55,461 bases of DNA. Source: a virus. Its lineage: Duplodnaviria > Caudoviricetes. This document shows positions 1 through 55,461 of the stretch, piece by piece. A model generated the notes under the pieces. The model did no database searches. It was not told the origin of the DNA and saw only the letters and a list, made by a program, of their open reading frames with translations. Within the stretch, counting starts at the first letter, position 1. Every line of letters begins with the position of its first letter. Location of the stretch: the IMG/VR virus record IMGVR_UViG_3300031653_000002, positions 1 through 55,461 of that record, one strand, 5' to 3'. Both the position numbers and the translations under genes were made by a program.

Positions 1-605
1 CAATCTTCCCCGACTTAGACCCCGTGGACTTCAAGAAAAATCATCCAACGAAATATAAACTCGGTAAGACTTTGAACTTCCTCGTATTATTTAGGGGAGG
101 AGCAACGGCTTTTCAAAGTACGGCATTACAGGATGAGGGCATCGAGGTCGAACTCGATTTCTGCTACGACGCCATTAGAAAATGGGACGAGAAACATCAC
201 GTCTATAGAGCATGGCAGGAAAGGATGATTGCATTAGCCGCCGAACAGGGATACATCGAATTACCCACTGGATGGTCGAGAACCTTCGGCATCGGCCACA
301 CAAACGTAGACGCACAGGGAGGCGAAGTATGCAATTTCCTCCACCAATGTCCCTGTGCACAGGTCATGCACTCGATTCAGCAGAAGATTCAATTGGAATT
401 TTTGAGGCGACACCTCCGCAGTAGAATCTGTTTGGAAATCCATGATGCTATTTATATAGATACACACCCTGCGGAGGATGAAATAAGACATGAAATAGCC
501 CACGAAGCCTTGACGCATCCACCCTTATTACCTGTGTTCGAGAACTGGGTAGGTCGGACTATCCCGTGGCAATATGAACGAAAGGAATACGAAAATGAAA
601 TCTGA
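1..605 (+). CDS. DNA polymerase family A, C-terminal part (same gene as 53450..55461)
   Basis: Motif B GKTLNFLVLFRGG, GYIELPTGWSR, NFLHQ, motif C LEIHDAI. Confidence 0.92.
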   Translation, partial: IFPDLDPVDFKKNHPTKYKLGKTLNFLVLFRGGATAFQSTALQDEGIEVELDFCYDAIRKWDEKHHVYRAWQERMIALAAEQGYIELPTGWSRTFGIGHTNVDAQGGEVCNFLHQCPCAQVMHSIQQKIQLEFLRRHLRSRICLEIHDAIYIDTHPAEDEIRHEIAHEALTHPPLLPVFENWVGRTIPWQYERKEYENEI

Positions 606-900
606 TTATGATAAAAAGAAATTTTATATGGACGAATACGGAAATCTATATCCCAAAAAGGGAAGTAAACACGGTTGGGTTATTGAAGTGACGCCTAAAA
701 ATAAACATTATTATGGCAAAGATCAATTATTCTATTCGATGAACGTATACTCTGATTATGCACTTCCATTAAATTGTGCTTACGTGATGCCTACAAGGGA
801 ATATGCAAGAGAATTGAAAAGCAACCATGGCCACGAAGTCGTAAGGAAAGTTATCTTAAACAGCAAAGGCGAACCTGTTGCGATTATCGGGAGAGGATAA
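595..900 (+). CDS. Hypothetical protein
   Basis: ATG overlaps the polymerase 3' end; stop coupled to the next ATG. Confidence 0.6.
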   Translation: MKSDYDKKKFYMDEYGNLYPKKGSKHGWVIEVTPKNKHYYGKDQLFYSMNVYSDYALPLNCAYVMPTREYARELKSNHGHEVVRKVILNSKGEPVAIIGRG

Positions 901-1247
901 TGATTAGTTTCCTACTAATAAATTCGGACGTAGAGAACCTGCGGAGGCTACTGATTAAATATTGCTACTGGTACTATGTTAAGGCGGAACCTCTTATTAA
1001 TGACAGGGACTACGACTTGCATTTCGATTATCTTAAAGAGTTGGAGAAAACTAATGATGCTTGCTTCAAGCCTACGCCTGAGTCCCCAACACAAATGGTA
1101 TATGGAGATTTGGAGTCTCAATATCCGGATTGGGCTAAAAATAAAGATATACATACTTTATATAGTCCAGAGGAGATAGCGGAATATGAGAATAAAATGA
1201 ATATTCCTTTTAATCTTCATTCGATGTATTTTAGTTTTAGGAATTAA
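900..1247 (+). CDS. Stand-alone NAD-dependent DNA ligase domain Ia-like protein
   Basis: YYVKAEPLINDRDYD...LKELE...PESPTQMV matches the LigA N-terminal Ia signature; no adenylation domain follows. Confidence 0.8.
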   Translation: MISFLLINSDVENLRRLLIKYCYWYYVKAEPLINDRDYDLHFDYLKELEKTNDACFKPTPESPTQMVYGDLESQYPDWAKNKDIHTLYSPEEIAEYENKMNIPFNLHSMYFSFRN

Positions 1248-1249
1248 AA

Positions 1250-1408
1250 ATGAAAGTTCATTATCGCAAATATAGAATAATTAAAGGTAGTTGGCTCAGG
1301 ATGGTTTGTGGGCATTGGGTAGCATGGTATAATAGAGAACAGTATGCAAGGAGGAAAAAGGATGTGACCTGCAAGAACTGCCTTAGAGTTATAGGAGTAA
1401 AAAAATGA
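1250..1408 (+). CDS. Small putative Zn-binding protein (52 aa, not in ORF track)
   Basis: MKVH...VCG...VTCKNC; fills the gap exactly, with an ATGA overlap into the next gene. Confidence 0.6.
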   Translation: MKVHYRKYRIIKGSWLRMVCGHWVAWYNREQYARRKKDVTCKNCLRVIGVKK

Positions 1409-1986
1409 TCCCGAAAAAAACTGATTTGCACTATCGGTATAAAATTCCAAATGTAATTACAATACAAATAGATTCGCGGGAGAAGATACCCCTGCTGTTT
1501 CCGGCTATGTTACAATGTGGTCATCCCGAATTGACCTATAAGACAATTCCGATAGCCGTGAAGCAGGAGGTTATCAAGTTGGACGCCGGGGATTATAGTC
1601 TAAAGGAATATCCGGAGTTGTGTATCGTTGAACGGAAAGCCTCTCAATTGGAATTGTATAAGAATCTCAACGAGTCACATGACAGGATTAGACAGGCGAA
1701 GGCATTTCGTAAATTAACATCCTCTTGTAAATATCCCTACATTCTAATAGAGGCATCCCCTGCCGAACTCCTGTCGGATAATCCACTGGCGAAACAACCG
1801 GAATTACTGTGTCACAGGCTCGGATTGGCATTGGCCAAGTATGATTTAAGGGCATTGTTCATCCCGTGGAAAAGCCGTTGTGCTAATACCAGACGTAAAA
1901 CTGGAACACTATTATTGCATTTAATGTTGGGGTGTGCATTAGCCGATACCTTCGATGCTATCCCCACCACCCTATTGGAGGATTGA
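1405..1986 (+). CDS. ERCC4/XPF-family nuclease (probable resolvase)
   Basis: IDSRE...LDAGDY...VERK motifs. Confidence 0.85.
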   Translation: MIPKKTDLHYRYKIPNVITIQIDSREKIPLLFPAMLQCGHPELTYKTIPIAVKQEVIKLDAGDYSLKEYPELCIVERKASQLELYKNLNESHDRIRQAKAFRKLTSSCKYPYILIEASPAELLSDNPLAKQPELLCHRLGLALAKYDLRALFIPWKSRCANTRRKTGTLLLHLMLGCALADTFDAIPTTLLED

Positions 1987-1988
1987 AA

Positions 1989-2468
1989 ATGAAACCGGTA
2001 TATCAAACCAGATTTGGAAAACGAGAAAGTGAAGATACAAAAGGAGGCAATTGTTTCCAAGCAGCATTGGCATCATTATTGGAATTGCCTCTAAAGCGTG
2101 TTCCCGATTTTTGTAACATTTATCCCCTTGAGGGACGGGAATGGTATGATAGATATATCGAGTGGTTAAGGAGACGGGGACTATCGGTAATAACTCTACG
2201 TATAGGGGATAGATTCACGCTGAAGGATGAAAGTCTTAGGGATTGTTACCTATTAACGGGGGGACCCAATGCGGATGGGGTAAGACACATGACAATATAT
2301 CGGAATGGGGAATGTGTTCATAATCCTAATAAAAGATGCAAGGGAATAACTCCGGATTGTATTGATATTATCTTTCCTCTAAACCCCTTGATAAATGGGG
2401 CAAGGGAACTGGAGTGCCCAACTTGTAGGGAAAAAATCGAAATCGATGAAGAAGGGATGGTATCGTAA
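1989..2468 (+). CDS. Hypothetical protein, possible papain-fold (C39-like) domain with C-terminal CxxC
   Basis: QTRF...GNCFQAALASLL and a later His (RHM); CPTC. Confidence 0.5.
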   Translation: MKPVYQTRFGKRESEDTKGGNCFQAALASLLELPLKRVPDFCNIYPLEGREWYDRYIEWLRRRGLSVITLRIGDRFTLKDESLRDCYLLTGGPNADGVRHMTIYRNGECVHNPNKRCKGITPDCIDIIFPLNPLINGARELECPTCREKIEIDEEGMVS

Positions 2469-2577
2469 TGAAATCTATACTGAGCTTTATACTGGGAATA
2501 GCCTTAACCAAGATAGGTTGGCTGAAAATATGGTATGGAATTATTTTCCTTACTAACGAAATTAAAGAACTTTTCTC

Positions 2578-2606
2578 TTGACTAATATGGACAAATCTGC
2601 TATAAT
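2578..2606 (+). promoter_or_regulatory. sigma70-type promoter
   Basis: TTGACT-17-TATAAT with extended TG. Confidence 0.85.
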
Positions 2607-2611
2607 AACAT

Positions 2612-2755
2612 TATGGAAGAACGATAACACGACTATCGGCATGAGTGCCAAACAAATAAAGGTTCGGATCGCTATTGTCTTCCATAGCAATTATAACATG
2701 ACCTCCGCAGATGGGGGTGGCTTTAGCAGTAGCTTCTGTTGCCCCCTTCTTTTTT
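2612..2755 (+). ncRNA. Candidate small RNA or attenuator leader
   Basis: Starts at the promoter; stem tatggaaga (2612-20)/tcttccata (2678-86); inner ggca-tgag-tgcc hairpin; ends in a terminator-like hairpin plus T run. Confidence 0.45.
2713..2755 (+). terminator. Rho-independent terminator
   Basis: gggggtggc...gttgccccc followed by ttctttttt. Confidence 0.65.
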
Positions 2756-2772
2756 AACCAGAAAGGAAACCA

Positions 2773-3012
2773 ATGAGTGGTGCAATTCGTAAATTCAGGA
2801 AATCGCTTGGGAAAGATAAGCCCGTTATAATGATTCTCGGCGATGAGCAACAGACATTTCGGTTGGCGTCAAACAGGATATTCGATAAAATCGGAGAACA
2901 CGTTATAACCGTTACAGATAAGAAGATTTATAATCGATTCCTTGAGGGCGTCCGCCAAGCCCAGGCAACCAAACAACATAACGTGAAGGAGTTCAACAAT
3001 GCGAAATCCTAA
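2773..3012 (+). CDS. Hypothetical protein
   Basis: GAAAGGA ribosome-binding site upstream. Confidence 0.65.
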   Translation: MSGAIRKFRKSLGKDKPVIMILGDEQQTFRLASNRIFDKIGEHVITVTDKKIYNRFLEGVRQAQATKQHNVKEFNNAKS

Positions 3013-3325
3013 TAAAGGGGCATCCGAAGAAGTTCTGCGGAGGTTCAAAGAGGAAAGCTATGAACGATTCCGAATCGAATTATTCAACTCTGTAAAGGCA
3101 TTGATGGATGAATTCGATATGACATGGGACGACTTAGCCGAATCTTTGAAATGGGTTAAGTATCGTGGCGAGACCGTTCCTGTCGAGTATTATAGCGGGG
3201 ACGAAGTTATGAGTATTATCGGTGCGGGGAAAATCGATGATAGAAGGCTGAACGAAATAGCTCATTGTTTCTCTGCGGAGTGTTACTTGATATTCCGTCC
3301 CCGTCCTCCCTATACAAAAACATAA
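2999..3325 (+). CDS. Putative XRE-like HTH DNA-binding protein
   Basis: LMDEFDMTWDDLAESL...LNEIAHCF pattern. Confidence 0.55.
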   Translation: MRNPNKGASEEVLRRFKEESYERFRIELFNSVKALMDEFDMTWDDLAESLKWVKYRGETVPVEYYSGDEVMSIIGAGKIDDRRLNEIAHCFSAECYLIFRPRPPYTKT

Positions 3326-3333
3326 TTTTTCCC

Positions 3334-3362
3334 TTGACTTTACTTTCACGATTTGGTATAAT
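3334..3362 (+). promoter_or_regulatory. sigma70-type promoter
   Basis: TTGACT-17-TATAAT. Confidence 0.85.
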
Positions 3363-3388
3363 ACAGAAAATCAATTGAAAGGAAAAAG

Positions 3389-4414
3389 ATGAACTTTGAA
3401 ACTATAGAACCAAAACCTGTTACTTGTAGACAGTCCTCAATATCATGTGCAATATCCTGCGAGAGGAAATGGTTTTGTAAAAATCTTTTAGGAATACGTT
3501 TGCGGGGAGGGCGTTTCTCAGAAGCCGCTTCTCTCGGTCGTATATACCATAAATTCCACGAATGTGGACAGGGCAACGAGCAGGAAGTTAAGAGATGGAT
3601 TCAAGAGCAACAAAATAATATCATGGCTCGTGTTGATAAAGGAGAGGACTTGGATGGATCATTAGCCCGACAAGCTACAGCCCTTACTGAATTATACCAC
3701 AAAGCCCTTGTTATGGCTCAAATATTTTGGGAGAAATATCCCCAACCGTCATATTTTAAGGTGATAGGCAAGGAAGTTCACCATACGATGCAGTTTGATG
3801 GACTAACTCTCGAAGGCACTATTGATAAGATATTATTAAACGAGCAGGATAATTCTATATGGATTCGTGACCACAAATCAACAGGCCGGACATTAGAAGT
3901 TATCTTCGGAGGAATTTCGTGGTCATTACAGGCTCGAATGTACCGCATTTTGGCACATGATTACCTATTAAATAACGTAGAGGCTTATAAGGATGCAGCA
4001 CCGAATATAAAAGGTTTCATCCTTGATGGAATTCTCAAGCCCGGTATCAAGATGTGCAAAACAGATTTGAAAAATGCCAAGGATTGGAATTGCACACAAG
4101 AAGAAGCCTACCTCCGCAGAGTAAAGGACTGGTACTCGGATAAAGGTGAGGAATCCATTATGTCCCGCGGGATTATATACACGGAGCATGTGTACCCTAC
4201 GGAGTTAAGAAATGTTTTTAGCCTGATGCGGAGACTCTCCGGCAGGGGCACCCATCCCGACCGCTATAACAGAGACGTTACGAGGAAGACATGCTTTGAG
4301 TATGAACGTCAATGTGAGTATCACGACCTGTGTTCGACAGACCCCGCCCAATGGGATTCGTTATTTGAAAACAAGTATGAATTCGCAGGGGGCAGTGATG
4401 AAGAAGAAGTATAA
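3389..4414 (+). CDS. PD-(D/E)XK exonuclease, RecB/Cas4-like
   Basis: GTIDKI, IRDHKST, QARMY; N-terminal Cys and C-terminal C..CEYHDLC. Confidence 0.85.
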   Translation: MNFETIEPKPVTCRQSSISCAISCERKWFCKNLLGIRLRGGRFSEAASLGRIYHKFHECGQGNEQEVKRWIQEQQNNIMARVDKGEDLDGSLARQATALTELYHKALVMAQIFWEKYPQPSYFKVIGKEVHHTMQFDGLTLEGTIDKILLNEQDNSIWIRDHKSTGRTLEVIFGGISWSLQARMYRILAHDYLLNNVEAYKDAAPNIKGFILDGILKPGIKMCKTDLKNAKDWNCTQEEAYLRRVKDWYSDKGEESIMSRGIIYTEHVYPTELRNVFSLMRRLSGRGTHPDRYNRDVTRKTCFEYERQCEYHDLCSTDPAQWDSLFENKYEFAGGSDEEEV

Positions 4415-4513
4415 AAGCCAAAGAGATATGACCATGGCCGCCGTCAAAAATTGTCTGGGACGTGCGGCGGAAAAAACAGAATATTGGAATAATTTATTGA
4501 GGAGAACCAAGAA

Positions 4514-5167
4514 ATGAAGATGTCAATTATAATTTTAGCAACGTTATTAACACTGGGCGGAGTAGGTTGTGTAGCCATATCGAGCTTGATAACCCCTGCG
4601 GAATTGGACACTGATGCGGTAAAGTATGTCGTAGCTGCGGAGGTTGCCGAGCCTAATGAGTACGTGGGTTATCCTAATCTCGCCAAAGCAGAAAAGTTGC
4701 AACAGGATGTGGAGATTGCTTATACTGTGACACAGTTTGATTTGCAGCAACAGGCAGAGCGAAATGAATTGGATTATAATATCTGTCTCGGAGCCACCAC
4801 CCAGAATGTAAAGATAGGCAAGCAACGCGAGGAAATGCTATTCGGAGAGAGCGGCTTATTGACACTTGGATTGGGTTTGGCTGGATTTGGCGGATTGACT
4901 GGATATATTGGCTTGATGCGTAAAAGACCACAGGATATTACTCCGCAGGAAAAAGAGAAACTGCTCGCCGATGTCCAAGATAAGACCACTGCGGAATTAA
5001 CTACTAAGGATAGACAAATCCTACAGTTAATTACCTCCGCACAGAAGTTTATAGACACCTATAAGACTAAGAACCCAGAGGTCGTTGCCGACTTCAAGCT
5101 CACTTGTAATACCGAACAAGATACCGATACTCAAATCAAAGTTGCACAGGTAAAAGCAACTATATAA
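4514..5167 (+). CDS. Putative lipoprotein or membrane protein
   Basis: Signal peptide with lipobox-like GVGC; internal Gly-rich hydrophobic segment. Confidence 0.6.
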   Translation: MKMSIIILATLLTLGGVGCVAISSLITPAELDTDAVKYVVAAEVAEPNEYVGYPNLAKAEKLQQDVEIAYTVTQFDLQQQAERNELDYNICLGATTQNVKIGKQREEMLFGESGLLTLGLGLAGFGGLTGYIGLMRKRPQDITPQEKEKLLADVQDKTTAELTTKDRQILQLITSAQKFIDTYKTKNPEVVADFKLTCNTEQDTDTQIKVAQVKATI

Positions 5168-5178
5168 GGGAGGTTAAT

Positions 5179-6093
5179 ATGACAACCGAACAAACACCTA
5201 ATACGAATCCAAGTGTGGATACGAAGCCTAACGCGGTCCCCATAGTTCCCGATGATTGGGCTTCCCTCGGTGCCAAATCGGGATACGATCCGAAATCCGC
5301 GAGCGACTTGCGGTTCCTTATCGTCGGGCCAAGTGGGGAAGGGAAAACTACTTTCCTGTCGAGTATGCCGGATAATTTGATACTGGATTTCGATGATGGT
5401 GCAAATGCCGTTCCGGGGAGCAACGCGGTTAGGATAACGATAAAGGATTTTGCACATCTGAAAAGTATTATCGAAAAGCTCTCCGCGGATACAACCTCCG
5501 GCAAGAAAAGATTCAAAAGGGTTACTATTGATACGATTGATGAATTAATTGCAATGATTAAACACCATCTTGAGGAGGAGAAAAAAGTAGAGGATATTAC
5601 GGACTATCGCTCCGAGGGATATGGGTATAACCTTATCCTGCAACGGTTCTGGTCTATAATACTTGATATAGAGCAGGGTGGGTATGCGTGGGCTATCATT
5701 GGGCATACAAGAACAAAGACAGAGGTAGACCCATCTACCAAGAAACCCGTTACCAGAATAAGGGATGCTGTTTATCCTATAATTTCTAAGAAAATCCTAA
5801 CTAAAACCGATTTCAAATTGACTATATACTGTATTCCAGAAACGGTTAAGGTGGAATTACCCCCTAAGATTATAAATACCCCCAATGGTAAAATTACCGT
5901 TCCCCAATCCGAGGAAAAAATCTCTCAGGTTTACTATGTTGATTCCTTAACAACAGATGCCCGTGGGACGAACAAAGGCCGGGGTGTACCTACAATGGAA
6001 AAGAAATTCAAAATCCCCCTTATAAATGGTTGGGGCGTATTCAAAGAGAAGTACGACGAGGCCGTAGCCCTCGCCAAAAAGAAATACCAGTAA
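5179..6093 (+). CDS. Sak4-like (AAA_24) P-loop ATPase/recombinase
   Basis: GPSGEGKT Walker A, VTIDTIDE Walker B; lies between the exonuclease and the SSB. Confidence 0.8.
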   Translation: MTTEQTPNTNPSVDTKPNAVPIVPDDWASLGAKSGYDPKSASDLRFLIVGPSGEGKTTFLSSMPDNLILDFDDGANAVPGSNAVRITIKDFAHLKSIIEKLSADTTSGKKRFKRVTIDTIDELIAMIKHHLEEEKKVEDITDYRSEGYGYNLILQRFWSIILDIEQGGYAWAIIGHTRTKTEVDPSTKKPVTRIRDAVYPIISKKILTKTDFKLTIYCIPETVKVELPPKIINTPNGKITVPQSEEKISQVYYVDSLTTDARGTNKGRGVPTMEKKFKIPLINGWGVFKEKYDEAVALAKKKYQ

Positions 6094-6127
6094 CGTTACT
6101 TTATAATTTTAATTGAAAGGAAAAAAC

Positions 6128-6655
6128 ATGAGTGACTTGATGTTTGAGCAGCTACTTGCAGAGCACAACGATGCTTTTAAGAAAGCCGAAGTATTCGGCG
6201 AGGATTGGATGCCCCCCTTTGACACGTATTATGTAACAATTCTACATGTGAAGGAAGGAATCAAGGACAAAGACGGAAAGACATTCGGATGGTTCAAACC
6301 CGTTGGTAGAATCGAAAAACCAGAGGATGAGCAACTTAATGGAAAAGAATTCCCGTTGGGCTTCTTCAATACCAACGCACTTGGGTTCCTCAAGGGTTTC
6401 GCCAAGGGACTTAAAGGCGGCGAAGAACCGACCGACCTCCGAGAGGCAATCGAGACCATAAAGAATAGTCCCAACTTGGTACTATTAGTTAAGGTCGCAC
6501 CCTCAACAGGCAAAGACGGCAAGGAATATACCAACTGCTACGTCCAAGAGGTTGTTGCCACGAATACCAACGAGGCTGCCGAAGCAGATGCACCTCCGCA
6601 AGTTGATCCAAACGCCCCCCCGCAGGAAGAAACTGCCGGAGACCCGGTAGCCTAA
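6128..6655 (+). CDS. Probable single-stranded DNA-binding protein (DUF669-like)
   Basis: Follows the Sak4-like gene; OB-like beta pattern, GKDGKEYTN, acidic/Pro tail. Confidence 0.65.
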   Translation: MSDLMFEQLLAEHNDAFKKAEVFGEDWMPPFDTYYVTILHVKEGIKDKDGKTFGWFKPVGRIEKPEDEQLNGKEFPLGFFNTNALGFLKGFAKGLKGGEEPTDLREAIETIKNSPNLVLLVKVAPSTGKDGKEYTNCYVQEVVATNTNEAAEADAPPQVDPNAPPQEETAGDPVA

Positions 6656-6684
6656 CAGATTTCTTTGAAAATTAAAGATTGTAT

Positions 6685-6827
6685 AAAAGACCTGCGGCGG
6701 TGCGTACTTCATTATACAAAGGTAAGGGTACGAAGTGTAGCTATCATCGCTTACCTAAATGTCAAGGGCACATTAGGACAAGACCGCTCTGCTACAAGGG
6801 ATGAGTTATCCTGTCCGCAAGTCTTTT
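6685..6827 (+). ncRNA. Candidate structured non-coding RNA with pseudoknot(s)
   Basis: Closing stem aaaagacctgcgg/ccgcaagtctttt plus several internal complementary pairs in an intergenic gap. Confidence 0.55.
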
Positions 6828-6842
6828 TCTGGAATTATAAAT

Positions 6843-7115
6843 ATGAATAATTTATTCGACGACGAAGAAATAGATATTGTTCAGGACAAGTGCTTTCACT
6901 GTGGGGCAACTGTAGATGAGGGTGCCATACTACGGGAAGCACATTGTAGCCACGGACAGGGGTTACTACACTGTGAGGAGTGTTCTGATACCTGCGGAGG
7001 ATGTTTTCAAATAATATGTGATTGGGAAATGAGAAGTGTGTATTGTGGTGAAACGTATGGCATGGTTAAATTATGTGGTGACTGCGAAAAGGAATTAGGT
7101 AATGAGTCCAGATGA
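6843..7115 (+). CDS. Cys-rich Zn-finger protein
   Basis: Several CxxC pairs. Confidence 0.65.
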   Translation: MNNLFDDEEIDIVQDKCFHCGATVDEGAILREAHCSHGQGLLHCEECSDTCGGCFQIICDWEMRSVYCGETYGMVKLCGDCEKELGNESR

Positions 7116-7377
7116 ACCCAAATACGTCTTTGTTGATAAGACTGGTAGATGCTTCGAGGATTTTCAAGCAACTAAAAATTGTAGCGAGTGTTTTAATAAC
7201 CATGAATGTGATGATTGTTTCCTCCGTGCATATAATGATGCGGTTGGAGCTATGATGCGTGTGGGTAAAAATTTTGGTGTGGGAGATATGATGGTATTCA
7301 AACAGGATTTACTCGATGCAGGTTTCGTTTGGGGGAAAGATTTTTACGTGAGGAAAATAGATGTTCAACCCGATTAG
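7102..7377 (+). CDS. Hypothetical Cys-rich protein
   Basis: CSEC...CDDC; overlaps its neighbours in an operon. Confidence 0.6.
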   Translation: MSPDEPKYVFVDKTGRCFEDFQATKNCSECFNNHECDDCFLRAYNDAVGAMMRVGKNFGVGDMMVFKQDLLDAGFVWGKDFYVRKIDVQPD

Positions 7378-7819
7378 AATTCCGGTTAGTTTGAGTCCAC
7401 ATATAGTAAATGGTAAGCCGAGGGGGTACTATGTGTTGGCAGAACGATTATTTGCCAAAAACAAAAATCCTCATTTAGTGCGGAACCAATTTGTGGGCGT
7501 TGCAAAGTCCTTGGTGATTTCCGTAAGCCATAACTCCACATGGGATACACTATTGGAGATGAGTATTAGTATTCCCCATCTTCCGAGTGCTCCGCAACGT
7601 GCTAACAGGGTATACTGGTTGGATAAGGCTAAGTTATATCCAATCAATATGGGATTTCGTGCGTATGTACCGGGGTCGGTATTGAAACCAGAACCGGATG
7701 CGGAAAAAATAGAAACTATGGGGGAATTCAAACGATTCCAAATGGGGACAACGGATTTGTTTTATCTGGAAATCCCTATCATAACATTAGATATTCTTTT
7801 GGGAAAGGAAAAACTATAA
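7361..7819 (+). CDS. Hypothetical protein
   Basis: Operon packing; RBS present. Confidence 0.6.
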   Translation: MFNPIRIPVSLSPHIVNGKPRGYYVLAERLFAKNKNPHLVRNQFVGVAKSLVISVSHNSTWDTLLEMSISIPHLPSAPQRANRVYWLDKAKLYPINMGFRAYVPGSVLKPEPDAEKIETMGEFKRFQMGTTDLFYLEIPIITLDILLGKEKL

Positions 7820-8487
7820 TGAAAAGACCAAGAAAGTTAAGGTTCAAAAGGGGGGAAGAAGTTAGAATCTGTAAAGAAACTGACTTTGTTGGACCTAAGT
7901 GGAAAGATAATCCATCTATCGATGATCTTATAACAAATACGAAACTTATAAATGGAGGGTATGACTATTGGATAAGAGGGAGAGCTTTTCGAGATACTGA
8001 ACTCGAACCAGTGACAGAATCCTCCGCGAGCGAAAAGGATACGAACCCGAAAGACGCTATCGGAATCAAGAAAGTGCCGTTGTGGTTTATTCCTACGTTG
8101 CCTTTATGTGAAGTTGGGTTGGCATTTATGGAAGGCGGAAGAAAATATGGGGCTTTTAATTGGAGGGTTTCCGGTGTCCGAGCGTCCGTGTATTATGATG
8201 CAATTATGCGACACATGAACGCATGGAAAGAGGGACAAGATATAGACCCGGACAGTGGCATACACCATATATCCAAGGCCATTGCTTGCTTAATGGTTAT
8301 TCGGGATAGTATTGAGATGGGGAATTGGGAGGATGATAGGCCGGTCAAATATCCGGACGGGTTATCCATTTCTATACTGAATGAGAAAGCAGCCGGTATA
8401 ATTGAGAGGTATCCCGATTGTAAGAAACCTTTTACCCAAAATAATACATCTATAGACAGGACGAAACCTGTTCCGGGAGGTTATTAA
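7819..8487 (+). CDS. dATP/dGTP diphosphohydrolase-domain protein (DUF5664-like)
   Basis: NPKDAIGIKK, EGGRKYGAFNWR, AIMRH..AW.EGQDIDPDSGIHH. Confidence 0.85.
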   Translation: MKRPRKLRFKRGEEVRICKETDFVGPKWKDNPSIDDLITNTKLINGGYDYWIRGRAFRDTELEPVTESSASEKDTNPKDAIGIKKVPLWFIPTLPLCEVGLAFMEGGRKYGAFNWRVSGVRASVYYDAIMRHMNAWKEGQDIDPDSGIHHISKAIACLMVIRDSIEMGNWEDDRPVKYPDGLSISILNEKAAGIIERYPDCKKPFTQNNTSIDRTKPVPGGY

Positions 8488-8760
8488 ATGTGGCAAGATA
8501 AGGTAAATGGATTGTTTGAACTCACCGGGGGCATTTTTATCCTGCTTAGTTGTATTAAACTCTATCGGGATAAGAAAGTACGGGGTGTTAGTTTTGTCCA
8601 CGTAAGCTACTTTACTATGTGGGGATACTGGAACATCCATTACTATATGAATCTCGCTCAATGGGTTAGCTTAATAGGTAGCTTATCCGTGACTATAATA
8701 AATACTATATGGTTGGGGATGATGATATATTATATTAGGAAGGAAAGACATGAAAGCTGA
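8488..8760 (+). CDS. Small 3-TM membrane protein, PQ-loop/SemiSWEET-like
   Basis: Three hydrophobic helices with the KLYRDKKVRGVS loop typical of the family; the PQ dipeptide itself is absent. Confidence 0.6.
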   Translation: MWQDKVNGLFELTGGIFILLSCIKLYRDKKVRGVSFVHVSYFTMWGYWNIHYYMNLAQWVSLIGSLSVTIINTIWLGMMIYYIRKERHES

Positions 8761-9331
8761 TATAGTGACATACACCGGGAAGGCATTTAATATTTTCAAG
8801 CCCGACCCGAAGCTAATCTGCATCGAGGATATTGCCCATGCGTTGTCGAATATATGCAGGTATAATGGCCATACCAGAAACTTCTATAGCGTGGCGGAAC
8901 ATTGTGTCCGGGCATCATACCTAACAGTTGGGAAGCCGTTGATTAACCTACTGCATGACTCTGCGGAGGCTTACGTAGGAGATATGGTTTCCCCACACAA
9001 AAGGAATATGTTCTACTTTAATCCTTATCCTGTCAAAAATCCGATTGGGTTGACTCTTTTTGCAGAAACAGAAATGAGAATACTGGATATAATAGGGGTA
9101 GCATTGGGAGTTGATAATCTCTTTGAAAGGACAGAGCACCAAGATGTCCACAAGGCAGATATGATAATGTTTGTTACGGAAATTAGGGATTTGATGCCTG
9201 AATATATTGCTTTTGAACCTTGGGACGGAGGAATTATCGCGGATGCCAAGCGTATAGAGGGATGGGAACCTAAATATGCGGAACACGAATATTTACGAAG
9301 ATATAAGGAATTAAGCCATGAGCCTAAGTAA
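8750..9331 (+). CDS. HD-domain phosphohydrolase (YfbR/5'-deoxynucleotidase-like)
   Basis: DIAHALSNICRYNGH, YSVAEH, LLHDSAEAYVGD, KAD. Confidence 0.88.
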   Translation: MKADIVTYTGKAFNIFKPDPKLICIEDIAHALSNICRYNGHTRNFYSVAEHCVRASYLTVGKPLINLLHDSAEAYVGDMVSPHKRNMFYFNPYPVKNPIGLTLFAETEMRILDIIGVALGVDNLFERTEHQDVHKADMIMFVTEIRDLMPEYIAFEPWDGGIIADAKRIEGWEPKYAEHEYLRRYKELSHEPK

Positions 9332-10226
9332 TGAACTAAAACATCAGATTTGTACTGGTTTACGTGCGGGATTAAGGCACAAAAAGATAGCTAAATTATC
9401 GGGATGCAATATAAGTACCGTGCGGCATTTATCATCGATACGTCCTACCAGGGTGTTACTCCTTTCCGACTCCCATTGCGGCAGTAATGTGGGCTTGACT
9501 CCCCCCGCATATCAGTACAGCTATATTGCTACGCCCCAATCCGAAGACCATAGGATCAGAAATAAGTGGTCTAAGTTACAAGAAGAATGTTGGAGTTGGT
9601 ACATAGCAACCTTGGAGCTTCTAAAACCTATTGATAAATGCTTCATACTGGGGGATATGATAGACGGGGATGGAAGTCGTTCCGGGGGGACTGAGCTTAT
9701 CGTTACGGATAGGAATGTACAGGTATCTATGGCTCTCGAATGTATACAACAGGTAGAAGCGGATTATTATTGCATGGTTTTCGGCACCCCGTATCATAAC
9801 GGCCAAGCCGAAGACTTCGAGATGAATATAGCAGAGAGGCTTGATTGCAAAATAGGTGGGCATGAGTGGGAAACCGTCAACGGTTGTATATTCGACTTGA
9901 AGCATAAGCAGGGTAACTGTATTAATCCCGCCACGTCCCTTTATAATGAGATACGCGATAGTAGAGAATGGTCATCTCTTGGGGAACAGCCCAGACCAGA
10001 CATTATAGTTAGAGCACATACCCATAGATATTGCAAATTTGAGATGGAGGAGATTACGGCATTATCTCTACCGGCCACCCAAGCCTACGGCACGAAGTAT
10101 GGCTCCAGACAATGCTCAAGAAAAGTCCAATTTGGACTTGTGGCTGTTGACGTATGGCCGGATGGATACGCGGTGCCGCTTGTACATATCGCAAAATTAA
10201 ATTCGCACAAAACCAAAACTAACTAA
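9318..10226 (+). CDS. Calcineurin-like metallophosphoesterase with short N-terminal HTH
   Basis: SDSHCG, GDMIDGDG, PYH, KHK, AHTH; N-terminal IAKLSGCNISTVR. Confidence 0.8.
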   Translation: MSLSNELKHQICTGLRAGLRHKKIAKLSGCNISTVRHLSSIRPTRVLLLSDSHCGSNVGLTPPAYQYSYIATPQSEDHRIRNKWSKLQEECWSWYIATLELLKPIDKCFILGDMIDGDGSRSGGTELIVTDRNVQVSMALECIQQVEADYYCMVFGTPYHNGQAEDFEMNIAERLDCKIGGHEWETVNGCIFDLKHKQGNCINPATSLYNEIRDSREWSSLGEQPRPDIIVRAHTHRYCKFEMEEITALSLPATQAYGTKYGSRQCSRKVQFGLVAVDVWPDGYAVPLVHIAKLNSHKTKTN

Positions 10227-10234
10227 TTTTTCTC

Positions 10235-10263
10235 TTGACATCACATCTTGGATTTGATATAAT
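10235..10263 (+). promoter_or_regulatory. sigma70-type promoter
   Basis: TTGACA-17-TATAAT, perfect consensus with TG. Confidence 0.9.
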
Positions 10264-10306
10264 GCACTTGTTATAAAAAAAATGAATAACTTTTTTGAAG
10301 GGAAAG

Positions 10307-10663
10307 ATGATGAGTAAGTTCAATTGTAATGATGTTGTAATGGTACGGGAAGGAGCGTGGAGTAGAATTCTGAACGGAAGTGATACTAACTTAACTCCTC
10401 TTGAGAGGGTAGAAGCAAAAAATTATCAGAATGAGCGACGTGAGTTTAGGATTTTGGCCACTAACAGCAAGATAGAAATATTGCCCGATAAATTTGCTAA
10501 TACTTTAATACGTGCACTTGATAATGATGAGATTATTGCCATTAATGATTGCAATTTGTATCAGGAGCATAAAATCACAGTTGCATTTATGTCGAATGGC
10601 AAGGATGTAACGGCTGAAATGAGCGAAGAATCGAAACGGGCTGTATTAGAAGCCAATCTATAA
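10307..10663 (+). CDS. Hypothetical protein
   Basis: Downstream of promoter, RBS present. Confidence 0.65.
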   Translation: MMSKFNCNDVVMVREGAWSRILNGSDTNLTPLERVEAKNYQNERREFRILATNSKIEILPDKFANTLIRALDNDEIIAINDCNLYQEHKITVAFMSNGKDVTAEMSEESKRAVLEANL

Positions 10664-10674
10664 GGAAAGGGAAG

Positions 10675-11553
10675 ATGATGAATTTTTCAATAGTACGTTA
10701 TCTGCCAGAAAAATATAATATTCAAGCTATCCCCGTTGACTCCCCGATATTCCTACACAGGGATGGGACTATACATACCCCTACAACCTGGACATTGGCC
10801 GATGGGGCTTGGAAGACAAGAAGGGAAGCACAGGAATTTCTCGACGAATGGCTACCCCAATCCGAGTGGCTAAGCCGTTCAGCTATTGGGAACGCTGCTA
10901 AAGAATCCGAAAAGGACGCCCTGTGGTATTCAATTCTGCATTGGAGGCAGATTATTATAAAAGGAATCGATGAATACAGGAAGGGCACAGCGGCAGGTAA
11001 AGTTGGGACATATAATAAATATTGTGCTATTTGTTTAAGATGTTGCCATAAGCATATAATATGTCCACTAAGAGGAAACATCTGCGGGGGAAGATGTATT
11101 GGTGAATGGGCCAACGCAAGGCGGGGTTTGACCTATGGGAGTCTTGATGGGGCTATCGGGCTTCACAATAAAATGGTTAAAATATATAACGAAAAGTATG
11201 AGGATAAGATTATGGAAGAAACAAAAATCGACGATGTAATAGTGGTTGACGGTGTAGGATATGATAAGGAAACAGTCAAGGCTGCAATGAAAGCCTATGA
11301 AGAACCTCCGCAGGTGTCGGATGCCGATGTTCCTTTCGATCCCTTGGATGTCGTAGATAATGGCATGGGGCTGAGGGTAATACTTTTTTCCGGAGATAAG
11401 TACCACGCAGTAGATTTGAAAGACGGGATTAGTGCGGCGGATTCCGAGGATGGACGATTCAAAGGCGTGGGGTATAAGAAAATCGGAACCCTTAGAGGCG
11501 GAAGTTTCCATTATGAGGACAACGTATCTTTCATAAGAAGGGTACAGTTATAG
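10675..11553 (+). CDS. Hypothetical multi-domain protein with central Cys cluster
   Basis: 292-aa ORF with RBS; CAIC..CC...CPL...C. Confidence 0.7.
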   Translation: MMNFSIVRYLPEKYNIQAIPVDSPIFLHRDGTIHTPTTWTLADGAWKTRREAQEFLDEWLPQSEWLSRSAIGNAAKESEKDALWYSILHWRQIIIKGIDEYRKGTAAGKVGTYNKYCAICLRCCHKHIICPLRGNICGGRCIGEWANARRGLTYGSLDGAIGLHNKMVKIYNEKYEDKIMEETKIDDVIVVDGVGYDKETVKAAMKAYEEPPQVSDADVPFDPLDVVDNGMGLRVILFSGDKYHAVDLKDGISAADSEDGRFKGVGYKKIGTLRGGSFHYEDNVSFIRRVQL

Positions 11554-11571
11554 AAACCTTGCGGAGGAAAT

Positions 11572-11688
11572 ATGATGAGGACTAACTACAATATTGATCC
11601 CGAATGTGAGGAATTGGACGAGCTTGATGAATCATTTGAACTTGAACGGGATACCGATGAGTACGAACCCATCGATTGGGACGAATAG
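11572..11688 (+). CDS. Very acidic 38-aa peptide (not in ORF track)
   Basis: GGAGG RBS; MMRTNYNIDPECEELDELDESFELERDTDEYEPIDWDE. Confidence 0.55.
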   Translation: MMRTNYNIDPECEELDELDESFELERDTDEYEPIDWDE

Positions 11689-11749
11689 GTTATGTATATA
11701 CATTGTACTGATTGTAATGATTATACTGCTTAAATCTTTTCCCTTCACA

Positions 11750-11795
11750 CCTCCGCAGGGTATATCGACTTATTCTGCGGAGGCTTCCCTTTTTA
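11750..11795 (+). terminator. Terminator hairpin built from two inverted copies of the genome-wide motif
   Basis: cctccgcagggta-loop-tattctgcggagg then cttcccttttt. Confidence 0.7.
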
Positions 11796-11817
11796 TCTAT
11801 GGGGTAGAATTTTTTAC

Positions 11818-11846
11818 TTGACTTCGGGATGGGATTTTGGTATAAT
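11818..11846 (+). promoter_or_regulatory. sigma70-type promoter
   Basis: TTGACT-17-TATAAT. Confidence 0.85.
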
Positions 11847-11896
11847 CGGGGGAATGAGAGAAAAGTTTTTTGACAATTAATTTGAGAGGATTGAAG

Positions 11897-12280
11897 ATGT
11901 GTTTAGAAACCGTATATCGCGGAAACGAAAAGCGTGAGGCGAAGAAAGAATTACCGGATGTTATTGTGGGCTATAAAGTTATTGATAGGCATACGAATAA
12001 AACAGAGTATACTGATATAGATATAAAAGAAGGAATTAATTGTTTCGCGTCTAATAGCTTAGCCAGAGGAGAGGATAGGTATATCGGTGGGAGTCATGTT
12101 TTTCTGAATGAGATGGATGCAACAAGGTGGATATGCGACAATAGCCGACTCAAGGTAATAAAAGTTTATGTTGCAAAGAAGGACATAAATTCGATTGGGC
12201 GGCAGGGTGAGTTTTGGAGTCGTGGATATACAATCACGGTTAAGAAGTTCACAGTTAAAAGTCTAAGGGGGATAGAATGA
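11897..12280 (+). CDS. Hypothetical protein
   Basis: GAGGA RBS; MCL... start. Confidence 0.65.
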   Translation: MCLETVYRGNEKREAKKELPDVIVGYKVIDRHTNKTEYTDIDIKEGINCFASNSLARGEDRYIGGSHVFLNEMDATRWICDNSRLKVIKVYVAKKDINSIGRQGEFWSRGYTITVKKFTVKSLRGIE

Positions 12281-12438
12281 AAAGGCGGATATTGCAGGGA
12301 TTAATGTTGCCGGTGTGGATATTTATTTTTACAGCTATTGGGATCGTGGCTGCGGTAGAATATGCCATTGATGGGGATTGCAGTAGTGCCAAGGAAGAAG
12401 CCCGGAATCTCTTTCACAAAATCAAATCGGGTGCGTAA
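12277..12438 (+). CDS. Small membrane protein (53 aa, not in ORF track)
   Basis: ATGA overlap; one hydrophobic helix. Confidence 0.5.
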   Translation: MKRRILQGLMLPVWIFIFTAIGIVAAVEYAIDGDCSSAKEEARNLFHKIKSGA

Positions 12439-12483
12439 TTTTGTCAATGTGCCCAAGGGTTTGTTATGGGACTATGGAAATAC

Positions 12484-12573
12484 GTCCGATAACATGGGGC
12501 GATAGCCAGGCAGTCCGATAATGTTGCAGGTGTTATAGGACGTTGGGATGCTGGGATGTGGAAAGTCCGATAA
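12484..12573 (+). repeat. Left cluster of GTCCGATAA repeats (3 copies)
   Basis: Copies at 12484, 12513, 12565. Confidence 0.85.
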
Positions 12574-12634
12574 CTCAATCCCCCCTCGAATAGGATTTGA
12601 ATATCGGGTAATCATATTTTTTTCAGTTTTGATT

Positions 12635-12663
12635 ATTATATCATATTAAGGGCGGAATGTAAA
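12635..12663 (-). promoter_or_regulatory. Leftward sigma70-type promoter
   Basis: Minus strand TTTACA-17-TATAAT with extended TG. Confidence 0.65.
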
Positions 12664-12681
12664 GAAATTTTTATTTTTTTC

Positions 12682-12709
12682 TTGCATTTAATTTTTTTTG
12701 TGTTATAAT
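12682..12709 (+). promoter_or_regulatory. Rightward promoter of the AT-rich early island
   Basis: TTGCAT-16-TATAAT with TG and an AT-rich UP-like tract. Confidence 0.7.
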
Positions 12710-12849
12710 TTGTATAGTTTGGGCAAGCCCCTATGTTTGAGTATTTTTTTGGAGGGCGTCAAAATGACATACTAATGAAAAATTGTAATCGGGCATTGAA
12801 TATATATGTTTAGTGTCCGATTATGGTTTTTTGTTTAGGGGATATTAAA

Positions 12850-13026
12850 ATGAATTACACAATAACATTAGGGGATGTCAAAGTGGATTACACAATAACA
12901 TACAATTCAGACAATAGCATAACAATTAGCACAATACATAATGGCGTTCGACTTCATAAGCAGTATTATGGCTATACAGAGAAGCAAGCCGAAAAACAGT
13001 TTTATATATGGATTGCGTCACAATAA
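12850..13026 (+). CDS. Small hypothetical early protein
   Basis: AGGGGG RBS. Confidence 0.6.
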   Translation: MNYTITLGDVKVDYTITYNSDNSITISTIHNGVRLHKQYYGYTEKQAEKQFYIWIASQ

Positions 13027-13129
13027 TTTTTGTTTAAGGGGTTAAAATGCTATTCGATAATATATCAAATAAAGCAATGGTGCTATTAATCGTATTATCT
13101 TATATGGTTTTGTGTTAGGGGGGTTTATA

Positions 13130-13393
13130 ATGATTTTAAGACAAACATTTAATGAGCCGATTAGTGGTTTTTGGGATGGTGGGGCAAAACGTGTTTTTGA
13201 CTGGTCAATCGACGGTACGCCACAACAAGACAGTAAAGGCAAATTTGTAAAAGTTGGTAGCTGGGCAGCCAATCACTGGTTTCATGTATCGTTGGGCAAA
13301 ACAGATAAACAAACATTGTCTTATGCTAAAACACGTTTGCAAACACTGGCGGATAAAGCTTGTAAAAAATGTATCTTTGAATTTATAGATTAG
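13130..13393 (+). CDS. Small hypothetical early protein
   Basis: AGGGGGG RBS. Confidence 0.65.
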   Translation: MILRQTFNEPISGFWDGGAKRVFDWSIDGTPQQDSKGKFVKVGSWAANHWFHVSLGKTDKQTLSYAKTRLQTLADKACKKCIFEFID

Positions 13394-13537
13394 ATTTGAT
13401 ATGAAAACGCCAAAACGCAAGTATAAATACGAAACCTGGCTGGAATATCCAAAGGCAAGGAAAGTTAAAAAAGAGGATAAATTTGTTAATGAACAAGAAA
13501 AAAGAAATAAGAAATTTGATTTTTAAGGGGGTTTAAT

Positions 13538-14689
13538 GTGGATAATGGGGATCAACAATTAGTATGTTATAATTGTGAAAGCGAAATAGACGGCTGCGAT
13601 TATCAAGAAATAGACAACGAGATATACTGCCAGAGCTGTTACGATGAACTGTTTTGTTGTTGCGATAATTGCAATGAAACAGTATCGATCGACAATACAC
13701 ACTGTATTAATGATGCATGTATTTGTGATGATTGTTTCGATAATAACTATTTTTGTTGCGATGATTGCAGGGAATATAATCATAACGATAGTGCTATTAA
13801 TGCAGCAAACGGGGACACCATTTGTGAAGGATGTTACGGGGAAAATTATTTTACTTGTGAAGGATGTTATGAAGTATATCATGTGGATTGCTCTTGTGAT
13901 GGGTATTGTAATTGTTGTTACAATCAAAACAATAGCGGATGTTTGCACAATTACACGTATAAACCCGATCCAGTTTTTTACGGTAATGAAAAGGATAATT
14001 TATATTTTGGTATTGAACTGGAAATAGAATCACAAAGCAATGATATTGACGATATTGTTGAAAATATGAATGAATATATGTATGCAAAAGAGGATAGCAG
14101 TCTTGACAATGGATTTGAGATTGTATCACACCCTGCAACCTGGGATTGGATCAATAGCAATAAAAATTTGTGGAATGATATTTTAAGGCTTAAAGACGGA
14201 GGATTTAGGAGTTATAATACCGACACTTGTGGTATGCACGTTCATTTGAGTAAAGAAGCATTTTCATCCTTACATCTGTATAAGTTTTTGAAAATGTTTT
14301 ATGAAAATCAAGAGTTTATATTGACAATAAGCAGACGTAGAAAACATAACCTGGATAGATATGCCAGTCTTGAAACAGATGAAAGTATTGTATATAAAGC
14401 AACAAAAAAGTGTAATGGCCATACCAAACGATATACCGCAGTAAACCTTGAAAATAGCGAAACGATAGAAGTAAGGATATTTAGAGGCACATTGTCTGAA
14501 AACGGGTTTTATAGAAATATTGAGTTTTGCAAATCTTTATTTGAATTTACAAAAGAGGCAAGTCTTAAAGATATTACTGTATCTAAATATTGTGATTATG
14601 TAATGGATAACGAAAATACATATCCGAATTTAGCGACGTTCCTAATTGATAAGGAACTAATATCAACATTATTTAGCAGGGGACAATAA
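13538..14689 (+). CDS. Putative amidoligase (COOH-NH2 ligase family) with N-terminal multi-CxxC region
   Basis: FGIELEIE, EDSSL..GFEIVSHP, CGMHVHLS, RYTAVN, TIEVRIFRGT; about ten CxxC pairs at the N-terminus. Confidence 0.82.
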   Translation: MDNGDQQLVCYNCESEIDGCDYQEIDNEIYCQSCYDELFCCCDNCNETVSIDNTHCINDACICDDCFDNNYFCCDDCREYNHNDSAINAANGDTICEGCYGENYFTCEGCYEVYHVDCSCDGYCNCCYNQNNSGCLHNYTYKPDPVFYGNEKDNLYFGIELEIESQSNDIDDIVENMNEYMYAKEDSSLDNGFEIVSHPATWDWINSNKNLWNDILRLKDGGFRSYNTDTCGMHVHLSKEAFSSLHLYKFLKMFYENQEFILTISRRRKHNLDRYASLETDESIVYKATKKCNGHTKRYTAVNLENSETIEVRIFRGTLSENGFYRNIEFCKSLFEFTKEASLKDITVSKYCDYVMDNENTYPNLATFLIDKELISTLFSRGQ

Positions 14690-15418
14690 ATGTGTGTTAT
14701 AATCTATAAACCCAAAAAAGCGTATATAACACGTGAAACACTATCCGAATGTTGGGATGAAAATCCAGACGGCGGAGGTTTCATGTACTCAAAGAATAAT
14801 GTTTTACAAGTACACAAAGGGTTTATGAGTTTTAGAAAATTTTATAAACAATATAGAAAATGTGAAAATGATAATGATAGTAATTTTGTAATCCATTTTC
14901 GTATTGCAACAAGCGGATTGATAGATAGTAACAATTCACATCCGTTTTACGTCAATAAGAGTTTAGGTTTCGTTCACAATGGTATATTAAATTGCGTGGA
15001 TGTGCCCGAAAAAAGCAACAGATCCGATACTGCTATATTCAATGAAACAGTATTAAAAAAATTACCTAAAACTTTTTTGAAACAAAAAGCATATCATATT
15101 ATGCTGGAATCTATTGCCAGACAACAATGCTCTAAATTTGCATTTATGGATAATAAAGGGACTTGTTATATATTCAATGAATGTGCGGGTGTTTGGCAAG
15201 ACGGAATTTGGTTTAGTAATCAGAGGCATAAATGGGACTCGGTATTTCCGTCCAAAAAAACGGAGAAAACAACAACAGTTATTATTGAAAACGAAAAATG
15301 GATCGAATGTTATTGTTGCGGAGACTTTTACCCTGTTTCAGAATGTGTTGGTTTTGGCAATGATTTAATATGTTCGGTGTGTGCAAACGAATGTGAAAAG
15401 GATTACATTTTCAAATAG
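14690..15418 (+). CDS. Class II (Ntn) glutamine amidotransferase with C-terminal Zn-binding tail
   Basis: N-terminal Cys (MCVII), NPDGGG, HFRIAT, HPF, HNG, SDT. Confidence 0.88.
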   Translation: MCVIIYKPKKAYITRETLSECWDENPDGGGFMYSKNNVLQVHKGFMSFRKFYKQYRKCENDNDSNFVIHFRIATSGLIDSNNSHPFYVNKSLGFVHNGILNCVDVPEKSNRSDTAIFNETVLKKLPKTFLKQKAYHIMLESIARQQCSKFAFMDNKGTCYIFNECAGVWQDGIWFSNQRHKWDSVFPSKKTEKTTTVIIENEKWIECYCCGDFYPVSECVGFGNDLICSVCANECEKDYIFK

Positions 15419-15452
15419 GAATAAGAGATTTGATTTTTAAGGGGGTAGTAAA

Positions 15453-15614
15453 ATGAAAAGGTATAGTAAAGAATATGTAAATCAACTGGCTATAAAATAC
15501 TACGAGATGTTTATATCCTGTTTTGGATTACCGAACGCGTTGAAAATACATGCACAACTTGGACGGCTGTTAAGAGTGGAAAAAAATAGACGCAAGGAAT
15601 TAAAAGATAAATAG
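15453..15614 (+). CDS. Small hypothetical protein (53 aa, not in ORF track)
   Basis: Follows the AAGGGGG RBS in the repeat. Confidence 0.55.
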   Translation: MKRYSKEYVNQLAIKYYEMFISCFGLPNALKIHAQLGRLLRVEKNRRKELKDK

Positions 15615-15633
15615 ACACTATCCCTCCTCACTA

Positions 15634-15685
15634 ATGGGGATGCTTTGACCGGATGTCTGGTATCCCCATATTTTGATTATTTTTT
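15634..15685 (+). terminator. Intergenic hairpin, possible terminator or processing site
   Basis: atggggatgc...gtatccccat followed by a T-rich tract. Confidence 0.5.
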
Positions 15686-15698
15686 AAGGATTGATAAA

Positions 15699-15872
15699 AT
15701 GAAAAAATGTAAAACTGTAAAAGAGCAGGTGCAATGGATTAAAAGAGTTTTTAACCGGATAAGGGATAGTTGGAGTATAACATACAACTGGTCTTTTGAA
15801 AAAAGTAGAGCGTATTGTATAGTACTCATCGACAGATTGAATGTTCTCCAAGACATAATAAAGGATAGATAG
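15699..15872 (+). CDS. Small hypothetical protein
   Basis: AAGGA RBS. Confidence 0.55.
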   Translation: MKKCKTVKEQVQWIKRVFNRIRDSWSITYNWSFEKSRAYCIVLIDRLNVLQDIIKDR

Positions 15873-15985
15873 AATGATTGAACCGGATTATATAGACAAT
15901 TTGATATGTGTACTGAATGAACAAGTGGACGAAGGGTATTTGTCAAAAGAGGACGCCCTGGAAATATTGTCGGAGGTTAAAGAAA

Positions 15986-16333
15986 ATGAAGGGTAAATAT
16001 ACTAACCGTTGTATGGAATGTCCCATGTCGGAAAAATGTAAGCAAAAAGAATATATGCGTCCAGATACAGAAGCAGTGCAGGGATATGTCGGCAGTGCCG
16101 ATTTATGGTGTAATGAGCATAAACCAAAAGATGCTGAAAATATGGGATATTATCCCGAAATGGATTCGCCCGCTCATTGTGCTGAATGTGGACGCCCTTT
16201 GCAATGTACCTTAACAGATTATGGCGTCGAATATGTCAAAGAAGCGTTGCAAAATGACGGCTGTTGTTGCGAATTATGGGCGACGTTGTTTGCTGCACAC
16301 TTGGAGGTAAAAGAAAATGATAGTAGTATTTAA
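15986..16333 (+). CDS. Cys-rich hypothetical protein
   Basis: GGAGG RBS; DSPAHCAECGRPL. Confidence 0.65.
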   Translation: MKGKYTNRCMECPMSEKCKQKEYMRPDTEAVQGYVGSADLWCNEHKPKDAENMGYYPEMDSPAHCAECGRPLQCTLTDYGVEYVKEALQNDGCCCELWATLFAAHLEVKENDSSI

Positions 16334-16505
16334 GTCTACGTATAATGATAAAGATGAACATTGTTGGGAAATATTAGGATTATATACTAACATAGAAAAT
16401 ATGCCCAAGGATGTAAGGGATTACCCTAATATGTATAGGATTGAAACCCGACTGGTGGATATAGATTATGTTGACTTTAATATGGGAATTGTGAATAAAT
16501 TTTAG
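16317..16505 (+). CDS. Small hypothetical protein
   Basis: GGAGG RBS. Confidence 0.6.
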   Translation: MIVVFKSTYNDKDEHCWEILGLYTNIENMPKDVRDYPNMYRIETRLVDIDYVDFNMGIVNKF

Positions 16506-16603
16506 AGGTGTATTATGGCTGAATTTGGGATTGTTGTTGTAATCATAGGGATTATTTACTATTGGATATATAAATAGGGTTAAGAAATTGTGGAGGTGTA
16601 AAA

Positions 16604-16909
16604 ATGAAAGTAGAAAATATGAAAAGTCCGAAGACAGGGATGGACATACCTAATCAGTTTATTATTATAGAAGATGTTGAAGAACAATTAGGGCATGAAG
16701 CATATAAACATATATTCTATGCTGAATATTTTCAATCCTACAATTCTATAATAGTTAAGAGATATAAAGGTATAGTTTATCTTGACAAAACGTACTGGAA
16801 TTATTCAAGGACAACGTCAAAATATCGCAATATCTTTTTAGGCGAAACAACAAAGGAAACACAAGCAAAGATTAATAGCGGTGAATATGTATTGACAGAC
16901 TTGAATTAA
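16604..16909 (+). CDS. Conserved-looking small phage early protein
   Basis: GGAGGTG RBS; FQSYNSII...WNYSRTTSKYRNIFLG resembles widespread phage hypothetical proteins. Confidence 0.7.
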   Translation: MKVENMKSPKTGMDIPNQFIIIEDVEEQLGHEAYKHIFYAEYFQSYNSIIVKRYKGIVYLDKTYWNYSRTTSKYRNIFLGETTKETQAKINSGEYVLTDLN

Positions 16910-16925
16910 AGTTGCGGAGGGGATT

Positions 16926-17117
16926 ATGTATTTTAATATGGATCATAAAGAGGGCTTCGAGCAGGTATATCAATGTCAATGCAAAGCGGTATTTCCGGAA
17001 AGCAGAGTAGAAACCATAAAGACACGCTGTGGGGATAGAATTTTGCGATGCCCTGTTTGTGGTAGTCAAGAGATTAGGTGTATTGGGGATAATAGGGATG
17101 CAATACTTGAAAAATGA
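16926..17117 (+). CDS. Small Zn-ribbon protein
   Basis: CQC...CPVCGS; GGAGG RBS. Confidence 0.65.
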   Translation: MYFNMDHKEGFEQVYQCQCKAVFPESRVETIKTRCGDRILRCPVCGSQEIRCIGDNRDAILEK

Positions 17118-17132
17118 ATTGGAGGTTATGAA

Positions 17133-17282
17133 ATGAAAAGGTATAGATTCGCAGTAACACCAAAAGGATGTAATATTGCACAGATAGTAAGTGTACAAGC
17201 AGAGGATAAGTATAAGGCGTTAAGGATGGTAAAAGTGATGTTCAGGGATGCTAAATTTATAGTGCCAGTAAAAGAGAAATGA
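17133..17282 (+). CDS. Small hypothetical protein (49 aa)
   Basis: GGAGG RBS; fills the gap. Confidence 0.5.
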   Translation: MKRYRFAVTPKGCNIAQIVSVQAEDKYKALRMVKVMFRDAKFIVPVKEK

Positions 17283-17291
17283 GGTGAAAAA

Positions 17292-17576
17292 ATGACAGAT
17301 ACTAATAAGCAGACGGAATTACATTTTAGACCAACGGCGTCTGAATGTCAAGGGATAATTTATGCCGATAGCGGCAGGGCTATTGCTATTCTGTATGATA
17401 GGACGGACGGATATGGTGAATTGTTTGCCGCTGCACCGGAATTGTTAGCCATTTGTAAAGATGGGTTAAAGTTTCTTGATAGTTTGCCCGCTACGTCTAA
17501 CACGTTTCAATTAGAAAACAGGACGTATCGGCGGAAACAGCTTGAAAGTATTATTGATAGGGCTGAAAAGAAATAA
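17292..17576 (+). CDS. Hypothetical protein
   Basis: GAGGTG RBS; LFAAAPELL motif common in phage early proteins. Confidence 0.7.
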   Translation: MTDTNKQTELHFRPTASECQGIIYADSGRAIAILYDRTDGYGELFAAAPELLAICKDGLKFLDSLPATSNTFQLENRTYRRKQLESIIDRAEKK

Positions 17577-17585
17577 GGGGATAAA

Positions 17586-17849
17586 ATGAATACGAAACCG
17601 ATTGCCAGAGAAATAACAGAAGATGAATACGAGGAGTATCTTAACGAAGCGTGGGGAATTGTAGATGTTTGTGGATTACCATTCGACGCGGGAACTATTT
17701 TAATGGAACTTGATCCGACGGCTTTTAGATGCGGGCTGGCTGATTATGAAAGCGAGCTTGAACCGATAGAATGGGAATGCGGCGTTTGTGGAACTGTTTT
17801 CGATAACGAAAGTGAAGCCGACGACTGTTGTTGTGATGATAATGAATAA
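17586..17849 (+). CDS. Acidic small protein, candidate DNA mimic
   Basis: EDEYEEYLNE...ELDPTAFRCGLADYE; very D/E rich; C-terminal CGVC...CCC. Confidence 0.65.
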   Translation: MNTKPIAREITEDEYEEYLNEAWGIVDVCGLPFDAGTILMELDPTAFRCGLADYESELEPIEWECGVCGTVFDNESEADDCCCDDNE

Positions 17850-17874
17850 AGGGTAGAATAAAAGAGGTGAAAAA

Positions 17875-18129
17875 ATGAGTAAAGAAATTCAACTTGTTAT
17901 TAAAAAAGAGGATATATCTAATATTCCAGACTCAAAACAAATTAAAAATATTATCATTACCAAGTTGGTGAACGGGTATATTTATGATCGCCCAAAAAAG
18001 GATAGATTTATCCGATGCACAAGTTTTAGATTGCCCGATCCTATAGTAGATAAATTAGAGGAAATAAGTAAAAGTAATAAAATAGGGATAAGCAAACTAA
18101 TCCGGCACATGATAGGATTTGATTATTAA
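17875..18129 (+). CDS. Ribbon-helix-helix (CopG/Arc-like) DNA-binding protein
   Basis: TSFRLPDPIVDKLEEISKSNKIGISKLIRHMI. Confidence 0.7.
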   Translation: MSKEIQLVIKKEDISNIPDSKQIKNIIITKLVNGYIYDRPKKDRFIRCTSFRLPDPIVDKLEEISKSNKIGISKLIRHMIGFDY

Positions 18130-18286
18130 CACAGTAGAAAAAAAGAGGGGATAAAATGAGTATTGAAACCGCGGATTGATTACACGGTAGAAAAAAGGAT
18201 GATAGTGTTTCGTGCTCATAATTTTCAAATAACAAAATAAACCTCCCACAATTACCCGTCATGCCGACGATCTGTCGCCCAACAGG

Positions 18287-18532
18287 TTATCGGACTCCAC
18301 ATGGCGGGTCATTCCTTATCCGTCCCGCATTATTATCGGACGTCCAGTCCTAATTACCACGTGTCCAATCGCTAAACCCAAGCCATTATCGGACTTACCA
18401 TTGGATTTACCCCAATTTCCAAAACCAATTCCCAGTTATTATCGGGTATTACCGCGTCCGATAACCGTTTCGTCCCATATTCAATCCCATTCGCGTCGCC
18501 TATCCACGTCCGATAACGTCTGAGTCCGATAA
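18287..18532. repeat. Right cluster of GTCCGATAA/TTATCGGAC repeats (6 exact, 1 degenerate)
   Basis: TTATCGGAC at 18287, 18333, 18386; TTATCGGGT at 18439; GTCCGATAA at 18456, 18508, 18524. Confidence 0.85.
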
Positions 18533-18671
18533 TCCCCGCTCTGGCGTACCCCATGTCGCCCCCCAGGGTTGTTTGTTTTCATTGGTCAAAGGAAACATCT
18601 GTGCTAATTCGACCTAAAATCTCAGACCCTATATCCCATCCAACCCATACAATCCCTACAACATGAATTCG

Positions 18672-18957
18672 GTGTCCTATGGTGCCATTTGGTGTCCTAT
18701 GAATGTCCCTTCCAAACGGACACCGTTTTCCCCATTTCCAGCCTAAAAACCCACAATATGAACCCCGTGTCCTATGTGTCCTATCACTTCTTTATTTCTA
18801 TTTCCTACAAAAAGTATATAGGGAAGGAAAAAGGGAAATCTCATAGGACACATAGGACACCGATTTTGAATACTACCCATTTTCCCGCTTATTAGCCCAA
18901 AAAAGCCCTTTTTACGCCCAACCCAAAAAAGGTCTCATAGGACACCACATAGGACAC
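18672..18957. promoter_or_regulatory. Putative replication origin with 8 iterons
   Basis: GTGTCCTAT at 18672, 18692, 18767, 18776; ATAGGACAC at 18843, 18852, 18937, 18949; AT-rich spacer between them; abuts the helicase stop. Confidence 0.75.
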
Positions 18958-18959
18958 CA

Positions 18960-20318
18960 CTATGGGAGATAATCTCTTGCCTCTGCCCCGGACTTAAATT
19001 TAAGCCCATTGTAAACATAATACCTACTATCCCTACCGCCCATTCTCCGCTTCGTCGCCTTCGGGAACTGTCTTGCTACTTCCTTCCCGAATGTCTTGCT
19101 TGACATCACCATATACCCGTTATCCCGCCCCCACTTTTTATAGGTATCATATACCGTCTTGGTCCTTACCCCAAAGTGGTACGATTCATCCCACTCATAG
19201 CTCTCCGCGAGAAACATAGCCGCAGGGTTCGATTCCTCCTTATACGCTTCCCACAGCTTCTGACTGGCATCGGCTATCACAAACCTGCGATTAGCTTTCA
19301 AATCCTTCAATCCCTCAATAGCCCAGTTCAATATCCCCGGCAACTCCTCAATAAGCTTATTATCCAAATAAGGATCAACAATACTCGTATCTACCCTATT
19401 AAAAGGCACAACTACCAATCTCCTCCACGTACCCATGCTCTTATCGGTAAAACTGGGGAAATCATTCGACAAAATCAACAGCTTCGCCGTAGCCTCCGCG
19501 GTGAATCCATGCCCCCACTTCCTCTCATAATCAACGCCATCCTTACCCGTCCAAGCCTTAATTATAGCCTCAACCTGCGGAGTCAATTCCTGCTCGGCAT
19601 CTCCGGCCACATTCAATTTCTTCCCATACGTCATATACAACGCAAATTTATCGACGAACCTCCGCAGGGGCACATCGCTACAATTCTCTTTTCCGAGCAT
19701 AGCCTTCATTACCCTGGCAAACGTACTCTTTCCCGTAGCGGCTTCTCCCTTGAGTAGCAGGAAAGACTCATACTCCTGCGTAGGAATCAACAGGTATCCC
19801 GCCCATTGCTGCAACGTCCGTCGCAACTGAGCATCCTCCATCGTAACCTCATCCACGAATTTCATCCACTTGGGACACTCTGCGGAGGGATCGTACCCAT
19901 AGGGCATTTTATTAAGGGCAAAGAAGTCCGGGGTATTCTTTTGTATTTTGGTCTCTCCATTATCTTCAAACGTCACAATCGATTTATTCGTTACAATCGA
20001 ATTCTGAGGCTCGTTGTTGTCCCTAAACCACGTATCCGGCAATCTCTCACTCACGACATTGGATAATGCCTTCAAATTAAGCATGACATTCTCTATCAGG
20101 CTGGTCGAGCACTCCACCGATAATCCCGCAATATATCTAACCAATAGGGCTTTAAGGTCATCTTTCCCCCTCTTTCGGAATATCCCATCATCCCAGAAGT
20201 AGAAATCCTCACGCCAATATATCATAGACCTCTTACGGTCGTCTCCCCAGTCTATATGTCCAATTTCCATATAGAAAGAGTATGCAATCTCCGCCGGACT
20301 TGGTTTCCTCTCAGCCAT
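18960..20318 (-). CDS. D5/P4-family SF3 helicase (D5_N + ATPase + winged helix), no N-terminal primase domain
   Basis: YDPSAECPKWMKF, LQQWAGY, GEAATGKST, LSNDFP, WRRL, LPGILNWAIEG; start placed at MAERK after an RBS. Confidence 0.9.
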   Translation of the reverse strand: MAERKPSPAEIAYSFYMEIGHIDWGDDRKRSMIYWREDFYFWDDGIFRKRGKDDLKALLVRYIAGLSVECSTSLIENVMLNLKALSNVVSERLPDTWFRDNNEPQNSIVTNKSIVTFEDNGETKIQKNTPDFFALNKMPYGYDPSAECPKWMKFVDEVTMEDAQLRRTLQQWAGYLLIPTQEYESFLLLKGEAATGKSTFARVMKAMLGKENCSDVPLRRFVDKFALYMTYGKKLNVAGDAEQELTPQVEAIIKAWTGKDGVDYERKWGHGFTAEATAKLLILSNDFPSFTDKSMGTWRRLVVVPFNRVDTSIVDPYLDNKLIEELPGILNWAIEGLKDLKANRRFVIADASQKLWEAYKEESNPAAMFLAESYEWDESYHFGVRTKTVYDTYKKWGRDNGYMVMSSKTFGKEVARQFPKATKRRMGGRDSRYYVYNGLKFKSGAEARDYLP

Positions 20319-20454
20319 TAGTTCTTTCCTCTTGTTCCGCAATCATTGTTTTAATAAAGCAGCGGGGGGCATAGAAAGATGAATTGGGAATGATTGCCAC
20401 CCCGCCGCACGGTTTTACGTTTTGGAATATTACAGTATTCATCTTTCTATATAC

Positions 20455-20537
20455 ATTATACCATAAAGGCCGTTCATTTCAACCATAAAATTTTATTTCA
20501 GAAAAGTCTTGACTTTTGCATACAATTATGCTACAAT
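20455..20537. promoter_or_regulatory. Divergent promoter pair (helicase leftward, packaging operon rightward)
   Basis: Minus strand TTGAAA-16-TATAAT (20482-20455); plus strand TTGACT-17-TACAAT (20509-20537). Confidence 0.7.
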
Positions 20538-20543
20538 AATAAT

Positions 20544-20867
20544 ATGAAAGATGGAACAAAATCAATCGAATTAATAGTCGTCGAGGTATGGCAACCCGAT
20601 GACAACCACGAATTAATATGTGCACGGGAGAAAAACGCTAAAGCTTGGCATCATTTTCACGTGAGAAAATCCCCGAAGGTCGAATTTGGGGATAAACTCC
20701 TATATACATCAATTGATAATAAGCTAAAATTATTTCGGAACAAGCTGCTGATGTTCAGTCTACGTGTGGTGGACATCCCCGATGACGTCTTAGATAATAT
20801 TTTAACCGATAATGCCTACGTAGATATGGACTTATCTCCATATAAAGGATGGGAAAATGGCTGGTAA
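20544..20867 (+). CDS. Hypothetical protein (possibly leaderless)
   Basis: ATG about 7 nt after the -10 box. Confidence 0.6.
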   Translation: MKDGTKSIELIVVEVWQPDDNHELICAREKNAKAWHHFHVRKSPKVEFGDKLLYTSIDNKLKLFRNKLLMFSLRVVDIPDDVLDNILTDNAYVDMDLSPYKGWENGW

Positions 20868-21000
20868 GGGTTCGAGAAGACGAGTAACGTTAGTAAGCCG
20901 AGGGGAATACGATCTGCGGTGGGCTTTGGCCTACGGTAAAATATCGTTTGATCGCTTCGAGGCTAAGATGAAAAAAATCAAACAGGAAAGGAGAAGATAA
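20857..21000 (+). CDS. Small basic protein (47 aa, not in ORF track)
   Basis: MAGKGSRRR...; coupled to both neighbours. Confidence 0.55.
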   Translation: MAGKGSRRRVTLVSRGEYDLRWALAYGKISFDRFEAKMKKIKQERRR

Positions 21001-21254
21001 TGAAAGAATTACCAAGTCATAAAGAATGTCAAGATGCTGTTGAAGCTGGTGAAGATACAGCCCTCCACAAATTCATCTACGACCAAGAACCAGCAGGTAG
21101 AGAAGACGAGGAAGAATTTAGAAAAGGACTGTTGGACGTTATAAACGAGGGGAGGAAAGCCACCTTAAAGTGGGTAAAAAGGGAAGCTATTAGTTTAGAT
21201 GAACGTGGGGATATAAGTAGGAAAATTATTGATAGAGAAATAGAAAAATTATGA
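21000..21254 (+). CDS. Hypothetical protein
   Basis: AAGGAG RBS. Confidence 0.65.
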   Translation: MKELPSHKECQDAVEAGEDTALHKFIYDQEPAGREDEEEFRKGLLDVINEGRKATLKWVKREAISLDERGDISRKIIDREIEKL

Positions 21255-21673
21255 AAATGCCTAAGACAATCGACCTCGGATTCGGAGACGTCGTAGAGGT
21301 CTCCTATCTTGAGGAAATATTCAAAATATCGAGACGCACCGCCCTGAAATATCTACAAGCTCTACGGATAGAACCGTTATACGTTGGCAGTGACGTTTAC
21401 TTCTCCCTCAATACTTTCAAAAGAATTATGTTCGTACTGTCCAAACCCAATTCGCCAGGGTTCGTATTTCCGGGGAGCAACAAGAAAAACAGTCCGAGAT
21501 ACCGCAAGGCTCCGACATCAATCGTTCGAGTGACAGACGAGATTCTTGCAGAAGCCGCTAAACCGGAAATACTATCTGAGATGGCTGGATCATCGGGTAG
21601 AAATGACGCCATCCTAAAACAATTTGTGACTAAGCCAGTTGGTAGACCCCCTAAGAAGGAGGAGAAAGAATGA
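21251..21673 (+). CDS. Putative HTH DNA-binding protein with C-terminal AT-hook-like GRPPKK
   Basis: LEEIFKISRRTALKYL; KPVGRPPKK. Confidence 0.55.
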   Translation: MKMPKTIDLGFGDVVEVSYLEEIFKISRRTALKYLQALRIEPLYVGSDVYFSLNTFKRIMFVLSKPNSPGFVFPGSNKKNSPRYRKAPTSIVRVTDEILAEAAKPEILSEMAGSSGRNDAILKQFVTKPVGRPPKKEEKE

Positions 21674-21746
21674 GCTATATAGTATATGGAATGATTTGCT
21701 TCGGGGTCGGAATTTATTTGGGATTCCAAATCGCAAGGGGGAAAGA

Positions 21747-21917
21747 ATGAAAAGAATGATTGGGATATATTGTATAGACCCCGCCCCGTGGGGAATTAAC
21801 TACAGACTAATTGAAATGTTTGATACAGAAGAAGATGCAGAAAAAGTATTAAAGGTCTTGGAATCTGTAAATGTTAATTTCAAACGATATGAAATAGTAA
21901 GTTGGTCGGAGACATAA
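21747..21917 (+). CDS. Small hypothetical protein
   Basis: RBS and operon packing. Confidence 0.5.
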   Translation: MKRMIGIYCIDPAPWGINYRLIEMFDTEEDAEKVLKVLESVNVNFKRYEIVSWSET

Positions 21918-22041
21918 AATGGCAAAACAGATAGAAGGATTACCCATAAATAAAAAAGTTTGTAATATCTTATGTGGATTTATACTTGCTATATTGATAC
22001 TGAGCTTGCTATGTTTCGTATTTTTAAGGTAAAAAAGATAG

Positions 22042-22758
22042 ATGAATGAGATAGAAAAGACTTCCCCAGAGGATGCCCTCAATATGATTCTATCGTTCAA
22101 CGACGCCAACTTGGTGTCGATGTTGTTCGAGAAGTTGGGATGGTCTATCAACGAGGAGATTAAGGAAACCCTTACTGTTGCTCGTCAAAACGTCAACTTA
22201 GGAGCTAAGATGACGGCACTCAAACACCTTCGAGTTCTGTTAAAGGAGGCTGCGGAGGCATCTGGTTACTTAGCGAAGGTGTCCCAAACTTTTCCGGGGA
22301 CTGGGGGAGAACAAACGACATTTAGTGCGAGGAGAATTTCCTCTGTACTTAATCCACAAAAAGTAAAAAAAATAGAATCCAATCAAGGAGACTCAAATGG
22401 CAAAAGAGAACAAGAACCAAAACAAGAAACCGGAACAGCCCAGCATCGAGGAAGCTCTGGGAAACCGGGCGGGAGCACCCCCCCACATGACGAATCCAGA
22501 CCTGCTGAAACAGGCGAGAGACGACGCGAGAGTGGACAAGGTTCAAACGAATCTGGAAGCCCCTCATACAAAGACAGCTTCGAGTTTAATCCCTCCGCAG
22601 ATACAACCGATAACGGACGACGCTCGGACGAAAATCAAGACGGAGACCGCGAAGGAACTGGAACCGACAATCCCTGCGTCAACAGAAAAAAACCCACAAG
22701 AGGTGATGGCCTCTACCCCGGAGTCTCCGGCAAAAGTAGTAATTCCGAAGACGAATAA
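22042..22758 (+). CDS. Hypothetical protein, possible terminase small subunit, with low-complexity overprinted tail
   Basis: Helical N-terminal half (AKMTALKHL) upstream of TerL; call is positional only. Confidence 0.5.
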   Translation: MNEIEKTSPEDALNMILSFNDANLVSMLFEKLGWSINEEIKETLTVARQNVNLGAKMTALKHLRVLLKEAAEASGYLAKVSQTFPGTGGEQTTFSARRISSVLNPQKVKKIESNQGDSNGKREQEPKQETGTAQHRGSSGKPGGSTPPHDESRPAETGERRRESGQGSNESGSPSYKDSFEFNPSADTTDNGRRSDENQDGDREGTGTDNPCVNRKKPTRGDGLYPGVSGKSSNSEDE

Positions 22759-23143
22759 TTTCACATCTGTAGTATGGACAGACGATAAAGAATCGTTGGG
22801 ATTAGTGCATGAAGACCCGGACGACATTAACCTGCGGAGGTTGAAAGACTATTTGAACGGAGAAGAATTTACTCCTTCATGGGTTATGATGCACTTGGCA
22901 CAGATAACATCTAATCCTAAGATTACTCCGAGGATTTCGTTATGGGACAAGCCTAACGAGATAGACGTTGTGGTTAAGGGGGTGTATAATGTGATGATGT
23001 CACCGGGATTTGTTGATAATACATGGCCTTATCTGAAAGTGGTTATGGGGTCATCGCGGGATAATGTCGTGTGGTGTGCCAATGTTTTGACCACCATAGC
23101 TTTGTTCGAGACAATTAAAATTTTACCCTTTATGGAAGGATAG
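22397..23143 (+). CDS. Hypothetical protein overlapping the previous ORF by 362 nt
   Basis: Strong AAGGAG RBS; 248-aa ORF. Confidence 0.65.
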   Translation: MAKENKNQNKKPEQPSIEEALGNRAGAPPHMTNPDLLKQARDDARVDKVQTNLEAPHTKTASSLIPPQIQPITDDARTKIKTETAKELEPTIPASTEKNPQEVMASTPESPAKVVIPKTNNFTSVVWTDDKESLGLVHEDPDDINLRRLKDYLNGEEFTPSWVMMHLAQITSNPKITPRISLWDKPNEIDVVVKGVYNVMMSPGFVDNTWPYLKVVMGSSRDNVVWCANVLTTIALFETIKILPFMEG

Positions 23144-23338
23144 AAAATGATTAGAGCACTAAGAGAAGCGGCGGATTTTTATGAGAGCATGTGGAATAAT
23201 TGTTCTAATATATTCAGCAAATTAGTTGGGTTCTTTATTGGTATTTTGCTCTTTCCTGTATTATTAGTCTGTATTTTGATAAGCCATTTATATTAAAAAG
23301 AAGAAATAGAAATGAACCATGGAGCTTGAAAAGGCGGA

Positions 23339-25192
23339 ATGAAATTATATAGGCCATACCCATTATATCCTCTGCCGGAGGATTATGAATCACTTACCTT
23401 GCAGGGGAAGAAACAGGCGAGACTCGCTGCTTTGCGGAGACAAGATACGCCGGAGGACTTCGTATTAGCTTGGGATTTCTTCCGAAAGATTTATCTGGGG
23501 GGTTCTAAGGAGCAACCGTTCTATAAAGATGGAATGGTTTCGAGTCCTGATTTTCATTACGATATGGTTCATGCTCTCGCTAAATATGGTATGAACGCGT
23601 GGGCGGCTCCACGAGGCTCTGCTAAGTCTACTGTTATGATGGAAGTAGTTTTGCTACTGGCATTGACGCGGAAATTCTTTGAAACCATGATGTTGTTTTC
23701 TACGGATAGGCAAAAGAATCCCAGATTCGATACGTTGATGTTTCAGTTGCAAAGGAATGAATTAATCATGGAAGATTTTGGGGATATGGCTCCGAAGCGT
23801 GGCAAGGGTATGTGGTGCCATGAGCATCTTCAATTGAATAACGGGGCTATTATTACTGGTCAAAGTGTAATGGGTAAGAAACGTGGTGGCAGACCTAATC
23901 TTTTGTTCTTGGATGACCCTGAAAACGACCCCGATTCAGATTCGGAGACATCCCGATTGGCGGTACTTGAGAAATTCGAGACCATTCTGTTTAAGCAGAT
24001 GATTCCCATGCTTAAAAAAGGGTCTTCCCTGTTTTGGATTGGGACTCTAATAGATAGGAAATCATTTCTGTATCGAGCTACGACTGGGGATGACCCCAGA
24101 TTTGATTACTGGAATCGTGTTGTGCTTCGGGCAATTGCTTACGACCAAGAGGATAAATCGAAAGTTTCTTTACTGTGGCCGGAGATGTGGCCTCAAGATT
24201 TTCTTGAATCGAGAAAAGAAGCAATTGGTCCATCTGCTTTCGCATCGGAGTATTGTAATGAGCCTATTTCTGCACAGGACAGGATTTTGTATGTTGACCC
24301 CAGAAAGAATGAATATACTCTCGAAGGCGATTTTAATTTTGATAATCCACTTGCCAATACGAATATGGTTAAATGGGAAGAAAGGATATTTGGGGACGGC
24401 AACGACCATAGGACGTATGAGGAAAAACAGAAAAAATTCAATGAACTCGTAAGGCCGATGTTTAAGATAGCCTTATTCGATTACGCCTCCGGACTTACTT
24501 CATACCATGACTATTCCTGTATAGCAATTCTTGGGTTCGATACATTGGGGACTATGTGGATACTCGATGTTTGGCTTGGTCGTGGAAAGAAGGATACCCT
24601 GCTTCGATTGTTGTATGAAAAGGGGATGGCTTGGAATGTTAGGATTTTGGGCATCGAGGCCGTGAGTATCCAAAAAGATTTTGCGGAAGCCGCACAAGAG
24701 TATATGAATGAACGCGGAGCTACCAGTGGCGACCAGTGGAGGCCAAGAGTATTTCCAGTTACTTATCCGCAGAAGGATTCAAAGGCTTTGAGGATAGCAT
24801 CTCTTGAATGGCGATTCAACTCCGGTAGAATTAAGTATCCCGCCCATTTGAAGGATAAATGGCCATTCGACCAGGCGTATGCACAGACAGCGGACTTTAC
24901 GATGGATTTAGCCCTATTGCAACATGATGACGTAATCGATACCTTCGCCATGAGTAAATATGTGGTTAAGACCAAAGGCAAAAAATTCAGGAAAGAGGTT
25001 GGGAAGAACAGCCTACTGGAAAAAATAAAACGAGGCGACCGTGAGGAGCACGGGTTATCTATCTTATCCGGCGTACCGTTGAACCAGATTACGGAGGAGA
25101 TGACCAATATCATATCACAGCAAGCGAGGAAAAAAGGTGTGCGTCCAAGGAATAGGCATGTAAAAAGAAAAAAACCAAAAATAATTCATTGA
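23339..25192 (+). CDS. terL: Terminase large subunit
   Basis: APRGSAKST Walker A, LFLDDPE Walker B, IGT coupling motif, LWPE, nuclease acidic residues (FDYA, DYS, HDDVID). Confidence 0.92.
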   Translation: MKLYRPYPLYPLPEDYESLTLQGKKQARLAALRRQDTPEDFVLAWDFFRKIYLGGSKEQPFYKDGMVSSPDFHYDMVHALAKYGMNAWAAPRGSAKSTVMMEVVLLLALTRKFFETMMLFSTDRQKNPRFDTLMFQLQRNELIMEDFGDMAPKRGKGMWCHEHLQLNNGAIITGQSVMGKKRGGRPNLLFLDDPENDPDSDSETSRLAVLEKFETILFKQMIPMLKKGSSLFWIGTLIDRKSFLYRATTGDDPRFDYWNRVVLRAIAYDQEDKSKVSLLWPEMWPQDFLESRKEAIGPSAFASEYCNEPISAQDRILYVDPRKNEYTLEGDFNFDNPLANTNMVKWEERIFGDGNDHRTYEEKQKKFNELVRPMFKIALFDYASGLTSYHDYSCIAILGFDTLGTMWILDVWLGRGKKDTLLRLLYEKGMAWNVRILGIEAVSIQKDFAEAAQEYMNERGATSGDQWRPRVFPVTYPQKDSKALRIASLEWRFNSGRIKYPAHLKDKWPFDQAYAQTADFTMDLALLQHDDVIDTFAMSKYVVKTKGKKFRKEVGKNSLLEKIKRGDREEHGLSILSGVPLNQITEEMTNIISQQARKKGVRPRNRHVKRKKPKIIH

Positions 25193-25216
25193 CATTTTCC
25201 GGTTTTATGGTATAAT
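25189..25216 (+). promoter_or_regulatory. sigma70-type promoter of the head operon
   Basis: TTGACA-16-TATAAT with TG. Confidence 0.75.
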
Positions 25217-25239
25217 AATAATAGACGAAAGGATAATAT

Positions 25240-25524
25240 ATGCTGAAATACGTATTTCTTGCAGTGTTGCTACTTGTAACTATTATGGGACTTATAGTAT
25301 TTTGCTTGATTTCCGCCCTTAACAACTCCACCCGCCAAATATCAAGAATCAATGAACAATTGCTTATCGTCTTGGGCACACGGGATGGGAACGACGCCAC
25401 GGGTAGGGCTTTGGTGGCCTCCGCAAAACAGCCAAAAAAAGATGTTCCGGGGATTGCCAATAAGAAACCTGCGGGGGAAGAAAAACCAAAAGAGGGATTA
25501 AGAATAACGGTAGGAAGTAGATAA
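25240..25524 (+). CDS. Small membrane-anchored protein
   Basis: N-terminal TM helix; GAAAGGA RBS. Confidence 0.65.
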   Translation: MLKYVFLAVLLLVTIMGLIVFCLISALNNSTRQISRINEQLLIVLGTRDGNDATGRALVASAKQPKKDVPGIANKKPAGEEKPKEGLRITVGSR

Positions 25525-25525
25525 T

Positions 25526-27517
25526 ATGGGATACCAGTATCTATTGCCGAAAAATAAAGAGCAATCAGAGGATATTATTGCCAAATTGATCCTCGAGGGT
25601 AGGGCAAAAAGAAATCCACAATCGATTAGATGGTGGGTGGCAAATTTTTACCTCCAGGGGATTAGGGAATTTTCAAGCCTCGATTACACATCCGGTACAG
25701 TTTCTATCTCATATCTGAATGAATCCGGATTGGTTAATTTACGATATGAGGAAATCGTGGCCAAGTATCAATCACAACTGGGACGATTGATGTCCTTAGA
25801 TTTATCCCCCTTCGTGGATAAGAAGGGCGTGAGTCTGGATGGGATGCGTAAATCAAGTATAGCTCAAGTCGTGCTCGATGCCGCTATTCCACAGGATAAG
25901 GTGAAAAAGTTGGAACTGGATTTAATGCCCCCGCTCCTTATGTACGGGACTGTGGGAGTAGGAATCTGGATGGAAGATAAGGATAGCCAGGGAATAGAGG
26001 TTATTATGCCTTGGGAACTGTTGCCTATTCCGATTGATATTTCTGGCCCCACAGATGTTAGGGGTCTTATACGAATACGATTTGTGCCTGTTGAGTGGAT
26101 TAAGAACTTAAATATAACCCCCAAAGGAAATAAGGCCTATAGCGGCATGGACGATATTAAGGTCCCCGCGGGAAATATGCCGATAGATATTGATTCTAAC
26201 GGTAGTGGCCTCACAACGGCTACTGCTACGGGAGGTGGATTTTATATTAAATCTAACTCTGGCAATTGGAAAGGCAGTGGTGGGAAGAAAGTAAAAGACG
26301 AGCACGATGTCCCGGTTACACAGTTGATAGAGATTTGGACAGAGACCAGTGATGGCTATTTGGCTGAATACAGGATTTATGCCGGGATGACTAAGCTAAA
26401 GGAGCTTGCAAGATTCGACCATACAGCGTCCAAATATCACATGCCTATACGTACAATCAGGGACGTCACTATAGGTAGTTTCTGGGGCAGAAGTTATGTT
26501 GACCAACTTATCCCTTTGAATAATAAGATTGAAGAAGCATTATCGAGTATATTTGAATCGGTAGCTGATTTTGATTTATATGGATTACAGCTTTGGCCAG
26601 CTACCCTGGGAACTCCTCCCGAAGCACTTCGAGGACAGGATGGGATAAAGAGAATCGTATATGAACCGGACTATACCAGTCCGGACTTGAAGCCTGAAAA
26701 TATAATGCCAGCTAAAATGACGAATCCCCAACTACAGGCTCTCAACGTGGCGTCGGAGATGATGGATAAGATTGCTAATCAGCCGAGTTCCCTTATGAGC
26801 GGAGAGGCTCCGGGACGTTCTGATTCTGCCAAGGGATTTGGATTCTTATACGAAACATCCAGTATTCCACTTTCGCCCACGGCTAAAAGTATTGCATGTG
26901 GATTATCCGGAGTTTATAGGGCTTTGTTGCGTATTTTGAAGGATTCTTGGGATGATAAGAAGGTAGTCAATATCACGAGCCTTGATGATTCTCTTGCGGG
27001 GATTGTTCTCGATTCCGAGTCTTGGACACTTAGCCTGTCACAAAATGCAATTCCTTTCCCAGATGAGGTATCGGTTACGATTGCCTCCGAAGTTCCTATC
27101 TCTAAGGAACAGGAAAAAATGGAGATAAAGGAAGCCCTTGCAGAAAATAGGATTACGTTAGATGAGTTTAATTGGACTGTGAGGAAAAAAGGACTCAATC
27201 TACCTGTTGGGGACGAAGTAAGTTGGCAAAATTATCGTAGGGCGATGCTTGAAAATATTCAACTATTCGCGGATGGTCAAACTCCGGGGGACAATGTTAA
27301 GGTAGCCCCCAACGATTTACACCGAGTACATCTGATTGTATTGCAAGCGTTTGTTGCCCGACCTGAATTTTTTGCAGCCTCCGCAAATGTTAGGAATAAA
27401 TTTTATACCCATATAGACGAACATAAAGCTGCAATGGGACAAATGCCAGACCAGCTTCCATACATAGAAGATATTGCTGCAGCCTCGTTGGGGCAGCCTG
27501 TTCAACCAGAATTCTAA
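25526..27517 (+). CDS. Portal protein
   Basis: 663 aa between TerL and scaffold; FWGRSYVDQLIPLN and SSLMSGEAPG motifs typical of P22-like portals. Confidence 0.8.
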   Translation: MGYQYLLPKNKEQSEDIIAKLILEGRAKRNPQSIRWWVANFYLQGIREFSSLDYTSGTVSISYLNESGLVNLRYEEIVAKYQSQLGRLMSLDLSPFVDKKGVSLDGMRKSSIAQVVLDAAIPQDKVKKLELDLMPPLLMYGTVGVGIWMEDKDSQGIEVIMPWELLPIPIDISGPTDVRGLIRIRFVPVEWIKNLNITPKGNKAYSGMDDIKVPAGNMPIDIDSNGSGLTTATATGGGFYIKSNSGNWKGSGGKKVKDEHDVPVTQLIEIWTETSDGYLAEYRIYAGMTKLKELARFDHTASKYHMPIRTIRDVTIGSFWGRSYVDQLIPLNNKIEEALSSIFESVADFDLYGLQLWPATLGTPPEALRGQDGIKRIVYEPDYTSPDLKPENIMPAKMTNPQLQALNVASEMMDKIANQPSSLMSGEAPGRSDSAKGFGFLYETSSIPLSPTAKSIACGLSGVYRALLRILKDSWDDKKVVNITSLDDSLAGIVLDSESWTLSLSQNAIPFPDEVSVTIASEVPISKEQEKMEIKEALAENRITLDEFNWTVRKKGLNLPVGDEVSWQNYRRAMLENIQLFADGQTPGDNVKVAPNDLHRVHLIVLQAFVARPEFFAASANVRNKFYTHIDEHKAAMGQMPDQLPYIEDIAAASLGQPVQPEF

Positions 27518-27536
27518 TTAGTTAGGAGAAATACAG

Positions 27537-28541
27537 ATGGATAAGTTTTTACGAATGTTCAGTTTTTATCGGCCTTTAAGTTTTCTTTTTGATACCGACC
27601 CCAATAGCGACCCCAATAATCCAAATCCGGGCGGTGGAGATGACGACGGCTCTAAAGGGGGAAAAGGGGGAGACGGCGGTGGAGCCAAAAAGGAAGGCGA
27701 CGAGGGCAAAAAACAACCTGCGGAGGATTCTTATGAATTGACCGTTGATGGGGAAAAAAGGCGGGTAACTATAGAGGAAATGAAGACTCTGGCACAAAAG
27801 GCCAGCGGTGCCGAGAAGCGATTCGAGGAAGCAAATAAAATAAAAAAAGAAGCGGCTGATGCCGTCCGATTCTTGGACTTAGTTGAGCGGATGAAAGACC
27901 CCAACCATGTGCCTACTGAATTGGAAGTAAAGGAGCTTGCTGGTATGCTGGGAGCAGATTCAAACGAATTTATGGCAAAATTGCAAGATGGGGATGGTAC
28001 TCCCCCCGCAGGGAGTGGAAAAGGTGGAATTAAGTTGTCAAAGGAGGACTTGAAAGAGGCTTTGGGTTTCGATCCCGATGAGGCAAGGGTTTCATTGGAA
28101 TACTCTAAACAACAGCAAATTAACGCTGCAAGAGACTATATTATGGGCGAAACCAAAAAAGCTGTTGACAAAGATGAGATTTTTGGTAAAATGAAGATAG
28201 GAGAAGGTGGTGATGACCGCCTTCAAGTTATTAATGATTTGGTAGCAGAGGATGTTTTGAGGAAGATTCAGGATGGAAGCAAATTTGGGGCGGAACTTGT
28301 GGCGGCGAGTGTTCAAAAGATACGTGCCCACCTTACCAGGTTCGGTATCCCAAACAAGCCGGAACAATATCCCATCGCTTTGGGACTTGGGCCAGGCCAG
28401 ACGTTACCTTCGGAAGTTCTATCCGATAAACCAATTACACGGGTTGGTGCATTAGAAGAAGGTGCAGAAGAAAACTTCGTTAAAAGATATTCCCAGAAGG
28501 GGATACAGATGATGCGAAGTTTGATGAACAACAAGAAATAA
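27537..28541 (+). CDS. Capsid scaffolding protein
   Basis: Low-complexity N-terminus, LTVDGEKRRVTIEEM motif, coiled coil; precedes the capsid gene. Confidence 0.75.
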   Translation: MDKFLRMFSFYRPLSFLFDTDPNSDPNNPNPGGGDDDGSKGGKGGDGGGAKKEGDEGKKQPAEDSYELTVDGEKRRVTIEEMKTLAQKASGAEKRFEEANKIKKEAADAVRFLDLVERMKDPNHVPTELEVKELAGMLGADSNEFMAKLQDGDGTPPAGSGKGGIKLSKEDLKEALGFDPDEARVSLEYSKQQQINAARDYIMGETKKAVDKDEIFGKMKIGEGGDDRLQVINDLVAEDVLRKIQDGSKFGAELVAASVQKIRAHLTRFGIPNKPEQYPIALGLGPGQTLPSEVLSDKPITRVGALEEGAEENFVKRYSQKGIQMMRSLMNNKK

Positions 28542-28637
28542 CCCGTAAAATTGGAGTCCTTTTTGCTATATGCGTTTGGTGTAACGTATGTTGCACTAAT
28601 ACTAAGTATGTAACGTGTATATTGAAAGGATGTAACG

Positions 28638-30209
28638 ATGACACAAGCTGTAGACTTGTTAAATGATATTACCCGCGAGGAACTCCCTCGAATGTTCATC
28701 GAACTGGAACCCGAAGTGGCTCCTGTTTTCGATAGAATTAAAAGAACATCGATGGGCGTTAAGTCGCAGGAAGGCTTGGGCAAGGGATATAAGGTTCTCC
28801 ACTTCTACGGTACTGGTATGGCTGGTTCGTTTGAGAGTGGTGATGCCCTTGGTCCGGGAATGTCGAGTATATCGGGAAATCAGGCTCAGATGCTTGCATT
28901 AGGTGATGCGGCCTCTAATTTATCTATATTCCCGAAAGCAACTGAGGTGCCCCACACCGGCGAAGTTAAAAGGGAATTAACTCTGCACAAAGTTAATGGT
29001 AACTATAGTGTTCCGGTGGCGTGGCGACAGTTGGATACTCTTAGTGCTTCACAGCTAAAGAAAATCCGTAGGGATTTGATGGCTGTGGCAAAACAAAAAT
29101 TGAAATACGAGGCTTCGAGTTTCTTTAGCCATGAGGTAGTTAACTCGTCAACTTATGTAAATCAGGTTCTTGGTAGAATATCTGCTATTGCAGAACATTC
29201 CGTATGGTCTGATTACATCGTCATTACACTCGATGAGCAATATGGTAGAATAGCTAACTTTGAAAAGGGTCAGCGTATCGATATTGTTGCGGATAGTAGT
29301 GGAACCCTTCAAAATGGTACAGCCACCACGGGTGCAGATGTAAGAAACTATGCGACATCAACAGCTAACTATATTATGCTGATTGTTGCAGATGTCGATT
29401 ACCTCGGCAAGAAAATTACACTGTGGCCTGTAGATACAGGTACAGGTGGATTGCCGGACTTTGATTCTGGTTATCGTACAAGCCCAACAGTTCCAGGTGC
29501 GGCTGATGACTGGATTTGTGCGGCAAATACAACGACTTATACCAGTGGTTCACGTCCACAATTCAGTTGGGGAATTAACAACTGGATTAAGGATTCTGGT
29601 TCAATCCTTGGCGGAGCAAACCTGGCAAGTGGTCTCGATCTTGATTTATACAGTATGTTCAAAAGTCAAGTAAAGGCCATAAATCAGTCTCTTACCGACG
29701 ATATACTTAACAACTATATCGGTGGTTACTTGGATGCCTACCCCGGCGAGACCTTGGATACCATAATCACAACTCAGGGTGTTCAGCAACAGTGGTTGAA
29801 ATCGGCGAGCCTGTATAACAATCGTCAAAATTATGAGAGAACTGGTAAGGCTCTTGCCCTCCGTGGCGGATGGTCTCAAATCTCTTATGAGTTTGGTGGC
29901 CGAGTTTTCGACTGGATTATGAGTCCGATGTGCCTGTCAAAGACACTGTACGGCATGAAATTCGGTGGGGACAACGTCAAGAGATATGGTCCGCCTCGGA
30001 TTGGTGGTACAGATGCCAACATGGGACCGGAACTTGAATTCTTGAATACCCTTGGTGGTTCTGGTGGTAATGTATTCTCTGTAGCTCACGATTCAAACGG
30101 TAGACCGATGGATTTACTTGAGGCTCCGTTCTGGTATCACCAGCTAATTTGTCCGGAAGACCCCAGAGGATTAAAATTCACAGGCCTCACGGAAGCCACA
30201 ATGACGTAA
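28638..30209 (+). CDS. Major capsid protein (with large insertion domain)
   Basis: 523 aa after the scaffold, strong RBS, followed by hairpins; HK97-like ending (PRGLKFTGL). Confidence 0.8.
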   Translation: MTQAVDLLNDITREELPRMFIELEPEVAPVFDRIKRTSMGVKSQEGLGKGYKVLHFYGTGMAGSFESGDALGPGMSSISGNQAQMLALGDAASNLSIFPKATEVPHTGEVKRELTLHKVNGNYSVPVAWRQLDTLSASQLKKIRRDLMAVAKQKLKYEASSFFSHEVVNSSTYVNQVLGRISAIAEHSVWSDYIVITLDEQYGRIANFEKGQRIDIVADSSGTLQNGTATTGADVRNYATSTANYIMLIVADVDYLGKKITLWPVDTGTGGLPDFDSGYRTSPTVPGAADDWICAANTTTYTSGSRPQFSWGINNWIKDSGSILGGANLASGLDLDLYSMFKSQVKAINQSLTDDILNNYIGGYLDAYPGETLDTIITTQGVQQQWLKSASLYNNRQNYERTGKALALRGGWSQISYEFGGRVFDWIMSPMCLSKTLYGMKFGGDNVKRYGPPRIGGTDANMGPELEFLNTLGGSGGNVFSVAHDSNGRPMDLLEAPFWYHQLICPEDPRGLKFTGLTEATMT

Positions 30210-30218
30210 AAGCAATAA

Positions 30219-30254
30219 CCTTCGTGGGATATTAACCTGCGGAGGGTGTTCTTT
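30219..30254 (+). terminator. Hairpin after the capsid gene using the genome-wide motif as its 3' arm
   Basis: ccttcgtggg/cctgcggagg (10 bp, 3 G-U) then gtgttcttt. Confidence 0.6.
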
Positions 30255-30268
30255 AACATTTGAATGAC

Positions 30269-30350
30269 AATGGGGAAGGCGTTATCATAGGTTCATTTTC
30301 TTTCCTCCTTTCTGGTTGGTTTGGTTTTTTTAGCCTTCCCCATTTTATTT
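30269..30350 (+). other. 12-bp stem with a pyrimidine loop containing an anti-Shine-Dalgarno sequence
   Basis: aatggggaaggc/gccttccccatt enclosing ...ttttctttcctcctttctggttgg... Confidence 0.6.
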
Positions 30351-30386
30351 ACCATTAGAATAGTTTAGATTTAGAAAGGTAAAATA

Positions 30387-32468
30387 ATGGCAGCAACAAA
30401 TCCATTAAGAGTAAAAGATTTACTTCACAAATACGGTTGGGACTTTATGGCCCGACTTGCAAGTCTTGGCGTACAATATCAGGCAGAAGCTCAAATACTG
30501 TTTGTAGACAGTGGAGCAACTAATGCCTCAGACGTCGATGACGGCGAACACGGACATTCATTTGATGTCCCATTGGCAACAATTGATTATGCCATAGGTT
30601 TATGTACGGCGGACGAAGGTTCTGTAATACTTGTAGCTCCGGGACACAATGAAAGTTTGGCCGCGGCAACAATTGATTTTGATGTCGCAGGTGTCCGAGT
30701 AATAGGTCTTGGACAGGGGTCATTAACCCCAAGGATAGATTTTGACAATGCGGCTTCAAGTATTGATATTGGAGCTAATGATGTCAGTATCGAAAATATC
30801 AAACTACTTCCTTCAACAGATTCAGTCCTAATTGGAGTTGACGTTGAATCTGGTATAACTGGATTCAGAATGAAGGACGTAGAATTTATGATTGGAGAGG
30901 ACGGCTCTGGAGATGATGAATTCGTAAAAGCCATCGAACTCAAATCAGGAAACCATGATTGTATTTTTGAGAATGTGAAAATATTAGCACATGCCTCCGC
31001 GGCGGAAGCAACTCATGGAATTAATATCGCAGCTGCATCTGATAGGTTGACCTTTAAGAATGTCATAATTGATGGCCCTTATGCAACAGGCGGAATCGTA
31101 GAAGCTGCTGCGGGTGTCAATCATATTGTGGAAGATTGCTCGATTGATACAAGCGGAACAAACTATAGTTTCGACAACTCAAGTACGTTTGCAAAATATA
31201 CCAGAAATGTGGATGCTGGTGTAGATTCAGAAGATGCAGAAGCATTGATTGAAGTTGCACGTGGAACAGGAAATTATCCGACTGGAATTACCGATAATAG
31301 TATTCTGGCTTATATTCTTGGTAGTGGTGGGACAGCGAGTGCATCTACTTATAATAATACAACGGATAGCTTACAGGCTATAGCCGACGCTATCTCCGCT
31401 ATCGACAATACAACCAACTTGAATACCGCAGTATCAGCGACCCCTACGGCAAGATCATTACAGGATATTTTGGAAAAAGATGGTACAAGTGATTTTGATT
31501 GTTCAACGGACTCTCTTGAGGCAATAGCGGATGCCTTAGCAGCAGGAACAGGATGTACTGTCGCAATTGAGGCTGATGATTTAGACCACTTACTCACATT
31601 AGATGGTGCCACTCAAGTCTATCCTGAGAATTGTGCAACCGACTCAATCATCGCTAAGATTTTAGTTAAAGCCGACCCCGCAGTGCCGTCGGAATATGAT
31701 AATTCAACAGATTCGTTGGAAGCCATATCTGATGCACTGGCCGCTGGGACAGGATGTACGGTTGCGATAGAAGCAGACGATTTAGACCATCTGTTGAAGC
31801 TGGACGGGGCAACACAGGTATATCCTGAAAATTGTGCTACGGATTCAATTCTGGCCAAAATACTTGTAAAAGCTGATCCAGCCGTTCCCAGTGAGTTCGA
31901 TAATTCAACTGATTCGCTGGAGGCTATTGCCGATGCAATTGGTGTAGCACAGGCCGACTTGAATATTCTCACGGGGGCCAGCGGTGCAAATCTGTTAACG
32001 GCAACACAAGATTCTATTGACGCTATTGAAGCGGATACAGCCGTAATAGAGCCTGGAGCAAAAAGGATAGCCGTAAAAGCCACTGGCGACATGACTGGCA
32101 TGGATACCGGTGAAGTTTTATTCACAGTGACAGGAGCCGTTTTAGCTCGTGTTTGTGGTGTGGTCGGAACTCAAATTGATTCTACAAGCGGGACAACTAC
32201 CTTGGAAGTTGGAGTCGCTGGTAATACAGCACTTCTTTGTGTGCAAGATGCGGCAGACCATACAGCCTTCGATGCCAACTTCTGTTGGACAAAAACAGTC
32301 GCAGCGGATAGCGTAGGGGCAGAATTGGCCGATGAGTGGGTTGTCATCCCTGGTGGATTAGACATAATCCTTACCATATCCGCAGATGATTTAACACAGG
32401 GAACTATGGACTTCTATTGTGAGTGGATTCCGCTCAGTGCAAATGGAAACGTAGTTGCCACTCCGTAA
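30387..32468 (+). CDS. Virion structural protein with beta-helix (pectin-lyase-like) region and 67-aa tandem repeats
   Basis: FVDS...DG.HG.SFD.PLATIDYAI...ILVAPGH beta-helix cap; DSLEAI repeats. Confidence 0.7.
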   Translation: MAATNPLRVKDLLHKYGWDFMARLASLGVQYQAEAQILFVDSGATNASDVDDGEHGHSFDVPLATIDYAIGLCTADEGSVILVAPGHNESLAAATIDFDVAGVRVIGLGQGSLTPRIDFDNAASSIDIGANDVSIENIKLLPSTDSVLIGVDVESGITGFRMKDVEFMIGEDGSGDDEFVKAIELKSGNHDCIFENVKILAHASAAEATHGINIAAASDRLTFKNVIIDGPYATGGIVEAAAGVNHIVEDCSIDTSGTNYSFDNSSTFAKYTRNVDAGVDSEDAEALIEVARGTGNYPTGITDNSILAYILGSGGTASASTYNNTTDSLQAIADAISAIDNTTNLNTAVSATPTARSLQDILEKDGTSDFDCSTDSLEAIADALAAGTGCTVAIEADDLDHLLTLDGATQVYPENCATDSIIAKILVKADPAVPSEYDNSTDSLEAISDALAAGTGCTVAIEADDLDHLLKLDGATQVYPENCATDSILAKILVKADPAVPSEFDNSTDSLEAIADAIGVAQADLNILTGASGANLLTATQDSIDAIEADTAVIEPGAKRIAVKATGDMTGMDTGEVLFTVTGAVLARVCGVVGTQIDSTSGTTTLEVGVAGNTALLCVQDAADHTAFDANFCWTKTVAADSVGAELADEWVVIPGGLDIILTISADDLTQGTMDFYCEWIPLSANGNVVATP
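31502..31935 (+). repeat. Intragenic 201-nt (67-aa) tandem repeat, about 2.2 units
   Basis: STDSLEAI recurs at about 31503, 31704 and 31905. Confidence 0.85.
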
Positions 32469-32486
32469 CAATAACAATTAGGATTG

Positions 32487-32527
32487 AGGGGTAGCCCTTA
32501 CCTTTGGGCTACCTTTCTTCCTTTTTT
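32487..32527 (+). terminator. Rho-independent terminator
   Basis: aggggtagccc/gggctaccttt then cttcctttttt. Confidence 0.7.
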
Positions 32528-32537
32528 GGAGAGTAAA

Positions 32538-33038
32538 ATGGGACAAAAGAATTATAAAAAGGATGAAGCAATTCGTATTCTTTACCGAGCTATTCCAGGT
32601 TCGGCATCTGTAAATATGGACGTCTATGACGAAACCGATACCCAAGATGCGGCACAATCTGGAGCGATGACCCAACTGGGTTCTTCCGATAGATGGAGTA
32701 AAGAATTCACCCCCGATGAAAATGGTAACTGGTCTGTCCATATTACTGATAGCAAGGGGGGGGATGTCATAAGGGATTATTCTATCGGGGACTACAATAT
32801 CTCAACGGTTGGAGCAACTGCTGCAAGCATAGAGGCAAAGGTGGACGACCTAAACAATATTTCACCTGCGGAGGTAAATTCTGAGGTGGATACCGCCCTT
32901 GGGGATTATGATGGCCCAACTAAGGCGGAGTTAGATTCCGCCGAGTCAAGTATCCGTGGTGCGGATGGGGACGATTTGAAATCTATCTCCGACCAGATAG
33001 ACGGTATTTCTCCAAGTTCTGCCCCAATGATTGGTTAA
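32538..33038 (+). CDS. Putative virion protein
   Basis: GGAG RBS; Ig-like N-terminal half; AEVNSEVDTALGDYDGPTKAEL motif. Confidence 0.65.
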   Translation: MGQKNYKKDEAIRILYRAIPGSASVNMDVYDETDTQDAAQSGAMTQLGSSDRWSKEFTPDENGNWSVHITDSKGGDVIRDYSIGDYNISTVGATAASIEAKVDDLNNISPAEVNSEVDTALGDYDGPTKAELDSAESSIRGADGDDLKSISDQIDGISPSSAPMIG

Positions 33039-33051
33039 TGTATGATTACTC

Positions 33052-33324
33052 ATGGCTATAAATATAGTCAATCAAAACGAGGGGAGTTATCGTTTATTTT
33101 ACTCCTCTAAAGGATTCTTGGAAGGCTTAAATGTCACCGGATATTTTATATTTAATGACGGAACCAAATCAGATATTTTCATCTTTGATGATATTGGGGA
33201 TGGAATCTATACTATCGAAAGGGACTTTGAAAAACAAAATAGTGCCCACATGGAGAAAATGGGAATTGTCGTAAAGGAAGATGGAAACATAAGTAAATTT
33301 GAGATGATTAATATTTTTAGATAA
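33052..33324 (+). CDS. Hypothetical (Ig-like) protein
   Basis: Operon position; GDGIY. Confidence 0.55.
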
Positions 33325-33335
33325 AAGGTAATAAA

Positions 33336-34349
33336 ATGAATATACTAAAACCAAGTGATGGATGGCCGATTAATCATACCAATGCTGGTTCGGCTGCTTT
33401 TACTAAGTTAGCCGATTCTCCCGGTCCCAATCTTAGTTGGTATCTAACCGGATTCGTTATGTCAGGTGGAGGCTCCGCAGATGGGTTCTCTGTAATCAGA
33501 CGTGCCGCTGTTCAATTTGCAGAAGCCGCTGATTCCTTTACTGTATCAGATAACGCTGCTCTGGAACCTGCGGAGGAGAATTTCGCAATTGAGTTCGGAA
33601 TTAAAGCTGCTGCAACGGCTATTAGTGTAGCTAAGATTCTTCATAAGCATGACGGGTCACATCAAGGATATATTGTTGCTATTAACTCCGCAGGAAAATT
33701 AACAATTACAGTTGGGGATGGCACAGAATCCCATAACGTCACGATTACAAGTATCAATACCATAAACGACAACGTATGGCACCATGTAATCATAAATATC
33801 GAAGCTGGAGAAACGGATGGTCTTTCTATCTATATTGATGGTCAACTGGGGTCTGCCCAAGGGGACATATCCGGCGTAGGTTCTATCACAGGAGGTTCTA
33901 CCAATTTAACTATAGTCGGAGAGGCTTCAAAGACGTTCTCAATTAGTGCTTTGGGTCTCTATAAGGGACAGATTCTTTCTGCATCTGAAATAGCCACTCG
34001 ATATGCGGACGGTGCCGGTAGTAAATTTATTGGAACTGAAACGGGATTATCCGCAGCTTGGAACCTCGATGAAGGTACAGGAACAGCCCATGGAGATTTG
34101 GTAGGCTCTAATGATGGGACATCTTCAAGCACAGTATGGCTTGATGGCGAGGGACTTCCAATAGACCCTCATACATTAAAGGAAACAATTAAATATAATA
34201 CGGGTATATTGAATACAAATGGAGTAATACCTAATTCGGTCGTCGTTTTTCCCCATGCAATTAAAGTGGGTAGAAACAATCCAGTTCGTATTGCTGAAAC
34301 CGATGGGGCATTTGGACTCCAACTATTCGGTTATCCAGACAGAGCATAA
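33336..34349 (+). CDS. LamG/concanavalin-A-like domain virion protein
   Basis: [31 protein letters not shown]. Confidence 0.8.
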
Positions 34350-34663
34350 AGATAGGTACTTAGTTATATAGAGAGAAAGTAGGTAGCATTATGATAGTTA
34401 GAATTAGAAATAAAGATAAGGATTCAGATAGATTTTTTGACTGTGTTAGGTCTTGTGTAATTCCTAATACCGACGACCAAGGGGTCAGGTTAAAAGATTT
34501 TCTTCTCATAGTAGATTTTGGGAAGGTAAATCAAGATATTACATTTGTCTTGGATAAGGGAGACGAGATATACTATATGAACGATACAGGGAAAACAATT
34601 GCCACCGATATGAGAGCTAAGTATCAGTAAAACATAAAAACAAAATACTAAGTACCTATTTTT
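34348..34663. repeat. 13-bp perfect inverted repeat (34352-34364 / 34647-34659) enclosing one small gene
   Basis: ataggtacttagt / actaagtacctat; extends to 17 bp with one G-U pair. Confidence 0.8.
34391..34630 (+). CDS. Small hypothetical protein inside the inverted repeat
   Basis: 79 aa; IYYMNDTGKTI. Confidence 0.65.
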   Translation: MIVRIRNKDKDSDRFFDCVRSCVIPNTDDQGVRLKDFLLIVDFGKVNQDITFVLDKGDEIYYMNDTGKTIATDMRAKYQ

Positions 34664-34674
34664 GGGATTATATT

Positions 34675-34869
34675 ATGAAAAAAGATAAATTTGATAAGCC
34701 GTCATTGATGGATAAGGTAATATTGTCTATTCTACGGGCGAGGAAGGGAAAGAAGAAACCCGTTAAAACGATGAGAACTAAGGCTATAGAAAGTTCGGCA
34801 AAAAAGAATTATGGTACTGATTTAGCATCCGAGCTTGCTAAATTAAGAAAGAAAGGACAAGGAAAATGA
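34675..34869 (+). CDS. Small basic protein
   Basis: Lys-rich; coupled to the next gene. Confidence 0.55.
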   Translation: MKKDKFDKPSLMDKVILSILRARKGKKKPVKTMRTKAIESSAKKNYGTDLASELAKLRKKGQGK

Positions 34870-35087
34870 GTAAAGAAAAACCAACTAATCCAGTAAAACC
34901 TCCGCAGCCTCAGGGCATGGTAATTATGGCTTGCCCAAACGGGGCAAAGGCAATTCAATCTTTATGTGACGCGGCCCTAAAGATGGGGGGCTTGCAGAAT
35001 CTAAGAGCAATAAATACAATATTGATGTCGATACAACCACTGCCGGAAGCGAGACTTGGCGGGAGTATGAAACCTGCGGAGGAATAA
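34866..35087 (+). CDS. Small hypothetical protein
   Basis: ATGA coupling. Confidence 0.55.
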   Translation: MSKEKPTNPVKPPQPQGMVIMACPNGAKAIQSLCDAALKMGGLQNLRAINTILMSIQPLPEARLGGSMKPAEE

Positions 35088-35089
35088 TC

Positions 35090-35470
35090 ATGCTTGGAAT
35101 GACAAGTAAATTTAATCATAAAGAGCACACCTTTGTCGGGGGGGACATAGGAGCTTATATCAAGAGGTTGGGTAAGGAACACGATAGACACTTGGCGGTT
35201 ATCAGGTACAAAAAGTTAGGTGTCTTCTGCATTATAGAATTTCTAACTCCGCAACGAAATGTCTTTGTGGATTCTATGAATCTTGGGAAATCATTAGGTA
35301 ATTTTAACAGGGTTAAATCCGTAGAGTTAAGGATGAGATTGTTCCGGCCTCTTACGGCCAGAGAGACAAGTGTATCAATTGCTAACGCCGAGAGTGACTA
35401 CTATCACCGTAGGCAAGACGAAAACGAACAGGAGACCGAAAGATGGGCAAGAATAAAAATGGGCGAGTAA
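35090..35470 (+). CDS. Hypothetical protein
   Basis: GGAGG RBS. Confidence 0.6.
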   Translation: MLGMTSKFNHKEHTFVGGDIGAYIKRLGKEHDRHLAVIRYKKLGVFCIIEFLTPQRNVFVDSMNLGKSLGNFNRVKSVELRMRLFRPLTARETSVSIANAESDYYHRRQDENEQETERWARIKMGE

Positions 35471-36150
35471 CTACATGTACCCTCGTGGTAATATTGATCT
35501 TAACGATTTGTGTGGGGGTATTGTCATGTTGCATTGTCCCTTACCCAATAGATGAATTAAAAGGAAATAATGTTGTTGTTGAAGCAACTTATATCCTTCA
35601 TACCGGCGAGGAGCTACACACTGTAGGAAGCGGTGTTATTATTGATGCCAACGGTATAATTATTACGGCATTGCATGTAGTAGACGGTTCCATAAGCGCA
35701 AGAGTGATTTTTGATGATGGCACAATAGTTCCTGTTGTATGTGCATTTTTTGACCCTAACCACGATATTGCTATCTTAAAAGTAAATCATAAATCCGATA
35801 CTTGTGCCAACATAGATTTTATGGGTATACTAAATGATGGTGATAACCTGGTAAGTGTAGGCACCCCTATGGGTGTTTATGATGATGTTATCTCCAAAGG
35901 TAAAATATTAAAATTACAACTATACCGCCTTTGGTTTGACCCAGAGGTTCCATATATTATGACTGATATTGTAGTTTATGGTGGATGCTCAGGTGGGGGG
36001 GTATACTATAAGGATATGCTAATAGGGATAATGTGCAATGGACTTGGACAAGAGGCGTCATTCATATTTCCCATATATGATAGGGACATTTTAGATTTAT
36101 CTGGATTGATGGAATATAATTATGAAGATGGTATATTAATATGCCCCTAA
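35443..36150 (+). CDS. Trypsin-like (S1C/HtrA-type) serine protease with N-terminal membrane anchor
   Basis: GSGVII, ITALHV (His), HDIAIL (Asp), GCSGG (Ser). Confidence 0.88.
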   Translation: MGKNKNGRVTTCTLVVILILTICVGVLSCCIVPYPIDELKGNNVVVEATYILHTGEELHTVGSGVIIDANGIIITALHVVDGSISARVIFDDGTIVPVVCAFFDPNHDIAILKVNHKSDTCANIDFMGILNDGDNLVSVGTPMGVYDDVISKGKILKLQLYRLWFDPEVPYIMTDIVVYGGCSGGGVYYKDMLIGIMCNGLGQEASFIFPIYDRDILDLSGLMEYNYEDGILICP

Positions 36151-36302
36151 CAGGAAGTGTGTCTGAAAATATATCGGAGTTGTATCGCGATAACAAGCGT
36201 AAAGGCAAAGAACGTGGTGCAAATGGTAAGCCCCGAAGCAGGTCTCAGATAATTGCAATAGCAATAAGCGAAGCAAGAAAGAAGAAAAAACATGGCTCTT
36301 AA
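36141..36302 (+). CDS. Small basic phage protein (53 aa, not in ORF track)
   Basis: MPL...SENISEL...QIIAIAISEARK. Confidence 0.6.
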   Translation: MPLTGSVSENISELYRDNKRKGKERGANGKPRSRSQIIAIAISEARKKKKHGS

Positions 36303-36477
36303 TAATAAAGAACGAGAATGGATAGATTGTCACTTCACAAAATTAAACGATAGGATTACCGAATTACGTGTAGACATCGCCGGATTAAAAGTGAAAAGTT
36401 CTGTATGGGGATTATTGGGTGGAAGTATCCCGGTAGCTCTTACAATTGGTATTTATTTATTGACAAAATGGGTATAA
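36292..36477 (+). CDS. Small coiled-coil/TM protein, holin- or hemolysin-like
   Basis: Coiled coil followed by a C-terminal hydrophobic helix. Confidence 0.5.
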   Translation: MALNNKEREWIDCHFTKLNDRITELRVDIAGLKVKSSVWGLLGGSIPVALTIGIYLLTKWV

Positions 36478-36481
36478 TATA

Positions 36482-38050
36482 ATGATACATGTTCCCCCTT
36501 ATCTCGGTGACTATGCGGCAGGTGGCACAGTTTATTTATTCTGGAATACGTTTGGAGCATCCGATGAATCCATAACGCAATCCGGACTTGCCGTAACAGA
36601 TATTGAAGTATATAAAAATGGGTCTATGACGCAGAGAAGTTCCGACTCTGGATACGCGTTGCTCGATACAGACGGTATTGACGTGGATGGAGCTACAGGA
36701 TGTCACGGAGTATCTATTGATTTGAGCGATGATACCGATTCTGATTTCTATGCGGCAGGAAACGACTATATGGTTATGGTCAATGCTGTTACAGTAAACA
36801 GTCAAACCGTCCGATTCTGCGGAGGAACTTTCTCGATTCAAAATAGATATAACCAAGCAGGAGTAGGAGATTATGAAGTCACAATCACAATCCGTACAAC
36901 TGGAGGCTCCGCTTTGTCAGGAGTATCCGTTTGGGTTAATACAAGTAATGACAGAAGTGGCTCTGTCGCCGGAACCAAAGTTACAGACTCAAATGGACAA
37001 GTCACTTTCAATCTCGAATATACAACTTATTATATCTTCTGCCGGTTGGCCGGATACACCTTCGCATCTGCATACTTTACAGCCGCCGCAGGTTCAGTGT
37101 CCTTTACAAAAGACATAGCCTCCGCAGTAAGTTCGGGAAGTTCGTCCTTCTATTCGGATAGCTTCTTGTCGAGGGCGATAGCCGAGGTGAGAGAGGCGGT
37201 AGATGAGCCGAATGTTAGTGCCAAATATACTGATGCAAGAATAATAGAGCATCTTGAGAAGGCATATATTATTGTACTTAATGAGATAAATAGAAATTCA
37301 AAAACACCTGCGGTAGTTAAGCAGGAAATAACTATAGCAGCAAATACGACTGAGTATATCTTGCCCCATGTCATGGGTTCTTTGTATGCTGTTTATGATT
37401 TGTCTGAATCTGGATGCAAGGTATTCTACGATGGTAGGAGTAGGTATAATCCTTATGGGCAGAGGATATGGCTCGAAGGGAATACGTTGCATATCCAAGC
37501 CGTAGATACTCTTGGAGTCGGAACGCAACTCATAGCGGAATGGTTGCCATCTGGGATCGCAAGATTGCATAATGGAGTATGTACTATTAATAGTGACGGA
37601 GACGAGATTACTTTTGGAGCAACTCCAAATGCTGGTACTTTAGATACGCACCACCAAGCCTATGCTGGTGGTGTTGTGAGGATGCTTGGCGTTGACGGTT
37701 CGGTTATAACTGGAAACTATTTGCAGGAAAGAAATATAACTGATTATGATGAGACTACAAGGAAAGCAGTCTTGGATGTTCCTTTAAGTCCCATTCCTAC
37801 TACGGATGATGGCTATATTTATTATGAGATTGCACCTGCTATCCACAAAGGAATGGATATGGTTGTTGCCCTTTACACTGCATATAGATTAATGTCTACC
37901 GAGGGGAATAAGAAAAGAGCATCGACTATTCTTGATGCTTATAGGAATGAACTAAGGAATGTTCGATTGACGGCATACTATTCAAATATGACAGAGGCTC
38001 CAAGAGGTCGAATGGATTCATTTGATAATAAAAGATATAGACGTTTCTAA
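36482..38050 (+). CDS. Virion protein, probable head-tail adaptor with N-terminal Ig-like domains
   Basis: TDSNGQVTF Ig-like motif; IAEVREAVDE...EYILP and a C-terminal helix typical of adaptors. Confidence 0.6.
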   Translation: MIHVPPYLGDYAAGGTVYLFWNTFGASDESITQSGLAVTDIEVYKNGSMTQRSSDSGYALLDTDGIDVDGATGCHGVSIDLSDDTDSDFYAAGNDYMVMVNAVTVNSQTVRFCGGTFSIQNRYNQAGVGDYEVTITIRTTGGSALSGVSVWVNTSNDRSGSVAGTKVTDSNGQVTFNLEYTTYYIFCRLAGYTFASAYFTAAAGSVSFTKDIASAVSSGSSSFYSDSFLSRAIAEVREAVDEPNVSAKYTDARIIEHLEKAYIIVLNEINRNSKTPAVVKQEITIAANTTEYILPHVMGSLYAVYDLSESGCKVFYDGRSRYNPYGQRIWLEGNTLHIQAVDTLGVGTQLIAEWLPSGIARLHNGVCTINSDGDEITFGATPNAGTLDTHHQAYAGGVVRMLGVDGSVITGNYLQERNITDYDETTRKAVLDVPLSPIPTTDDGYIYYEIAPAIHKGMDMVVALYTAYRLMSTEGNKKRASTILDAYRNELRNVRLTAYYSNMTEAPRGRMDSFDNKRYRRF

Positions 38051-38058
38051 GGTGAACC

Positions 38059-38802
38059 ATGCCGGAATTATTTGGAGTATCGGGGGAGTCAGAAGACCTC
38101 GGAATCTCCTCGCCCAATTTAACTGGAGACTTTATTGCAGGGATAGACCAACCCCAATCCGGTGATGGACTTGGTATAACAATCCCTTGGGGCGGTGGGG
38201 CGACCGCGAGAACTTATCAGGAATACGGACCATCTACCATAGCCTCCGGTAACGACAGGCTATTGTCGGATATAAGTAACTATTCCCTTAGTGGAGGCAC
38301 AAATCTAACATATAATTTAGAGGGTTTAATTGGACCCCAAGGACCTCCAGGTCCCCCAGGAGCACAGGGACTACAGGGTGTTCCAGGCACGTCTTTTGCA
38401 AACTCTAACTTTTTAGCATCTCTAAAGAGTACCCTTGAGTATATTGCCAACGAATGGACAAATTCTGATACTATACTATACGCGGATAGCACTGATATTT
38501 ACTGGGAAAAGACTTGGGAAAAATTAGATGTTGATGGCACCGTCAATTCGTGGAACGAAATCGACATGGACGAAGATGGTTCCTTTGTTATAATAGCCGC
38601 CGATGCAGGAATATTTGTATCAACTGATTCCGGAGATACATGGGCGGAAAAGAATCCAGATACGGAAGATTTTATTGCGGCGAGTTGTTCGGCCTCCGCA
38701 GGTAAAGCCGTGGTGTTGGGGGACGACAATCGTATAAATGGGAAGCTATGGGCTACAACCGATTACGGTGCTAATTGGGCTGAAATAACTATTTCAGAAT
38801 AA
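38059..38802 (+). CDS. Virion protein with collagen-like G-X-Y stretch and BNR/Asp-box repeats
   Basis: GPQGPPGPPGAQGLQGVPG; STDSGDTW, TTDYGANW. Confidence 0.75.
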   Translation: MPELFGVSGESEDLGISSPNLTGDFIAGIDQPQSGDGLGITIPWGGGATARTYQEYGPSTIASGNDRLLSDISNYSLSGGTNLTYNLEGLIGPQGPPGPPGAQGLQGVPGTSFANSNFLASLKSTLEYIANEWTNSDTILYADSTDIYWEKTWEKLDVDGTVNSWNEIDMDEDGSFVIIAADAGIFVSTDSGDTWAEKNPDTEDFIAASCSASAGKAVVLGDDNRINGKLWATTDYGANWAEITISE

Positions 38803-38807
38803 AGAAT

Positions 38808-41800
38808 ATGGCCACTACTATAGATTCAGTTAAATTATGGTTATCGAGGGGGAGTACTGGAGCAGCGACTACTATCACGGTAGAGGTTCATGCTGTACGG
38901 GCATATACTGTTAGCCCTTCTACTGGAACTTTATTGGGCTACAAAACGATAGACGCAGCAGATTTGCCGGAGCACGGGAATTGGAATGAGGAGGTTTATA
39001 CTACTTTTACATTCGATACTCCAATCACAATAACTGATAGTGGATTCTATGGCTTATATATCTATGGGGCTGGAGACCAGTTCCAATTAACACAAATCCG
39101 CATATATTCTATTGGGGAAGGTGGCTGGATGGATGCCGACTGGGAGTGGTTCCAGCAAGAACCGTATTACCCAACCTCCGCGGAACGAGGATGGTTATAT
39201 ACATCCTCTTGGGCATCTGGTTATAGATACGGATACAGTTTAGATTGCACAGGTACTAATTATAATGACGCATCGGGGGCACTCACAGATGGATATACAT
39301 TATTTTATGCCGGTGGGGCAAGAAAATTTGGAATTAGAAGTTATATTGCGGCTCCCGCAATTAAACCAACAAATCCTACCCCCGCAGATGACGGGACATA
39401 TATAGACTTTTCCGATTTAACTCTCTCATGGGAGGATGGGGGGAATACCGATACATACAATGTTTATATAGGCTTGGAAGGAGACCTTCAACTTGTATCA
39501 TCTGCCCAGGAGGGGACATCATATGAAACATCTGCGGAGGAATTAGCCACAATATTTGGAGCATACCCAACCAATTCGGAAATTTTTTGGCGGGTGGATG
39601 CCGTCAATGACGTAGGTACAACTACGGGGGACGATTGGAATTTTGATCCTTTGCCATCTATAAATAATGCTTGTCTTGGAAGCGGTGGTTTATTTGTCGC
39701 TTTGGCTACAAACAAAGGAGTTTATTTATCCGCTAATTTTGGCACTTCTTTTTCTCAAAAATTACCGGATTCCGATTCTACAACGGATTGGGTTAAAATA
39801 ATTTGTAGCTCTGATGGTTCTTATATTATTGTTTGGGATTCGGTTGGAAATATATATCGGTCTGCAAATTCAGGAACATCTTGGGCTTCAATAGACCCTG
39901 CCGATGGGGATACATATTCCCCAAGTGACATAGCCATAAGTAGTGACGGATTAAATGTTATAATTGTAGGGACAAATTCTACAAATGCGTCTGAAAGTTG
40001 TTATGTATCCACCGATTACGGAGCTACTTGGACGGCGAAAAGTCCTTTATCGGAAAATGTTGCATGGGACGAATGTGATATATGCGATAATGGAAAAATA
40101 ATGATGGTTTCAAAATCATCTACAGATTATTTCTATATGTCCTTTACATCTGGCTCTACATGGTTGAAGCAATATATCCCAGCGACATCTGATATTAGAA
40201 GCCGATTAAGTATTTCAGGGGATGGCAAATTAGGAACGGTTGCCAATACAACGGACAATAATGAAATATTTATGAATACAGGCTGGTATTCTGAGGTCTC
40301 TGTTTCGGAAAATACGCTCACATCCTTTATTAGAGGATTGATGGAAGCAGAAGACGCTGGTACGGCATTATCAACCTTGGGAGGACAAACGCAGGGAGAC
40401 GTACTGGACGACCTAAATACGTTAGGAGCAGTAACCGGAAATGGGGACTTTTTAGTTGGAACTGCGGAGGGTATTTTTGCTTACGAATCCGGTAATACGG
40501 CGAGGACTTCTCTGGGATTAGGAACTGGGGATAGTCCCACATGGGTAAATAATACTTTAACCGGCTATATAGACATAGCTGAAATAGCTGAGCCTGCAAC
40601 TCCTGCTACTAATAAATTAAGATTATATGTCGAAGACATTCAGGGGTTTTCAGTATATAAATATCTTGATTCTGGTGGAATGAAACGAGAAGTATTGCGT
40701 GATAGTATGATTCTTGTTTATAATGATTCAGGAGATACAATACTTTCCAATAGAGTAGTTTATGCTTCTGGCAATTATAATAATTTTCCTACTATTGCAT
40801 TAGCTAAATCAAATTCAAGTACCACTATGCCAGCAATAGGTGTTACTATTGAAGATATTGCTAATGGTGCTTATGGCAGAGTAATGCAAGTTGGACTTTT
40901 AGAAAATATAGATACAAGCTCATTATCTGTCGGTGATATTTTATATGTGCATGATACTGTTGCAGGACTGGTTAGAATAACTCCTCCTTCTCATCCTAAT
41001 CTTACACAGGAAATAGGAACAGTTTTGGTTGATGATGCTTCTGTTGGAGCTATACAAGTTATAGCAAGAGGGCTAACAGGGGATGAGTACGGAACAGCAC
41101 AAAATAGTTTTACTATAGGGGACCAAGAGGCAGGAGCTAAGTCATTAATATTTGATAATGGTTTTTTAGGAACACTTTCGTGGACTCCTACGGCAGCAAG
41201 GACATTAACTTTGCCGGATGTCACAGGAACTTTAATAGCTACAGGAACTTCTGTATCTTTGACAAGTCTTGACTTAACTGGAATAACAGATGGTAATGTG
41301 CCGTATATGTCAGCAAGTGGTTTCGCTGATAGTCCAATCACAGTGGATTTAACTGCACCACCTACTCCTATTCCAAGTATATTGATTAATTCCAACGATG
41401 CAACAGGAAAGATTCAGCTTATTCTCACAGATATAAATACAGATGGTGCAGCTAAAAATTCCAGATTTGGTGCACTTCATTATGATACCAATGAAGAACC
41501 AGTGGCCGTATTTACTACTAATACCAATGTTACCACAAATACAATACAGATAGGTGGCGGCACAGCTTCTATGAACGCAGCTACATCTATTTATTTTAGA
41601 ACTGCGGCAAATAATACTACTACAAGTGGTACTACAAGGATACGTATATTTGCATCCGGTGGCATTACTATCGGTTCTGGAAATGTTGGAGACGGAGACG
41701 ACCCTGGCGACACAAATCTTGATGTTGAAGGAACTATTACAGGAAGCAATCTTAACATATCAAATTGGGATGATGCTTATACACATAGTCAACTTACTTC

Positions 41801-42338
41801 CGGTAATCCTCATTCCGTTACAGCAGATGATTTAGGATTTGGGACTGATGATACTCCTACACTAACCGGATTGGATTTATCAGGCGTGACAAATGGAAAT
41901 ATTCCGTATATGTCCGCAAGCGGTTTTGCTGATAGCGTATTAAGTTATGATGGATCTAAACTATATAGTACCCAAGACCTTGTGATGAGTAATAACCAAT
42001 TTCAACAGTGGAAAGACTCCGCAGGTGGTGGGCCATATTCCATCCTTGGAGTTAGCAATAACAATAAGACATATCTATTAACTATTGGAACAAATGATTT
42101 ATATATTCAGAATGGAAGTGGAAGTCCTTTAGTTTTCCTTGAAGGTAATACTGGATTAATGCAGGTTGAAGGCGATATTCAACCCATGACTGATAATACC
42201 TATTACTTAGGAAAAAATAATGATGATACTCCTTTTGCATGGAAGGGGATTATATTAAAAGACCAGGGAGGAACAGGTAAATATTATAGATTAGAAGTGA
42301 ATGGGGACACTTTACAAATAGTTGACCTTACGGATTAA
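38808..42338 (+). CDS. Tail fibre / receptor-binding protein (mosaic; BNR beta-propeller plus fibre segments)
   Basis: 1176 aa; SANFGTSF, SANSGTSW, STDYGATW; NPHSVT and LGLGTGDSP fibre motifs. Confidence 0.8.
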   Translation: MATTIDSVKLWLSRGSTGAATTITVEVHAVRAYTVSPSTGTLLGYKTIDAADLPEHGNWNEEVYTTFTFDTPITITDSGFYGLYIYGAGDQFQLTQIRIYSIGEGGWMDADWEWFQQEPYYPTSAERGWLYTSSWASGYRYGYSLDCTGTNYNDASGALTDGYTLFYAGGARKFGIRSYIAAPAIKPTNPTPADDGTYIDFSDLTLSWEDGGNTDTYNVYIGLEGDLQLVSSAQEGTSYETSAEELATIFGAYPTNSEIFWRVDAVNDVGTTTGDDWNFDPLPSINNACLGSGGLFVALATNKGVYLSANFGTSFSQKLPDSDSTTDWVKIICSSDGSYIIVWDSVGNIYRSANSGTSWASIDPADGDTYSPSDIAISSDGLNVIIVGTNSTNASESCYVSTDYGATWTAKSPLSENVAWDECDICDNGKIMMVSKSSTDYFYMSFTSGSTWLKQYIPATSDIRSRLSISGDGKLGTVANTTDNNEIFMNTGWYSEVSVSENTLTSFIRGLMEAEDAGTALSTLGGQTQGDVLDDLNTLGAVTGNGDFLVGTAEGIFAYESGNTARTSLGLGTGDSPTWVNNTLTGYIDIAEIAEPATPATNKLRLYVEDIQGFSVYKYLDSGGMKREVLRDSMILVYNDSGDTILSNRVVYASGNYNNFPTIALAKSNSSTTMPAIGVTIEDIANGAYGRVMQVGLLENIDTSSLSVGDILYVHDTVAGLVRITPPSHPNLTQEIGTVLVDDASVGAIQVIARGLTGDEYGTAQNSFTIGDQEAGAKSLIFDNGFLGTLSWTPTAARTLTLPDVTGTLIATGTSVSLTSLDLTGITDGNVPYMSASGFADSPITVDLTAPPTPIPSILINSNDATGKIQLILTDINTDGAAKNSRFGALHYDTNEEPVAVFTTNTNVTTNTIQIGGGTASMNAATSIYFRTAANNTTTSGTTRIRIFASGGITIGSGNVGDGDDPGDTNLDVEGTITGSNLNISNWDDAYTHSQLTSGNPHSVTADDLGFGTDDTPTLTGLDLSGVTNGNIPYMSASGFADSVLSYDGSKLYSTQDLVMSNNQFQQWKDSAGGGPYSILGVSNNNKTYLLTIGTNDLYIQNGSGSPLVFLEGNTGLMQVEGDIQPMTDNTYYLGKNNDDTPFAWKGIILKDQGGTGKYYRLEVNGDTLQIVDLTD

Positions 42339-42340
42339 AA

Positions 42341-42574
42341 ATGAAAATAGAAGAAATAAATAGAATAGCTTTTACAAAAGGAGTTGACCCCGCAGGGAAA
42401 AATAAATTACAGATTATAAGGGAGATACAAAATAAGGAAGGATATGAGCCTTGTTATGGAACCAAAAAGTTTGAGTGTAAACAAACTGATTGCTTATGGC
42501 GAGAGGACTGCCAGGGAAAGGCAAAAATCATTAACGTAATTAAAATGGCATTGATAATGTTTTTATTGGGATAA
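42341..42574 (+). CDS. Small SAP/Rho-N-like protein with 4-Cys motif
   Basis: KLQIIREIQ..EGYEPCYGT...CKQTDCLWREDC. Confidence 0.65.
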   Translation: MKIEEINRIAFTKGVDPAGKNKLQIIREIQNKEGYEPCYGTKKFECKQTDCLWREDCQGKAKIINVIKMALIMFLLG

Positions 42575-42578
42575 TAAG

Positions 42579-45221
42579 ATGGCAGAAGATCGTCCATATT
42601 TGAGTTACCCGTTCCGAAGTCCCGCGATGGACCAGTCTAAACCTCCTAACCAAGTTGGGGTTGGTTTTTTCGGAAGACTATCTGGAGTGGATGGTAGATT
42701 CAATGGTGGTTTGCGTAAATATTATGGCAACAAATCAGTTGTTGATTTGGATGGTGTTTCTGGTTTGGGGGATATAGATACTTATAATGGTCCAGACTTT
42801 ATCAAATATGTCACCTTCCAGAAACGCAATACATCAACTACCTACCAAGGCTTTGTAATCAGATGGGATAGCCAGAACGATACTACAAATCAACAGATAG
42901 ATTTAGTTTATACTTCTGATAATGGTAGCAACTGGTCGGTACTTGCTATATGGGCTGCTGGAAATGATATAACATCCAGTCTTGAAATCGACTGTGCTGT
43001 AGATGGTGCATTTCTTCTCGTTGCCGTTGATACTAAAGAAACTAAAACAATATACTGGACTGGTAGTGCTTTAGCAGCAGTATCTTCTGGACCAGGAAAT
43101 TTCAATGCAGAACTTGCCGCCGTAACCAAAAATACCTCCGCAGTTGATACGGACTACCAGCTTCGGGGCGATGGTACATATCAGGTAGCTTGGAGATTTT
43201 ACTCCTCCTCAAGGGGAATATATAGTGCTCTTAGTGCCCCCCTTACAGTACACCTCGACCACTTCAAAACAACCAAAGCCACAGGGACGATAAGCTTTTC
43301 CGCTGCGGGGGGTGATTCTGGTTTATTTGTGGACGGAGACGTTATAACAATAAATGGAAGAACCTATGAAGCCGATGACGATGACTCTTATGCAGGGGAT
43401 GTTCAGGTAGATATATCCGGCTTGTCTACTATTTCCGACCATTGCCAAGCTTTAGCGGATGCCATTAATGAGGATTCCTCCGCAGTTGTAACGGCTTCTA
43501 AGCAATCCGCAAGTGTATTTATTGAAGCCATAGTGAGAGGGACGGCTGGTAATGCCTATACTTTGACCAAGACAGAAAGTGGTGCCAATCAAGATGATAT
43601 ATCTGTTTCGGGAGCCACTTTAACTGGAGGAGGAGTTGTTACATCCGATCCAGAAACGCAGGTAAAAATAACAATAGATTTTCCAGATAATGATGCCGTA
43701 GTTTCTGGGGAGGAATATGCAGATTTCGCAGCCTTATTCGATACAGTTGATATATTCCGTACAATTGATTTGGGCGATTCCACCACAAGTTCTGGAGCCA
43801 TATTTTACTTGGAACAAACAATAGCTAAGACTGGAAATTGGGCTACATCTGGGGCATGGGATTCTCTGCAAGCCAATATAGGGACATTGGTGGATGAAGC
43901 CCTACCGTTTCAAACGATGTATGACCCGGAGAAAGATATTGTGAGTACGCCTCCGCAGAGTGGTTCGATTGGGAGATACGAAGACCAAACATATATGGCT
44001 CAAGCGGCATCATCTAATGGGGGGTATGATACTTTATTTAGCAGTGTTGAACATGCGTCCCCGGAATATTTTAGCACCTACAATGTACGAAAGGGAGACC
44101 CAGAGGACGGGAGGCCACTACGGTTTATACCTGCGGGGGAGTCAATGTTCCAACTGAGTCATAATTCTGTTGTGCATATTTTCAAATCAGGGAAATTAAA
44201 ACCGATCCAGTTTACAAGACTACATAGTAAGCGGGGATTGCTTGGTAAGGAAGCCGCCCATTCGAGTGGTAATAGTATCTTTATGATTTCCGGTGTGGGG
44301 ATGGTTATTCTCAACGCTACCGATGGTAGTATGGGAAGTATTACCACAGTGGACAGGGTAATTTTTGACGATTGGAAATCCGATTTAGCAGATGTTAAGA
44401 GCGGATACGATTCTCTTTTGAACGCCTCCTTTTTCCTTAATGTCTCGCGGGAGGAGATGATAATAATATGGCACTCTACAAAAGTGTGTACTATGCTGGA
44501 TGGGGCTAATTTTGTGGGTGTTACTGAGGGACAGGATATATCGACCGGCGACCATGACCGCGTATATTTTGTGACAAAAACGGGATTGATTGTGACTCCA
44601 GACGTATTAGAATCTGGCTCTGGAACGATGTGGGACATAAGTAGCTCATACACCTTGAACGGTACTGCGACCGCTACAAGTAGTACAACCCTTACAGACG
44701 CTAATGCCACCCTGAACGCAGATATGGTCGGCACAAAATTGTATATGACCACGGGGGATAACGCCGGAAGTGGCCGTACAATCGCTACAATTAATAATAC
44801 CACTAAAGTCATTACATTTGTAACACCATTCGATTATGATATTTCTACGGGGGATACTTATAGTATCAGCCCTGTTCCTTTCTCAGTCCGATGCTGGCCT
44901 CTCCAAGCTGAGCAAATATCAAGATTCAATCGGTGGATCGTCGCAGGGGTTTCATTGAAGGCCAGGAAGCTATCCGGGTTCGATGATAACGATTGTAACC
45001 AATGGAGGGTTGGAGCGTACCGAAACAGCAGCACATCCTTAGAAGCAGCGGTGGCCTATCTGGATATAGATTTAGACCCTAACGATTCTGCGGAGGCTTT
45101 GGGGCTGCATGGGATTGACCTTGAACCATATATTGAACAAATTTCATCTGGAGTAACTTTTGAGCTAACTGATGCAGAATTTAACCTCAGTTTGACCGAT
45201 TCACGTAAAGATAATAGTTGA
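42579..45221 (+). CDS. Probable tail nozzle / tubular protein B-like virion protein
   Basis: 880 aa, beta-propeller-like composition, directly before the ejection-type genes. Confidence 0.6.
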   Translation: MAEDRPYLSYPFRSPAMDQSKPPNQVGVGFFGRLSGVDGRFNGGLRKYYGNKSVVDLDGVSGLGDIDTYNGPDFIKYVTFQKRNTSTTYQGFVIRWDSQNDTTNQQIDLVYTSDNGSNWSVLAIWAAGNDITSSLEIDCAVDGAFLLVAVDTKETKTIYWTGSALAAVSSGPGNFNAELAAVTKNTSAVDTDYQLRGDGTYQVAWRFYSSSRGIYSALSAPLTVHLDHFKTTKATGTISFSAAGGDSGLFVDGDVITINGRTYEADDDDSYAGDVQVDISGLSTISDHCQALADAINEDSSAVVTASKQSASVFIEAIVRGTAGNAYTLTKTESGANQDDISVSGATLTGGGVVTSDPETQVKITIDFPDNDAVVSGEEYADFAALFDTVDIFRTIDLGDSTTSSGAIFYLEQTIAKTGNWATSGAWDSLQANIGTLVDEALPFQTMYDPEKDIVSTPPQSGSIGRYEDQTYMAQAASSNGGYDTLFSSVEHASPEYFSTYNVRKGDPEDGRPLRFIPAGESMFQLSHNSVVHIFKSGKLKPIQFTRLHSKRGLLGKEAAHSSGNSIFMISGVGMVILNATDGSMGSITTVDRVIFDDWKSDLADVKSGYDSLLNASFFLNVSREEMIIIWHSTKVCTMLDGANFVGVTEGQDISTGDHDRVYFVTKTGLIVTPDVLESGSGTMWDISSSYTLNGTATATSSTTLTDANATLNADMVGTKLYMTTGDNAGSGRTIATINNTTKVITFVTPFDYDISTGDTYSISPVPFSVRCWPLQAEQISRFNRWIVAGVSLKARKLSGFDDNDCNQWRVGAYRNSSTSLEAAVAYLDIDLDPNDSAEALGLHGIDLEPYIEQISSGVTFELTDAEFNLSLTDSRKDNS

Positions 45222-45245
45222 CAATTAGAGACTTTATGCTATAAT
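45218..45245 (+). promoter_or_regulatory. sigma70-type promoter
   Basis: TTGACA-16-TATAAT with TG. Confidence 0.75.
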
Positions 45246-45264
45246 GAATATAGGAGAATGTACA

Positions 45265-45456
45265 ATGTCTAATGAAGAAAAGCTGTTTGGACAACCCAAA
45301 TATGACGTTGAAAGCCTTGCAGATACTTTAATGAGGGCACAGGAAGCGGAATCTACAAAACCAGAGCTATATAAGGCGGCCTTAAAATTGCTTGAGAAAA
45401 GGCAAAAGGCAGTATCAACTATACTGGGTGCAATCGCAAGTAAGCGGAGTAAATAA
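45265..45456 (+). CDS. Small hypothetical protein
   Basis: AGGAG RBS. Confidence 0.6.
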   Translation: MSNEEKLFGQPKYDVESLADTLMRAQEAESTKPELYKAALKLLEKRQKAVSTILGAIASKRSK

Positions 45457-46565
45457 TGGCAGATAATACAACCAATACAACTAATATAACCCCACAATCT
45501 GGTGGTTTGAATTATGCCGATTATCAAAAGAAATTAGAGGAAACAGCAGCCAAAACAAGAAACGTGGCGGGGGCAAATCTTCCGGATTCAGCGATTAAGT
45601 CAGCAGCAGGATTAAAAGATAATTACAGGAATCTGGGGGAAACTGCAATGCAGAATTATCAAACTCAGATTGCAACCCAAAAACAACAGGCCGAAAAAGC
45701 AGCTACGGGTCTTGAGATGGCCGGGAGTGGAACCTCTCAGATTCTATCTAATTTAGAAGCCTTGCAGGGACAAGTTAAGACACAAGCCGCGAGTACAAGG
45801 GACGCGTTTTCGGCTGCGGCTGAGAAAGCGGATGATTATGTTCAGGCTGCTAAAGGTAGAGTGAGTGAAACATTAGACAAACTGGATGAAATAAATTCTC
45901 AAATTGCTAAAGACAGAGACTTTTCAAAAGCCCATGCAATGCAAGCCGCGGTGCAATCTTCACTTGGTTCTATGAAAGCCGAGGAACGTAATATTCTCGA
46001 AACGTATGGGACAGACAGCAAAGAGTATCAGCAATTCCAACAGAGTAAACAGGTCACACTTGCTACGATTCAGAGTAACATACATGCAACGTATCAGCAA
46101 CTTGCGGAGGAACAGGGAAAAACATATTTGAGTTTAGTTGAGGATGCGAATACAAAGTCTAATATGTATTTGGGGTATCAGGAACAACAGCACGTGGATA
46201 TGTTAAAGTATCGTGCCGAAGCAGAGGCTTCTTATAATATCCAAGTAGCCCAGTTCCAAACAGGATTAGAACAATTGAAAATGTCCGGGGTAGAAAATTT
46301 AGCTAACTGGATTATTGAAACTCCTACCTTCTCTATGGATGCAACTCCGCTTATTACGTTGTTGGCTGATTTGCAGCAGACTCAGACTATAAATGAACGG
46401 GAAGGGGCATTAGCAGCGGCACAAACTGATTTGACAACCGCACAAGCAGGACAGGCTGAGACTTGGGAAAAATATATGAAAACTGGGCAGAAACCTTACC
46501 AGTCAACAGGTTCCGCAAAGTCAGCAAGAATGTCCAATTCTGTTAGTGGAAGGAGTAAAAAATAA
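45456..46565 (+). CDS. Putative internal virion/ejection protein
   Basis: Q/A-rich helical protein without Cys; position. Confidence 0.6.
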   Translation: MADNTTNTTNITPQSGGLNYADYQKKLEETAAKTRNVAGANLPDSAIKSAAGLKDNYRNLGETAMQNYQTQIATQKQQAEKAATGLEMAGSGTSQILSNLEALQGQVKTQAASTRDAFSAAAEKADDYVQAAKGRVSETLDKLDEINSQIAKDRDFSKAHAMQAAVQSSLGSMKAEERNILETYGTDSKEYQQFQQSKQVTLATIQSNIHATYQQLAEEQGKTYLSLVEDANTKSNMYLGYQEQQHVDMLKYRAEAEASYNIQVAQFQTGLEQLKMSGVENLANWIIETPTFSMDATPLITLLADLQQTQTINEREGALAAAQTDLTTAQAGQAETWEKYMKTGQKPYQSTGSAKSARMSNSVSGRSKK

Positions 46566-46566
46566 T

Positions 46567-47895
46567 ATGCCGAGAGGACAAGACAAACCCGTTCAATCCG
46601 GAGGTGAAATTAGTCCCTTCGTCCAGCAATCATTAGCCCAGAATAAGGACTTGGCAAATAATAGATTACTATCCGCTATGCAAGAAGCCGGTGCAACATC
46701 AAGGACTGTTATGCAAGAGCAAGGTGCCACTGATAGAACTGCAATGCAAATTCAGGGACAGCGACAGACTCAAGCGGCTCAAATAGAAGCAGATGATAGA
46801 CGAGCAGCCGAAGCCGAGAAGTCCCGTAGAGAGGACATGCAATTTACCAAGGCCATGACCGAGAGCAATCAATTATTTCAGGCGGAGCAAGCACAGTTGG
46901 AACGGGAATATCAGGATGCTTCAAAAGCAGACGATAGGGAATATCTTGAAAAACTTGATAAAAGGCGAGAATCCCTCCGCAGGTTTGAAATCGAAAGAAA
47001 TCTAACCGCTCAAGAACGCTCGACTAATGCTATGCTTACAATGATTAAAGGTTCTATGCAAAAAGAAACTGCACAGGAAAAAGCCGTAACTGTTTTGCAG
47101 CAGGAAGCCGAGAAATTCGATAAGGATAAAACGGTATATGAGAGAACTATCTCACGGGTAGAGGAATCTGTTAAGCTGGACAAGAGAATGGACTTGCCTA
47201 CCCCGGTTAGTATACGAGGAAGAATCCCTTCAAAAGGGAAAGTCATAAAGGATATGGTTACAGGTGTCCCTATATTAGAAGGGTATAAGCAATACAAAAA
47301 TATAAAATCCATAAAAGAGGATATTAGAGGCGGAGTTGCTAACCCTATGGGAGTTTTACAATCTCAATTGGATGAGCAGGAAACAGGAATTAGCGTCGAG
47401 GATATTTCCCCTGAGAACATACACAACCTGGAATCACAAATCCAAGAAGGCAAGGTATCTCCGGAAAAAATACGGGCGACTTTGGCAGCCCTGAATGGAA
47501 TGGCTAATCAACTGGATAAAAGATATACTTCTACATCGGAAACTGATGCTGATTTCTGGAAGGACTCTTATCGGGATACTATCCGGATGAGGGATGCGAT
47601 TGAGCGATTATCTAATAGCACTAAAAAATTAAGTGGAGATGAAAACAGGACTGTGGGTTCCATTATTAATGACTCCGTTGGTGTCATACATAATAGTTCT
47701 ATCGGTGGATTGGCTACTCGGTATAAAGAAATAGCCGGGGGAGACTTTAGTGCGGTTCTTGAGGAGATGACAAAGTCCCTACAGGTTCCTGCTCTATGGC
47801 CTACTGAGGGACTTGCTGGTTACGATTTGGAACTCCGAGAAAAGGAAAATGCAATGTATCAAAGATTATATCCTAACTTGGGAGGCACAGACTAA
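46567..47895 (+). CDS. Putative internal virion/ejection protein
   Basis: Coiled coil, Q/E-rich; position. Confidence 0.6.
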   Translation: MPRGQDKPVQSGGEISPFVQQSLAQNKDLANNRLLSAMQEAGATSRTVMQEQGATDRTAMQIQGQRQTQAAQIEADDRRAAEAEKSRREDMQFTKAMTESNQLFQAEQAQLEREYQDASKADDREYLEKLDKRRESLRRFEIERNLTAQERSTNAMLTMIKGSMQKETAQEKAVTVLQQEAEKFDKDKTVYERTISRVEESVKLDKRMDLPTPVSIRGRIPSKGKVIKDMVTGVPILEGYKQYKNIKSIKEDIRGGVANPMGVLQSQLDEQETGISVEDISPENIHNLESQIQEGKVSPEKIRATLAALNGMANQLDKRYTSTSETDADFWKDSYRDTIRMRDAIERLSNSTKKLSGDENRTVGSIINDSVGVIHNSSIGGLATRYKEIAGGDFSAVLEEMTKSLQVPALWPTEGLAGYDLELREKENAMYQRLYPNLGGTD

Positions 47896-48344
47896 TGGCT
47901 ATTCCAGCAGCGGCACTAAAAATACCAGCCGGATTAAAGGCTCTATATAATTCTAAACATTTTCTTTCTCTACTTATCGCCTCCGGTCTGATTGGCAGTG
48001 AAGTATTGGGGCAAGCAGATAAAGCCGGGGAACGAAAAATAATGCGGGAGCGGTTAGGTTTAGAATCGCAGGTCGCAAAGTCTTCTGCGGAGGCTACCAA
48101 GAGAGCTACAATGGAATCGAGAGCAAGAGCCAAGGAGTATACCGAATCTTTGCTTAAAGCCAAAAGGGAAGAACGTGGAGAAGCAAGGGATACGATGGCA
48201 ATGCAATCCTTTATGCAGAGTCAGGACAGACAAATGGCTTTATTGATGGCCGCTCTACAGGCAATGTCAAATAGAAATATGGGATCGTCTACGCAGTCCC
48301 CTGTTAGTGGTGGTATGTTAGGATTGATGAGAGGAAGTATATAA
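47895..48344 (+). CDS. Putative small ejection protein
   Basis: Hydrophobic N-terminus plus helical body. Confidence 0.55.
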   Translation: MAIPAAALKIPAGLKALYNSKHFLSLLIASGLIGSEVLGQADKAGERKIMRERLGLESQVAKSSAEATKRATMESRARAKEYTESLLKAKREERGEARDTMAMQSFMQSQDRQMALLMAALQAMSNRNMGSSTQSPVSGGMLGLMRGSI

Positions 48345-48701
48345 ATGGCTGATACACCTAAAATGTTTGATGATATAGAAGCCTTGGTTGGGGGTGGGAC
48401 TAAAACAAGTAAATTGGGGGGGATGATGCAAGGCCCCGGTGTCAAGCAAGCTGGACTGTGGCTAATGCTCCCGTGGTTAGCACAGAAATATTTGAACACC
48501 AGAAATAAATCCAAGATGAGAGATATTGAGATTGAGGGGATGCAGGGACAGGCCGAGGCTATGTCTCCGGAAAATCTTTACTACCAAGCATCTCTCCCAC
48601 AAGCACAACAAGAGGAGGAATCTGCTCGACAAGCACTAATGTCCCAAATTATGGGAGGTGTAATTGGACCATCATTAGCTCGTGGAGAAACACAAATATA
48701 A
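48345..48701 (+). CDS. Putative small ejection protein
   Basis: G/Q/M-rich; operon position. Confidence 0.55.
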   Translation: MADTPKMFDDIEALVGGGTKTSKLGGMMQGPGVKQAGLWLMLPWLAQKYLNTRNKSKMRDIEIEGMQGQAEAMSPENLYYQASLPQAQQEEESARQALMSQIMGGVIGPSLARGETQI

Positions 48702-48713
48702 TAAGGAGTATAC

Positions 48714-51700
48714 GTGCCGGAATCCTATGCCAACCTAAAAGGATATTCCCCAGATGAGGACTCTCAATTCGGGATTTCATCCACAAATTTTCCAATAACA
48801 TTCTACGACCGCCCATCTACAATGTTAGCTAATCTTCTACGGGGGGACGTAGATGGAATGACGAGAGCTATGCTTTCCCCAGACACCTTAACCCCCACCC
48901 AGGTAAAAAATGTCACGGATATGCTTACAAAGGGGAAGAAACCAAGTCCAGTTATGAAAACTATCCTGGATGTGGCCACTAATCCTTTGGTAATAATAGG
49001 TCTCATTATGAGTCTAAAATATCCAATGGGGTCTTCAAAAGTTCTTCTTGATATTAGAAAAGGATTATTACCAAAGTCAGCCGCTTTTGGTAAACTAACT
49101 GGTGGTATGCACGGTGCATTAATGAAACTGGCTACCGTCCCGGAAGCGTTTGAAACCTTATTTGGTATAACAAGAGAAACAGAAAAATACATGACTAAAT
49201 ATGGGTCTATGGCGGATGATATATTCAAGAGAGCCTCCGCAGGTAAAGCCGTTAGTAAATGGGACAGTTATCTTGTCGCGGCTCGATTAGACGGTTTACA
49301 TAAGCCGGGTCACTATATGGTGAAGGCTTTACAGAATGAGCCTGAATATATTGCTTTCATGGGCGGTAAGGATGTCCCCATAGCAGCTAATATTCAAAAT
49401 GCTATGGACTCCAGATTGATTAGTTTATCCGATAAATTAAAAGGATGGTATAAAGAGATTCGGGGGACAATCACATCTAATGAAAAGATGATGGAAAATG
49501 TTAATAAGGCTTTAGAGAAAAAAGGATGGAAGGCCGGTAAGGATATAGATGATTATTGGCCTCATAGAGGGGGATATAGCAAGTACCAAAAAACTAAAAT
49601 CAGGGCTATGAATAAGGATCAATACCATAAATTTGTTAAAAAAGATTTCAGGGATAAAGTCGGCAGGGAAGAAATAGACCGCTTGGGGGGTATGTTCCCA
49701 GAGGAAAATGCTCTTAGGGCATTAGAGGAAACCGGGGCAATAAAACCTGGATTCATGGATAATGTAATAAGACCGATTATGAATCGATGGGCGACCAGTG
49801 CATCTGTGGAGGCTGGTAAGATATGGGATGATGTTGTAAAGCTCAACCTCGATGAGGTAGCTCAACGCAGGGAGTTTACAAATAGGATGACCGAATACTT
49901 CAAACGCGGAGCCGGTAAGCATATTAACTTCTTGGGCCGTGTTGGTTCCGAAAAGACTGCAAGGGAAACTCTTGACGCAATGGCCATGTCACTACAAGAT
50001 GCCGGTGTAAAAGGAGGGACTGCTGTTCGGGATGAATTATTTGAAATAGGAAAAGTCTTATCCGCTCCTCCTGAATATTCAATGAATGTTTGGGAAACAA
50101 CACAGGGGTACTTAAATTCTGTTGCGAAGGATTACGCATGGCACGGCACAGGATTGGGGAATAAAATGGGAACTATAATAGATACTCCGGGCATCTTTAG
50201 ACATGCTCCTCATTTAGAATCCTACCTGGTGGACGGATTGCTTCCCCATATCCGGGGGTATAATAGTTACGCCCAAATGCAAAAGGTTATGAATGACTCT
50301 ACCTATAAATCCAAAATACTTAATTGGGTTAAAAGTCATCCTATGGTTGAACAGACTTTGGGGAAGAACCATAAAGAAGCTCTTGTGGATTGGTTATCAA
50401 AACCGGGAACATTGTCGTCACAAAGTATAGGTGGACAAGTGGCAAATTGGTTCCACCTCTCAACTCTTGGGCTTAATATGTCGGCGACCTCCGCAAACTC
50501 AATGCAGACTTTTATTACTACTATCAATCAAGTTGGTCCGAGAGGAATCTGGCGAGGATTAAAGGGCTACGCCGGGGAGCCTGGATTAATACAACGTGCG
50601 GAAAAATACATGGGACTTGTAGCTAAAGGGGCAAGTAAGCCAGAAGCATGGAAACAAGCCTTCCCGGAATTCATAGAAGAAATGGGGGAATGGAGTAAAA
50701 CTACTGAGCGATTACTTTCTGGGGATGTGGCACAATCTGGATTGTTAAAAATGTTTAAGGATAAGGGCGTATGGGAAAAAGTTAAAGGTGCAATGATGCT
50801 CCCCTTTAGTACCGCCGAGGCAGGAAACCAATTGCTATCCTTTTACTCTGGACGGTATCACCATCTCTACCAGAACGCGGGCAGAGTGGCTACGGAGGGA
50901 GCAAAGCTATCTGCGGAGGCTAATAAAGTCGGGGGGTCGTTATCATTATTGACTCAATTTGCCGGTGGTCCATTGGGGATACCGAGTGGGATTATGAATA
51001 TGAATCCCATGTGGCGACAGTATATGCACTTCCCCATGAGGTATTTGGCATATCTTCATGGGTCGTTAAGGATGGGCATTGATCCGAGCAAGATGGACTG
51101 GGGAACAATTGGACGTGCATTGGCGGGGTCTACGGCTATGTATATAGCAGGAAGAAATATGTTGGGTATGGATTTGAGCAGGGGACTTATGGTCGGGGCA
51201 TTACCCCTACCGGGATATGAGAAGGCTCCATTTTATCCATTCCCATTTGTACCTCCTGTAGCAGGAATAATGGGGGAACTCGGCAGGGCTGCATTGACAG
51301 GAGAGCCAAGACAGCTTAGTTCAGTGGGGGCAATGATGGTTCCGGGCGGCATAGCCCTGCAACGAGCATATAGAAGTATGTCCCCTAAGTATGCAGATTA
51401 TGAAAATCCAACACAAGAAGGACGAATACCTTTATATAATAGAGACAAGGCTTTAGTAGGTACTTTATCTCCTATGGAATTAACACTTAGGGCTGTTGGA
51501 CTGAGACCAATGGGGGTGACATCGGAACAAGGTGCGGCGAAATGGATACTATCGCAACGCGACAGGATAAGGAAATATCGGAGAGAATATATTCAGGCAT
51601 TATTTGAAAATGATACCCAGAAAGCAGAAAAAATAAATCAAGAATTCCAAAAAGTATACCCGGAGTTAGGAGAATTACAGGTTAAGAAAACAGATATAAC

Positions 51701-51875
51701 TGCCCTTGAAAACCGACGAGAGATGTCACGTATACATCGTATAACCCGTGGTATATCAAAGAGTTATAGGCCAATATTTGAACAGGTTATAGGCACGGCA
51801 ACTCTATCGAGATTATCAGAAGATATTGAGATGGGCGGAGCCGGGGCACTTGAAAATTATTTTCCAAATCAATAA
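48714..51875 (+). CDS. Large internal virion/ejection protein
   Basis: 1053 aa helical protein, last gene of the virion block; AAGGAG RBS with GTG start. Confidence 0.7.
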   Translation: MPESYANLKGYSPDEDSQFGISSTNFPITFYDRPSTMLANLLRGDVDGMTRAMLSPDTLTPTQVKNVTDMLTKGKKPSPVMKTILDVATNPLVIIGLIMSLKYPMGSSKVLLDIRKGLLPKSAAFGKLTGGMHGALMKLATVPEAFETLFGITRETEKYMTKYGSMADDIFKRASAGKAVSKWDSYLVAARLDGLHKPGHYMVKALQNEPEYIAFMGGKDVPIAANIQNAMDSRLISLSDKLKGWYKEIRGTITSNEKMMENVNKALEKKGWKAGKDIDDYWPHRGGYSKYQKTKIRAMNKDQYHKFVKKDFRDKVGREEIDRLGGMFPEENALRALEETGAIKPGFMDNVIRPIMNRWATSASVEAGKIWDDVVKLNLDEVAQRREFTNRMTEYFKRGAGKHINFLGRVGSEKTARETLDAMAMSLQDAGVKGGTAVRDELFEIGKVLSAPPEYSMNVWETTQGYLNSVAKDYAWHGTGLGNKMGTIIDTPGIFRHAPHLESYLVDGLLPHIRGYNSYAQMQKVMNDSTYKSKILNWVKSHPMVEQTLGKNHKEALVDWLSKPGTLSSQSIGGQVANWFHLSTLGLNMSATSANSMQTFITTINQVGPRGIWRGLKGYAGEPGLIQRAEKYMGLVAKGASKPEAWKQAFPEFIEEMGEWSKTTERLLSGDVAQSGLLKMFKDKGVWEKVKGAMMLPFSTAEAGNQLLSFYSGRYHHLYQNAGRVATEGAKLSAEANKVGGSLSLLTQFAGGPLGIPSGIMNMNPMWRQYMHFPMRYLAYLHGSLRMGIDPSKMDWGTIGRALAGSTAMYIAGRNMLGMDLSRGLMVGALPLPGYEKAPFYPFPFVPPVAGIMGELGRAALTGEPRQLSSVGAMMVPGGIALQRAYRSMSPKYADYENPTQEGRIPLYNRDKALVGTLSPMELTLRAVGLRPMGVTSEQGAAKWILSQRDRIRKYRREYIQALFENDTQKAEKINQEFQKVYPELGELQVKKTDITALENRREMSRIHRITRGISKSYRPIFEQVIGTATLSRLSEDIEMGGAGALENYFPNQ

Positions 51876-51883
51876 GATTTCCC

Positions 51884-51912
51884 TTGCTTTATCCTCACAG
51901 ATTTGTTATAAT
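51884..51912 (+). promoter_or_regulatory. sigma70-type promoter of the replication operon
   Basis: TTGCTT-17-TATAAT with TG. Confidence 0.75.
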
Positions 51913-51949
51913 ACGAGAATAAATAACTAAACCTTTTTTGGAGACGAGA

Positions 51950-52270
51950 ATGGATACGTTCAAAAGTATAATTATGAAAGAACGAGGTGGTGGCAAGACA
52001 ACAGATGCGATAAAGTTATCCAGTGAAACAGGGTATATTATCGTTAAATCGACTGTGACGGGAGCAGTGGAAGTAGAGAGGCTCGCAAATAGATTGGGGA
52101 TTCCTATTCCCAAACCTATTTCCCTCGACCGACTCCAAGAGCACTGTGTGGGGCGTAAAGCTACTTATATTATAGATGATATTGTCCAGTGCTTCTGTCA
52201 CCTTCTTGGGGTAGGGTATGACCGAATAGCAGGGGCTACTATAACCTGCGGAGAAACATATCGAGAATAA
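51950..52270 (+). CDS. Small P-loop-like protein
   Basis: ERGGGKTT and YIIDD. Confidence 0.6.
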   Translation: MDTFKSIIMKERGGGKTTDAIKLSSETGYIIVKSTVTGAVEVERLANRLGIPIPKPISLDRLQEHCVGRKATYIIDDIVQCFCHLLGVGYDRIAGATITCGETYRE

Positions 52271-52540
52271 ATGATTGAAAGGGTAATGATGAAAAAGTAT
52301 AGATTAAGATACAGAATTTGTATATGGGTTATTAGACACCTTAACCTTTGGGAGATTGGAAAGCTTTACTTCGAGTACCACAGAATAAGCGATAGAATGG
52401 ATAGGGACTATTCGATAGAAAAATACAAACAAGACATGGTGCCGGACAGGAGAACGAAAGAACCCTTTTACTGTCCATGTTGTGACCAAGAAATAGAAGA
52501 AAAATATTTTGATACCTATTTAGCCCACAGGTTAAAATAA
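52271..52540 (+). CDS. Hypothetical protein with C-terminal Zn-finger-like motif
   Basis: FYCPCC...H. Confidence 0.55.
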   Translation: MIERVMMKKYRLRYRICIWVIRHLNLWEIGKLYFEYHRISDRMDRDYSIEKYKQDMVPDRRTKEPFYCPCCDQEIEEKYFDTYLAHRLK

Positions 52541-52555
52541 CTGAACCTTTTTAGG

Positions 52556-53449
52556 ATGCAAAGAATAATGACCAAACATGCTTATATAAATAAAAGACTC
52601 ACATCCAGTAGTTTACACCTTATAGAAGTTGCTAATGAAATAATTGATGAATATAGCACAGAGGGGTATGATTTAACCTTGAGACAGTTGTATTATCAGT
52701 TCGTCGCAAGAGATATTATCTCCAATACAGAAAAGTCATATAAAAGATTGGGAGGAGTAATAAACGATGCTCGATTGGTAGGACTGATAGATTGGGAAGT
52801 TATAATAGATAGGACACGCTATCTTCGCAAAAATTCCCACTGGGATTCCCCCAGAGATATTATAGAAGCATGTGCTAATCAATTCCAATTAGATGTCCGG
52901 TCAACACAAAAAAATTATATCGAGGTATGGATAGAGAAGGATGCTCTGATTGGAATAGTAGAAAATGTGTGTTCAGATTTGGATGTTCCTTGCTTTTCCT
53001 GTCGGGGATACATAAGCCAGAGTGCCATGTGGCGTGCCGCACGGCGACATCTGGAAAAGGAAGCGTGCGGGGATAAAAATACCTATATTCTCCATCTTGG
53101 AGACCATGACCCAAGTGGAATAGATATGACAAGGGATATAGAAGACCGCATGTCTTTGTTCGGAAGCAATGTCGCAGTAAGAAGATTAGCATTAAATATG
53201 GAGCAAATAGATGAATTAAGTCCCCCGCCTAACCCTGCAAAGTTTACAGATAGTAGATATGCACGTTATATATCCCAATATGGGCATCAATCATGGGAAT
53301 TAGACGCCCTTGAGCCATCTTACATAGATGAATTAGTAACAACGGAAATTCAAAAATTAACCAACCAAAAAAAATATAAGGAACAGCTTAGGCTACAGAA
53401 AGAACATCGAAGGACTATTATGAAAATCACCAACGAGATGTGGGAATAA
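52556..53449 (+). CDS. Topoisomerase VI-A/Spo11-like TOPRIM protein
   Basis: LTLRQLYY (winged-helix Tyr), EVWIEKDAL, RGY.S, LGDHDPSG (DxD), WELDAL. Confidence 0.8.
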   Translation: MQRIMTKHAYINKRLTSSSLHLIEVANEIIDEYSTEGYDLTLRQLYYQFVARDIISNTEKSYKRLGGVINDARLVGLIDWEVIIDRTRYLRKNSHWDSPRDIIEACANQFQLDVRSTQKNYIEVWIEKDALIGIVENVCSDLDVPCFSCRGYISQSAMWRAARRHLEKEACGDKNTYILHLGDHDPSGIDMTRDIEDRMSLFGSNVAVRRLALNMEQIDELSPPPNPAKFTDSRYARYISQYGHQSWELDALEPSYIDELVTTEIQKLTNQKKYKEQLRLQKEHRRTIMKITNEMWE

Positions 53450-55461
53450 ATGATTGAATTCGAGAGACATTCTGATTGTACCCTGTGTTCCCTGCATGAA
53501 TCGGCTAAGAACCCCGGTATACCTACGAGACCTTTCTACCCTATTTTAGAAATAAATACTGATAGGGCGATATTGTTCGTAGGTCAATCCCCCGGATACA
53601 ATGAGGATAACAAGGGACAATCTTTTATTGGATATACGGGGAAGCTCTTGGAGTCTTTTTGTTTGGCATCTGATTTGGAATCTTATGCCGATATTTATTT
53701 TTCAAATTCATGCAGATGTAAACCTCCGCAGGGTGCCGATGAATCTCAATCCTGTATGCGAAGCTGTAGGCCGTATCTACAGGAGGATTTGGATAAACTG
53801 TACGAGCACTATAAGGAGGTTATCATCTTCAACCTCGGTGCAAAGGCCGTCTACAGTACGATGCACATAACATCTCTCAATGAAGCATTAAAGAAACAGG
53901 CACAGAAGACAGAGGTATTCACTCAGAAGCCGAGAGTATTTTCTACTTTCCATCCTGCCATACTTCACTCTACTCGGAAGCCGGGATTGGTACGTGCAGT
54001 AGAAGCCCATTTCTCTTTGGTCTTACGATATTTACAGGGACAATTTATCCCGAACGAATTGAAGATAGAGCCGGAACTCGGAGTGGATGTGCCGGATACG
54101 TTGCCCGATGAGGTCGCAGTTGATATAGAAACCTACGGGATATTATCCGGATGGGAGCAGACTGTATTTCATCCGATTAAATCCAAGATGATAGACAAAG
54201 TTGATTATAAGTATCAAGTGGTTACAGTTAGTTTTGCGTGGGAGGACAACAATGGTAAAATCAGAACCGCGGTCTATATCTATAACTGGAAAAAGCACAG
54301 GAAAAAAATCGTTTTGTGGTTTAAGCGAATATCCGAGCAGAAAAAGACCTGTCTCGGACAAAATATTAAATTCGATTTGCTCTACTTGTACTTATCCGGG
54401 AACCCTGAACTGTCCTATTGGATTGATCCCCGTAGATTAAGACTTGATGATACTCTGATACTAAGTTTTCTATTGTATGAACAACAACCGGAGAAGGGAC
54501 TCAAGGAGCTATCGACTTTATTCGGCATAACAGATTATTCCGGATTACGTGTCACTGGGAAATCTGGTACTGCTAAGTCCAATAGGGATAAGGACTTACA
54601 TTACTACAACTGCCTCGATGCAGCGGCGACACTTGTACTCGCTAAAGAGCTGCGGAGGAGAATTGAGGAGAGATTCGGGAAGAATTCTTATAAACTAAGT
54701 GACACTTGTGCATGGATGCGGAATACTGTATTGTGGGATACTTTCTTTTTGGAAAAAAATGGAAGTTCCTTTAACGTTAAGAAGTTAGTAAAATATCATA
54801 ACGAAGAAAAGAGAAAGTGTAATGACCTCCTCGAATCTGCATGGGACAACTTCGGCATTAAGTTAGCCGGTAAAAAGTCCGATGCCCCGTTGAGACAATT
54901 GATGTTGGATTGTGTTGACGAGGCTGGACTTATGGGAGACCCCAGAGTTGAGTGGTCTAAAAAAACAGGTAAAATTTCTATAGGAGTCGAAAATGTCAAC
55001 CTCATCAAATCAATACTTAGCGTCGGTAGAAATGCTGACATCATTTCCAATTTTCAAGAGTATAAAGAGCGGTCTAAGATTATCTCCACGTATACGGGAC
55101 CTTTACTCAAAAAGCCCCGACAAGGAATCGTCACTCGATGTCATGGTGGAAGAATTGGCACTGTTTTCCCTAATTGGTATCCTGTACCCCTCTATGCGGA
55201 TAGAGGAGGCGGGCGAGACGACAAAGCCGGAGGACAAATCCAAGGAAGATTCTCCTGCAAAAAGCCAGCCCGACAAACCGAACCTCCAAGAATCCGAAGA
55301 TGTCTCTGCTCAAGATGGCCAAACGGAAAAGTCGTAGAGTATGACATTAACCAAGACCACATAAGGATGGGGGCATTGTTATCAGGAGACCCCCATCTAC
55401 TTGGGGCATATCAAGAGGCGGGAATAAGCGTCCATGCCCAGACCGCATTGACAATCTTCCC
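53450..55461 (+). CDS. DNA polymerase family A with N-terminal family-4-like uracil-DNA glycosylase and 3'-5' exonuclease domains (5' part; continues at 1..605, about 868 aa in total)
   Basis: Translated by hand, open to the window end. UDG: CTLC, LFVGQSPGYNED..GQSFIG, CRCKPP, TFHPA. Exonuclease: VDIET, GQNIKFD, YNCLD. Polymerase: QGRFSC, motif A EYDINQDHIR. Confidence 0.92.
   Translation, partial: MIEFERHSDCTLCSLHESAKNPGIPTRPFYPILEINTDRAILFVGQSPGYNEDNKGQSFIGYTGKLLESFCLASDLESYADIYFSNSCRCKPPQGADESQSCMRSCRPYLQEDLDKLYEHYKEVIIFNLGAKAVYSTMHITSLNEALKKQAQKTEVFTQKPRVFSTFHPAILHSTRKPGLVRAVEAHFSLVLRYLQGQFIPNELKIEPELGVDVPDTLPDEVAVDIETYGILSGWEQTVFHPIKSKMIDKVDYKYQVVTVSFAWEDNNGKIRTAVYIYNWKKHRKKIVLWFKRISEQKKTCLGQNIKFDLLYLYLSGNPELSYWIDPRRLRLDDTLILSFLLYEQQPEKGLKELSTLFGITDYSGLRVTGKSGTAKSNRDKDLHYYNCLDAAATLVLAKELRRRIEERFGKNSYKLSDTCAWMRNTVLWDTFFLEKNGSSFNVKKLVKYHNEEKRKCNDLLESAWDNFGIKLAGKKSDAPLRQLMLDCVDEAGLMGDPRVEWSKKTGKISIGVENVNLIKSILSVGRNADIISNFQEYKERSKIISTYTGPLLKKPRQGIVTRCHGGRIGTVFPNWYPVPLYADRGGGRDDKAGGQIQGRFSCKKPARQTEPPRIRRCLCSRWPNGKVVEYDINQDHIRMGALLSGDPHLLGAYQEAGISVHAQTALTIF
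55452..55461 (+). repeat. Terminal 10-nt overlap with nt 1-10 (circular assembly junction)
   Basis: caatcttccc at both ends; merging the ends keeps the PolA frame (...ALTIFP-DLDPVDFKK...). Confidence 0.9.

What the first reader, a model, noticed from the sequence alone, without database searches (positions are those of the whole stretch)
413..54658. Genome-wide over-represented word CTGCGGAGG/CCTCCGCAG: a DUS- or Chi-like mark on a phage genome
Seen in sequence: CTGCGGAGG starts at 469, 939, 3035, 4635, 6992, 8961, 11775, 19880, 22250, 22832, 27718, 30237, 32866, 33568, 35074, 36817, 39532, 40462, 45088, 48085, 50911 and 54650. Its reverse complement CCTCCGCAG starts at 413, 2702, 4111, 11305, 11750, 19659, 22592, 34899, 37119, 38693, 43135, 43477, 43950, 46974, 49234 and 53723. 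There are many one-mismatch copies too (e.g. near 5034, 6593, 11559, 16912, 25418, 27378, 33685, 42016, 46102, 50488, 52245). A GC-rich 9-mer in an AT-leaning 55 kb genome is expected less than once. Most copies lie inside genes and are read in all frames (PAE/SAE, LRR, CGG, PPQ, SA, LRS), so protein sequence does not explain it. The word often extends to the pseudo-palindrome CCT-GCGG-AGG. Established knowledge: dispersed, frame-independent words of this kind mark trans-acting recognition (Neisseria DUS, Pasteurellaceae USS, Chi, cyanobacterial HIP1). Inference: the phage marks its DNA about every 1-1.5 kb for a self-recognition function, such as protection from its own or host nucleases, packaging or ejection, coating by a DNA-binding protein, or a modification site. 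Candidate readers are encoded: HTH 2999, RHH 17875, HTH/AT-hook 21251, SAP-like 42341, TOPRIM 52556. This is my best candidate for an undescribed system.
Basis: partly seen in the sequence, partly recalled or inferred. Interest (0 to 1): 0.88.

Follow-up and report, generated by a model that had tools for sequence, protein, structure and literature searches.

The report
Strand-polar genome-wide word shared by phages
A nine-letter DNA word is kept by selection about every 1.5 kb on both strands of this uncultivated phage and its relatives, and also in unrelated phages, so some unidentified cell or phage machine must read it.

Summary
CTGCGGAGG occurs 38 times (22 +, 16 -). Expected counts are 0.12 (dinucleotide shuffles), 0.59 (order-3 Markov) and 3.5 (synonymous-codon shuffles). 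It occurs in all frames with unrelated flanks. The full site is HH-YTGCGG-RGG.

It is a family trait. Seven further complete relatives carry 23-57 copies each. Sister lineages carry related "dialects": CTGCGGGGC, CTGTCGGGG, cACTCCGGGCtcc, CCTGTCTCTGC.

Sites are kept 13-27 times more often than other 9-mers between same-word relatives. None is shared with the sister clade that uses another word.

Two layout features are new. Each orientation on its own is evenly spaced (gap CV about 0.6), while all sites together look random. Sites also tend to form divergent pairs, 5'-CCTCCGCAG-N(23-500)-CTGCGGAGG-3'. So the word is read with polarity, one strand at a time.

The same word is also enriched in an unrelated siphovirus-type lineage and in a temperate element. 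This points to a shared host factor, Chi-like at best guess, or to a mobile reader. No host genome with the word was found among about 535 counted. The mechanism is unproven.

The parts
413..421 (-). word copy; left arm of divergent pair with 469 (56 bp)
469..477 (+). word copy; right arm of pair with 413
939..947 (+). word copy
2702..2710 (-). word copy; divergent pair with 3035 (333 bp)
3035..3043 (+). word copy; position kept in G005 ortholog
4111..4119 (-). word copy
4635..4643 (+). word copy
6992..7000 (+). word copy
8961..8969 (+). word copy
11305..11313 (-). word copy
11750..11758 (-). word copy; 5' arm of intergenic hairpin
11775..11783 (+). word copy; 3' arm of hairpin (13-bp stem, -26.4 kcal/mol, z -4.1) followed by a T-run: terminator-like
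19659..19667 (-). word copy; divergent pair with 19880 (221 bp)
19880..19888 (+). word copy
22250..22258 (+). word copy
22592..22600 (-). word copy; divergent pair with 22832 (240 bp)
22832..22840 (+). word copy
27718..27726 (+). word copy
30237..30245 (+). word copy
32866..32874 (+). word copy
33568..33576 (+). word copy
34899..34907 (-). word copy; divergent pair with 35074 (175 bp)
35074..35082 (+). word copy; ends 7 nt before the start of gene 35090-35470, so it doubles as a Shine-Dalgarno-like site (the only such case among 22 + copies)
36817..36825 (+). word copy
37119..37127 (-). word copy
38693..38701 (-). word copy
39532..39540 (+). word copy
40462..40470 (+). word copy
43135..43143 (-). 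word copy; kept in G005 ortholog
43477..43485 (-). word copy
43950..43958 (-). word copy; kept in G005 ortholog
45088..45096 (+). word copy; kept in G005 ortholog
46974..46982 (-). word copy; kept in G005 ortholog
48085..48093 (+). word copy; kept in G005 ortholog
49234..49242 (-). word copy
50911..50919 (+). word copy
53723..53731 (-). word copy
54650..54658 (+). word copy
11784..19658 (.). longest stretch without an exact copy (7.9 kb): low-GC (0.37-0.40) region of small genes, almost none shared with relatives

Best explanation
CTGCGGAGG (full form HH-YTGCGG-RGG) is a cis-acting recognition word that selection maintains on both strands. It is read with polarity, one strand at a time.

SHOWN:
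- Massive enrichment that survives codon-preserving shuffles.
- Purifying selection on individual copies, with turnover at a roughly constant number per genome.
- One word per clade, with related dialects in sister clades.
- Even spacing of each orientation separately, about one copy per 3 kb per strand.
- An excess of divergent pairs.
- Presence of the same word in phage lineages that share no detectable protein with this family.

It belongs to a shared host group, or is a factor that moves between phages. The word works like Chi: a processive, strand-tracking helicase-nuclease of the RecBCD/AddAB kind enters at any DNA end or break. It degrades DNA until it meets the word in the correct orientation on the strand it follows. 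It then switches to a recombination-promoting or harmless mode.

A phage whose ends and breaks can face either way then needs the word on both strands at short, regular intervals. This family conserves a recombination-dependent replication kit (PolA, SSB-like protein, Sak4 annealase, RecB/Cas4-family exonuclease, XPF-type nuclease) and would profit from such hotspots.

The divergent-pair rule is not explained by this reading. Some of the closest pairs are simply reused as terminator hairpins.
For: Enrichment.

Family-wide occurrence:
- 50 loci with TerL at least 57% identical to the window hold 325 copies in 524 kb; 49 of 50 loci have at least one copy; GC ranges 0.39-0.55.
- 27 more distant loci hold 8 copies in 357 kb.
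- Whole genomes: G005 36, G011 23, G012 40, G013 57, G014 35, G015 36, G016 30 copies.

Dialects: CTGCGGGGC x29 (G001), CTGTCGGGG x52 (G002), cACTCCGGGCtcc about x28 (G003), CCTGTCTCTGC x36 (G004). Each survives codon shuffles. The 8 CTGCGGAGG genomes form one clade in a quick tree (SH-aLRT 99), with G001 as sister.

Selection on copies: 20-33% of the window's copies are identical at the aligned position in the 7 same-word genomes. For all other 9-mers of the same genes the figure is 0.75-2.3%. With G001, 0 of 14 copies are shared in either direction.

Polarity:
- The CV of same-orientation gaps is below random in 11 of 12 genomes (p<0.05 in 9 of 12 against random positions, 10 of 12 against label shuffles). 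The CV of all sites together does not differ from random in 11 of 12.
- Neighbouring sites are opposite in orientation in 270 of 410 cases.
- An inverted partner lies within 500 bp on the 5' side of 108 of 291 sites, on the 3' side of 45, and a same-orientation copy lies there for about 20. The 5' count exceeds the 3' count in 11 of 12 genomes.

Not private to the family:
- Contigs G017, G018, G019 and L311 carry 6 copies in 6.85 kb, 5 in 6.4 kb, 3 in 6.5 kb and 2 in 2.7 kb. For G017, shuffles expect 0.04.
- G017 encodes an HK97-type head protein, Neck1, tail terminator, chaperone and tape measure. Neither G017 nor G018 has a protein hit to the 12 family genomes at E<=1e-5; G019 and L311 were not tested this way.
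- The temperate element G401 (integrase, Cas4-domain exonuclease, helicase, primase; GC 0.60) has 8 copies in 29.7 kb. In its first 20 kb it has 7 against 0.57 expected, and the 10-mer extension is its commonest 10-mer.

Precedent, from passages read in PMC12315714: lambdoid phages accumulate the host's Chi to one per 1.86 kb. E. coli and Pseudomonas Chi differ by two letters, much as the dialects here do.

No private reader: 4 of the 5 candidate proteins are missing from some or all same-word relatives, and helicase/primase modules differ between same-word genomes.
Against: No host genome with the word at Chi-like or phage-like density was found:
- 151 Bacteroidota genomes: at most 189 copies in 5.8 Mb.
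- The divergent-pair pattern with a 0-400 bp gap in 121 Desulfobacterota, 101 Pseudomonadota, 81 Chloroflexota and 71 Planctomycetota genomes: at most 6 per genome, in a GC-rich genome whose control count was 3.
- 10 single genomes: at most 189 copies in 5.8 Mb (G022, 1 per 31 kb) and 176 in 2.7 Mb (G008, 1 per 15 kb).

Known Chi words are 5-8 letters (recalled). Here they are 9-13.

Known Chi-rich phages have Chi almost entirely in one orientation (20 vs 3; 32 vs 0) and lack a recombination module. Here orientations are equal and a Sak4/exonuclease module is universal.

The same word is held across phage GC of 0.39-0.60. A host reader would therefore have to be conserved over very different hosts.

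The divergent-pair rule has no obvious Chi rationale.

A repeat of the cross-lineage test with G004's word found no unrelated phage carrying it dispersed.
Confidence: 0.35

Rival explanations
1. One reading: a sequence-specific nickase, priming factor or loading factor that is inherited in the family and can move between phages. The word marks places where each strand is nicked or primed. This would drive strand-displacement, recombination-dependent replication, as at the localized nick sites of T5, phiKMV-like phages and tf, but here on both strands. Divergent pairs would then act as small bidirectional start points with 3' ends running outward. The universal XPF/ERCC4-type nuclease (1405-1986) or the RecB/Cas4-family exonuclease (3389-4414) would be the candidate enzymes.
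For: One word per clade, with graded dialects that follow the phage tree. The same word is held over phage GC of 0.39-0.55. No host with the word was found. Per-strand even spacing and the polarity of pairs fit a strand-specific enzyme. Precedent, from passages read in PMC3517423: tf has 14 nicks in TACT/RTGMC, its relatives use a variant word, and the authors propose co-evolution of nickase and sites; the T5 nick consensus is R/GCGCRGG. The conserved non-structural core is PolA, SSB-like, Sak4, exonuclease and XPF-type nuclease.
Against: The same word is enriched in a siphovirus-type lineage and in a temperate element that share no detectable protein with the family in the DNA available. All known nicked phages have their sites on one strand only. 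Here arms of opposite strands lie as close as 23-28 bp, so nicking both would nearly amount to a break. No HNH, GIY-YIG or other known nickase turned up among the 50 window ORFs scanned with Pfam and 30 with PHROGs. Ends of 32 fragmentary contigs are not enriched near sites (a weak test). Primase and helicase modules are not conserved among same-word genomes.
Confidence: 0.28
2. The word is an uptake- or entry-type signal of an unrecognised host group, like DUS or USS. Phages and prophages of that group carry it because DNA bearing it is favoured at some step of entry or recombination.
For: The statistics resemble uptake sequences. The word is 9-12 letters long, occurs about once per kb, is equally frequent on both strands, sits mostly inside genes, forms tight inverted pairs followed by T-runs that look like terminators, and shows dialects between related groups. 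It is present in a temperate element.
Against: No genome with the word at high density was found in those searched. No integrase or repressor was found in the window (Pfam and PHROG scans), so the drive that spreads uptake words (uptake plus recombination into a chromosome) has no obvious way to act on this family. Uptake words are known only in Neisseriaceae and Pasteurellaceae (recalled). Passages of PMC1939737 describe them as not especially evenly spaced.
Confidence: 0.07
3. The copies are binding sites for an orientation-dependent DNA-binding protein. Bound protein would act as a roadblock or silencer, like a stoperator or Tus-Ter, stopping a translocating enzyme that arrives from one side. 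Pairs would then form two-way barriers.
For: The site is asymmetric and 9-13 bp long, which suits a monomeric reader. Each orientation is evenly spaced and divergent pairs are in excess. Stoperators are dispersed asymmetric sites whose consensus co-varies with the repressor across subclusters (passages of PMC6550527). The wHTH protein 21251 has a recognition helix that is similar in same-word genomes and differs in G001 and G002.
Against: Stoperators face one way relative to transcription. Here nearly all genes are on one strand, yet copies split 22:16. No repressor or integrase was found in the window. Protein 21251 is not detected in G016, which has the same word. The occurrence of the word in unrelated phages is not explained.
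Confidence: 0.1
4. The word is the target of a DNA modification (methylation or base exchange) and is kept dense for protection or marking.
For: The window encodes nucleotide-pool enzymes: a MazZ-like dATP/dGTP diphosphohydrolase domain and a dNMP-phosphatase-like protein. It also encodes an amidoligase/GATase pair. G012 has a DNA methyltransferase.
Against: None of these genes is conserved across same-word genomes. No methyltransferase was found in the window. Contiguous 9-13-letter asymmetric targets are longer than known methylation motifs (recalled). Modification does not predict per-strand even spacing.
Confidence: 0.05
5. The functional unit is an RNA or single-stranded-DNA stem made by a divergent pair. 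On either strand this reads 5'-CCUCCGCAG...CUGCGGAGG-3'. The stems would serve as terminators, processing sites or single-strand initiation hairpins.
For: A '-+' pair reads the same on either transcribed strand, which would explain why this arrangement and not the reverse one is in excess. The pair at 11750/11775 folds into a 13-bp stem (-26.4 kcal/mol, z -4.1) followed by a U-run. Similar 23-31 bp pairs occur in G012, G013, G015 and G017-G019.
Against: Only 37% of sites have an exact partner within 500 bp. Most pairs enclose 100-500 nt of coding sequence, too much for a 9-bp stem to hold together. Even spacing of each orientation and conservation of single copies are left unexplained.
Confidence: 0.05

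Closest known systems
Chi hotspots accumulated by lambdoid phages (phage LLS, Pseudomonas phage MD8; PMC12315714, passages read)
   Same: A short G-rich asymmetric word, far above chance, at a similar density (23 per about 43 kb, one per 1.86 kb). It sits inside genes and is host-group specific, with two-letter dialects between host orders. It is read with polarity by a strand-tracking enzyme.
   Different: Chi has 8 letters; these words have 9-13. Chi in those phages is nearly all in one orientation (20:3, 32:0) and clustered towards one end; here orientations are equal and each is evenly spaced. Those phages lack a recombination module; this family always has one. There the host chromosome is known to carry the word; here no such host was found.
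DNA uptake sequences (Neisseria DUS, Pasteurellaceae USS)
   Same: Length 9-12 letters, about one per kb, both orientations, mostly in genes, inverted pairs doubling as terminators, and dialects between related taxa.
   Different: They are a property of a competent host chromosome, spread by uptake plus recombination. Here the carriers are phages, most of them apparently lytic, and no chromosome with the word is known.
Localized single-strand nick sites of T5, phiKMV-like and tf/LUZ24-like phages (PMC3517423, passages read)
   Same: A phage-lineage-specific asymmetric consensus of 7-19 letters, over-represented in PolA-encoding podo- or siphoviruses. Variant words occur in relatives, and co-evolution of enzyme and sites has been proposed.
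   Different: There, all sites lie on one strand and number 4-14 per genome. Here there are 23-57 per genome on both strands, often in close opposed pairs. Physical nicks were not testable.
Stoperators of Cluster A mycobacteriophages (PMC6550527, passages read; PMC9283540 seen in a search listing only)
   Same: Dozens of dispersed asymmetric sites per genome. The consensus drifts with phage relatedness.
   Different: Stoperators point with transcription and belong to an immunity repressor of temperate phages. Here orientations are balanced on a one-strand gene map, and no repressor or integrase was found.

Membership tests
Chi (RecBCD/AddAB hotspot) | The word is strongly over-represented and replichore-biased in the host chromosome | tested here: inconclusive
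   The host is unknown. About 535 bacterial genomes were counted, none above 1 copy per 15 kb.
Chi (RecBCD/AddAB hotspot) | Read with polarity on one strand | tested here: met
   Each orientation is evenly spaced separately in 11 of 12 genomes, while all sites together are not.
Chi (RecBCD/AddAB hotspot) | In Chi-rich phages: one dominant orientation and no phage recombination module | tested here: not met
   Copies split 22:16, and similarly in relatives. The Sak4 plus PD-(D/E)XK exonuclease module is universal.
Chi (RecBCD/AddAB hotspot) | Physical recognition by a helicase-nuclease | not testable with these tools
   Needs biochemistry.
DUS/USS uptake sequence | About one copy per kb in a competent host chromosome | tested here: inconclusive
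   Same searches as for Chi; not found in the genomes searched.
DUS/USS uptake sequence | Both orientations equal; inverted pairs used as terminators | tested here: met
Localized nick sites (T5, phiKMV, tf) | All sites on one DNA strand | tested here: not met
   Copies lie on both strands in all 12 genomes. The one-strand rule comes from passages of PMC3517423.
Localized nick sites (T5, phiKMV, tf) | A physical nick at the consensus in virion DNA | not testable with these tools
   The only run that holds the window is kept as contigs. Contig ends are not enriched near sites (a weak test).
Stoperators | Orientation tied to the direction of transcription | tested here: not met
   69 of the 82 greedily called ORFs are on the + strand, yet copies split 22:16. 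Of the 36 copies wholly inside a gene, 21 are sense and 15 antisense.
Stoperators | A cognate immunity repressor, with integrase or parABS | tested here: not met
   None found among 50 ORFs scanned with Pfam and 30 with PHROGs. About 25 small ORFs were not scanned.
HIP1-type palindromic repeat | A palindromic octamer | tested here: not met
   The word is asymmetric; only the outer CCT/AGG of the 10-mer form is self-complementary.
Restriction-modification or methylation target | A cognate methyltransferase conserved together with the word | tested here: not met
   No methyltransferase was found in the window. G012 alone has an accessory one.

The most novel reading that the evidence does not exclude
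These words are the visible half of an undescribed strand-polar recognition system. Its reader may belong to an uncultivated host group or may hop between phages. It demands its word on each strand about every 3 kb, prefers divergent pairs, and has evolved at least five dialects. If it is phage-borne, this is the first two-strand counterpart of the enigmatic T5/tf nick systems.
Probability: 0.4. Interest if true: 0.88.

Novelty: new variant of a known kind. Interest (0 to 1): 0.78.

Why it matters
Dispersed recognition words such as Chi, uptake sequences, nick sites and stoperators are rare. Each one found has uncovered a DNA-handling machine.

This case has several unusual strengths:
- The signal is very clean: 23-57 copies per 50-57 kb genome where fewer than one is expected.
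- It replicates in dozens of independent metagenome assemblies.
- There is a natural series of dialects.
- The layout follows two quantitative rules, per-strand even spacing and divergent pairing, which any proposed mechanism must explain.
- The same word in unrelated phages turns it into a practical handle. It could link uncultivated phages to a common host group, or to a shared mobile gene, from sequence alone.

Tried and rejected
Literature search for the word itself: 503 papers hold it. I saw only the listing of 20, all primers or unrelated sequence. No described phage signal was found. Searches for nick sites, Chi in phages, stoperators and evenly spaced over-represented words found the comparators cited here but nothing describing this family. 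Supplemental Table S3 of PMC12315714, which I could not see, may hold phages with balanced Chi orientation.

Cultivated relatives: megablast of 20 kb against the phage collection found no match. TerL by tblastn reached at most 26% identity.

Nick test by reads: the only run holding the window is its probable source (X1, labelled salt marsh metagenome) and is kept as contigs. Ends of 32 whole fragmentary contigs (64 ends) are no nearer to sites than random points.

Origin-like pairs: the interior of pairs is not AT-rich. The true origin is probably the separate iteron cluster at 18671-18958.

Promoter or Shine-Dalgarno reading: there is no second conserved element within +/-20 bp. Only 1 of 22 + copies sits before a start codon.

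No tRNA gene and no Rfam family were found.

Terminal repeats of 114-123 bp in G001, G012 and G014 look like assembly overlaps and gave no physical ends.

Reader hunt:
- Atlas look-ups place 42579-45221 (tail/nozzle-like) and 48714-51875 (LPD-like) among virion proteins. PDB sequence searches of both were empty.
- AlphaFold models: 7361-7819 is a confident all-beta fold with no PDB match at E<=0.001. 2999-3325 is XRE-HTH-like but variable in its recognition region.
- Neither can be tied to the word.

L080's apparent 'word' is a 15-bp tandem repeat, not a dispersed word.

Cross-lineage test with G004's word: 17 loci were found. Of these, 16 hold only a single hairpin (most of them one conserved hairpin element), and the 17th is G004 itself.

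Longer contigs of the siphovirus-type lineage were sought in viral and metagenome collections and not found. Its replication genes therefore remain unseen.

The careful tree search did not finish; the quick IQ-TREE tree was used. G005, G012, G014 and G015 are close relatives, so pooled counts over genomes are not independent. Per-genome figures are given for that reason.

Full report
THE WINDOW

The window is a whole IMG/VR virus record of 55,461 bp. CheckV rates it 100% complete, and it has no end repeats. GC is 0.42, and nearly all genes are on the + strand. The contig is cut inside the DNA polymerase gene (53450-end plus 3-605), so it is a circular permutation.

CHECKING THE OBSERVATION

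- Expected counts are 0.12 by dinucleotide shuffles, 0.59 by an order-3 Markov model and 3.46 (maximum 8) by 100 synonymous-codon shuffles.
- There are 35 further one-mismatch copies, against about 5.7 sites with up to one mismatch expected.
- Copies lie in all three frames in both sense and antisense.
- Flanks are unrelated.
- Pooling 265 copies from seven genomes gives the fuller site HH-YTGCGG-RGG, with T favoured after it. The main tolerated variants are TTGCGGAGG (42 copies) and CTGCGGGGG (33 copies).

A FAMILY TRAIT WITH DIALECTS

The large terminase (23339-25192) has hundreds of environmental homologs but no cultivated relative above 26% identity. An alignment of 21 homologs fetched 77 viral loci.

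- In the 50 loci whose TerL is at least 57% identical to the window's, the word occurs 325 times in 524 kb. 49 of the 50 loci have at least one copy, and 38 of 50 have at least 0.4 per kb. GC ranges from 0.39 to 0.55.
- In the 27 more distant loci it occurs 8 times in 357 kb.
- Seven complete or near-complete relatives hold 23-57 copies each.

More distant complete relatives have their own words at the same order of abundance, on both strands:

| Genome | Word | Copies |
|---|---|---|
| G001 | CTGCGGGGC | 29 |
| G002 | CTGTCGGGG | 52 |
| G003 | a 13-mer around ACTCCGGGC | about 28 |
| G004 | CCTGTCTCTGC | 36 |

All of these survive codon shuffles. Aligned, the words look like descendants of one CTG-Y-S-GGG-like ancestor. 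In a quick tree of four concatenated virion and packaging proteins, the eight CTGCGGAGG genomes form one clade (SH-aLRT 99) with G001 as sister. L080's apparent word is a tandem repeat, so the trait was not seen beyond this family's TerL range.

SELECTION ACTS ON THE WORD ITSELF

- Between the window and each same-word genome, 20-33% of copies in aligned orthologous genes are identical in place. For all other 9-mers of the same genes the figure is 0.75-2.3%.
- Most copies still sit at different places, sometimes at the cost of amino-acid changes, while the number per genome stays similar.
- With G001, which uses the neighbouring dialect, 0 of 14 aligned copies are shared in either direction. 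G016, which is about as divergent in protein identity but uses the same word, keeps 3 of 15.
- The longest copy-free stretch (11784-19658) is the low-GC block of small genes, almost none of which are shared with relatives.

THE LAYOUT IS POLAR

- Taken together, the sites are spaced like random points.
- Taken one orientation at a time, they are clearly regular. The CV of gaps is 0.50-0.78 in 11 of 12 genomes against about 0.92 for random positions. This is significant in 9 of 12 genomes against random positions and in 10 of 12 against shuffled orientation labels. The dialect genomes G001, G002 and G004 are included.
- Neighbours are of opposite orientation in 270 of 410 cases.
- The two possible opposite arrangements are not equivalent. 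A copy on the other strand lies within 500 bp on the 5' side of 37% of sites (108 of 291), on the 3' side of 15%, and a same-orientation copy lies there for only about 7%.
- The cross-correlation shows 49 partners against about 21 expected in the first 400 bp on the 5' side.
- The 5' count exceeds the 3' count in 11 of 12 genomes. G005, G012, G014 and G015 are close kin, so these are about eight independent lineages, seven of which agree.
- The favoured unit is therefore 5'-CCTCCGCAG-N(23-500)-CTGCGGAGG-3'.
- Pair interiors are not AT-rich.
- The tightest pairs (23-31 bp) are intergenic hairpins followed by T-runs. In the window this is 11750/11775 (13-bp stem, -26.4 kcal/mol). One + copy doubles as a ribosome-binding site. 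These look like secondary uses of the word.

WHO READS IT?

The family's conserved genes are:
- virion and packaging proteins: TerL, portal, major capsid, a nozzle-like 880-aa protein and an LPD-like 1053-aa protein;
- a compact DNA kit: PolA with a UDG-like N-domain, an SSB-like protein with an acidic tip, Sak4, a PD-(D/E)XK RecB/Cas4-family exonuclease and an XPF/ERCC4-type nuclease with the GDY...ERK motif.

Helicase and primase modules are swapped between same-word genomes. A D5-like helicase occurs in G000, G011, G013 and G004. The window's copy sits beside a separate iteron cluster. A different P-loop helicase occurs in G005 and G012.

- three are absent from most or all same-word relatives;
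- the XRE-like HTH at 2999 varies in its recognition region;
- the wHTH protein 21251 is missing from G016.

No methyltransferase, HNH nuclease, integrase or repressor was found among the ORFs scanned.

THE WORD IS NOT PRIVATE TO THE FAMILY

A scan of the viral collection for tight divergent pairs gave 69 loci. The dense ones were family members, with three exceptions.

- G017, G018, G019 and L311 carry 6, 5, 3 and 2 copies in 6.9, 6.4, 6.5 and 2.7 kb. For G017, shuffles expect 0.04. G017 encodes a siphovirus-type module: HK97-like head protein, Neck1, tail terminator, chaperone and tape measure. G017 and G018 have no protein hit to any of the 12 family genomes; G019 and L311 were not tested this way. 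Relatives of their head protein at 68-70% identity have 2 copies in 20 kb and 0 in 7.6 kb, and more distant ones have none.
- G401 is a GC-0.60 temperate element with integrase, Cas4-domain exonuclease, helicase and primase. It has 8 copies in 29.7 kb (7 against 0.57 expected in its first 20 kb), and the 10-mer form is its commonest 10-mer. It too has no protein hit to the family.

So unrelated phages converge on the same word. The parsimonious causes are a common host factor or a reader gene that moves between phages. Longer contigs that would show the replication genes of the siphovirus lineage were not found. The same test with G004's word found nothing.

LOOKING FOR A HOST SIGNAL

- Word counts in 10 of those genomes peaked at 189 per 5.8 Mb and 176 per 2.7 Mb.
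- 151 Bacteroidota genomes peaked at 189 per 5.8 Mb.
- The 0-400 bp pair pattern in 121 Desulfobacterota, 101 Pseudomonadota, 81 Chloroflexota and 71 Planctomycetota genomes gave 0-6 per genome. The window alone has five such pairs.
- The word was therefore not found at phage-like or Chi-like density in the genomes searched. This is a small sample of prokaryote diversity, and the host is unknown.

INTERPRETATION

The facts demand a trans-acting reader that follows one strand with polarity. It must need the word at short regular intervals on each strand, and its specificity drifts slowly.

The best-documented analogue is Chi. Lambdoid phages that depend on RecBCD accumulate the host's Chi to one per 1.86 kb, and host orders differ by two-letter dialects. 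With the cross-lineage sharing, I favour a Chi-like word read by a host-group helicase-nuclease, or another shared factor. My confidence is about 0.35.

The misfits are the word's length, the balanced orientations, the presence of a phage recombination module, the absence of a known host, and the unexplained pair rule.

The main rival, at about 0.28, is a phage-borne nicking or priming system. This would be a two-strand version of the T5/tf nick sites, whose words also co-evolve with the phage lineage. It explains the pair polarity better but the cross-lineage sharing worse.

Uptake-type signals, polar roadblocks, modification targets and RNA or single-stranded-DNA stems are less likely.

None of the known families passes its membership test, so this is filed as a new variant of the dispersed-recognition-word kind.

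Noticed in passing
window 18671-18958: The 11-mer CATAGGACACC occurs 7 times with up to 1 mismatch (0.59 expected). The copies are clustered, three on - followed by four on +, directly upstream of the minus-strand D5-like helicase gene (18960-20342), which carries an RFX-type winged helix. This is probably the iteron origin. It is unrelated to the dispersed word.
   Followed up: partly
window 53450-55461 and 3-605: The family A DNA polymerase gene (with a UDG-like N-terminal domain) runs over the contig ends, so the record is a circular permutation of the genome. The 114-123 bp 'terminal repeats' of G001, G012 and G014 look like assembly overlaps.
   Followed up: partly
window 7819-8487 and 8750-9331: A dATP/dGTP diphosphohydrolase N-domain (PF18909, E 1.2e-22; MazZ-like) and a dNMP-phosphatase-like protein (phrog_318, E 1.5e-51). 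These suggest manipulation of the nucleotide pool, perhaps a non-canonical base. The first is shared only with G015.
   Followed up: no
window 13538-15418: An amidoligase-like protein and a weakly GATase-like protein sit side by side in the word-free, low-GC accessory block.
   Followed up: no
window 6113-6655: A protein conserved in nearly all family genomes, with no Pfam or PHROG hit and an acidic, proline-rich tail. The G005 ortholog ends in a DDDI..PF tip like bacterial SSB, so this is probably a divergent SSB.
   Followed up: partly
window 7361-7819: A 152-aa protein conserved in all CTGCGG-type genomes. AlphaFold models it confidently (pLDDT 88) as an all-beta fold, with no PDB match at E<=0.001.
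   Followed up: partly
protein P0118: One TerL homolog is 1022 aa long and carries Hint/intein-type Pfam domains (PF14528, PF01079, PF14890): an intein-bearing terminase in this family.
   Followed up: no
G022:C9:45032-45348 (a Bacteroidia MAG): The word recurs six times at 61-62 bp intervals on one strand. This is an array-like repeat, possibly a CRISPR repeat that happens to contain the word.
   Followed up: no
L343-L358 (most of these loci): A conserved hairpin whose arms are G004's 10-mer word. It occurs once per contig in another group of viral contigs (GC about 0.45) and is not dispersed there.
   Followed up: partly
L310:4663-4872 and 13070-13303: A domain of about 75 aa is present twice in a siphovirus-type contig that lacks the word. 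It is shared at 40-54% identity with small proteins of G005, G012, G014, G015 and G016, but not of the window.
   Followed up: no
L224:10061-11329 (G012): An accessory DNA methyltransferase (phrog_67, E 1.1e-48) in one same-word relative only.
   Followed up: no
window 35443-36150: A trypsin-like peptidase domain (PF13365, E 3.9e-19) inside the virion gene block.
   Followed up: no

Follow-up and report, generated by a model that had tools for sequence, protein, structure and literature searches.

The nucleotide pocket of a family A DNA polymerase appears to have been rebuilt at the root of a single clade of ~55-kb phages, all of them uncultured. In the reading that we prefer, with a probability of about 0.55, the enzyme is a working polymerase and the sole replicase of its phage, and the pocket was rebuilt once at the clade base and then held by selection. 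By sequence, the enzyme is of a known kind, the UDG-PolA fusion, and the clade with the rebuilt pocket is apparently new. The changes do not have the character of decay: selection has kept them, as a jointly fixed set, throughout a large clade.

Gene layout and domains

The polymerase gene spans both ends of the circularly permuted record of an uncultured 55-kb phage, running from 53450 to 55461 and then from 11 to 605 of the window (the whole stretch of 55,461 nucleotides that was analysed). The joined ORF encodes 868 aa, and its frame is open throughout. The 5′ part (53450–55461, + strand) specifies aa 1–670, comprising the UDG-like domain, the 3′-5′ exonuclease, the thumb, and the palm up to motif A; its ORF (53450–55459, 670 aa) is open at the 3′ end at the window edge. 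The 3′ part (3–605, + strand) specifies aa 669–868, with the fingers carrying motif B, followed by motif 6, motif C, and the stop codon; this ORF is open at the 5′ end at the other edge. The record ends share 10 bases, positions 1–10 being identical to 55452–55461. Pfam analysis of the 5′ part revealed UDG (PF03167) at aa 36–176 (E 1.4e-16) and PolA (PF00476) at aa 524–670. The PolA profile was matched in two halves, with profile positions 70–195 at 55025–55459 (35.0 bits) and 207–357 at 54–512 (29.8 bits). The 10-base overlap and the consecutive PolA halves at the two ends indicate a single wrapped gene of 868 aa, whose product combines a family-4 UDG-like domain, a 3′-5′ exonuclease, and a family A polymerase. 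Completeness of the record was rated 100%. The 868-aa PolA was the sole polymerase gene detected in the window, where no PolB and no Prim-Pol was found, and was likewise the only polymerase gene detected when ~20 near-complete genomes, from the clade and from its relatives, were considered.

Fold was assessed with an AF2 model of homologue P0007, which is 64% identical to the window protein over the 670-aa 5′ part. The model had a pLDDT of 90.9 and a pTM of 0.88. Its best Foldseek matches were Aquifex, Klenow, and Bst Pol I (TMt 0.75–0.82, E 1e-25 to 1e-22), and its secondary structure revealed no additional domains. The predicted fold is, with confidence, that of the Pol I large fragment (exonuclease plus thumb, palm, and fingers).

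The UDG-like domain was aligned by phmmer with the solved family-4 UDGs 4zbx, 1l9g, and 1vk2; 1ui0 was also aligned. In UDG motif A (GQSPG, 53582–53596, + strand), Gln46 (codon 53585–53587) occupies the position of the catalytic Glu of family-4 UDG (GEAPG). The motif B His168 (HPA; 53951–53953, + strand) and all four Fe-S cysteines (C10, C13, C90, and C106) are retained. The catalytic Glu was present in 0 of 91 clade members, as against 10 of 19 sequences outside the clade. Exonuclease motif I (DIET, with D225 and E227; 54122–54133, + strand) lies in columns conserved in both clades, and downstream of it Exo II (N305..D309, NxxFD) and Exo III (Y386..D390, YxxxD) are intact.

Pocket residues and their conservation

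Textbooks treat four residues of Pol I-type enzymes as fixed points, namely the gate Glu and, in the O-helix, Arg, Lys, and Tyr. The gate Glu excludes RNA building blocks, the O-helix Arg binds the triphosphate, and the roles assigned here to Klenow R754, I709, and Y766 have partial support in passages of the literature. Residues of the window protein were mapped by HMM alignment of a 110-sequence family profile with Taq, Klenow, and Aquifex Pol I (E 3e-33 to 1e-21 against the Pol I chains). In E. coli numbering, the gate Glu710 corresponds to His637, Ile709 to Asp636, Arg754 to Tyr686, and Tyr766 to Phe698.

Motif A (DINQDHIR, aa 632–639; 55343–55366, + strand) keeps the catalytic Asp as D632, with D636 replacing Ile and H637 replacing the steric-gate Glu. 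Motif B, the O-helix (YKLGKTLNFLVLFRG, aa 686–700; 54–98, + strand), keeps K690 (Lys758) and F694 (Phe762), with Y686 replacing Arg and F698 replacing Tyr. Motif C (IHDA, aa 814–817; 438–449, + strand) keeps H815 and D816, and A817 takes the place of Glu in the His-Asp-Glu triplet. ARQTEP (55268–55285, + strand) aligns with canonical NLQNIP, and two of its residues, R608 and E611, set the clade apart. A His aligned with Klenow His734 is also retained. Both catalytic Asps (D632 and D816), K690, and F694 are conserved in 89–91 of the 91 clade members; H662 and the exonuclease residues are conserved in the alignment as well. The steric-gate Glu that is characteristic of family A (Klenow E710) is absent, His637 standing at its position in 91/91 clade members, and the O-helix Arg (R754) and Tyr (Y766) are replaced by Tyr686 and Phe698, each again in 91/91. 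At motif C, Glu is replaced by Ala or Ser across the whole family, as also in N4 gp39, Serratia phage Opt-155, and MW202455, and TGR is replaced by QGR throughout the family. Additional changes of the clade adjoin the minor-groove Gln of motif 6.

A preliminary description of this DNA had proposed the substituted pocket from a hand alignment. Its position for motif A and its pairing of NLQNIP with ARQTEP were confirmed, and the HMM alignment likewise put His, and no Glu, at the gate. The residue changes it gave for motif B and the intact HD it gave for motif C were also found; however, it had placed both motifs within 53450–55461, and they lie at 54–98 and 438–449. As it had reported, no change affects either catalytic Asp, the Lys and Phe of the O-helix, or the exonuclease motifs. 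The departures at the motif C Glu, at TGR, and at the UDG catalytic Glu are additional to those it had listed.

The clade comprises at least 91 sequence clusters (clustering at 90% identity). In an alignment of 111 sequences, all six residues of the derived set (R608, E611, D636, H637, Y686, and F698) were present in 91/91 clade members, whose pairwise identity was 42–90% (median 57%). The 19 deeper relatives in this alignment keep the Glu gate, with Ile, Val, or Met before the Glu in 19/19 and the Arg in 17/19; outside the clade, the positions of R608 and E611 are occupied by A/V/H/S and F/Y, respectively. Glu is retained in the cultured relatives and N4 gp39, and Arg in nearly all of them. 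The His/Phe pair of the preliminary description is therefore shared by homologues, and its view that the replacements are not decay agrees with their joint fixation in 91/91 members at identities down to 42%.

Of 20 clade-diagnostic positions, 12 lie within five polymerase motif segments. Among conserved positions, diagnostic ones made up 12/42 in the motif segments vs. 8/197 elsewhere (Fisher p 8.9e-6), a 9-fold enrichment. The clade was monophyletic when the trait columns were removed, with support of 100 (FastTree) and 99 (IQ-TREE). A profile search of 1.84 billion proteins recovered the derived set in 2 of the best 150 of 1746 representatives (E ≤ 1e-30); nearly all others of the best 150 keep Glu, and for P0261, a fragment, the motif regions could not be aligned.

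Single components of the set occur elsewhere in the family. Tyr replaces Arg alone, with the Glu gate present, in L025 and L040, and Tyr for Arg is also found in P0121, P0132, P0135, and P0231. Phe for Tyr has many occurrences across the family. A His gate beyond the clade is found in L019/L024, in which the UDG motif is intact, and in L021, L023, and L047 the UDG Glu is lost, yet the pocket is canonical. Judged from these homologues, coupling of the pocket change with the UDG state is loose outside the clade. A tree in which L019 was forced together with the clade was marginally rejected (delta lnL 34.4, p-AU 0.033), a hint that repeated changes at this position can occur.

Neighbouring genes and explanations of the rebuilt pocket

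In the preferred reading, the enzyme would still copy DNA from dNTPs. His637 would assume the role of the Glu side chain beneath the sugar 2′ carbon, and Phe698 would follow because the Glu-Tyr hydrogen bond is lost. The new charged residues R608, E611, and D636, which replace hydrophobic packing, may offset the lost O-helix Arg through predicted contacts. The net outcome would be a quantitative shift in the grip on sugar and triphosphate (Km, sugar discrimination, analogue tolerance), with no new chemistry. This shift may be tied to altered nucleotide handling, because the clade is without the UDG Glu and with a dNMP phosphatase.

It is also possible, although we regard it as unlikely, that the pocket is a product of compensated neutral drift: the family would tolerate loss of the gate Glu and O-helix Arg, and one workable combination would have been fixed with selectivity and kinetics essentially unchanged. 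The separate occurrence of single components in L025/L040, L019/L024, P0121, P0132, P0135, and P0231 is consistent with drift, as are the marginal p-AU of 0.033 for the L019 grouping and the non-canonical state of the whole family at motif C (Ala/Ser) and TGR (QGR). However, the six positions are invariant in 91/91 members despite identities down to 42%, the diagnostic changes are concentrated 9-fold in catalytic motifs, and the Glu-to-His, Ile-to-Asp, and Arg-to-Tyr replacements each need at least two base changes according to the observed codons and the genetic code. Invariance is a constraint on the new state and says nothing of a functional difference.

Gene content was compared in 35 related genomes, 9 from the clade and 26 others. 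The window encodes an HD-motif deoxyribonucleoside 5′-monophosphate phosphatase (8750–9331, + strand; phrog_318, E 1.5e-51; HD motif in the translation), which was found in 8/9 clade genomes vs. 2/26 others. A MazG-like dATP/dGTP pyrophosphohydrolase (7819–8487, + strand; PF18909, E 1.2e-22; phrog_801) was found in 10/35 genomes: 4/9 of the clade, where two of the four matches fell short of the family cut-off, and 6/26 others. It was rejected as a partner of the pocket change, being partial in the clade and also present outside it. An amidoligase and amidotransferase gene pair in the window was rejected as a partner as well; it was in no cluster common to at least 3 of the 19 whole genomes compared. 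ThyA-family (PF00303), ThyX (PF02511), and dUTPase genes were each found in 0/35 genomes, on which ground thymidine modification was rejected as a clade-wide explanation. No match to PurA/PurZ (PF00709) was found in the window genome; this absence and the scattering of PF18909 among relatives were the grounds for rejecting the Z-genome reading. The associations of the clade with the HD phosphatase and with UDG Glu loss rest on a single clade and thus count as one evolutionary event, not as replicates.

The remainder of the replication module (3389–6093, + strand) consists of a PD-(D/E)XK exonuclease (3389–4414), an unannotated ORF (4514–5167), and a Sak4-like AAA_24 protein (5179–6093). Gene cluster c024 (423 aa) was present in 1/8 clade genomes vs. 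8/10 others. It had no Pfam or PHROG match, and in Atlas gave a weak lead to SF3 helicases (10% of one cluster's members). Its loss probably reflects an exchange of helicase modules, clade members having a D5-like or AAA_25 one, and is probably unlinked to the pocket. No tRNA genes were detected in the window, and the genome-contig scan matched only cellular Pol I, at 22–29% identity, giving no host clue.

A non-canonical nucleotide in the phage DNA, such as uracil or a dNTP-level replacement, is a rather improbable explanation, and the modified base suggested in the preliminary description found no support in the genomes. The UDG would have been disarmed to spare the phage's own DNA, and the phosphatase would drain the canonical nucleotide. 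The UDG Glu counts (0/91 vs. 10/19) and the phosphatase counts (8/9 vs. 2/26) point in this direction, and the window carries the MazG-like gene and the amidoligase/amidotransferase pair; neither of these tracks the clade, as described above. Thymidylate synthase-like, dCMP deaminase, and dUTPase genes adjoin the polymerases of Opt-155 and MW202455, which also favours this explanation. Against it, ThyA-family, ThyX, and dUTPase genes were absent from all 35 genomes here and PurA/PurZ from the window. The changed residues, moreover, are ones that we take to face the sugar and triphosphate, away from the base edge where base modifications sit. Ordinary metagenome sequencing sufficed to assemble the genomes; library polymerases can therefore presumably copy this DNA, which also counts against a non-canonical nucleotide. 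Passages of two papers assign UDG-PolA fusions of the SPO1/SP15 type to modified-thymidine phages (PMC13697223, PMC10201439), which favours it.

There is a slim chance that this natural and widespread lineage dropped the sugar-gate Glu and O-helix Arg since its substrates are selected by other rules, the substrate being, for example, a ribo- or 2′-modified nucleotide, or one altered in phosphate or sugar that still unannotated clade-specific genes supply. If so, the DNA of these phages would be non-standard in backbone or composition, and the disarmed UDG domain would be a reader, not a glycosylase.

Relaxed sugar selection, by which the polymerase would admit ribonucleotides or start chains itself in place of a primase, is less probable still; the preliminary description had named both as candidates. 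Neither the gate Glu nor its Tyr partner is left, and a polar Asp has replaced the adjoining Ile; hydrophilic substitutions at the equivalent Taq Ile614, or loss of Glu, raise rNTP use. However, a bulky His could still block the 2′-OH, and proofreading and all DNA-polymerase motifs are retained. Toprim, DnaG zinc-ribbon, AEP, and Prim-Pol domains were not detected in the window, as self-priming would suggest, but Prim-Pol and Toprim_2 were found in 0/35 related genomes, those with a canonical pocket included. The lack of a primase therefore does not single out the clade, and we rejected it as uninformative support for self-priming; in addition, many ORFs of the window are without annotation and could conceal a primase.

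A decaying or inactive gene is already close to refuted: three usually essential or near-invariant residues (Klenow E710, R754, and E883) are replaced, but the 868-codon frame is open, the replacements are invariant in 91 sequences, the catalytic Asps and exonuclease motifs are intact, the homologue model is confident (pLDDT 90.9), and this is the only polymerase gene detected in ~20 near-complete genomes.

Implications and comparison with known systems

The at least 91 clusters apparently each represent the only replicase that a complete phage genome encodes, suggesting a second workable pocket solution in nature. Natural intermediates exist in the L019-type enzymes, with Ser-His, Arg, and Phe, and the L025-type enzymes, with Ile-Glu and Tyr. 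Together these form a ready set of natural variants for polymerase enzymologists and for engineers of XNA or RNA-writing polymerases. Metagenomic PolA surveys that demand canonical residues would probably overlook the clade. That a UDG fused to a polymerase has lost a catalytic residue in the same clade in which the pocket changed is also relevant to the coupling between uracil excision and replication described recently. In passages of the 2023 family reclassification (PMC10201439), the gate Glu and the O-helix Arg, Lys, and Tyr are labelled as highly conserved motif positions. The clade is undescribed in the titles, opening parts of abstracts, and passages of the literature on steric gates and UDG-polymerase fusions, the supplementary alignments of which might show it; E710H, E615H, and E480H do not occur among the papers listed.

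The N4-like UDG-PolA enzymes form cluster #17 of Czernecki et al. 2023 (PMC10201439), described there as proteins of 800–900 aa with UDG, exonuclease, and PolA parts. The window polymerase is similar in its length of 868 aa and in its N-terminal family-4 UDG-like domain followed by exonuclease and PolA. It shares motif C HDA with N4 gp39, and the order polymerase, exonuclease, Sak4-like protein is the same in N4 and the window. The kinship is remote: by hhalign, N4 gp39 was matched with a probability of 94% (E 1.4e-7) in the polymerase domain only, and tblastn at E 1e-5 recovered no N4-like phages. The gate Glu, the O-helix Arg, and the Tyr are all present in N4 gp39, whereas the window polymerase replaces all three. 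According to the passages on cluster #17, the UDG catalytic residues are not conserved and the hairpin bearing the His is deleted (PMC10201439); the window UDG has lost the Glu but keeps His168 and the four Cys. A virion RNA polymerase of N4 size, a feature of N4, is absent from the window, the largest ORF of which is 1176 aa.

The SPO1-like and SP15-like UDG-PolA enzymes, including those of YerA41 and phiLo, combine a UDG with a proofreading replicative PolA (Missoury et al. 2026, PMC13697223). The passages of that paper define the UDG catalytic pair as E53 and H178 and cite E. coli E710 as the steric gate, with gate replacement unmentioned in them. As described there, the UDG of these enzymes is active and has the Glu, whereas the window UDG has Gln46 with the His kept. 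The SP15-like enzymes carry two large inserts and an additional domain at the C-terminus and are longer than 1100 aa, vs. 868 aa here. These phages are described as making 5hmdUTP by a thymidylate synthase homologue, a family found in 0/35 of the genomes compared here.

The best deposited phage matches were the cultured Serratia phage Opt-155 and the metagenome-derived MW202455; the Pseudomonas phage PMBT14 group also matched. In the UDG and exonuclease regions, identity was 23–25%, with E-values from 1e-18 to 7e-9. Opt-155 and MW202455 have the same order as the window of polymerase, PD-(D/E)XK nuclease, and AAA protein, and their motif C, HD[AS], agrees with the HDA of the window. In contrast, their motif A (SQ[MI]ELR) and motif B (R..K..NFG..YG) are canonical, as is their TGR, all of which are derived in the window, and the nucleotide-metabolism genes that adjoin their polymerases are absent from it.

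DpoZ, the polymerase of 2-aminoadenine phages, is also partly similar. The passages on clusters #18 and #19 call Tyr766 to Phe at motif B position B4 unique to these DpoZ clusters (PMC10201439). Phe at B4 is common to DpoZ and the window polymerase, and the window also has a MazZ-type PF18909 gene. However, by its description DpoZ differs only at B4, whereas the window polymerase is changed at more positions, and DpoZ co-occurs with PurZ and the Z-cluster, whereas the window is without PurZ/PurA and its PF18909 gene is not specific to the clade. We know of no UDG domain in DpoZ.

The large fragments of bacterial Pol I (Klenow, Bst, KlenTaq, and Aquifex 8jrb) share with the window polymerase the same fold, the catalytic Asps, the O-helix Lys and Phe, and the exonuclease motifs. 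Identity to them is 15–19%, and the window polymerase has an additional UDG-like domain. Relative to these enzymes, the gate Glu, the preceding Ile, the O-helix Arg and Tyr, the motif C Glu, and the Thr of TGR are replaced.

Polymerase gene and its genomic setting

The polymerase ORF starting at 53450 ran for 670 codons and was open at the 3′ end of the window; the frame at the window start was open from the first bases and reached a stop at 605. Positions 1-10 were identical to 55452-55461, and the Pfam PolA model was divided between the two ends (profile positions 70-195 on 55025-55459, and 207-357 on 54-512). Because this whole virus record is rated 100% complete, these findings indicate that the polymerase is a single 868-aa gene wrapping around a circularly permuted record. 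The record ends share 10 bases and cut through the polymerase gene, so the genome is circular or circularly permuted, although its source lists the record as linear. The preliminary description gave 53450-55461 for the polymerase. Motif A (DINQDHIR) was confirmed at 55343-55366 (+ strand); however, motifs B and C lie in the 3′ part of the gene at the window start, at 54-98 and 438-449 (both + strand).

Pfam assigned aa 36-176 to the UDG superfamily and the protein from aa 524 to PolA. The N-terminal 210 aa could be aligned to solved family-4 uracil-DNA glycosylases (4zbx, 1l9g/1vk2, 1ui0), with all four Fe-S cysteines present as well as the motif B His. UDG motif A was GQSPG, as opposed to GE[AG]PG in these enzymes; this replacement of the catalytic Glu by Gln had been overlooked. 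All three exonuclease motifs were intact in the alignment, as previously described. The homologue P0007, modelled with AlphaFold2 from a 110-sequence alignment, gave pLDDT 90.9 and pTM 0.88, and the model matched the Aquifex, Klenow, and Bst Pol I large fragments (E 1e-25 to 1e-22, TMt 0.75-0.82). No PolB or Prim-Pol match was found in the window genome, and the UDG-PolA gene is therefore the only polymerase found there. In a distant branch (viral loci L048-L062 and L068; e.g., L055:10536-12617) the polymerase ORF was only about 694 aa, and the UDG-like part was in a separate upstream frame or absent; the fusion was therefore split or lost in that branch.

Downstream of the polymerase were a short NAD-ligase-N-domain-like ORF, an ERCC4-like nuclease, a PD-(D/E)XK exonuclease, a Sak4-like AAA_24 protein, a MazG-like dATP/dGTP pyrophosphohydrolase (PF18909), and an HD-motif dNMP phosphatase. 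A polymerase followed by an exonuclease and then a Sak4-like protein is reminiscent of the arrangement in N4, Serratia phage Opt-155, and the metagenome-derived phage record MW202455. The NAD-ligase-like ORF, of 157 aa (774-1247), is too short for a ligase; its weak match to NAD-dependent DNA ligase was confined to the N-terminal Ia domain. Directly upstream of the polymerase, a 297-aa ORF (52556-53449) matched phrog_6247 "DNA topoisomerase" (E 3e-114), had no Pfam match, and occurred in only 2 of 67 related loci (L033 and L030). Of the minus-strand ORFs called, the largest (18960-20342) lies where GC skew was inverted and encodes a D5-like SF3 helicase protein (D5_N, DUF5906, Pox_D5, and an RFX DNA-binding domain) in which no primase domain could be recognised; relatives swap in other helicase modules (AAA_25 or an unannotated 423-aa protein). 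A 1053-aa protein (48714-51875), conserved in 19/19 compared genomes, had no Pfam or PHROG match, and the Atlas offered no more than a lead to "large polyvalent protein" clusters.

Substitutions in the nucleotide-binding pocket

The hand alignment of the preliminary description was checked with a profile of 110 full-length homologues aligned to Pol I chains by HMMER. Its substitutions were correct: D636-H637 was paired with Ile709-Glu710 (E. coli numbering), Y686 with the first O-helix Arg (Arg754), F698 with Tyr766, and ARQTEP with NLQNIP. His637 thus stood opposite the gate Glu, and no Glu was placed there in the window protein. D632 was paired with the motif A Asp, K690 and F694 with the Lys and Phe, and H815-D816-A817 with His-Asp-Glu. 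Two family-wide changes had been missed. At the motif C Glu the whole family has Ala or Ser, as do phage N4 polymerase gp39, Opt-155, and MW202455. In the TGR motif, Gln replaces Thr (QGR, rarely HxR; 55241-55249 in the window), whereas Opt-155 and MW202455 retain TGR; the available text of the 2023 PolA classification mentions a changed Thr for one cluster only (Czernecki 2023, PMC10201439).

A word-indexed search gave 193 homologues, of which the best 120 were taken; almost all of these were about 865 aa, and many were on 52-57 kb contigs. The alignment comprised the window protein and the 110 homologues that reached 790 aa; the 10 shorter ones were dropped. R608, E611, D636, H637, Y686, and F698 occurred together in 91 aligned sequences with no exception, at pairwise identities of 42-90% (median 57%); the His/Phe pair, whose presence in homologues had been in question, was thus common to the whole clade. 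The gate Glu was kept in 19 sequences, with Arg in 17, Tyr in 15, and in all 19 an Ile, Val, or Met preceding the gate. One sequence (P0094) was intermediate, with Ser-His, Arg, and Phe. Among 67 viral loci, the derived set was found in only 22 rows; two (L019/L024) were intermediate and 43 had a canonical gate. Searching 1.84 billion representatives with a profile yielded 48015 matches at E ≤ 0.001, of which 1746 reached E ≤ 1e-30. Among the best 150 matches, only P0074 and fragment P0225 had the derived set and nearly all others had Glu; fragment P0261 was unaligned at the motifs. Motifs A and B were canonical in Opt-155, MW202455, and N4 gp39.

Twenty positions were clade-diagnostic, being conserved in 93% or more of the 91 sequences and shared by no more than 12% of the 19, and 12 of them fell in five polymerase motif segments: around TGR/NIP (596, 608, 611, 616, 619), in motif A (636, 637) and motif B (686), adjoining the motif 6 Gln (785, 786), and after motif C (819, 824). 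Among conserved positions, 12/42 in motifs were diagnostic vs. 8/197 outside (Fisher p 8.9e-6, a value that may be somewhat flattered because the motif windows were drawn after the alignment was viewed).

Lineage and associated genes

In trees built with the trait columns removed, the clade was monophyletic (support 100 in FastTree, 69 rows; 99 in IQ-TREE, 29 rows). L019/L024, which have the His gate and keep the Arg and UDG Glu, grouped with canonical L026/L029 (support 99). Forcing L019 into the clade cost 34.4 log-likelihood units (p-AU 0.033); because the group was picked after the tree was seen and the model was LG+G4, this is only a hint that the His gate may have arisen twice.

All ORFs of the window and 18 related whole genomes were clustered. 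The dNMP phosphatase was present in 8/8 clade genomes, 0/1 intermediate, and 1/10 others; among 35 related genomes it was found in 8/9 of the clade (the exception is 79% complete) vs. 2/26 others, one of the latter a partial match. Three small clade-specific ORFs (157, 94, and 90 aa), with no PHROG match, were present in 7, 7, and 6 of the 8 clade genomes. The UDG catalytic Glu was retained in 0/91 clade members (Gln 82, Lys 3, others 4, gap 2) vs. 10/19 sequences outside, where its loss and the pocket changes were found separately. The associations of phosphatase, small ORFs, and UDG Glu loss all concern one clade, i.e., one event.

Possible function and comparison with known polymerases

The O-helix Arg and Lys hold the triphosphate, and in Taq hydrophilic replacement of the Ile before the gate loosens sugar and base selection. 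Exclusion of the 2′-OH depends on the motif A Glu as steric gate, and the nearby Tyr at B4 also helps discriminate dNTP from NTP (Missoury 2026, PMC13697223; Czernecki 2023, PMC10201439). The Bst mutation E658A is reported to disturb selectivity and rate. In the window polymerase, His637 would still fill the space under C2′, and Phe698 would follow once the Glu-Tyr bond was lost. R608, E611, and D636 may form a charged network replacing hydrophobic packing, which may also supply the charge lost with the O-helix Arg.

The only polymerase found in the genome is intact and under selection, and its nucleotide pocket has been rebuilt. The most probable reading, to which we assign a probability of roughly 0.55, is that a normal DNA polymerase was retuned quantitatively under selection. 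Neutral, compensated drift is distinctly less probable. Tyr for Arg also arose in L025/L040 (Glu kept) and four further representatives; such scattered changes indicate that single steps are permitted by the family background, and the whole set was fixed in one lineage.

Adaptation to a non-canonical nucleotide is unlikely. ThyA-family, ThyX, and dUTPase genes were each found in 0/35 related genomes (positive controls were detected), no PurA/PurZ was found in the window, and PF18909 occurred in 10/35 genomes on either side of the clade split. An Amidoligase_2 gene followed by a class-II glutamine amidotransferase-like gene (13538-15418) belonged to no cluster common to at least 3 of the 19 genomes; the pair lies within 12001-18000, at 33-37% GC vs. 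40-45% elsewhere in the window, and resembles an acquired island. Relaxed sugar selection or self-priming is more doubtful still. No Toprim_2, DnaG zinc ribbon, AEP small subunit, or Prim-Pol primase domain was found in the window; Prim-Pol and Toprim_2 were found in 0/35 related genomes, so this absence is not clade-specific. Decay of the polymerase gene is very improbable, in line with the preliminary description: the active-site changes are coordinated and are conserved in 91/91 sequences. The altered substrate selection that it proposed may follow from these changes.

UDG-PolA fusions are already known in N4-like cluster #17, SPO1-like, and SP15-like groups (Czernecki 2023, PMC10201439; Missoury 2026, PMC13697223). 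The UDG residues of cluster #17 are described as unconserved (Czernecki 2023, PMC10201439), and the SP15-like group, from phages with modified thymidine, has an active UDG (E53/H178) (Missoury 2026, PMC13697223). Crucial catalytic residues are described as strictly conserved across 19 PolA clusters, and Phe at B4 as unique to DpoZ (Czernecki 2023, PMC10201439); the window polymerase likewise has Phe698 at the Klenow Tyr766 position. The available texts on family A steric gates and UDG-polymerase fusions gave no description of a His-gate, Tyr-for-Arg clade. The window polymerase is a variant of this known kind of fusion, distinguished by its His-gate, Tyr-for-Arg pocket set.
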